The position numbers were made by a program, and so were the translations under genes. From a virus (taxonomy: Duplodnaviria; Heunggongvirae; Uroviricota; Caudoviricetes): DNA of 22,845 nt. The notes beneath the pieces were generated by a model, which was not told the origin of the DNA, did not search any database, and saw only the letters and a program-made list of their open reading frames with translations. This document shows positions 1-22,845 of the stretch, piece by piece. Each line of letters opens with the position of its first letter. The first letter of the stretch is position 1. The stretch spans positions 112,685 through 135,529 of IMG/VR virus record IMGVR_UViG_3300020171_000017, one strand, 5' to 3'.

Positions 1-197
1 TACCTTAACTTTACTACAATTTCTCCCATCCACACTGACTCTCAGAGAGGAAAAGAACTTGGGAAGCATTCTTTACATCTTTTCGGGCTACCACGCCCAG
101 AGAATTCAGTTACTATCTGTGTAGTCAATTGTTTAACCTGTTAAGACGATTGGTCTTCTCTTTTACAAGCCCCTATTTTTAAATAGGGGTTATTGAC
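1..197 (-). ncRNA. IscB-type omegaRNA (HEARO-like) scaffold at an IS200/IS605-family element end; the nuclease ORF would lie left of the window
   Basis: Minus strand begins GTCAATAACCCCTATTT-AA-AAATAGGGGCTTG (typical terminal hairpin), then TTGACTAC...AACTGAA...GGGCGTGGTAGCCCGAAAAGATGTAAAGAATGCTTCCCAAGTTCTTTTCCTCTCTG...AGTCAGTGTGGATGGGAG, which resembles IscB-associated omegaRNAs. Recognised by eye, no covariance model run. Confidence 0.7.
166..197 (-). mobile_element. IS200/IS605-type terminal hairpin (element end at 197)
   Basis: 9-bp stem CCCCTATTT (170-178)/AAATAGGGG (181-189) flanked by ACAAG and TTATTGAC on the plus strand. Confidence 0.7.
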
Positions 198-282
198 AAG
201 TACCTATAATGCTATTTGAACCATCCTGTAATCTGCTAATTGTTGTTAAGGGTATTCTAACACCTTGCACTGCTAGTGCCAT
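190..282 (-). pseudogene. 5' part (MALAVQGVRIPLTTISRLQDGSNSIIGT...) of a gene interrupted by the IscB-type element
   Basis: Strong RBS AGGAGG 5 nt before ATG at 282. The frame stops within the first bases of the element (T|GT CAA TAA). Confidence 0.6.
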
Positions 283-294
283 ATTTTCCTCCTT

Positions 295-1479
295 TCATTT
301 TTTCACATTCATATTTTTATAAAACTCCACCGCCTTTTTGTTCGCCTTAATCAAATTTTGCCTTAAATTTTTTACTGAAAGGCCTGCTTTGGTGCGAACT
401 CTACTCAAAGCTACATATGCTTGACCGCACTCGAAAGTACCTCTGAAATCGATACAGACCTTGTCTAAACTTAATGATTGTGATTTATGGATACTAATGG
501 CATATGCTAATCGTAAAGGTATTTGTGATCGAGAAGCTAATTCAATTTTATCATCCATGATTTTCGCTACGGTTTCATATCCTAAATCTAATGAGATATC
601 GTTATCAAACTTAACCGTGACAGTTTTGCCTATTATCTCTGCGACATTACCTATCGAACCGTTAATTAAACTTAGATCTATATATTTGTTAATTAATAGC
701 ATAACTCTTGCTCCGACTTTTAAATACAGATTTTTAGGTACGAGGCAATTCTTGTCGATAGAAGCTTTATGGTATTCGCTACCACTATCTCTAGCCTCGA
801 AATGATAGATTTGACCTTTAAGTTCAGCAAGTTTAGCTTCGTTAAATTTATCCGCAGGATAATTTAGAGCGAATAAATGTAGTGCGTCATCGTGTTTAGC
901 TGTCGACACAATATCAACAGCTTCACCAAAACGAATCTTATTAAGATCATTCAGAAAATCCACATCATTTTGTCGAAACTGCTCTTCTAAAAGCACAGTT
1001 TGGAAATTAGCTTCTTGCCAAGAGATGCTTTCGAAAGCGAACTTAACTTCTTTACCTTCTTTTTCGACTGGTGGTAGTTGTAGAAAATCGCCAATAACTA
1101 TTAGTTGTATTCCGCCGAAAGGATCGTCATTACGTTTAAGGATTTTAAATACATCGTTGATGAGATCTAGGGTATCGGCACTCAACATAGAGATTTCATC
1201 TATGGCTAAACGACGGCAATAAGAAATACGTGATCTTTGTTCGGTATGCATCGAATAAGCAATCTGGTTGGCTGATCTTTCACCGATTCCGATTCCCGAA
1301 AATGAATGGATGGTTGAACCACCTACATTGATTGCTGCAACGCCTGTTGACGCGGTAACTATAAGATCAGGTAAGTCTTGTTGCAATTTGTTGAGATAAA
1401 AGGACTTTCCTGTGCCAGCATTTCCAGTAATAAAGACATTCTTGTCTGATTGGATAAGAGATAAGATTTTTGTATACAT
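295..1479 (-). CDS. pif1: Pif1/RecD-like SF1B DNA helicase
   Basis: GNAGTGKS (Walker A), IDEISML, GDFLQLPPV, QIPLRLAYAISIHKSQ, GQAYVALSRV. Confidence 0.93.
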   Translation of the reverse strand: MYTKILSLIQSDKNVFITGNAGTGKSFYLNKLQQDLPDLIVTASTGVAAINVGGSTIHSFSGIGIGERSANQIAYSMHTEQRSRISYCRRLAIDEISMLSADTLDLINDVFKILKRNDDPFGGIQLIVIGDFLQLPPVEKEGKEVKFAFESISWQEANFQTVLLEEQFRQNDVDFLNDLNKIRFGEAVDIVSTAKHDDALHLFALNYPADKFNEAKLAELKGQIYHFEARDSGSEYHKASIDKNCLVPKNLYLKVGARVMLLINKYIDLSLINGSIGNVAEIIGKTVTVKFDNDISLDLGYETVAKIMDDKIELASRSQIPLRLAYAISIHKSQSLSLDKVCIDFRGTFECGQAYVALSRVRTKAGLSVKNLRQNLIKANKKAVEFYKNMNVKK

Positions 1480-1500
1480 TTACATTGTTATCCTTTTTAA

Positions 1501-1790
1501 TTTAAAGTAGGTGCGTGAAGTGGCAATGGCTCTAAAGGCAGATAAGTTTTATCTGTAACAATTAATTAAAAGTCTTCAAACGCATCTACTTTAAAGTGTT
1601 ATTAAAATTCTTGAAAGGATAGAAGTGACAACCTTGAAAAAGTCAGATAATTTTTATCTGTAACAGCACATTCGAAGTCTTCAATATCCTCTCAAGAATT
1701 ATATATAAATCGATCAGTGGAAGTGACATTGTCCATGAAGTCAGATAATTTTATCTGTAACAAACAAATGGAAGTCTTCAACACTGATCG
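1501..1790 (-). repeat. TIGR-like stem-loop array, 3 units, each with two 9-nt variable spacers
   Basis: Units 1711-1790, 1606-1700 and 1501-1595. Minus-strand core: UUGAAGACUU-N9-UGUUACAGAUAAAA(A)UUAUCUGACUU-N9-UGUCACUUC (unit 1501-1595 has a few substitutions). Each core is closed by its own unrelated 9-16 bp stem. Spacer pairs: CCAUUUGUU/CAUGGACAA, CGAAUGUGC/UUUCAAGGU, UUAAUUAAU/UAGAGCCAU. Confidence 0.9.
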
Positions 1791-1796
1791 TTGAAT

Positions 1797-2834
1797 TTAA
1801 AAAAAACTTTCAATTCCGTTTTGTTTATCTATTGCTTTTCCTAACAATAAACTAGTTTCTGATTTTTTTGTGATATCAAAATCTTTAAATTTAAAATATA
1901 TTTCTTTGCATAATAAAGTAGATATTTTATTCCTGGCACAGGCATTTGCGTAGCCATCAAAACTTAAATCTTTCCAGCCTTTTGATCTGCGTTGTTCGTT
2001 AAATTTTTCATGTTTTAATTTAAAGGCATCTGAGTTAAGATAATTTTCCCGCATAGACCTATAGATCGGTTCATAAACTTGATTTTCTTGTAGTAGCATT
2101 TGCCCTGTGCATTGATAGAACAAAGATTTTGCCTGGCGATTATATACTTGGTCTGATTTACTACCATTTTTACCGATATAACCACAGTATTTTAAATATT
2201 TTCTTACATTACTGAATAAAAAAGGTGTTGCTGTAATTAAAATTCTGCCAATTAATCTAAACCCTATACCACGTATGTTTAAAAATTCTTTATATAATGA
2301 AAAATATTTATCCATTTTTTGACCCATTAAATCTCGTTGAAAATTAATTGCTTTTAAACTCATTTTCAAGTCACGTAATTGATCTTTAATATTCTCATTG
2401 GGGTATTCACGTTCAAGAGCTAATAAATTTAGTTGTCCACGCACGCTTGTTTTTTCTAGTAAAGAATAGTTATTCTCAATGATTTTTAATGGTAAAAGAG
2501 AAATAGATAAAAGATTAAAATCTATAACTTCTATTTTATTGTTTAATATTGCATAACGTAAGAATAAGGCATCATTAGTATCAGTTTTTAAATAATTAGT
2601 ATTTTTTAGATCATGCAATTTTTTGCTATCAACTAAAAAAATCTGGACACCTGATTTTAATAATACGATTAATTGTTTTTTTGGACAACCTGTTTCTGAA
2701 TACAGAATATCGTTGGGCAAGATAATTGTATTAAGTTCTGCCCAATCAACTTCCAGGATTACCTCATCATTATTCTTACAAACCGCCAATTTTTTTATAT
2801 TTTCATGCGCCCAGTCGATATAATATGTATTCAT
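1797..2834 (-). CDS. tasR: TasR-like RNA-guided nuclease (IS110-type DEDD RuvC domain + coiled coil + Nop-like RNA-binding domain)
   Basis: D7 (YYIDW), E47 (SETG) and D85/D88 (KTDTNDA) form the IS110/RuvC tetrad. IRGIG...FSNVRKYLKYCGY...YNRQAKSLFY matches the IS110 C-terminal/Nop-like region with a short loop. The dual-spacer array starts 6 nt after the stop. Confidence 0.8.
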   Translation of the reverse strand: MNTYYIDWAHENIKKLAVCKNNDEVILEVDWAELNTIILPNDILYSETGCPKKQLIVLLKSGVQIFLVDSKKLHDLKNTNYLKTDTNDALFLRYAILNNKIEVIDFNLLSISLLPLKIIENNYSLLEKTSVRGQLNLLALEREYPNENIKDQLRDLKMSLKAINFQRDLMGQKMDKYFSLYKEFLNIRGIGFRLIGRILITATPFLFSNVRKYLKYCGYIGKNGSKSDQVYNRQAKSLFYQCTGQMLLQENQVYEPIYRSMRENYLNSDAFKLKHEKFNEQRRSKGWKDLSFDGYANACARNKISTLLCKEIYFKFKDFDITKKSETSLLLGKAIDKQNGIESFF

Positions 2835-2850
2835 AGTTTAGTTCCTTTTT

Positions 2851-2961
2851 TTATTTACATTTTAGATATAACGTATCGTTTTTATCATATATAACCGTTA
2901 TATCAATCAACCTGCCTTCTTTATAGATGAACCATTCGCACAAGTGTATAGTAATATTCAC
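2851..2961 (-). CDS. possible 36-aa ORF (GTG start overlapping the upstream stop)
   Basis: MNITIHLCEWFIYKEGRLIDITVIYDKNDTLYLKCK; GTGA overlap with the upstream ORF. Confidence 0.3.
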   Translation of the reverse strand: MNITIHLCEWFIYKEGRLIDITVIYDKNDTLYLKCK

Positions 2962-3197
2962 TTTTTCCTATATTCGCGCATATAATTTTTCATATAATCT
3001 TTATGATTCACTCTCCAATTTTTCATCATATTATTTAATTTAACAGAATTGTTAGCATAATAATTTTTTTCACATTGTAACATTTTATCGCGGCATATAG
3101 CGCAGCGGTCAGCTTTCATTATTTTTCTTATACCGCAGGTAATACATAAACCTGCGGCTTTCTTTTTTAATTGCCAAGCTCTTTGCCTATTAATTAT
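2958..3197 (-). CDS. basic CxxC...CxxC zinc-finger protein, non-ATG (ATA/ATT) start
   Basis: AGGAG RBS at 3203-3207, then a 79-codon open frame containing CITC...CAIC and ending MKNYMREYRKK. Missing from the ORF track. Confidence 0.55.
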   Translation of the reverse strand: MINRQRAWQLKKKAAGLCITCGIRKIMKADRCAICRDKMLQCEKNYYANNSVKLNNMMKNWRVNHKDYMKNYMREYRKK

Positions 3198-3218
3198 AAT
3201 TACTCCTTTTTAAATTTA

Positions 3219-3487
3219 GGCACAGGCAAGAAGAAAAAAGAATTAAGGAACAACAACCAATAAGAATCAACAACATGAGGGGTTTTTTTATGTGGACAAC
3301 AACCAACAACATCCCCACAAAGGGAGTTTCTTTTTTAGTTTTTTACCCGCACAACAATCCCCGATATCCAACTGGATAAGTTATTAATTCAATCTCCTTC
3401 TCAGACCTCACTATTTAATTGCACTCGCCACAACTTATGAGGTATAAGTGTAGCACTAGCAAAACAAGACAGTGAGTTGCCTATGCC
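3219..3487 (-). ncRNA. unassigned structured RNA, about 270 nt
   Basis: Helices 3477-3487/3219-3229 (11 bp), 3384-3400/3230-3246 (15 of 17) and 3469-3476/3407-3414. Most mismatches are G-U wobbles on the minus strand. Internal GUUGUUG repeats. Confidence 0.55.
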
Positions 3488-3494
3488 GTTAAAT

Positions 3495-3794
3495 TCACTC
3501 TAAAGGTTTTAATAAATCTTCAACGCTTATTTCAAAATCCAATTTTGTTATTGCGTTGCTTGTTTTTACAGCCGAGTCAGCTAAAAACAAGAAATTCTCC
3601 AACTCAACAACTTTACGATCAACAATTTTTACATCGAATTGTGGTTCTATTTCTTTCCTTTTTTGTTCCTGATCACCGAAATAATTCGTTTCTTTAGTCG
3701 CTAAACTCTGCCTTAAGGACCTTAATTCATTTAATCGCTCCCGAATTATTTTCGTCAAACTTAAGACTTGATTTATGCTCATTTTTTCAGACAT
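3495..3794 (-). CDS. hypothetical coiled-coil phage protein
   Basis: 99 aa ORF with AAGGAG RBS. Confidence 0.75.
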   Translation of the reverse strand: MSEKMSINQVLSLTKIIRERLNELRSLRQSLATKETNYFGDQEQKRKEIEPQFDVKIVDRKVVELENFLFLADSAVKTSNAITKLDFEISVEDLLKPLE

Positions 3795-3956
3795 TGTATT
3801 TCTCCTTTTTTATTTGTAGTAATTACTAAAATTTTGTTCAGTTACTTTTTTTTCTAAAAAATTCACTACAGCACTTTTATATATTTTAACACCGTTAATA
3901 TAATAGAACAATTTGGCAAGATACATATTGTCTGTATTATTAATTTTTGTAATTTC

Positions 3957-4217
3957 TCAAGAATCTAATAAAACTTCGTTCCCCATAGATTTTTCTATAG
4001 AAAGCTCTAAACCAAAAACTGTACCAACAGTGTCCATACCCGATAGGCTAGAAATCCGATGAGTTAATACAATATTTTTTATTTCTTCACTTTGTTCACG
4101 AGATTTCTTATATTTAATAATTATTGCTTCTTCTAATGTATTATAATCTTCTCCACAACCACATAGAAATAATACAAATGTTAGAATAAATATAAAATTA
4201 TTATTTTTTCTTAACAT
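3957..4217 (-). CDS. hypothetical, possible lipoprotein
   Basis: Basic N-terminus, hydrophobic stretch and LCGC lipobox-like motif; AAGGAG RBS. Confidence 0.55.
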   Translation of the reverse strand: MLRKNNNFIFILTFVLFLCGCGEDYNTLEEAIIIKYKKSREQSEEIKNIVLTHRISSLSGMDTVGTVFGLELSIEKSMGNEVLLDS

Positions 4218-4236
4218 ATTGTATTTCTCCTTTTAT

Positions 4237-4719
4237 TTATTTCGCTTGATGGTTAATCGTTCTGGTTAACGAATAATCAAAGCCTGGCGGTATAGACTGT
4301 CCAGCTTCAATTCTTTTTTTAAGCAACTCATTTATACGCGCGGCTATCGGCTTTAATCGCAGTACTTCATCAAATAACCCATTTTCTTTCAGCCATTCTT
4401 CTGCCACGCTCATATCAGTAATCTTACCATAAAGCCTGTTTGCTAAAGATATCAAACCAAATTCAGCTGTACGAAATTGGTCAATACCTACATCTTTCAT
4501 GCGTTCATAAAGTGATAGCTCCATTTTTTCCTTCTGATCATAGATTTCGGATAACTTCTTTTTTTCTGTATCATACCTTTCTTCTAATTCTAACAACCTG
4601 CGCGTTAAATCCAGAATTTCGTGTGTTGGCGTGATAGATATAGTAGTATCAGCAGAATGATGTTCGAGTAAATTATTGCCTGAATGATCTTTAGAAGTTT
4701 TTTTTGGTTTATGTTTCAT
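4237..4719 (-). CDS. hypothetical phage replication-module protein (coiled coil; C-terminal IPPG motif)
   Basis: 160 aa ORF, operonic with neighbours. Confidence 0.7.
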   Translation of the reverse strand: MKHKPKKTSKDHSGNNLLEHHSADTTISITPTHEILDLTRRLLELEERYDTEKKKLSEIYDQKEKMELSLYERMKDVGIDQFRTAEFGLISLANRLYGKITDMSVAEEWLKENGLFDEVLRLKPIAARINELLKKRIEAGQSIPPGFDYSLTRTINHQAK

Positions 4720-5103
4720 TTAAATTCCTTTCTTTGGTTGGTTCTCGTTAATTATAGCTTCAATTGCGAGTACCATTTTCGCCTTGATAGTCGGATCGCT
4801 GCGGATAGCATTAATCGCATGGTCAATTGTAGAAGTCAGGTGATCAACCATCGCGCGAGCTATCTTATGGTCAAACGCTTGCCGAACGGCTTCGACAAAT
4901 TCCTTTTTTTCTAAAGTTTGAGATAATGCAGAATAGACTATTTCACGTAGTTGCGTATCGTGTACTTTAAAAGCATCATCAATCAACTTTTTAAGCGGTG
5001 AATCGTAACTTTTAAGTTTTTCCCAGATAGTTGTATGAATGCCTTCTTGAATGCTTGAAAGTATTATTTTTTCAAAATCAGTTAATTTTTTTTCCATTTT
5101 CAT
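4720..5103 (-). CDS. hypothetical helical protein
   Basis: 127 aa ORF with AGAAAGGA RBS. Confidence 0.7.
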   Translation of the reverse strand: MKMEKKLTDFEKIILSSIQEGIHTTIWEKLKSYDSPLKKLIDDAFKVHDTQLREIVYSALSQTLEKKEFVEAVRQAFDHKIARAMVDHLTSTIDHAINAIRSDPTIKAKMVLAIEAIINENQPKKGI

Positions 5104-5112
5104 CCTTTCTTT

Positions 5113-5376
5113 TTAAAACTTCCCGATTCTACTTTTAAAAGTTTGTTTAGTTATGGTGGATCTATGTTTTTCACCAGTTAAGGCAATAGTGACTGCCAAT
5201 CCTGTAATTCCCAACCAAACTTGGATAGGCAATAAAAATACCGTTCCAATAATAATTAATATTAATTTTTGCCAAAAAGTTGTCGGCTGTAATATTAACC
5301 ACATGCCAACAAATATTTCTGTTGGTATTAACGCTAAAATCAAACCAAACATTGACCAAAATAATTTTTTAAACAT
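5113..5376 (-). CDS. small membrane protein (2-3 TM)
   Basis: Hydrophobic segments and a basic C-tail. Confidence 0.7.
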   Translation of the reverse strand: MFKKLFWSMFGLILALIPTEIFVGMWLILQPTTFWQKLILIIIGTVFLLPIQVWLGITGLAVTIALTGEKHRSTITKQTFKSRIGKF

Positions 5377-5380
5377 AGAT

Positions 5381-7054
5381 TTAATCTCCTAACATTTCTA
5401 GCAATGTATCTTTATCTAATGCAACGCCCAGCTCTTCTTCAATAATCGTATCTTCTCGAAATAAAATTTTGCTGGCTTTTTGTTTATTTTCTAAAATCTT
5501 GAGCCAGTGCCCGTCAACCGTATCCTTCGCCAGTAGCCTGATAATAACCACGTTTTTTGTCTGGCCAATTCGGTGATTCCTGGCTTCGGCCTGAATAACC
5601 GTTGACGGAGACAAGAAACTCAAATCTGTGAACACAGCCACATTGCCGGCGTGCAAAGTAATACCCATACCGCCTGTTTGCACGGTACCGATGATGATTT
5701 TGCAGTTAGGATCGGTCTGAAAGCGGTTAATGTTTTTATCTTTTTCTTCTGCTGACATACCGCCCCAAAAGAAAGCGCAGTTATACGTAACGGTTTCGCC
5801 ATTATATTTAAAGCCTTCAGTATAGCGTTTATAAATATATGCGGTAAACGCACGAAACCTAGTCCAGATAACTATTTTATTGCCTGAAGATAATACCTCA
5901 TCGATAATATCGTCAAGTGCTTTTACTTTCGGGTTTTCTTTATAAAACATAGGCTGGTTAAGTTTCACATCAGTAATAAACCCGCAAGTCAGTTGCGATA
6001 ACCGCAGCATTTGAGTTAAGATACCATTAGCCTTCGCGATTACATCTTCATTAGACATGTTTTTTATAGTTACCTTCATCTCTTCTTTCATTGTAGTATA
6101 AGCCCTTAGTAAATCTCCTGAAAGCAAAGTTTCCCGCTCTTCATATGTCTTTTCAGGCAAGTCTAAAGTCTCACTTGCTAACCTGCGGATAAAATACGGT
6201 TCGAGTTTTTTCTTTAATTCATCCAAATTCTTATACCCCACCACTTTTTTAAAACTAGGTGCTTCCCATTCAGGAGTTACACAGCAACAAGTATAAATTT
6301 TAGCATATCTTTGTTCAGGCGACCATTTTCCGCAGCATTTACATTTTCTGCCTTTACTTGATTTTTTACTTTCCTCTGTTTCGTGTAGTTTTATGGTAAT
6401 AGTCTCGACATATTTATCAAAGAAACTCCAATACGAGCCAAGATACCCAGGCTTTAACCAATCGAATTGCGACCAAACATCAATAATTTTGTTCGCCGCT
6501 GGGTACCCTGTTATGGCTATTTTATACTTAAAAGGAATTTTTTTTAATTCCTTGGTACGTTTAGAATCTCTGGTTTTTATATAAACACTCTCGTCAATTA
6601 TGCATAAGGAATTAATAGAAAACTTTAACAAATAACCGCTATCTTTAAGTAATTGCTCATAATTCATAATAAGATAAAAAACATCTTCCCTCGTTAAAAA
6701 GGTAAAATAAGTTTCTTCCCTTTTTTTCATACTTCCATCAACAACCAGGCATTTCTCGTCGGTAAACTTTTCAATTTCACGTTTCCAAACGGAATACTTA
6801 GTAGTTGCTGGACACACAATCAGGCATTTTTTAATTTCGCCTTTTTGTTTACGTAATAAGGATAAACCTAATGATTGTAAGGACTTGCCAAGTCCGAGCT
6901 GATCCGCGAGCATTGCAGTATCAAGGTTAAGAAGGTAGTTTATTCCTGTTTTTTGGTGATTGAATAAAGTAGCCTTTAATTGTGGCACTTCAATCGTACA
7001 ATCAGGCAAAGCTTTTAACGCTAAAAGTTTCTTTTCAAACTCAGAATATTCCAT
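5381..7054 (-). CDS. SNF2-family helicase/translocase with Cys-rich insertion
   Basis: LADQLGLGKS, CPAT, IDES, ITGYP, QLTCG, TGGMGITL, QAEARNHRIGQ motifs. Confidence 0.92.
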   Translation of the reverse strand: MEYSEFEKKLLALKALPDCTIEVPQLKATLFNHQKTGINYLLNLDTAMLADQLGLGKSLQSLGLSLLRKQKGEIKKCLIVCPATTKYSVWKREIEKFTDEKCLVVDGSMKKREETYFTFLTREDVFYLIMNYEQLLKDSGYLLKFSINSLCIIDESVYIKTRDSKRTKELKKIPFKYKIAITGYPAANKIIDVWSQFDWLKPGYLGSYWSFFDKYVETITIKLHETEESKKSSKGRKCKCCGKWSPEQRYAKIYTCCCVTPEWEAPSFKKVVGYKNLDELKKKLEPYFIRRLASETLDLPEKTYEERETLLSGDLLRAYTTMKEEMKVTIKNMSNEDVIAKANGILTQMLRLSQLTCGFITDVKLNQPMFYKENPKVKALDDIIDEVLSSGNKIVIWTRFRAFTAYIYKRYTEGFKYNGETVTYNCAFFWGGMSAEEKDKNINRFQTDPNCKIIIGTVQTGGMGITLHAGNVAVFTDLSFLSPSTVIQAEARNHRIGQTKNVVIIRLLAKDTVDGHWLKILENKQKASKILFREDTIIEEELGVALDKDTLLEMLGD

Positions 7055-7059
7055 TTTCT

Positions 7060-7299
7060 TTAATTTATGGTTGTAGTTTTTTTCTCAATGTGACTAATCA
7101 CTTCACCTACAGTTAAAAGCCGTTCAGCTTCGTTATCAGGTATTTCTATTTTAAAAACATCTTCTAATTGCAAAGTTATTTCAATCTTGTCCAACGAATC
7201 AGCGCCTAAATCATCAAAAGTAGTAGTATCGGAAATGTTTTCGATCTTAACACCAAGTTGATTGGCAAATAGTTCTTTCACTTTGTCAGAGGCAGTCAT
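7060..7299 (-). CDS. acpP: acyl carrier protein
   Basis: 79 aa acidic protein with DLGADSLD (phosphopantetheine Ser) and EIPDNEAERLLTVGEVI. Confidence 0.93.
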   Translation of the reverse strand: MTASDKVKELFANQLGVKIENISDTTTFDDLGADSLDKIEITLQLEDVFKIEIPDNEAERLLTVGEVISHIEKKTTTIN

Positions 7300-7309
7300 T
7301 TTAATCTCC

Positions 7310-8779
7310 TTAATTAATTTGGTTTAACCTTTCAAGTCCAGCTTCAGCAATAAACTGTTTACTTGTAGTTAATATATATTCTTTACTGCGCAAGAAAGGA
7401 AAGATCATTTCTTCAAGAGTATCTCTATCGATATCGCATGTACCTGCCAATGTTTTAATACCCATACCTTTAGGGTATCTTGCCAGAGTAGATAAGACCT
7501 TTAAATCAATTTCAGTCAAGCCGTCTGGCTCTATTTTTTGAGTAGCCATTTCCTCTTGCACCGTAACGGTACTGATACTTTTTTCATGTTTATACACAGA
7601 CCTGTCTCGGCAAGCCATTAGATACCCTATCACCACACGAGGCACGCCGCGCGCGCGTTTAGCAATTTCAAGTACCGCTTCTTTTTCAATCGGTATTTCC
7701 TCTTTTTCAGAATTAAATTGAATAATTTTCACCAAATCGTTGACAGAGTAGGATTTCAAGTAACATGATAAAGGCAACCTATCTCTTAAAGGTTTTTTAA
7801 GTGTGCCTGGGTTTGTAGTAGCGCCGATGATCGTAAAAGGCAACCGCGTGCCGATAATATTAGCCGTAAGTATACAATCTACTCCATCAACTAACACCTT
7901 TGTTCCTGATAAACTTGAATAGAAGATATGAGATTCCATTAAAGAAAAGAACATTTCATCAGGCATTTCCTTACTGGAAAGTTTATGTATCTCATCAAAA
8001 AAAAGAATAGCGTTCTTACCTGATTCCTGAATAAGATCTATTTCACGCATAGCGAAATACAAATCTTTTTGCGAACCGATTGAGCCGCCGGTGCGCTGTA
8101 CGCAGATAGAGTCCATTTCGTTAGCGATTATCTGTGCTAGAGTGGTTTTACCAGTATTATGTGTAATAATCCAATCATTAGTTATGTACCAACCACTAGG
8201 AGAATTAAGTGTAAATCCGTAAACCATTTCTTTTTTATTCTCTGGGGTGACAAACATTGATTTTATCCTTACATTCTTCCATTTAGTAGAGAATTCAATA
8301 GCAGAAGCAAAAATTCCGAATTTATTTCCTATATTTGAAAACTCGCCTGCTGGAACATTTACATAGCTATTACAAGATACACATTTACAAACTAAAAGAT
8401 GTTCTTTAGCAACACGGTATTCTCCATAATTAATTTTTCTAATAACTCCAGATTTCCTTTTACCAACAACAACTTTATAGATATTTGATATATATTTTTT
8501 AGTGTCTAGTACTGTCGCTATAACAGTAGTGTCATCTGATTGAGGAGAAAAGACTTGGTCGCCTTTTTTAATTAACTCAACATTTTTCCATTTCCCATTA
8601 GCCATCAAAACTTTTTGTCCTTTAGGTTGGCATCCAGCCTGGCCATATAACAGAATATTAGGTAACATAGTTGAACGTGCTTTAGCTGAAACGATAGCGA
8701 TACGCAGCCTTTCTACCGTATCTTTGTTAGTTTCTCCTTGAAACTCTTCAAGTGTTGTCGGTCTCATTAGATTTTCCAC
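7310..8779 (-). CDS. ruvB: Holliday junction branch-migration ATPase RuvB, intein-containing
   Basis: RPTTLEEFQG, split Walker A GQAG|TGKTT, FFDEIH, IGATT...PLRDRL, ARGVPR. Confidence 0.9.
   Translation of the reverse strand: MENLMRPTTLEEFQGETNKDTVERLRIAIVSAKARSTMLPNILLYGQAGCQPKGQKVLMANGKWKNVELIKKGDQVFSPQSDDTTVIATVLDTKKYISNIYKVVVGKRKSGVIRKINYGEYRVAKEHLLVCKCVSCNSYVNVPAGEFSNIGNKFGIFASAIEFSTKWKNVRIKSMFVTPENKKEMVYGFTLNSPSGWYITNDWIITHNTGKTTLAQIIANEMDSICVQRTGGSIGSQKDLYFAMREIDLIQESGKNAILFFDEIHKLSSKEMPDEMFFSLMESHIFYSSLSGTKVLVDGVDCILTANIIGTRLPFTIIGATTNPGTLKKPLRDRLPLSCYLKSYSVNDLVKIIQFNSEKEEIPIEKEAVLEIAKRARGVPRVVIGYLMACRDRSVYKHEKSISTVTVQEEMATQKIEPDGLTEIDLKVLSTLARYPKGMGIKTLAGTCDIDRDTLEEMIFPFLRSKEYILTTSKQFIAEAGLERLNQIN
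8156..8632 (-). mobile_element. 159-aa mini-intein in the RuvB P-loop
   Basis: Starts CQPKGQKVLMANG, ends WIITHN, followed by Thr(+1). No LAGLIDADG motifs seen. Confidence 0.9.
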
Positions 8780-9725
8780 TGTACATTTTTTGCTCTACCT
8801 TCATTGCGGCTTTACTAATGAAGTTAGGTGATACGCTCACATATCTATCAAGTTGCGAGAATGAACTCCAACCCATTATCGCGCGTAACGCGTGAATATC
8901 ACCGCCTGATTCTATCCATCTGGTACAAAAAGTATGGCGTGCGAGATGCGAACCGTAAGGCTTGTTCCATGAGTTCTTATAAGGAAACGCTACATCAATA
9001 ATATTTTTCATCGCATAATAAACATAATCACGCCGCAATGGCTTGCCCCAGTGGTTAAAGAAGATATTGCTGATAGGTGAAGGATACTTGATTAAGTAAG
9101 ATTCTAACACTTCTTTAGTGCGTTTTGATATAGGCACACGTCTTTCTCTATACTTACCCTTTACGTCTTCTTTTGGCAAGAAGATCAACCTTTTTTCAAG
9201 ATCGATATTTTCTTTTTTAATTGAGATGATTTCTTTCGCGCGCAGGCCTGAAGTTATCGCGATATAGAAGAGTAACTTTTCTCTTAATTCAATTAAAGGA
9301 CCTTCAACCGCTTTTAACAGTAAACGTATCTCTTTAAGTGTTATAGTGCGATAAGTACCTCCACTGCCGTTTGGCGGTGATTTCAATCCTTTAGCTGGGT
9401 TCTTCGCGTCATCAAGGTAACGTTCTAATACCAAGAACTTAAAGAAAGTTTTTAGCTTTACGATAGCTAATTGAAGAGTAGTAATACTCTTCCAACGGCC
9501 GTCGGTTTTCTTTTTAATGATATAATTGCGTAGATCGGTAGTGGTAACTTCTAGTAATGATTTATCAATATCATTTAAAATCATAACAAAGAATCGTTGC
9601 CAGTTGTAAATAGTTACAGGGCTAAGTAACGCTATAGAACTGAGATATGCTTCGGTAAGTTGTTTATTCGACCAAGTTGGCGGTGTTGGTATTGTTTGGT
9701 TTTGATTCAAGATTTCATTTTCCAT
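8748..9725 (-). CDS. tyrosine recombinase (XerC/D/integrase-like)
   Basis: SGLRAKE (R), HLARH (HxxR), MGW, DRY (catalytic Y); N-terminal SAM-like domain. Confidence 0.92.
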   Translation of the reverse strand: MENEILNQNQTIPTPPTWSNKQLTEAYLSSIALLSPVTIYNWQRFFVMILNDIDKSLLEVTTTDLRNYIIKKKTDGRWKSITTLQLAIVKLKTFFKFLVLERYLDDAKNPAKGLKSPPNGSGGTYRTITLKEIRLLLKAVEGPLIELREKLLFYIAITSGLRAKEIISIKKENIDLEKRLIFLPKEDVKGKYRERRVPISKRTKEVLESYLIKYPSPISNIFFNHWGKPLRRDYVYYAMKNIIDVAFPYKNSWNKPYGSHLARHTFCTRWIESGGDIHALRAIMGWSSFSQLDRYVSVSPNFISKAAMKVEQKMYSGKSNETDNT

Positions 9726-9752
9726 TTTTCGTATTTTATTTTAATTATTGTA

Positions 9753-9781
9753 ATTATAGCATATTTTGTATTAATTGTCAA
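9753..9781 (-). promoter_or_regulatory. consensus sigma70 promoter for the recombinase/ruvB operon
   Basis: TTGACA-17 nt-TATAAT with extended TG; overlaps the 3' end of the xis-like gene. Confidence 0.85.
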
Positions 9782-10004
9782 TATCTTTTTTCATCCTTGG
9801 TGGGCCTTTGCGTGTTAGAGTAGAAATAAACTGTTTGACATCATCTTCAATAAAGATACGCGTAGATCCAATCTTAAATGAAGGTAATTTCTCGTTTGTT
9901 ATAAGGTATTGGATGTAAGTACGGCCCCAATGCCTGCCTTGAGTGGTTACATAAACCATTAAATCTTTTGTTGTAAGCCATTCTTTCGGTTTAGTTGTTG
10001 TCAT
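9771..10004 (-). CDS. excisionase-like HTH DNA-binding protein
   Basis: WLTTKDL...IQYLITNEKLPSFKIGSTRIF pattern of HTH_17/Xis proteins, adjacent to the recombinase. Confidence 0.75.
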   Translation of the reverse strand: MTTTKPKEWLTTKDLMVYVTTQGRHWGRTYIQYLITNEKLPSFKIGSTRIFIEDDVKQFISTLTRKGPPRMKKDIDN

Positions 10005-10369
10005 TTTTTTATCGCCTCCTTTTGAGTTCGTTCAGTGAATAGGTCTTTATTCCAGTAATCGGTTTGTTTTGGTGTGTTTTTTGCTTCTATATATTGTGGG
10101 TACATTTCAGCCACAAACCTGAATATTTGTTTGTACTGTTTAATATAAGGTACTGCGTACTTCTGTTTCATTTCGGTTTTTGTAGGCTCGTCCCATTCGC
10201 TCGGCAATTTAAACGCTAAATCTTTGCCGTTAAGTTGCAGCAGCGCGCCCGCGCAGCGCAAGCCGTGCAGGTTGCCGAAGATAAAATAATCTTGATAGCA
10301 AGTAGCGCAGGCAAGCACGAGTTGCCAAAGGTCAGTATCTTGTTTCAAATCGGAACGTGGGTCAGTCAT
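10001..10369 (-). CDS. hypothetical phage protein
   Basis: 122 aa ORF with ATGA overlaps on both sides. Confidence 0.7.
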   Translation of the reverse strand: MTDPRSDLKQDTDLWQLVLACATCYQDYFIFGNLHGLRCAGALLQLNGKDLAFKLPSEWDEPTKTEMKQKYAVPYIKQYKQIFRFVAEMYPQYIEAKNTPKQTDYWNKDLFTERTQKEAIKK

Positions 10370-11304
10370 CTAGTTTTCTTTCCGACGATAAGATACTCAT
10401 GTTTTTTAGGAGTAATCTTCCTTTCCCAGATTTGATTCGGGAAAGAAGCACCCATACAATTATTATTAGCAAGTATAATTATGTCAAATAGTTTAAAACC
10501 TACTTCTTGCATAAGATTGGCAGTATCGGCATGAAACATATAGAATTTACCATCCATTCTAAAATCATTGACATTAAAAGCGCAGATCTTATCAGGTTTC
10601 AATACTCGGTAACATTCAGCTAATATACGCTTTAATCCTATTAAAAACTCTTCATATGTTTTATTGTAGCCTATTTGACGGGGATCATCGTTATAGAACT
10701 CGATCGAAAAATAAGGCGGTGAAGTGAAAATCAGGTCAATTGAATTATCAGTTTCTTCCATTTTTTCAGATGACTGATATCGTAATGTTATATTATATTT
10801 AGATGGGAAAAGTTGATTAGAAGTAATTTTAGTTTTTACTTCATTAGTGAATTCAACATAATCTTTACAAACATCATAACCAATATAGTGCCGATTAAGT
10901 TTATGTACGATTTCCATTCTACTATTATGTCCGTGGCATGGATCTAACACCGTTTCGCCTTCTTCACTGTAAAAATTCGTAATCTTTCTACATAGATCAG
11001 GTGGAAAAGTAGATACACCAGAACCTTTACCTCTTACATTCAATGAACTCATATCGAATGCGTCTAAGATTTGATTGACTTCCTTTTTTTCGCCGCCAAG
11101 AGTCTCAAATTTTTTAAGATTATACTTCATTCGGTGGTGCTTCTTTTCAGCGATAATAGTTTGTTTTTGATCGTCCATCTCAAGAGTATTTTTTCCCCAT
11201 GAAAAGTTTATATTCCAAATTGAAGTAGGAATCCCCCCAAATTTTTGCAATACATTTACTTTTCCTTTTCTACTTTTTTCAAGATCTTCGGGTATTTTCG
11301 CCAT
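10366..11304 (-). CDS. amino-DNA methyltransferase (N4C/N6A type)
   Basis: Motif IV LIFTSPPY, RVLKP, and a divergent motif I VLDPCHGHNS placed before motif IV; RBS AGGAGG. Confidence 0.85.
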   Translation of the reverse strand: MAKIPEDLEKSRKGKVNVLQKFGGIPTSIWNINFSWGKNTLEMDDQKQTIIAEKKHHRMKYNLKKFETLGGEKKEVNQILDAFDMSSLNVRGKGSGVSTFPPDLCRKITNFYSEEGETVLDPCHGHNSRMEIVHKLNRHYIGYDVCKDYVEFTNEVKTKITSNQLFPSKYNITLRYQSSEKMEETDNSIDLIFTSPPYFSIEFYNDDPRQIGYNKTYEEFLIGLKRILAECYRVLKPDKICAFNVNDFRMDGKFYMFHADTANLMQEVGFKLFDIIILANNNCMGASFPNQIWERKITPKKHEYLIVGKKTR

Positions 11305-11318
11305 AAAACCTCCTAAAG

Positions 11319-11418
11319 AATTTACAAGACATTACATAACAGAACCATAATTTATTTTACGTGACTTTACTTCACTTCATCGTAAAACACTTTAAAGTAC
11401 TTGATCTTAATTTACATT
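11319..11418 (-). repeat. 5-nt-period array 2 (20 pentamers NNN(G)T)
   Basis: aatgt aaatt aagat caagt acttt aaagt gtttt acgat gaagt gaagt aaagt cacgt aaaat aaatt atggt tctgt tatgt aatgt cttgt aaatt. T at position 5 in 20/20, G at position 4 in 12/20. Confidence 0.85.
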
Positions 11419-11429
11419 ATAATCAGCAA

Positions 11430-11546
11430 TTATCCTTTCATATTTTCTACAAATTCAATTTTTGCTTTTTTATCTTTTTCCATTGAAATATTGATTGAGC
11501 CTTTAAAAACGAGATAACCTTGCATCAATCTTAATGATTCTTCCAT
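11430..11546 (-). CDS. possible 38-aa ORF between the two pentamer arrays
   Basis: MEESLRLMQGYLVFKGSINISMEKDKKAKIEFVENMKG; no clear RBS. Confidence 0.35.
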   Translation of the reverse strand: MEESLRLMQGYLVFKGSINISMEKDKKAKIEFVENMKG

Positions 11547-11559
11547 GAATAAGTTAATA

Positions 11560-11669
11560 ACTTTACTTTACTTAAATATACACTATGTGACTAAACAATA
11601 CTTTATTTTAACTGACACTAAGATACATAACACCACGCGACAAGACAGTACGTCATTCCACTTTACATA
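11560..11669 (-). repeat. 5-nt-period array 1 (22 pentamers NNN(G)T), candidate guide RNA
   Basis: tatgt aaagt ggaat gacgt actgt cttgt cgcgt ggtgt tatgt atctt agtgt cagtt aaaat aaagt attgt ttagt cacat agtgt atatt taagt aaagt aaagt. T 22/22, G 16/22. Begins 3 nt after the stop of the RAMP-like gene. Confidence 0.9.
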
Positions 11670-11672
11670 ATC

Positions 11673-12548
11673 CTATATATCCGATTTCACTTTCTCAAAT
11701 TTCATTAACTTTAATAACCCATAATCCTTATGTGAAGCACCTATATGTATGTTGTCAAGGCATTTTAAAAAAGTTTGTTCATCTATAAAACCGACTGTTG
11801 GAAAATGCACCGTTGTTTCAAAAGTCTCGCCAGGTTGTAAGGCTTCATATTTACGCAAACCTGTGCCTGGTTGACCGTCTCTTTGTGGAGGGCTATCTTT
11901 TGTAATAATTTTAATTTCTTTTTTTGGTTTAATAAATGCATCTGTAAATTCGATGTAAAGGCTTTTGCTATCTGACATATTCTTCCTTCTTAAATGTAAT
12001 TTAACTGCACTGCGTAACCATAAATTTAATGGCAACCAGATTTTACCGTCTAAATGACGAAGGGTGTTTATCCCATCATTAGAAGAAGGTTCACCGCCAA
12101 GTATAGGCACTATGTTTTCATAATATAATTTATAATCTACATAATCACGGATATCAAGTAAACGAGTTTTCCTTTGACCTTCTTCACCGCCTGTTTCTAA
12201 AAATTTAATTAAATCTAATGTTTCTTTATTTTCAAAAAATTTAGAAAGTATCGGTTTGATATGTGCCATTTCAGGTGGATTACTCCATCTGCTATCTTTC
12301 ATTGAATATCGTTCTATTGTTCCACCTTCATGGTTAGTATCATAATTAACTGAGAATAATCCTCTTTTCTTTACTGCGAGAACTGCATCTTTTATGGCTT
12401 TACCTTTAACAGATACTCCTATTTGTTTATTTATAGTTTCTGTAATCTCATCAATTGTGGGGCGGCCTTCCATTTGAACAGTGTAGACACATAAAACCGC
12501 TATTTTATTGCGATCTAATTCAAACTCCGCATTTTTTACCATTTTCAT
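11673..12548 (-). CDS. wHTH-fused RAMP/Cas7-like protein (Vipr-like)
   Basis: C-terminal about 160 aa: YENIVPILGGEP, LRHLDGKIWLP, YEALQPGETFETTV and G-rich loop IHIGASHKDYGLLKL, as in RAMP folds. The N-terminal about 85 aa looks like a winged HTH. Confidence 0.7.
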   Translation of the reverse strand: MKMVKNAEFELDRNKIAVLCVYTVQMEGRPTIDEITETINKQIGVSVKGKAIKDAVLAVKKRGLFSVNYDTNHEGGTIERYSMKDSRWSNPPEMAHIKPILSKFFENKETLDLIKFLETGGEEGQRKTRLLDIRDYVDYKLYYENIVPILGGEPSSNDGINTLRHLDGKIWLPLNLWLRSAVKLHLRRKNMSDSKSLYIEFTDAFIKPKKEIKIITKDSPPQRDGQPGTGLRKYEALQPGETFETTVHFPTVGFIDEQTFLKCLDNIHIGASHKDYGLLKLMKFEKVKSDI

Positions 12549-12638
12549 TACTCCTTTTTTATCTCCTAAAAATATTAATTAGAAATATAAAACATAATTC
12601 TTTTTAATACGATTTTATAGGTTTATAATTTTTCCTCC

Positions 12639-12914
12639 TTACGCCTTTTGTGTTTCAGGTTCTTTACTATCGAAAATCAGCTCATAACTTTCACCTTTAT
12701 CTCTAGTTAAAAACAAAAAGAACTTATCTAAATCGAACGCTTTTATAACAAAAACCCCGTCTTCTAAAAGATTATAACAAATTTCTAAACCACCTTCTAG
12801 CCCTAACGCCTCAAATCCTTCTTCCGCGAATAATTTAATTCCTTTATATTCTTCTAAATACCATTTACGCATACACAGTTTTTCTAAATTCTTCGGTTGA
12901 TTCTTTTTAGCCAT
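12639..12914 (-). CDS. hypothetical protein, first gene of the RAMP-like operon
   Basis: 91 aa ORF with AGAAAGGA RBS, downstream of a promoter. Confidence 0.7.
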   Translation of the reverse strand: MAKKNQPKNLEKLCMRKWYLEEYKGIKLFAEEGFEALGLEGGLEICYNLLEDGVFVIKAFDLDKFFLFLTRDKGESYELIFDSKEPETQKA

Positions 12915-12957
12915 AAATCCTTTCTATTGCACATAGTATCACTTATCAGGTTATTCT

Positions 12958-12985
12958 ATTATACCACTAATTAGGCAAAAGTCAA
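12958..12985 (-). promoter_or_regulatory. sigma70-type promoter
   Basis: TTGACT-16 nt-TATAAT with extended TG. Confidence 0.7.
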
Positions 12986-12991
12986 GTTAAA

Positions 12992-13108
12992 TCATATCTT
13001 TTTTGTCCTTCTTAAACTGAAGTTTGCCGATCGGGCATGATATTTCTTTACAATTATCGACAATTTTTTGCATAGGATTAAAGTTGCTTCGGCAACGGTT
13101 CTTAACAT
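12992..13108 (-). CDS. possible 38-aa ORF
   Basis: MLRTVAEATFNPMQKIVDNCKEISCPIGKLQFKKDKKI fills the intergenic gap. Confidence 0.35.
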   Translation of the reverse strand: MLRTVAEATLILCKKLSIIVKKYHARSANFSLRRTKKI

Positions 13109-13141
13109 ATTGTTTACAGAAAGTTTTCAAAATCTCGAATT

Positions 13142-13450
13142 CTATTTGCATATGTTCTCACCATCTGCTGGACCTAACATACTTTTAAATCCGACTATCG
13201 TCTTAACTATTTTATTATCACAAGTATCGACTATTTCTGCGTAAGTTTTTTCAGCTTCTATATCCCACCGCCAGGTATCTTCAAATGCTTGAATTTGAGC
13301 TTTTGATTTTGTGCCGTCTTGCTCTTGAAACAAAAGATTATAATTCTTACCTGACTGAAACGGTGGGTCAAGGTAAATTAAATCAATCGATTCGGTTGGG
13401 ATATGTTTTCTTAAAATTTCTAAATTATCACCATAATAAAGTGCGTTCAT
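13142..13450 (-). pseudogene. truncated beta-class N6A DNA methyltransferase (N-terminal part only)
   Basis: LYYGDNLEIL...SIDLIYLDPPF...AFEDTW; ends before the RVLK and motif I regions. Confidence 0.8.
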
Positions 13451-13821
13451 TTCATTTCCTTTTCAAACGTCAATAACTTCGGTTTATACACGATACTCAA
13501 TTTTTTAAATTCAGGTAGAGCGATTTTTTTGCATCTGGCTCTGATAAACTGGCTGCTGATTGCCATACCGATCATTTGGGAAAGCCGAAGATTAGTCTCA
13601 TACACTACCCCGCGTTTAGTTTCATGCAAAGAATATCCTTCAGGTGTAGTATAGATATATGTATCTATCTTTCCTGTTCTAAAACTGTGGCGTAAACTTC
13701 TGATTATATTAGTAATATTTTTCAATTCAATATTCAATTGGCGAGCTATCTCTGTGCATCTAATCGGCCCTTTTTCTGAAATCAACTGTAATACTAATTT
13801 CGTATTATTTTCCATTTTCAT
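13447..13821 (-). CDS. winged-HTH DNA-binding protein
   Basis: LQLISEKGPIRCTEIARQLNIELKNITNIIRSL. Confidence 0.75.
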   Translation of the reverse strand: MKMENNTKLVLQLISEKGPIRCTEIARQLNIELKNITNIIRSLRHSFRTGKIDTYIYTTPEGYSLHETKRGVVYETNLRLSQMIGMAISSQFIRARCKKIALPEFKKLSIVYKPKLLTFEKEMK

Positions 13822-14798
13822 AGTCCTTTCTTGTTCTGCAACTCTTTTGTTAATACTTCAATTGTTTTTTTGTATATTCTGCGTAACGAAGTTATAGTAT
13901 TTCTATTCAGGCGTTTTCTCTCTAATTTAGAAATGCCTTTGATCGCATCCGAAAGACAAGAAAAGATATAAAGCGCATGTTGATTGTCCGAAATCATCTT
14001 TTTATCCTCGTGCATCTTTTTATGCTCTATAATTCTATCCTCGGACTCTTCTTCTGTTTCTTTTGCTGTTTGCAGGGATATCAAATCTGCTTCACCAGAT
14101 AAGATTTTGTTTTTAATATTTGTTGGAGCGGTTTTATACATCGTAATCAGTTTAGCCTGATCGCCCGTCCTTTGTGCGATAGAAGATTTTAATGCTGTTG
14201 CCAATGCTTTTTGTTCTTCGTGGTTTTTAAATAAAGAGAGCATCTCCGCCTGGCTAAGGTTAATCATATCGCTTTGCGGTTTATGGCCGCCCTCTTGGCT
14301 CTCTATCTTGTTTATTAAATCTGGAGCTAAATTCTCGGCTATACGCAGCAGTGCCCAAATTCCTTCTTTATTAACTGTTTTACCATCAACCGATATGAAT
14401 TTAACAATATCAGCAGCATTAACATTTTTATAGTGTAACGTATCTATTAAATACTTTTTCGCTAAAACAGCTGATCGCATACGTAAATTCCAACCATGCT
14501 CTCTGGTAAGGTTTTCCCGCAACAACTCAACGAGCATTTTACTATCGTTATAATCTCTGATTAATATTTCAACTTCAATCCCTGTGCCGTAATAAGATCT
14601 TAATGCTTCAAGCCGATGATGGCCATATACAAGTTGGTATCCACTGCCAGTAATACGTACTTCAAACCTTTGGTTTTTGCCGAAATCCGACATTTTAAAA
14701 CTTTCTTTAATCCTATCGATTTGATTATTATCAAGGTTGCCAAGTTCTTTTCTAAACGGATTCGGTGCTATTAACTTTTCAATAACTTTCATTTTCAT
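13818..14798 (-). CDS. ParB/Srx N-terminal domain protein
   Basis: YQLVYGHHRLEAL and ENLTRE motifs. Confidence 0.8.
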   Translation of the reverse strand: MKMKVIEKLIAPNPFRKELGNLDNNQIDRIKESFKMSDFGKNQRFEVRITGSGYQLVYGHHRLEALRSYYGTGIEVEILIRDYNDSKMLVELLRENLTREHGWNLRMRSAVLAKKYLIDTLHYKNVNAADIVKFISVDGKTVNKEGIWALLRIAENLAPDLINKIESQEGGHKPQSDMINLSQAEMLSLFKNHEEQKALATALKSSIAQRTGDQAKLITMYKTAPTNIKNKILSGEADLISLQTAKETEEESEDRIIEHKKMHEDKKMISDNQHALYIFSCLSDAIKGISKLERKRLNRNTITSLRRIYKKTIEVLTKELQNKKGL

Positions 14799-14806
14799 CT
14801 CCTTTT

Positions 14807-15235
14807 TTAATTTATTTTAATATCATATTGTATGGTTATATCCTTTTTCTCATAAAGGCTTATTGTTTGGGTAGATAAAATCATGCTGTTTTTAAGAAAA
14901 GATTGCACCTCCTCTTGAGTTTCAAAACCGCAAATGTTACTGCTATTAATATAAAGTATATACTTCGCGCCAAATACGAGTTTAGTTTCTTTTGGTTTAG
15001 AAGATCCTGGTTTATACTTTAAATCTGGATTCTGCACACCACGTAACCAAGTATAAAGTCCAGCACCACCTATATGCCGATTAAACTTCGCATTGTATTC
15101 TTCAAGGATTTTAAGATCTCTAATTTTAGCACCTTTAATATCGTTATTAAGTTTAGTAGCAATGACTTCTTTCGCCCAAACTACTTCTTCTTCACTATGC
15201 TTCGGTCCTTTGTATCCGCCTATTCCCATTTTCAT
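14807..15235 (-). CDS. hypothetical protein
   Basis: 142 aa ORF with RBS. Confidence 0.65.
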   Translation of the reverse strand: MKMGIGGYKGPKHSEEEVVWAKEVIATKLNNDIKGAKIRDLKILEEYNAKFNRHIGGAGLYTWLRGVQNPDLKYKPGSSKPKETKLVFGAKYILYINSSNICGFETQEEVQSFLKNSMILSTQTISLYEKKDITIQYDIKIN

Positions 15236-15245
15236 TCCTCCTTAA

Positions 15246-15536
15246 TTAAATTGGTTTGTCTTCTACTTGCTTTTCGATATCAATAATCCTAACTTTTTTG
15301 TTAAACTGTTTTGCCAAACCTCTTGGGCTTGATATGATTAAACCTGTTGCATCTAAATTGAAATAATCCCATTCATAAGTTGTATTTGCGCCATGCCAGG
15401 ATTCACCTGTTTTTATGCGGATGCCGTAACCATTGTCATTTTTAAATACTGCAGGACTAAATTTACCAAAAACACGCATACTTGATATTTTGTGTTTATA
15501 TGGAAACTGATCAAAACTAATTTCTCTCACTTTCAT
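15246..15536 (-). CDS. hypothetical protein
   Basis: 96 aa ORF with AGGAGG RBS. Confidence 0.65.
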   Translation of the reverse strand: MKVREISFDQFPYKHKISSMRVFGKFSPAVFKNDNGYGIRIKTGESWHGANTTYEWDYFNLDATGLIISSPRGLAKQFNKKVRIIDIEKQVEDKPI

Positions 15537-15551
15537 TTTTATACCTTTCTT

Positions 15552-15779
15552 TTAATATTTATTTATTTGCGGTTTAGATCCTAAACGATAAAATAAATCA
15601 CGAATTAAATGCGGTGGGAAGTTTTCCCAACTGCCTAATTCGTTTATTAATTTGTTAACCAGCCAATTCTCCTTTTTAAATTTTTCAATTTTTTCATTAA
15701 ATTCATTTAATGGAATAATTGGTAAACTATCAACTTGTTCTTGTGTTATCTTCCTTTCTATTTGTCGTTCAATCATCAT
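15552..15779 (-). CDS. hypothetical protein
   Basis: 75 aa ORF. Confidence 0.6.
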   Translation of the reverse strand: MMIERQIERKITQEQVDSLPIIPLNEFNEKIEKFKKENWLVNKLINELGSWENFPPHLIRDLFYRLGSKPQINKY

Positions 15780-16243
15780 CTTACTAAATAAAGGCTTTTC
15801 GAAAACCTTATCGCTTCCTTAATTTTATCTTTAGGCAACTTCTTGGTTAAGGTATCTTTTATCGCTAAAGAAACCGCATCTTTTAAATTAGTATAATCGC
15901 CTAACTTCTCAAGATCCTCAATTATACCTGTTACAGTATCATTAACTATATCTTGCTCAGATTGAGATAAAATTAATTGAGGATATGAGGCCACTACTTC
16001 TTCTTTAACAATTGTTTCCGATTCTTTAACGACAGGTATTTCTTCTTTAGGCAAAACTTTTTCTTCCTCTTTTACAACAGGTTTTATTTTCGGCACAAAA
16101 GCACTTTTCTTGCCTCCTCTCACGCTTTTACAATGTGTGCATTCATAAGTTTTTAATACTTCTTCGGTATACTTTTCAGGGTAGTTAGTAGTTACAGGCG
16201 TGGTATCGTTGCATTTGATACAGATAAGCTTGATTTTTGACAT
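15776..16243 (-). CDS. zinc-ribbon protein with EK-rich linker
   Basis: CIKC...CTHC at the N-terminus; AGGAG RBS. Confidence 0.7.
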   Translation of the reverse strand: MSKIKLICIKCNDTTPVTTNYPEKYTEEVLKTYECTHCKSVRGGKKSAFVPKIKPVVKEEEKVLPKEEIPVVKESETIVKEEVVASYPQLILSQSEQDIVNDTVTGIIEDLEKLGDYTNLKDAVSLAIKDTLTKKLPKDKIKEAIRFSKSLYLVR

Positions 16244-16337
16244 TTTAATATCTCCTATTTAATTAAAGGTTTTTAATTTTGTTCTGGTTTACAACTCAAT
16301 CCTTTATTTTTTTATTTTTTATACCTCCATAAATAGT

Positions 16338-16479
16338 TTGCGGGTATGCCTCAGAGCAAAGGCACACCCGCAATATCGCCCCTTAAAAATATTGACGCAG
16401 GATTAGAAAGGATAGAAACCTGCATCGGTTTCAAGAGGTTCTTTTAAGCACTTCTGCCATAACAGGCAGGTTCAAGTGC
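16338..16479 (-). ncRNA. three-hairpin leader or small RNA
   Basis: Stems 16448-16479, 16394-16426 (8 bp, 17-nt loop) and 16338-16373 (14 bp); G-U wobbles favour the minus strand; lies just downstream of a promoter. Confidence 0.5.
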
Positions 16480-16498
16480 GAATCTAATTTCTATTATA

Positions 16499-16527
16499 AC
16501 TATGGCATATTACTACGTCATTGTCAA
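16499..16527 (-). promoter_or_regulatory. sigma70-type promoter
   Basis: TTGACA-17 nt-CATAGT with extended TG, followed immediately by TATAAT. Confidence 0.55.
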
Positions 16528-16600
16528 GATATTCTTTTTGCCTTGTAATTTTTACTGAAAGAAGTGTTTTTTAGGGTTTGGGATCAAAAACTTCTTGATT

Positions 16601-16816
16601 CTAACAATTCTGTTTCGCTAATTCTTTACTCATACGTTCGAGTAGATTTTCCATTCTCTCAATCACATTTTTATCTACCTCAATACATGTTTGTTTTCCT
16701 TTTTCACTATAGTCATATTTATTGGATAGCAAATCATTTAACGCTTCTTTTCTAAGTTCAATTCCTGCATGTAATGATTCTCGTAATGTAAATAGTTCTT
16801 CAATGTTTAATTTCAT
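16601..16816 (-). CDS. hypothetical protein
   Basis: 71 aa ORF with AAGGAG RBS. Confidence 0.65.
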   Translation of the reverse strand: MKLNIEELFTLRESLHAGIELRKEALNDLLSNKYDYSEKGKQTCIEVDKNVIERMENLLERMSKELAKQNC

Positions 16817-16829
16817 TTAATCTCCTTTC

Positions 16830-17060
16830 TCAATCTATCCAAAGCGACCATTTCAACGTCTTTTTCCTCCTACTGCCTTTCAATGGTTTTAAATATACAT
16901 CTGTTTTCTTATCCGTTCGCTCAATTTTAACTGTTTCAGGAAAATTATATTTAACTAAATGCGTAATGGCTTCATCAGTCCCGCAACTAAACGGCAATGT
17001 TGAATAGACAAAGCCATTAAACCGTTTTCTTTCCTGTTTTATAAAATCGGATATTTTCAT
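16830..17060 (-). CDS. hypothetical protein
   Basis: 76 aa ORF, ATGA-coupled. Confidence 0.6.
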   Translation of the reverse strand: MKISDFIKQERKRFNGFVYSTLPFSCGTDEAITHLVKYNFPETVKIERTDKKTDVYLKPLKGSRRKKTLKWSLWID

Positions 17061-17650
17061 TTTCCAAATACTTCTTCTGTCAATTCTTTTGCGAACTTTT
17101 TATCCGATTTCGCTCGTTTCACATCCGTCTCAAGTTGTGTTAATCGTTGTTCCACTTTTTTATCTTGATCGGCAATAATTTCTTTTTCTATCGCGTACAA
17201 CAATTTTCCCATTTCTTCTATAATCACTATTCTATCAGTTGCCCAACATGGTTGAGAAGGTGATACGATTTGTCCAAAATCGTTACGCCTAAACAGTTGT
17301 TTCAACGCGTAAAGATCTGGATACGCAGCAATCCAGCCTTGTTTATTATAGTGAGCGATCGTGCCGCAACAAAGATGGAAAAACTTATACAACTCATCGG
17401 TTAGAGATTGCATTCCATTTTTCAGCAAGCGTTTAAAATGAGAAATTAGTTTTGTTTTACTATACACGCTGTTTCCATCATACAATATGCTTGCCTTGAC
17501 ATCATCAACCACATAATTTTGCAAAGCTATCCGATCTTCACCTTCTTCACCTGTAAGTTTTAAATTTGATATTTTTTCTTCTGCAAACTTAATTTCTTTA
17601 TCACTGCCGTATAAAGTTATTTCTGTGCCTTCGATTTTTTTGTTATTCAT
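17057..17650 (-). CDS. hypothetical phage protein
   Basis: 197 aa ORF containing CCGTIAHYNKQGW. Confidence 0.7.
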   Translation of the reverse strand: MNNKKIEGTEITLYGSDKEIKFAEEKISNLKLTGEEGEDRIALQNYVVDDVKASILYDGNSVYSKTKLISHFKRLLKNGMQSLTDELYKFFHLCCGTIAHYNKQGWIAAYPDLYALKQLFRRNDFGQIVSPSQPCWATDRIVIIEEMGKLLYAIEKEIIADQDKKVEQRLTQLETDVKRAKSDKKFAKELTEEVFGK

Positions 17651-17907
17651 TTTAAATCTCCTTTTTTTATTTTCTCAATTCTCCATTGACCATAATCTAA
17701 CAACCAATCCAGTTGGTCTTTAGTGGTATTAATTTCCCAAAACTTAAAATACTCCAAAATTTCTAATTCATTATTTTTATCATCAGTACCTATAAAATCA
17801 ATATTATGAAAATCTGCAAGCTGTTCAACAATCTGTTCTTTTGTTTCATACAATTCCCCATTAGCGAAGTATTTACCTGGAGTTTGTAAATCGGCTATGC
17901 GGTACAT
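17647..17907 (-). CDS. hypothetical acidic protein
   Basis: 86 aa ORF with GGAGG RBS. Confidence 0.65.
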   Translation of the reverse strand: MYRIADLQTPGKYFANGELYETKEQIVEQLADFHNIDFIGTDDKNNELEILEYFKFWEINTTKDQLDWLLDYGQWRIEKIKKGDLK

Positions 17908-18056
17908 TTTAACCTCCTTTCTGTTTCTTTATTCCTAAATAAAAAATCTTTACAACCAATAACTTCGCTGCATTTCACACTTTTAATATTACACCAATCA
18001 CTGCCTTCTCCTTTAATTCGGTACGCTCGCCAGAAACAAAGTTTCTTAAGTTCCAT
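17895..18056 (-). CDS. small Cys-rich protein (53 aa, start MELKK)
   Basis: AGGAG RBS 4 nt before ATG at 18056; overlaps the tail of the upstream ORF. Confidence 0.45.
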   Translation of the reverse strand: MELKKLCFWRAYRIKGEGSDWCNIKSVKCSEVIGCKDFLFRNKETERRLKCTA

Positions 18057-18946
18057 TTTTCTCCTAACACACAGCGTTTCGCTATTGAAATATACAAATT
18101 TTGATCCCAATCATCTCTGAACTTAGTTATCTTCTCTATTCTCCAGCCTGTTTCATGCCTGCCGCCGTCTTTCAGGTAATAACCATCACCCATTGACCAT
18201 TTCTCGCGGTGTTCTAACTCTTCTTCTTCTATTCTCCAACTAAATGGTATTAATTTACCTTCAAAACTTATACTGCAAGGTTGTCCTACTTTAATTATAT
18301 AATCTTCAGCCTCCTTCCTTGTTTTGAACACAATTTGTTTTCCGTGCGCTTCGTTTAACTCTCTATGCCAGTGGGAATAGGCTCCTTGGTGGTAATAGCC
18401 ATCTGACTTAAAATCGGCTCCTATCAGCACCCTAGCCTCAAAATGACCGTATCCTACAGCCAGGTGCGCGGTTTCAGGTATCTTTGTTGCGTATTTTCGC
18501 ATTTCAGAGAAAAGATCCCGTTTATGTAGAGAAAACCCTAGAATTACAGTTCCCGAACTGATATGGCTGAAATAATCAGTTTGGACATCAGAATCATTAG
18601 TATCGTAACAAGCGATAATCAACGCTTGTGCTGTAGTAGAGATATACTTCTTAAACAATTCACGTCCTTTCTTCTCTAAATCATTACTTGTTTCTATCGC
18701 TTTTGATTGCGCATTCATCATCCTTTTTCTGTTCTCTTCAGATTTCTGCCACAAATCTAATACTTCATCAGGCGTTTTTATTTCAGTAGTAATATAAGTT
18801 TGTATCCTATCATCTTTCTTTTCACTAAAATACTTCAGTTCATAAGCATTCTTTCTTTGTTGCCCAAAATCCACTAGTGAAACCACAAGATACTTTGCGC
18901 CATAATAATTGTACTTCTCATCTACCCCTAAATTCTTGACAATCAC
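17975..18946 (-). CDS. hypothetical phage protein, probably the 3' part of a split gene
   Basis: Contains TDYF and EHREKWSMGDGYYL; GTG start lacks an RBS and abuts the repeat element. Confidence 0.65.
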   Translation of the reverse strand: MIVKNLGVDEKYNYYGAKYLVVSLVDFGQQRKNAYELKYFSEKKDDRIQTYITTEIKTPDEVLDLWQKSEENRKRMMNAQSKAIETSNDLEKKGRELFKKYISTTAQALIIACYDTNDSDVQTDYFSHISSGTVILGFSLHKRDLFSEMRKYATKIPETAHLAVGYGHFEARVLIGADFKSDGYYHQGAYSHWHRELNEAHGKQIVFKTRKEAEDYIIKVGQPCSISFEGKLIPFSWRIEEEELEHREKWSMGDGYYLKDGGRHETGWRIEKITKFRDDWDQNLYISIAKRCVLGEKWNLRNFVSGERTELKEKAVIGVILKV

Positions 18947-18965
18947 TGAAGAGTATTAATAGTTC

Positions 18966-18994
18966 TTGACAATCCTATTTAAATATAATAGAAT
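18966..18994 (+). promoter_or_regulatory. sigma70 promoter inside the repeat, antisense to the phage genes
   Basis: TTGACA-17 nt-TAGAAT; copy at 22618-22646. Confidence 0.7.
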
Positions 18995-19185
18995 ATTATT
19001 ATATTGAACGGTGTTCAATAAGCTGTTATGAATGGGCATATATTTCGCAAGTTTGTTATCTTTGTGATATTTACAAGGATGATAAATTTTATTGTGCTAA
19101 ACACAAGGAAGTAAATGCTCATTACAACGCCACTATGAATATTCTTATTAGAATAACGGTTGAGACTGTCCAACCAAGACTCTAG
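18970..19185 (+). pseudogene. tnpB: degenerate TnpB C-terminal fragment
   Basis: NIIEY...AYISQVCYLC...FYCAKH...NAHYNATMNI matches the TnpB YTSQxCxxC...C...NADxNAAxNI pattern, with the RuvC-III Asp replaced by His; no start codon. Confidence 0.7.
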
Positions 19186-19230
19186 ATATGATATAACTAT
19201 ATCAGAGAGCGAAAAAATCCATACATACAT

Positions 19231-19362
19231 TTAAATATGTTTTGGGTAACAGTGGTAATCATATCCATTTAGGCGCAGAACTGTGCCGATCGGCAGGTTA
19301 TTTTTTGGATCGTTGGATTTAACACTAATATCTTTCATACTATTACTTATTTCATATAACAT
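19231..19362 (-). pseudogene. 43-aa ORF, probable N-terminus of the gene continuing at 18946
   Basis: Strong AGAAAGGAG RBS; MLYEIS...LPIGTVLRLNGYDY, ending at the repeat element. Confidence 0.5.
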
Positions 19363-19381
19363 TTTTAGGTCTCCTTTCTTT

Positions 19382-19657
19382 TTACCAACCTGCTAAAGTA
19401 GTTAATTCTTCTAATGTTTTTGTTTCTATTAACGGTTTTATTTCTTTTTCCCAAAATTCTTTTGACGGTCGGACCCAGATTGTTTCATTCTCTTTTTTCA
19501 TATTAGTTATTAGAACTCCTTTTTTTAGTAAATGAGATACATTACCATATTTAAACAATCCCCATAAATTAATAGTATCCCAATTCTCATCTTTATGGAA
19601 TTGTACCTTTCTTCTTGCCATTTCTGCCGTAACTTCTTTTTGTGTGTATTGGCTCAT
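19382..19657 (-). CDS. hypothetical protein
   Basis: 91 aa ORF with AAGGAGG RBS. Confidence 0.7.
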   Translation of the reverse strand: MSQYTQKEVTAEMARRKVQFHKDENWDTINLWGLFKYGNVSHLLKKGVLITNMKKENETIWVRPSKEFWEKEIKPLIETKTLEELTTLAGW

Positions 19658-19658
19658 T

Positions 19659-19802
19659 TTAGGCCTCCTTTATAAATTTAACTTCTTTAGTCCATAACCA
19701 ATGATTTGTTTCAAGATAATTACTAAAAAACTCATTCAATAAATTCTGGGCTTCTCTTGAAACATTTGTTAAGTCTACTTCAATAATAAGTTTTTTTCTC
19801 AT
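19659..19802 (-). CDS. hypothetical 47-aa protein
   Basis: MRKKLIIEVDLTNV...; fills the gap, AGGA RBS. Confidence 0.5.
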   Translation of the reverse strand: MRKKLIIEVDLTNVSREAQNLLNEFFSNYLETNHWLWTKEVKFIKEA

Positions 19803-19817
19803 TTTATTCCTACTTTC

Positions 19818-19988
19818 TTAAATATCCCAAGTTACTTTGCCAACTTTGTTGCCGTTATAATCCAGCAACACAGAAGGATCATAACCATTGCGTACTTTAG
19901 AAACCAATTCTTCCAGTATTCTGGCTATCTCGCCTCTTGGATCATCCGTAAATGCCGCGTTCTCGGTTTTAATTTCTAGTTTAAACAT
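19818..19988 (-). CDS. hypothetical phage protein (likely start MFKLEIKTENAAF)
   Basis: AGAAAGGAG RBS before the ATG at 19988. Confidence 0.65.
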   Translation of the reverse strand: MFKLEIKTENAAFTDDPRGEIARILEELVSKVRNGYDPSVLLDYNGNKVGKVTWDI

Positions 19989-20004
19989 TTTAAATCTCTC
20001 CTTT

Positions 20005-20481
20005 CTAATTAAATACTTTTCTGCCATTTTTTATTGTAATTACATTATTTTTAATTATTATTTTCCCAAAATCTTCTGGTTTTTCCCCTTGCCATTCAAC
20101 TTCACCATTAACAAAATATCCTCTCGGTTTCAGTATTGCTTTAATAAGATATTTTATCCATTCAATATAATTATAAAACTTTTCACCGCCATTCCATTGA
20201 ATAGTTTGCCTATCTTTTTGTATTAACCATTGACAATAAAGAGAAGGCTGAGTTTTTGGTGGGATAGAATAATTAATTATTTTACCTTCATTTGGATTTT
20301 TACTTTGTCCAAAATCATCAACATTTTTACAATAAAACTCTCCTTCTACCCCATATTTCTTTGGCAAATTGCCTCGTTTTATTCTTCTTGTTTCTGCTAT
20401 CCCTTTTAAAAGATCATAAGTTTTTTTATCTACTTTCTTATTTATTTTAAATTCTCCATAAAACTCTGTTGTATATCTCAT
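20005..20481 (-). CDS. hypothetical phage protein
   Basis: 158 aa with PSLYCQW and GEKFYNYIEW motifs. Confidence 0.7.
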   Translation of the reverse strand: MRYTTEFYGEFKINKKVDKKTYDLLKGIAETRRIKRGNLPKKYGVEGEFYCKNVDDFGQSKNPNEGKIINYSIPPKTQPSLYCQWLIQKDRQTIQWNGGEKFYNYIEWIKYLIKAILKPRGYFVNGEVEWQGEKPEDFGKIIIKNNVITIKNGRKVFN

Positions 20482-20484
20482 TTT

Positions 20485-20610
20485 TTATCTACTTTCTTTA
20501 ATAAATTTGCCAGTCATAGCAGATTTAGCACTAATTATAATATTTTGTTTCCATTTTGGCCAGCGTTTAACTTCTTTTTTGTTAACAGTAATTCTTTTTT
20601 TTGAATTCAT
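20485..20610 (-). CDS. possible 41-aa basic protein
   Basis: TGATG-coupled to the upstream ORF. Confidence 0.4.
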   Translation of the reverse strand: MNSKKRITVNKKEVKRWPKWKQNIIISAKSAMTGKFIKESR

Positions 20611-20834
20611 CAATATCCACCTCCTTCAGCTCTATCAGCGCACTCATCGCACTGATAGTGGCAAGCCACATCTTTAGCGGTTAATCTGTTTGGCTCTTTA
20701 CAAGTAGGACATGGATACTTTCTTGGATTGTATTTTGTAGCTTTTCTTAATGCTGAACCATCTCTTTCAAACTGCATTTTAATTTTCCTTTCTCTGAAAC
20801 GCTGGTTTAAATACACCATTCCTAAAATCTTCAC
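20610..20834 (-). CDS. small zinc-finger protein
   Basis: CPTC...CDEC; the true start is probably MQFER. Confidence 0.65.
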   Translation of the reverse strand: MKILGMVYLNQRFRERKIKMQFERDGSALRKATKYNPRKYPCPTCKEPNRLTAKDVACHYQCDECADRAEGGGY

Positions 20835-21078
20835 TTACTTGTATCACATTTTCAAATTCATAATCAGCAAGTAAAAGTTCCAATCCTATTTCTTTTAAAA
20901 AATATTCGCATTCAGTTTGTCCATCAAGCATTATTCTTCTATTTGAGAAACCATCATATTCTCCATTTTCAAATATTGCCTGAAAACCATCACCATAATC
21001 ACCAAATACTACGCCGATAGCGCCTGGATTATTGCCTAAACATTTTATTTTTAATTCCACTATCGTGCCTACACGCAT
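20779..21078 (-). CDS. hypothetical protein
   Basis: 99 aa ORF with AAGGA RBS. Confidence 0.65.
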   Translation of the reverse strand: MRVGTIVELKIKCLGNNPGAIGVVFGDYGDGFQAIFENGEYDGFSNRRIMLDGQTECEYFLKEIGLELLLADYEFENVIQVSEDFRNGVFKPAFQRKEN

Positions 21079-21272
21079 TTATATCCTTTTATTTTTGCCT
21101 TATGATTTTTGCTGAAAGAAGATTTTTCTTTGACTTCTATCACTTTAGCTTCAACTAAATATACAGGCGAACTGCGGTATAATTTCCAAGCTTCTTCTTC
21201 CGCCGAGACTTCGTTATTCGCGAGAATATCATAAGTTGTTTGTTTTCCGATTATCACTTTATATCGCTTCAT
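21069..21272 (-). CDS. hypothetical protein
   Basis: 67 aa ORF with RBS. Confidence 0.55.
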   Translation of the reverse strand: MKRYKVIIGKQTTYDILANNEVSAEEEAWKLYRSSPVYLVEAKVIEVKEKSSFSKNHKAKIKGYKCV

Positions 21273-21421
21273 TTTTTTCCTTTCTTTTTTTCTTTATCCA
21301 TTAATATCTTATCAGGCAAAACCTGGCTATCACGTATTGCCTGTTCCTCTGGCGCTTCATATTTTTCATTAAAAATATAAGCAAGGTAATTTTGTTCGGG
21401 TATCATTTGTATTTTACGCAT
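21269..21421 (-). CDS. hypothetical 50-aa protein
   Basis: Coupled by TAATG upstream and ATGA downstream. Confidence 0.5.
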   Translation of the reverse strand: MRKIQMIPEQNYLAYIFNEKYEAPEEQAIRDSQVLPDKILMDKEKKKGKK

Positions 21422-21636
21422 TATTTTTTCCTTTTATCGGTTTTTAAATCATCAAACTCTCCGTTATAAAATTCATCAGGCTCAAATTCATAATTTTCTG
21501 CTGTTGCATCCTGAAAACATTCACCGCCAAATACCTCACCTAATAACCGAGCTAATTCATCTCCATCACATTCATCAATATATTTTTTTAATCTTTCAAT
21601 TGCCAACCATTCTGGAATCTTAATAAATTTTTTCAT
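21421..21636 (-). CDS. hypothetical acidic protein
   Basis: 71 aa ORF with AAGGAG RBS. Confidence 0.65.
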   Translation of the reverse strand: MKKFIKIPEWLAIERLKKYIDECDGDELARLLGEVFGGECFQDATAENYEFEPDEFYNGEFDDLKTDKRKK

Positions 21637-21672
21637 CTTTCTCTCTCCTTTTATTGCTATAAATAAAGTAAG

Positions 21673-21864
21673 TTATTTTACTTCCCATTCTTGAATATCA
21701 ATTTCTTCTTCACAGTTTGGATATTTTTTCTTGTAATCAGCAACATATTTTTCAGCTTTTGGATTAGTATTAAATACAGCATCAATATCTTTTCCTTCAA
21801 AATCAATATCTACTGTTACTACATAAACTTTTATCTTTCTACCTCCTTTCATTGTTACAAACAA
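21673..21864 (-). CDS. hypothetical protein
   Basis: 63 aa ORF with an internal GGAGG RBS. Confidence 0.6.
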   Translation of the reverse strand: MFVTMKGGRKIKVYVVTVDIDFEGKDIDAVFNTNPKAEKYVADYKKKYPNCEEEIDIQEWEVK

Positions 21865-21870
21865 AGTAAA

Positions 21871-22002
21871 TTATTTGACTTCTCGTTCTTCGATAGAAAA
21901 TTCTTTTTCTGACCAGATATTATTTTCAGGCTTTTTTCTCCAATCTGCGATATATTGTTCTGCTTTTAATTCAGTATCAAATACAGCTGAAATCCATAAC
22001 TC
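21871..22002 (-). pseudogene. start-less 3' fragment paralogous to 21673-21864
   Basis: ELWISAVFDTELKAEQYIADWRKK...EEREVK versus DIDAVFNTNPKAEKYVADYKKK...QEWEVK. Confidence 0.55.
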
Positions 22003-22141
22003 CCGCTGTGGCTTCTTTTTGATATTGCTCAATCAAATCGGCATGACCCGCTCGCCGTAATGCTTGAGTCACTCTACCCATGATCATAAAAGCATTGCCG
22101 TCTTTACCCACTAACCTAACTGTTACATTTGTTTTTGGCAT
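21977..22141 (-). CDS. phage protein MPKTNVTVRLVGKDGNAF..., C-terminus apparently truncated
   Basis: AGAAAGGAG RBS before the ATG at 22141; frame changes at the junction near 22003. Confidence 0.55.
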   Translation of the reverse strand: MPKTNVTVRLVGKDGNAFMIMGRVTQALRRAGHADLIEQYQKEATAGVMDFSCI

Positions 22142-22197
22142 TTGTATATCTCCTTTCTTAAAAATTAATAGCAAATGATTCCACATCTTTATTCATT

Positions 22198-22578
22198 TTA
22201 ATACTCGCTCGGCAAAAACAAAGTTCCGTTCTGAAACCAAACTATAACTTCACGCATTGGGAAATCAGTAAAACCTAAAATCTCATTGTATAAACTGTTA
22301 CCGTTTCCATCTTTACAAACTAAAGCAGCGGTTTTATCTTCTTTTACAGATAATTTCCAAACCCCAAATTCTTGCAGTTTTGGTTTATATCTTGTAATAA
22401 TTAAGATTTTGTCCAATAACCAATACGCACCCGCTTTCTCTGCCAGATATTGTATGCCATCAGTATAAACATAGCCACTTAATGGGTGTTTGTAGTAACT
22501 TTCGGTTCCGGTAAATTGTTCTAATTCATTTTGCGTTAGCATTTGTGTATTCTCCTTTCTATTTTTTAAATCTACCAA
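22198..22578 (-). CDS. DUF6876-like phage protein
   Basis: QFTGTESYY, YTDGIQYLAEKAGAYWLLD, TDFP and C-terminal LPSEY; likely start at 22542. Confidence 0.7.
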   Translation of the reverse strand: MVDLKNRKENTQMLTQNELEQFTGTESYYKHPLSGYVYTDGIQYLAEKAGAYWLLDKILIITRYKPKLQEFGVWKLSVKEDKTAALVCKDGNGNSLYNEILGFTDFPMREVIVWFQNGTLFLPSEY

Positions 22579-22610
22579 TTTTTTTAAATCCTATTTCATT
22601 AAGAGTTTTT

Positions 22611-22845
22611 ATAGTTCTTGACAATCCTATTTAAATATAATAGAATATTATTATATTGAACGGTGTTCAATAAGCTGTTATGAATGGGCATATATTTCGC
22701 AAGTTTGTTATCTTTGTGATATTTACAAGGATGATAAATTTTATTGTGCTAAACACAAGGAAGTAAATGCTCATTACAACGCCACTATGAATATTCTTAT
22801 TAGAATAACGGTTGAGACTGTCCAACCAAGACTCTAGATATGATA
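22611..22845 (+). repeat. copy 2 of the promoter-tnpB relic repeat (runs off the window end)
   Basis: Identical to 18959-19193; tnpB relic at 22622-22837. Confidence 0.97.

Follow-up and report, generated by a model that had tools for sequence, protein, structure and literature searches.

Stem-loop TIGR arrays, which are found with phage-encoded Tas proteins, have been described previously (Faure et al. 2025, PMC12045711, section 9), and the CUU and UG boxes and loop hairpins of these arrays have also been detailed (Xu et al. 2026, bioRxiv 10.64898/2026.09.09.750476). A second kind of compact system, VIPR, comprises a RAMP protein and arrays of pentamers (10.64898/2026.04.26.720920). The GGY/NN vrRNAs of VIPR have been shown to read DNA non-contiguously, and the methods of that preprint name YNNNG as an alternative consensus. 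Here, we compare these systems and the OMEGA elements with a stretch of 22,845 nucleotides, henceforth “the window” (positions 112,685 to 135,529 of IMG/VR record IMGVR_UViG_3300020171_000017), from an uncultured tailed phage with a genome of ~135 kb (CheckV completeness 77%). Coordinates prefixed with “C1” refer to the contig.

Our explanation, which we regard as likely when all of its parts are taken jointly, is that the window represents the arm of this phage that bears its co-oriented replication and early genes, and that four compact RNA-guided modules, all of known kinds, are embedded in it. A wHTH-RAMP protein and its adjoining pentamer tracts form a single-gene VIPR-like system, an IS-type IsrB element contributes only its omega RNA to the window, and the contig bears five or more RNA-guided loci and lacks a CRISPR array. 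What the parts are and how they are built was observed directly. The sole spaced repeats on the contig are coding, and no CRISPR-like array was found on it. Further, the array and multi-gene cas operon of a class 1 CRISPR-Cas system are both missing: no spaced non-coding repeats were found, and the neighboring genes are for replication and methylases. Outside the window, the contig also carries an intact TnpB (C1:21314-22510, identified with the TnpB HMM) and, accompanied by YNNGG arrays, a canonical Vipr (E 3e-27). Thus, the accumulation of systems exceeds that reported in the first-pass annotation, which counted four RNA-guided lineages in 23 kb and noted, correctly, that a CRISPR locus was absent. 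Three of those four calls are firm, and the fourth, for tnpB, is weak; the kinships drawn for them (to Cas9, to box C/D-Nop/IS110, to Cas7, and to Cas12) agree with the literature.

The TIGR array occupies 1501-1802(-), just downstream of the adjoining tasR gene, and consists of three tigRNA units (1699-1802, 1603-1703, and 1501-1595). It was detected through its repeats and inverted repeats, and a regular-expression search for the unit pattern returned exactly three copies contig-wide. The 5' half of a unit contains a variable outer stem, GAAG, ACUU, a 9-nt spacer A, UGUUAC, and a CAGAUAA/UUAUCUG hairpin; after the hairpin come ACUU, a 9-nt spacer B, UGUCAC/CUUC, and the other side of the outer stem. 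CUU-N9-UG is therefore present twice in each of the three units, and the homologous loci L004 and L005 share this architecture. The array has an RNA-fold z of -6.5. In the outer stems, 13 of 14 pairs are compensatory, with both sides changed between units, and 94.7% of cells are paired versus 35-40% in slid controls, a level that was matched by none of 500 shuffles. This is a stem-loop TIGR array with palindromic, variable closing stems, and both its architecture and its boxes and hairpins agree with the published descriptions cited above.

The neighboring gene (1797-2834(-)) encodes a 345-aa TasR having an N-terminal RuvC domain, a long coiled coil, and a helical, Nop-like C-terminal domain. 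Residues 142-283 match the NCBIfam model NF052498 (TIGR_Tas_endo) with an E of 1e-9 and 38.7 bits, below the cutoff of 100, and residues 44-92 match the RuvC of IS110 (E 2e-4). The DEDD tetrad (D7, E47, D85, and D88) is invariant across three homologs, which at 57-86% identity are the only ones found for this tiny family. The AF2 model is of low confidence (pLDDT 57.5); a Foldseek search with it ranked TasR 9MTY first (E 6e-6), followed by IS621, TasH, and Nop5. Taken with the sub-cutoff NCBIfam match, the model points to a protein of the Tas kind whose RNA-binding domain is of the Nop type, and the identification of this gene as a TasR with a conserved DEDD RuvC holds firmly. The three units would be co-transcribed with tasR and then cut into tigRNAs, each clamped by its own stem; in each, both 9-nt spacers would be displayed with CUU (box C) on one side and UG (box D) on the other. 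Used by a TasR dimer, these spacers could base-pair with an 18-bp DNA site, one with each strand. With its RuvC tetrad intact, TasR would probably cleave or nick the site. Upstream of the TasR operon lies a structured non-coding region (3120-3494(-); fold z=-5.07) with (GUU)n-rich segments and no match in Rfam. Its core is nearly identical in the relative L006, in which the flanking ORFs have diverged, and one 5' stem has compensatory changes.

The second module centers on a 291-aa protein (11673-12548(-)) that, according to an AF2 model (pLDDT 90.5) and structure searches, comprises a wHTH domain (residues ~8-115) and a Cas7-like RAMP domain (residues ~134-291) and would be a Vipr-like effector. 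The top 50 Foldseek matches are all Cas7-family chains (type VII Cas7, Csm3, Cmr4, and Cas7-11; E ~1e-7). VIA Z-scores against Csm3 and Cmr4 are 12.1-11.4 over residues 134-291, and that of the wHTH, which is PadR/MecI-like, is ~9. The modeled RRM core, G-loop, and thumb are thus those expected of a stand-alone RAMP, here located outside a CRISPR context. Structure searches had been chosen beforehand as the trial of the Tas and RAMP calls, and they bore out both. The family numbers 76 cluster representatives, and 0 of 63 members have a Pfam match. A comparison of its profile with that of the SUSP1-type (type II) Vipr using hhalign was not significant (probability 1.4%, E 0.035); the alignment does place the motifs in the expected order. 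No match to the protein was found in Escherichia phage SUSP1. The homologous loci have no conserved accessory (vap) gene, the RAMP gene being the only one common to them.

Two pentamer tracts accompany this gene on the same strand. Tract 1 (11557-11676(-)), a candidate vrRNA guide region, begins at the RAMP stop codon and has 24 in-phase (G/a/t)T-NNN units, with T at position 2 in all 24 and G at position 1 in 16. Tract 2 (11316-11430(-)) has 23 in-phase units (T in 22, G in 12) and ends at the ribosome-binding site of the methyltransferase gene. The autocorrelation of GT at 5, 10, 15, and 20 nt has a z of 18, and tract 1 is 100% identical across three independent contigs. A 5-nt periodicity is also evident beside homologs of 40-75% identity (z=11.6 in L009, 10 in L011, and 3.8 in L010). 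The segment between the tracts (11431-11547(-)) may be translated as a 38-codon ORF (L030-L032 have a gene call here) or may instead form a vrRNA tail. Tandem pentamers with conserved and hypervariable positions are what VIPR would lead one to expect. The canonical GGY/NN (YNNGG) consensus is not found, however, and (G)T-NNN appears in its place; this consensus fits VIPR only through the “YNNNG” alternative. We propose that RNAs transcribed from the adjacent (GUNNN)n tracts are bound by the protein, which would contact each pentamer once in the manner of a RAMP. In this scheme, the invariant (G)U would anchor the protein, and the variable bases would read DNA non-contiguously, by analogy with the GGY/NN vrRNAs. 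The fused wHTH may stand in for a separate winged-helix accessory protein, and the likely output of the system would be binding and repression.

The two remaining modules are elements of the transposon kind. At the left edge (1-197(-)), a probable HEARO-family omega RNA (Rfam RF02033) scores 33.3 bits within the window; it extends 6 nt beyond the edge, and with this flank it covers the full model (1-211) at 36.5 bits and an E of 1.3e-4, below the Rfam gathering score of 83. The ORF of 339 aa that starts 21 nt downstream lies outside the window (C1:111638-112657), a placement that is as expected for an OMEGA element. This ORF has a PLMP/RRXRR N-terminus and split RuvC (98.2 bits to Pfam RRXRR; cutoff 25). 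The NCBIfam guided_IscB model matches at 86 bits over residues 7-156 only, i.e., the N-terminal half, and no HNH family matches the ORF. Because the HNH domain is absent, the element is of the IsrB type; the “IscB-type” RNA of the first-pass annotation is thus retained as a probable HEARO RNA, but with an IsrB-type nuclease located beyond the window. The duplicated tnpB relics that had been claimed are upheld only weakly. The duplication is real: two 245-nt direct repeats (18949-19193(+) and 22601-22845(+), the latter cut by the contig end) are 99% identical. Each harbors a 70-codon remnant frame (18970-19179 and 22622-22831), lacking a start codon and a RuvC core, that resembles the C-terminal zinc ribbon (TNB) of TnpB. 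Its match to PF07282 (TnpB/Cas12f TNB zinc ribbon) is below threshold (E 0.0075, 16.9 bits; cutoff 26.3). In ESM feature space, 98 of the 100 nearest clusters are PF07282, and the remnant is collinear with residues 317-354 of the phage's own intact TnpB (E 0.09). A scan of the window with the TnpB HMM (NF040570) gave no match. These results weakly suggest that each repeat is a copy of a dead fragment from the 3' end of TnpB.

An important question regarding these modules is what their guides recognize. The first-pass annotation portrayed them as programmable weapons for conflict between phages and looked to competitor genomes for their targets. Our searches found no external or competitor target for any guide, and no self-match for the pentamer guides. 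Only one match is notable, and it lies in the phage's own genome: tigRNA3 agrees at 17 of 18 bases with C1:70947-70964, a site ~90 nt downstream of the gene for the phage tmRNA, whereas ~0.005 such hits are expected by chance across all six spacer arrangements. This match is a single case; its spacer A is of low complexity, and no clear promoter overlaps it. With no competitor target and this sole match, inter-phage conflict therefore stays a role that we infer by borrowing from the TIGR and VIPR papers, and it is unproven. Expression, processing, and targets of the modules are likewise matters that we infer. To read TIGR and VIPR as weapons is plausible; for IsrB and TnpB, which are transposon-borne nucleases and not evident weapons, this reading has the wrong emphasis.

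A competing possibility, unlikely in our estimation but the strongest of the alternatives, is that TIGR-TasR and the RAMP/pentamer system mainly regulate genes of the phage itself or of its host, by RNA-guided repression or site-specific nicking, with IsrB and TnpB being mere resident insertion sequences. The tigRNA3 match, so far above its chance expectation, and the failure to find competitor targets both favor it, as does the precedent of repression by stem-loop TasR and TasA (10.64898/2026.09.09.750476) and by VIPR (10.64898/2026.04.26.720920). Yet the RuvC tetrad of this TasR is intact, unlike those of the characterized repressor TasRs, the self-match stands alone with the weaknesses noted above, and the pentamer guides have none.

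It is improbable that the pentamer tracts are double-stranded DNA elements (iterons, or an origin or promoter array) bound by the neighboring wHTH. The PadR/MecI-like character of this domain, the location within a replication module, and the TATAAT-like hexamers inside the tracts would suit such elements. They would not account for the strong strand asymmetry (C 8-11% versus G 19-33%), nor for the constant co-orientation of tracts and RAMP gene at four divergent loci; further, the domain joined to the wHTH is a RAMP of the RNA-binding, Cas7 type, and the published vrRNAs are built in exactly this way, with a 5-nt period and variable inner bases. We give still less credence to the notion that the phage uses the wHTH-RAMP protein as a Cas7 mimic, or anti-CRISPR decoy, that poisons host class 1 effectors, with the tracts being unrelated or a decoy RNA. 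Phages are known to carry cas-derived inhibitors, and the nearest folds are indeed Csm3, Cmr4, and type VII Cas7; however, identity to Cas7 proteins is only 8-21%, the family has conserved arrays of its own with a 5-nt period in place of the 6-nt period of Cas7 binding, and an autonomous system is indicated by the fused wHTH and by the canonical VIPR locus that the genome carries in parallel. Finally, a chimeric assembly, for which the contig end inside a 245-nt repeat and the incomplete CheckV estimate would speak, is the least credible explanation for the co-occurrence of the systems, because independent contigs repeat the gene order: in three other samples, contigs L030, L031, and L032 match ~3490-18990 of the window and have identical arrays, and L006 links the 99-aa ORF, the ncRNA, and tasR. 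Neither GC content nor GC skew varies along the sequence, and every gene points the same way.

The modules can be compared with their described counterparts. Like the IsrB/IscB OMEGA elements (HEARO, RF02033), the left-edge element has an ORF with RuvC motifs and an N-terminus of the PLMP/RRXRR kind, preceded directly on its 5' side by a probable omega RNA; its RNA falls below the Rfam threshold, and its ORF is beyond the window and without HNH. The remnants share with PF07282 a CxxC...CxxH remnant followed by an NA..NA..NI stretch, collinear with the TnpB C-terminus, but differ from TnpB in their length, their missing start and RuvC core, their sub-threshold scores, and their duplication; their DNA is unrelated to that of the intact TnpB elsewhere on the contig. 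The TIGR locus resembles the stem-loop TIGR-Tas systems (PMC12045711; 10.64898/2026.09.09.750476) in its tandem units of two 9-nt spacers bounded by CUU and UG, its variable palindromic outer stems, its inter-spacer loop hairpin, and its position directly beside a phage-encoded, Nop-domain Tas with an N-terminal RuvC and coiled coil. It departs from them in having only three units, a spacer pair that nearly matches the phage's own genome, and a conserved DEDD RuvC, whereas the two structurally characterized stem-loop TasRs are catalytically dead.

The RAMP protein shares with the class 1 Cas7 backbone (Csm3/Cmr4) the RRM-based RAMP fold, a loop rich in glycine that precedes the last strand, and a beta-hairpin at the thumb position, but it is a single protein without CRISPR repeats or other cas genes, and the period of its RNA is 5 nt rather than 6 nt. 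In common with VIPR (10.64898/2026.04.26.720920; e.g., type II of Escherichia phage SUSP1), the locus has a phage-borne, stand-alone RAMP of Cas7-like fold, flanking arrays in intergenic DNA in which 9-24 pentanucleotide repeats combine conserved with hypervariable positions, and neither cas genes nor a CRISPR array. It differs in its repeat ((G)U-NNN rather than GGY-NN), in the fusion of the wHTH to the RAMP in place of a separate conserved vap gene, in its protein sequence, which is not significantly similar to that of the SUSP1-type Vipr family, and in sharing its contig with a canonical Vipr/YNNGG locus. Because each kind of system has already been described, the novelty lies in the count per genome: it is the number of RNA-guided systems in this one phage, plus a few variant features, that is unusual.

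At least five RNA-guided loci are stacked in one phage, and this stacking is new. Every kind of system among them has already been described, two of them only in 2025-2026. The first-pass annotation had proposed four RNA-guided lineages within 23 kb, and this is largely correct: structure tests bear out the Tas and RAMP proteins, and the tnpB relics remain weak. The window forms the terminal 22,845 nt of a linear, 135,529-nt IMG/VR virus contig (C1; CheckV completeness 77%). Its sizeable ORFs all share the minus strand, with uniform GC content and GC skew. Pfam recognizes a Pif1 helicase (295-1479), an SNF2 helicase (5381-7054), a RuvB-like ATPase with a Hint insertion (7310-8779), a tyrosine integrase (8748-9725), an N6/N4 methyltransferase (10366-11304) and a MarR-type HTH protein, all on that strand. 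The SNF2 protein is only ~29% identical to those of the nearest cultured phages.

A chimeric contig had been named as grounds for discarding this picture, and that concern was not borne out. Contigs from three other samples carry an identical RAMP gene and identical arrays in the same gene order from ~18990 to ~3490. A fourth, more distant contig (L006) links a 99-aa ORF, a non-coding region, a small Cys-rich ORF and tasR. Because these contigs independently reproduce the gene order, a chimera is unlikely.

Several other genes in the window merit mention. The RuvB-like ATPase (7310-8779, minus) has an apparent mini-intein inside its P-loop, reading ...GQAG-C....HN-TGKTT..., with a sub-threshold Hint-domain match at residues 50-132 (E 5e-5). 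A 102-aa ORF (13142-13450, minus), probably a gene that has been truncated, encodes just the N-terminal DPPF segment of a DNA methyltransferase. The ~230 nt that come after it are non-coding and include a near-consensus promoter (TTGACT-17-TATAAT). A 326-aa protein (13818-14798, minus) weakly resembles the N-terminal part of ParB/RepB (E 2e-5 to 0.04). ParB-like genes are sometimes linked to TIGR-TasA loci, but here the distance to tasR is 11 kb.

The 345-aa ORF (1797-2834, minus) is the tasR gene. The C-terminal half of its product matches the NCBIfam model TIGR_Tas_endo below threshold (E 1e-9), its N-terminal part matches the IS110 RuvC domain, and D7, E47, D85 and D88 are invariant across its three homologues. 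Sequence searches of the PDB gave no result, and a related-locus search of IMG/VR for TasR found none. The AF2 model is poor (pLDDT 57.5) because the alignment had only four sequences. Nonetheless, its topology runs from an RNase H-like sheet through two long helices to a helical domain, and the Foldseek ranking, headed by TasR 9MTY (E 6e-6) and continuing with IS621, TasH and Nop5, is consistent with it.

Three ~100-nt units (tigRNA1-3; 1501-1802, minus) are found directly 3' of the tasR stop codon. Each reads, in order, outer stem, UU, GAAG, ACUU, N9, UGUUAC, CAGAUAA-loop-UUAUCUG, ACUU, N9, UGUCAC, UUC and outer stem, and a regular expression for this unit matches the whole contig exactly three times, always in the array. 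The 9-nt spacer pairs (A/B) are CCATTTGTT/CATGGACAA, CGAATGTGC/TTTCAAGGT and TTAATTAAT/TAGAGCCAT. The array folds far more stably than its shuffles (z=-6.5). With the three units aligned, 13 of the 14 outer-stem pairs vary on both sides and still pair; 94.7% of cells are paired, versus 35-40% with slid partner columns, and none of 500 shuffles reaches this value. Two loci homologous to the tasR locus (L004 and L005) have units of the same kind flanking tasR to left and right; their loop repeats and spacers differ.

When the spacers of tigRNA3 are arranged as rc(A)+B, 17 of 18 bases match the phage's own genome at C1:70947-70964 (L013 4947-4964), with spacer B contributing 9/9 and spacer A 8/9. 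About 0.005 matches with at most one mismatch are expected by chance, counting all six spacer arrangements. The site falls between the phage tmRNA gene and the ORF that follows, and no sigma-70 promoter call overlaps it. We treat this match as a lead rather than a result; it is a concrete candidate for a natural TIGR target, of which few are available. The surrounding slice (L013, C1:66001-76000) encodes the phage tmRNA (142 bits) and at least 10 tRNAs on the minus strand. Exact 18-mer targets in IMG/VR for the same arrangement numbered 5, 3 and 1 for the three tigRNAs; these were judged to be at chance level. All lie in contigs unrelated to the phage by blastn, with no tRNA or tmRNA gene close by.

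Upstream of the TasR operon, a non-coding region (3120-3494, minus) folds with z=-5.07 and has compensatory changes in a 5' stem. Its core, with GUUGUUG-rich stretches, is almost identical in L006, where the adjoining ORFs diverge. It matches no Rfam family, and its 5' part was ruled out as a degenerate tigRNA by misfitting CUU-N9-UG spacing. Between it and tasR is a 53-aa Cys-rich ORF (CxxC...C; 2958-3119, minus), which is retained in L006 despite fast evolution and matches no family.

The RAMP protein, a 291-aa product (11673-12548, minus), was identified only by structure. Pfam, NCBIfam, tblastn against GenBank phages and an ESM feature search all failed to give it an identity, and Pfam run on 63 family members found no match. 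An exhaustive HMMER search yielded 76 cluster representatives of the family. For the model built from a 63-sequence alignment (pLDDT 90.5), the best 50 Foldseek matches are all Cas7-family chains (E ~1e-7). An independent all-against-representatives structural search matched residues 134-291 to Csm3/Cmr4 (Z 12.1-11.4) and residues 8-115 to PadR/MecI-type winged helices (Z ~9), making the protein a wHTH-RAMP fusion. Both the TasR and the RAMP calls of the first-pass annotation thus withstood structural comparison.

Downstream of the RAMP gene, GT recurs with a 5-nt periodicity (autocorrelation z=18). The first tract runs unbroken through 24 in-phase pentamers, with T in 24/24 and a preceding G in 16/24; the second has 23, with T in 22/23 and G in 12/23. 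Both are C-poor and share the orientation of the RAMP gene. The same periodicity (z=11.6, 10 and 3.8) occurs in non-coding DNA beside homologues 40-75% identical to the RAMP protein, and the RAMP gene is the sole gene common to the compared loci. At the locus with the weakest signal (L010; z=3.8), ~1.3 kb of GT-rich, C-poor non-coding DNA (2563-3884) follows the RAMP relative and could represent a guide region that is either long or degenerate. Searching the phage's own genome for pentamer-guide targets (skip rules 0-3; NNN and NN read-outs) returned only the arrays themselves. Three exact-pattern scans of IMG/VR returned 0, exact matching being a weak test.

A phage system of this general kind, VIPR, was described in June 2026: a RAMP (Vipr) is paired with vrRNAs whose GGY/NN pentamers give a non-contiguous read-out of DNA, and the system represses competing elements (10.64898/2026.04.26.720920). 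The Vipr of phage SUSP1 was located via its YNNGG arrays, and a family profile was then built for comparison. This profile finds a canonical Vipr at C1:88698-89198 (E 3e-27). That second locus (C1:87987-89198, minus) comprises a 183-codon Vipr homologue and then three YNNGG arrays; therefore, the phage has two different RAMP-plus-pentamer systems. Against the wHTH-RAMP profile, the SUSP1-type profile, which represents type II only, scores a non-significant probability of 1.4% (E 0.035), and the alignment follows the expected beta1/alpha1 motif order.

The proposal of an IscB-type omega RNA at the left edge is probably right. The Rfam HEARO model matches 197..17 (minus) at 33 bits; adding 6 nt of flank extends the match over the full model and raises it to 36.5 bits (E 1.3e-4), which still falls short of the gathering score (83). 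A 339-aa ORF starts 21 nt downstream, beyond the window edge. Its N-terminus has a PLMP/RRXRR module (Pfam RRXRR, 98 bits) and the RuvC-I motif GIDPGS, and NCBIfam guided_IscB matches residues 7-156 only (86 bits). Its length and missing HNH domain make it IsrB-like.

For the duplicated tnpB relics, the duplication is firm and the TnpB identity is weak. A 245-nt direct repeat (18949-19193 and 22601-22845) is 99% identical between copies, and the contig ends in it. An open frame of 70 codons runs along its plus strand; the frame lacks a start codon and reads CxxC...CxxH and then NAHYNATMNI. It has a sub-threshold match to the TnpB/Cas12f TNB domain (E 0.0075) and, within the phage's own TnpB, lines up collinearly with residues 317-354 (E 0.09); TNB fragments make up 98 of the 100 clusters closest to it in ESM feature space. 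Scanning the window with the TnpB HMM and with the phage's own TnpB by tblastn found no relic. Taking this frame for a tnpB relic is plausible but weak. Elsewhere, at C1:21314-22510 (plus), the contig encodes an intact TnpB frame of 398 codons (NF040570, 136 bits), its DNA unrelated to the window relics. An independent contig (L030) also breaks at the 245-nt repeat, which may be longer than seen and the cause of the assembly stop. The CRISPR-like spaced repeats at C1:45946-46420 were ruled out as coding Ser-Pro-Ser repeats.

By analogy, the proposal that these systems are weapons for inter-phage conflict is reasonable where TIGR and VIPR are concerned, but it has no direct support here and is a misfit for transposon nucleases. 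Both TIGR-Tas (2025) and VIPR (a 2026 preprint) have only just been described, and what they do in nature and how diverse they are is still being worked out. One genome, in one transcriptional orientation, combines an intact-residue TasR and stem-loop guides, two RAMP-plus-pentamer systems, an IsrB and a TnpB. The contig is a natural test bed for asking whether such systems cooperate, compete or stay orthogonal, whether a wHTH fusion substitutes for a VIPR accessory protein, and how the non-contiguous code behaves under a GU versus a GGY repeat anchor. Further, the compact TasR (345 aa) and wHTH-RAMP (291 aa) proteins are of interest as tools.

A joint reading, which we consider rather doubtful, is that wHTH-RAMP/(GUNNN)n constitutes an orthogonal, single-protein VIPR-like class and that a nuclease-competent TasR acts on the self-site near the tmRNA gene. 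The RAMP would then use a repeat anchor of its own, and its read-out would differ, with up to three coding bases per pentamer. It would be retained beside a canonical GGY/NN VIPR so that neither effector loads the other's guides. The near-cognate self-site would be a programmed nick or a regulatory site.

The array is built like the stem-loop TIGR arrays of Faure et al. (PMC12045711), and its CUU/UG boxes and inter-spacer loop hairpin agree with Xu et al. (10.64898/2026.09.09.750476). The two studied stem-loop TasRs are both catalytically dead (Xu et al.), whereas the DEDD tetrad is conserved here, from which we infer nuclease activity. A stem-loop TasR with an intact tetrad and a near-cognate self-site are new variant features, as is a wHTH-fused RAMP with GU-anchored pentamers alongside canonical VIPR. 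In the main text of the VIPR preprint, winged-helix proteins are separate vap genes and a fused wHTH is not mentioned; here the wHTH is fused to the RAMP. The GGY consensus and vap gene of canonical VIPR have no match in the wHTH-RAMP module. We consider the module VIPR-like and predict that it works as VIPR does, its protein homology having been compared with type II only. The preprint names NNNGG, YNNNG and NNNNG as alternative repeats (10.64898/2026.04.26.720920), and the array here, (U-NNN-G)n, belongs to the YNNNG class.

Follow-up and report, generated by a model that had tools for sequence, protein, structure and literature searches.

TIGR-Tas systems were first described in 2025, in a paper that already reported stem-loop arrays with two 8–12-nt spacers and variable palindromes (PMC12045711). 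Work on the stem-loop branch has since made known its CUU/UG boxes, the restriction of conservation to a few stem bases beside the boxes, its hairpin-forming loops, the absence of the Y/H loop from all stem-loop clades, and the carriage of TIGR-Tas by phages (Xu et al. 2026, bioRxiv 10.64898/2026.09.09.750476). In the two stem-loop TasRs solved in that work, PateTasR and CsTasR, catalytic residues are substituted; neither protein cleaves, and both repress transcription, R91 of PateTasR being a residue that blocks the DEDD pocket, and the authors extend inactivity and repression to stem-loop binders generally (bioRxiv 10.64898/2026.09.09.750476). All proteins obtained to date from the stem-loop branch are nuclease-dead, and its natural targets and spacer dynamics are unrecorded.

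Here we describe a locus that we read, with good confidence, as a complete stem-loop-array TIGR-Tas system carried as an accessory cassette by an uncultured groundwater phage of 135 kb. It is a variant within the known family, and its function is predicted. The source genome is one 135,529-nt virus record with 33.9% G+C, and the window, the whole stretch of DNA analyzed here (22,845 nt), is its last 22.8 kb. DNA of the phage is present in groundwater metagenomes from several studies. The cassette sits in a minus-strand block of phage replication genes, where a Pif1/Dda-like helicase gene (295–1479, minus strand) borders the array and the other minus-strand neighbors encode an SNF2-type helicase, a clamp loader, a tyrosine recombinase, a DNA methyltransferase and a ParB-like protein. 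Searches of GenBank phages returned neither a DNA nor a protein match to the locus, and a search of IMG/VR returned zero TasR relatives.

The predicted TasR protein and its catalytic site

The tasR coding sequence (1797–2834, minus strand, stop codon included) encodes a protein of 345 amino acids, P0001, that as a single query matched nothing in Pfam, including the IS110 models (PF02371), or among PDB sequences. A word-indexed protein search recovered three close relatives, and an exhaustive HMMER search with a three-sequence profile recovered 127 related cluster representatives, 88 of them full-length. The family profile built from a 48-sequence alignment of those relatives matches TaTasR (PDB 9MTY) end to end (profile positions 4–293 against 8–295, E 9e-45) and TasH over the Nop part (E 1.6e-24). 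An AlphaFold2 model made from the same 48-sequence alignment (pLDDT 90.2, pTM 0.83) starts with an RNase-H-like domain, continues into a long helical hairpin and ends in a C-terminal domain of helices, and Foldseek ranks 9mty_A first (E 1e-10, TM 0.73), followed by IS621, ISCro4 and TasH, with a probability of 1.00 for the matches to TasR and TasH. The NCBIfam model TIGR_Tas_endo (NF052498) covers residues 142–283 at E 1e-9 with 38.7 bits against a cut-off of 100, and the NCBIfam IS110 model reaches only E 2e-4.

Homology to Tas proteins is seen by profile, by Foldseek and, below the cut-off, by NCBIfam, and sequence and model identify the protein as a TasR with three parts. The RuvC-like (DEDD) domain (approximately residues 1–106; 2517–2834, minus strand) has the predicted fold topology β1–3/α/β4/α/β5. 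The coiled-coil helical hairpin (residues 108–185; 2280–2513, minus strand), presumed to be the dimerization element, consists in the AlphaFold model of helices 108–143 and 147–185, both with pLDDT >90, and aligns with the 9MTY coiled coil. The Nop-type C-terminal RNA-binding domain (approximately residues 186–320; 1875–2279, minus strand), assigned from the TasH profile match, leads into a short tail that has no Y/H loop. Because P0001 falls below the NCBIfam cut-off and matches none of the Pfam IS110 models, it is a divergent TasR that is invisible to standard annotation.

The same comparisons bear on a second reading, in which the protein is an IS110-type RNA-guided recombinase whose bridge RNA joins element ends to a target. 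Fold and profile do resemble IS621 and ISCro4 (E 6e-8, TM ~0.55), Pfam DEDD_Tnp_IS110 is matched by 22 of the 48 relatives, and the cassette is polymorphic for presence and absence between phages. We nevertheless consider a recombinase very improbable. The profile match to IS621 spans only positions 55–223 (E 6e-8, with IS621/ISCro4 at ~E 1e-7, partial), whereas the match to TaTasR is end to end with an E-value 37 orders of magnitude better; the loop bearing S225 and S227 is modeled at pLDDT ~64, aligns with gaps and lacks conservation across the family, so that there is no catalytic-serine domain; the array has three dual-spacer units in tandem, where a bridge RNA would be a single RNA with two loops; and the guides differ from the empty site and the cassette flanks by at least seven mismatches at best. 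An earlier note on this DNA, made from the sequence alone, had proposed a comparison with TasR, IS110 and Nop5, and that comparison places TasR best, IS110 as a partial match and Nop5 far lower. The note was also right about the C-terminal motifs: YCGY lies at 216–219 and YNR at 231–233, and S225 and S227 are among the 11 residues that separate the two. The IS110 recombinase with element ends and a bridge RNA that it had named as the contrary outcome is not what we found.

The DEDD tetrad D7/E47/D85/D88 claimed in the earlier note is present, and in the HMMER alignment all four acidic residues align with the active-site residues D11/E43/D87/D90 of TaTasR. The profile motif iyiDWa aligns with LAVDWS of TaTasR such that D7 corresponds to D11, the residue whose replacement in the D11A mutant abolishes cleavage (PMC12045711). 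The tetrad is kept in 71 of the 88 full-length relatives (81%), and in the remaining 17 at least one of the four residues is missing or replaced at the aligned positions. The last 45 residues of P0001 contain no LGH-type ([LIVMF]GH) motif, and the same is true of 86 of the 88 relatives; the LGH-type tail, which in dual-repeat systems bears the Y/H tigRNA-processing dyad, occurs in two. As judged from these aligned residues, the clade fits the rule that stem-loop TasRs have no Y/H loop and departs from the rule that their RuvC domain is dead.

We find it probable on this basis that the RuvC domain is catalytically active. Because the tetrad is intact and conserved in the clade, an intact RNA-guided nuclease is likely the best reading of the protein, and it is in this sense that we infer nuclease activity. 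The main competitor is a TIGR-TasR with a dead or silent nuclease that binds its 18-bp targets and blocks transcription or replication. Both characterized stem-loop TasRs are inactive repressors, a behavior that their authors generalize, and the CUU/UG box motif of the phage units is the same in PateTasR. An intact tetrad does not prove activity, and a steric block like that of PateTasR R91 may occur here as well. Against this reading, the acidic residues that are replaced in PateTasR and CsTasR all align with those of active TaTasR in the phage protein, the 81% retention of the tetrad in the clade would be unexpected without selection for catalysis, and the sign of self-regulation, a guide match in the phage genome, is absent. 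We therefore regard a silent nuclease as a serious but unlikely alternative to a cleaving one.

Stem-loop tigRNA units and their covariation

Downstream of tasR, the minus strand carries three units of 80–95 nt (n = 3), the first beginning 6 nt past the tasR stop and the last reaching ~300 nt. Unit 1 (1711–1790) has a 9-bp distal stem and a GAAG/CUUC inner stem, with spacer A (CCAUUUGUU) at 1763–1771, the central hairpin at 1742–1757 and spacer B (CAUGGACAA) at 1729–1737 (fold z −3.17). Unit 2 (1606–1700) has a 16-bp distal stem that includes G-U pairing, with spacer A (CGAAUGUGC) at 1666–1674, the central hairpin at 1644–1660 and spacer B (UUUCAAGGU) at 1631–1639 (fold z −4.73). Unit 3 (1501–1595) has a distal stem of 15 bp and one mismatch, with spacer A (UUAAUUAAU) at 1561–1569, the central hairpin at 1539–1555 and spacer B (UAGAGCCAU) at 1526–1534 (fold z −4.00). 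All of these features lie on the minus strand. Each unit reads in the same order, starting with one half of the distal stem, UU, GAAG, A, CUU, the 9-nt spacer A and UG-UUA, continuing through CAGAUAA, a loop of 2–3 nt and UUAUCUG, which form a 7-bp central hairpin, and then A or C, and ending with CUU, the 9-nt spacer B, UG-YCA, CUUC and the strand that completes the distal stem. A conserved 4-bp GAAG/CUUC stem extends each closing stem, and the folds beat shuffled sequences in every unit (rounded z −3.2, −4.7 and −4.0) and over the whole array (z −5.25).

A regular-expression scan of the 135,529-nt genome for CTT-N9-TGNNN-CAGATAA-N2–3-TTATCTG-N-CTT-N9-TGNNN returned three matches, all on the minus strand, at 1724–1774, 1626–1677 and 1521–1572 of the window, and the CAGATAA...TTATCTG hairpin is confined to the three units in the whole genome. 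A relaxed scan of the genome for CUU-N8–10-UK twice with a closing stem found no further convincing unit, and no Rfam family matches the units. With CUU-N9-UG twice per unit beside tasR and edge sequences that vary yet are always palindromic and kept as pairing, the three units downstream conform to the published design of stem-loop tigRNAs, with CUU as box C and UG as box D. The CUU...UG boxes read, as in published stem-loop tigRNAs, only on the gene strand, which is for this reason predicted to be the RNA strand. A box C/D snoRNP composed of Nop5 and a snoRNA was considered and rejected, since only CUU/UG stands where RUGAUGA/CUGA is expected and Nop5 (3nmu) reaches E 0.3, far below TasR.

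Several relatives of the protein lie beside arrays of their own. Two loci with 57% protein identity carry seven clear units, flanking tasR on either side at distances of up to 2.8 kb (L001), and at least six units (L154); a third with 33% identity carries four units with a 5-nt AAAAU loop in place of the hairpin (L002), and a fourth carries one unit (L006). The relatives' units lie on the gene strand and hold CUU constant before every 9-nt spacer, while stems, loop hairpins and spacers all differ. For 16 aligned units from three loci, both the closing stem and the loop hairpin emerge from the RNAalifold prediction, and 10 of the 14 pairs show compensatory changes. Paired cells amount to 92.7%, against 72% in shuffled alignments (none of 500 shuffles reaches the observed value) and 34–51% when the partner strand is slid, and the covariation score is 0.60 against 0.22.

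These results bear out the earlier note's description of the array, with one small correction and one addition. Its six spacers, all of 9 nt and all different, are recovered by the genome scan, as is the shared central CAGAUAA/UUAUCUG hairpin, found only in the three units. The motif GACUU-N9-UGUYA, said to occur twice per unit, holds in five of six half-sites and fails in the last half-site of unit 3, which reads GCCUU-N9-UGCCA. The closing stems fold as the note described, with 9 bp, 16 bp (including G-U) and, where the note counted 16 bp, 15 bp and one mismatch, and the inner GAAG/CUUC stem is a feature that the note leaves out. The covariation that the note had seen within one locus is upheld and gains statistical support from the 16 units of three loci. 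Its identification of a stem-loop TIGR-TasR system agrees with the evidence from profile, fold and array, and the nuclease activity that it also proposed is, in our reading too, a prediction.

The hairpins could in principle be ordinary terminators or regulatory palindromes that neighbor an unrelated nuclease gene by chance. The region is intergenic, where hairpins are common, and one terminator-like site lies near the array at 1309–1323, with no outstanding promoter or terminator found around the array. Yet the internal design, with its two variable segments of 9 nt, is exactly alike in the three units, U-tracts are absent from them, the design recurs with compensatory changes beside homologous proteins on unrelated contigs, and the units match a published RNA class, so that a chance association is scarcely credible. 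We conclude that the locus is very probably a genuine TIGR-TasR guide system.

In the mechanism that we propose, the array would be co-transcribed with tasR from the minus strand and trimmed to units of ~80–95 nt by a host RNase, which we invoke because this TasR lacks the Y/H self-processing loop. A TasR dimer would bind one unit through its two CUU/UG box pairs, and the two spacers would each pair with a different strand of an 18-bp DNA site, perhaps with a gap of 0–2 bp and without a PAM. Each RuvC domain would then nick its own strand to produce a staggered double-strand break.

Target searches and variation between samples

We searched for targets in the geometry given by TaTasR tigRNA1 and its ssDNA target, in which the target strand reads as spacer A followed by the reverse complement of spacer B. 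The 3′ overhangs of TaTasR, the failure of its reverse-complemented guides and its tolerance of 1–2 bp gaps fit that geometry (PMC12045711). In this functional geometry, the phage genome contains no site with fewer than four mismatches to any guide pair, and the best sites, with 4–5 mismatches, are at chance level. A 17/18 match at genome position 70947 has a geometry not used by reverse-complemented TaTasR guides and is probably due to chance (p ~0.002 per test, six tests). Because no guide matches the phage's own genome, the role of the system is likely attack on or exclusion of other DNA, belonging to competing mobile elements or to the host, rather than self-regulation.

The relatives' guides do not match this phage, and targeting between phages was rejected after 22 guide pairs from the locus and its relatives gave no match at ≤1 mismatch to the phage sequences searched. 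Homing was likewise rejected, the guides having at least seven mismatches to the cassette-less junction and its flanks. Exact target scans of viral contigs gave few matches, all unrelated, and a metagenome scan for GACTT-N9-TGTTACAGATAA gave at least 120 matches with a full unit in none, all of which we attribute to chance. In exact-match scans of 185,579 species genomes with four guide pairs, the pairs of unit 2, unit 3 and a variant unit 3 allele from run X4 (described below) gave 26, 64 and 10 matches, all unrelated.

The unit 1 guide pair behaved differently in the same species genomes, with at least 120 matches, and among the 120 listed, 83 fall at the same site, whose gap is CC or CT, within one gene in Flavobacteriales and other Bacteroidota. 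The gene is rseP (Pfam Peptidase_M50; TIGR00054 above cut-off), which encodes a RIP site-2 metalloprotease, and the pair exactly matches CCATTTGTT-CY-TTGTCCATG ~240 nt into the gene in the spacer A–gap–reverse complement of spacer B geometry, with the 2-nt gap at a wobble position. The Flavobacterium rseP site reads CATGGACAA-RG-AACAAATGG. In an even sample of 401 Bacteroidota genomes, the rseP-type site is exact in 5 and present with one mismatch in 6, and all other matches are no commoner than those of a reversed-pattern control. No other guide matches rseP loci convincingly. As a rough estimate, the probability of a chance coincidence with a clade-conserved site, given four guide pairs tested, is ~0.01–0.05.

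Signals of the host were sought in the phage itself. The phage shows no enrichment of the Bacteroidota −7 motif or of sigma-70 promoters, its Shine-Dalgarno-like signal is moderate, and look-alikes of its capsid and integrase are scattered over mixed phyla. The host signals do not favor Bacteroidota, and for this reason the rseP match is kept as a lead: from the sequence match, we think it doubtful that the unit 1 guide pair is aimed at host rseP. If it were, and such a host is the one that the phage infects, a TIGR guide would for the first time have a natural target assigned to it, and a phage with a nuclease-competent stem-loop TasR would cut or silence a conserved host envelope-stress gene; spacer replacement between near-identical phages would in that case suggest retargeting.

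Such replacement was observed when contigs from four groundwater runs were compared with the locus, as single contigs at a likeness of ≥80%. Run X2, from another study, is identical over the covered part, and run X4, from a third groundwater study, contains a phage variant of ~90% similarity. In unit 3 of the X4 variant, spacer A differs at 5 of its 9 bases and spacer B at 7 of 9, which makes 12 of 18 in all. The scaffold around them is kept, with the boxes, the inner stem and the distal stem preserved (one G-C pair becoming G-U), and the central hairpin is remodeled and still paired.

The whole tasR and array cassette, 1,368 nt at 1480–2847, is missing from one X4 contig, in which position 1479 is joined to 2848 with one letter between them (depth 7.9, shorter side 75 nt). 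On these single contigs, tasR and its array form an accessory 1.4-kb cassette that is present or absent between related phages. A copy of AAUGUAAAU at 1478–1486 (minus strand) overlaps the start of the helicase gene, and its twin at 2853–2861 (minus strand) lies upstream of tasR. The window contains 5 copies of AAUGUAAAU where 0.9 are expected, so the motif bracketing the cassette, instead of being a target-site duplication, may be a regulatory element that recurs.

Comparison with known systems

In the TIGR-Tas literature that we examined, we found no stem-loop TasR with an intact, clade-conserved tetrad. The supplement of the 2025 paper names an 'active RuvC' group (PMC12045711) that may include stem-array members. 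P0001 and the clade motifs do not occur in the covered part of Table S1 of that paper (PMC12045711), a result of little weight. Natural targets are likewise missing from the literature examined, as are records of spacers replaced between near-identical genomes. The comparison of samples gives a rare natural view in which the guide scaffold stays constant, spacers are replaced and the cassette comes and goes, and this sizeable clade may supply effectors that are compact (345 aa), PAM-free, nuclease-active and equipped with self-folding guides.

IS110 elements, represented by IS621 (PDB 8WT6), share with the phage protein a DEDD RuvC-like domain, a coiled coil and a Nop-like RNA-binding core, and in both, short paired guide segments sit in loops of the guide RNA. 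IS621 alone has a C-terminal Tnp domain of the serine-recombinase type and a single bridge RNA that reads donor and target. PlTasA, from a Peromyscus gut contig (Faure 2025; Guan et al. 2026, bioRxiv 10.64898/2026.08.11.744272), offers a parallel for the array, as its stem-loop units are expressed and processed singly; it differs in being a TasA without a nuclease domain and in having an array of 13 units in three sub-arrays.

TaTasR, the dual-repeat effector of a Thermoproteota archaeon (Faure et al. 2025, PMC12045711), shares the RuvC, coiled-coil and Nop architecture at a similar length (331 aa against 345 aa) and aligns in all four acidic active-site residues, with ~15% identity in the Foldseek structural alignment. 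Both systems have two 9-nt spacers per guide with a UG box D after each, and PAM-free targeting of two strands is expected of both. They differ in box C, which is CCA in TaTasR and CUU in the phage, and in guide architecture. TaTasR guides are 36 nt long and are cut from the dual-repeat array by the protein's own C-terminal Y/H loop, which the phage TasR lacks, whereas each phage guide has its own variable closing stem of 9–16 bp and a loop hairpin.

PateTasR and CsTasR from Patescibacteria (bioRxiv 10.64898/2026.09.09.750476) share with the phage locus stem-loop tigRNAs, symmetric CUU/UG boxes and variable stems, conservation of sequence near the boxes only, and a processing loop that is short or absent. 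CsTasR guides also share the inter-spacer hairpin of the phage units, and PateTasR is similar in size (329 aa). PateTasR and CsTasR come from CPR bacteria and have substituted catalytic residues, whereas the TasR described here is carried by a phage and retains a tetrad that is intact and conserved across its clade.

A repeated 9-mer and other features of the window

The tasR cassette (window 1480-2847), which is absent from one related contig, is bracketed by two copies of the 9-mer AATGTAAAT at 1478-1486 and 2853-2861. Both lie on the minus strand, as do those at 6337-6345 and 11410-11418, and a plus-strand copy at 16785-16793 brings the window count to five versus 0.9 expected. In this phage, AATGTAAAT may serve as a recurring motif, either of promoters or for recombination.

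The phage tyrosine recombinase (8748-9725, minus strand) has many XerD-like relatives of approximately 300 amino acids with 52-58% identity, some on long contigs of up to 100 kb. These relatives might be useful for host placement; the look-alike clusters are of mixed taxa. At the window start (17-197, minus strand), a match to Rfam HEARO (RF02033), the IscB-associated omega RNA, spans the full model length and scores 33.3 bits (E 2.4e-4), far under the Rfam gathering score of 83.

tigRNA units in a related contig

In contig L001, which encodes a TasR relative with 57% identity, the tigRNA units do not make up a single array but are interspersed with other genes. At L001 6455-6798, one unit lies 1.4 kb downstream of tasR and directly precedes a gene with a Tad2-like domain (PF11195, anti-Thoeris).

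Matches to the unit-1 and unit-3 guide pairs

With a 2-nt gap, the unit-1 target equals a conserved coding site (...ESMDKEQM...) in rseP, a RIP site-2 metalloprotease gene, of Flavobacteriales and relatives, found at L185 5910-7253 and at least about 80 other Bacteroidota loci (L182-L300); we treat this match as a lead only.

The unit-3 guide pair has a near-match in the phage's own DNA at genome positions 70947-70964, outside the window and 41.7 kb ahead of its start. This site lies 93 nt beyond the 3′ end of the phage's tmRNA gene. Self-matches at this level arose in approximately 0.2% of shuffled-spacer trials per test, with six tests made. The match covers 17 of 18 positions and is present only in reverse geometry, unusable by the characterized dual-repeat TaTasR, whose target strand reads spacerA followed by the reverse complement of spacerB.
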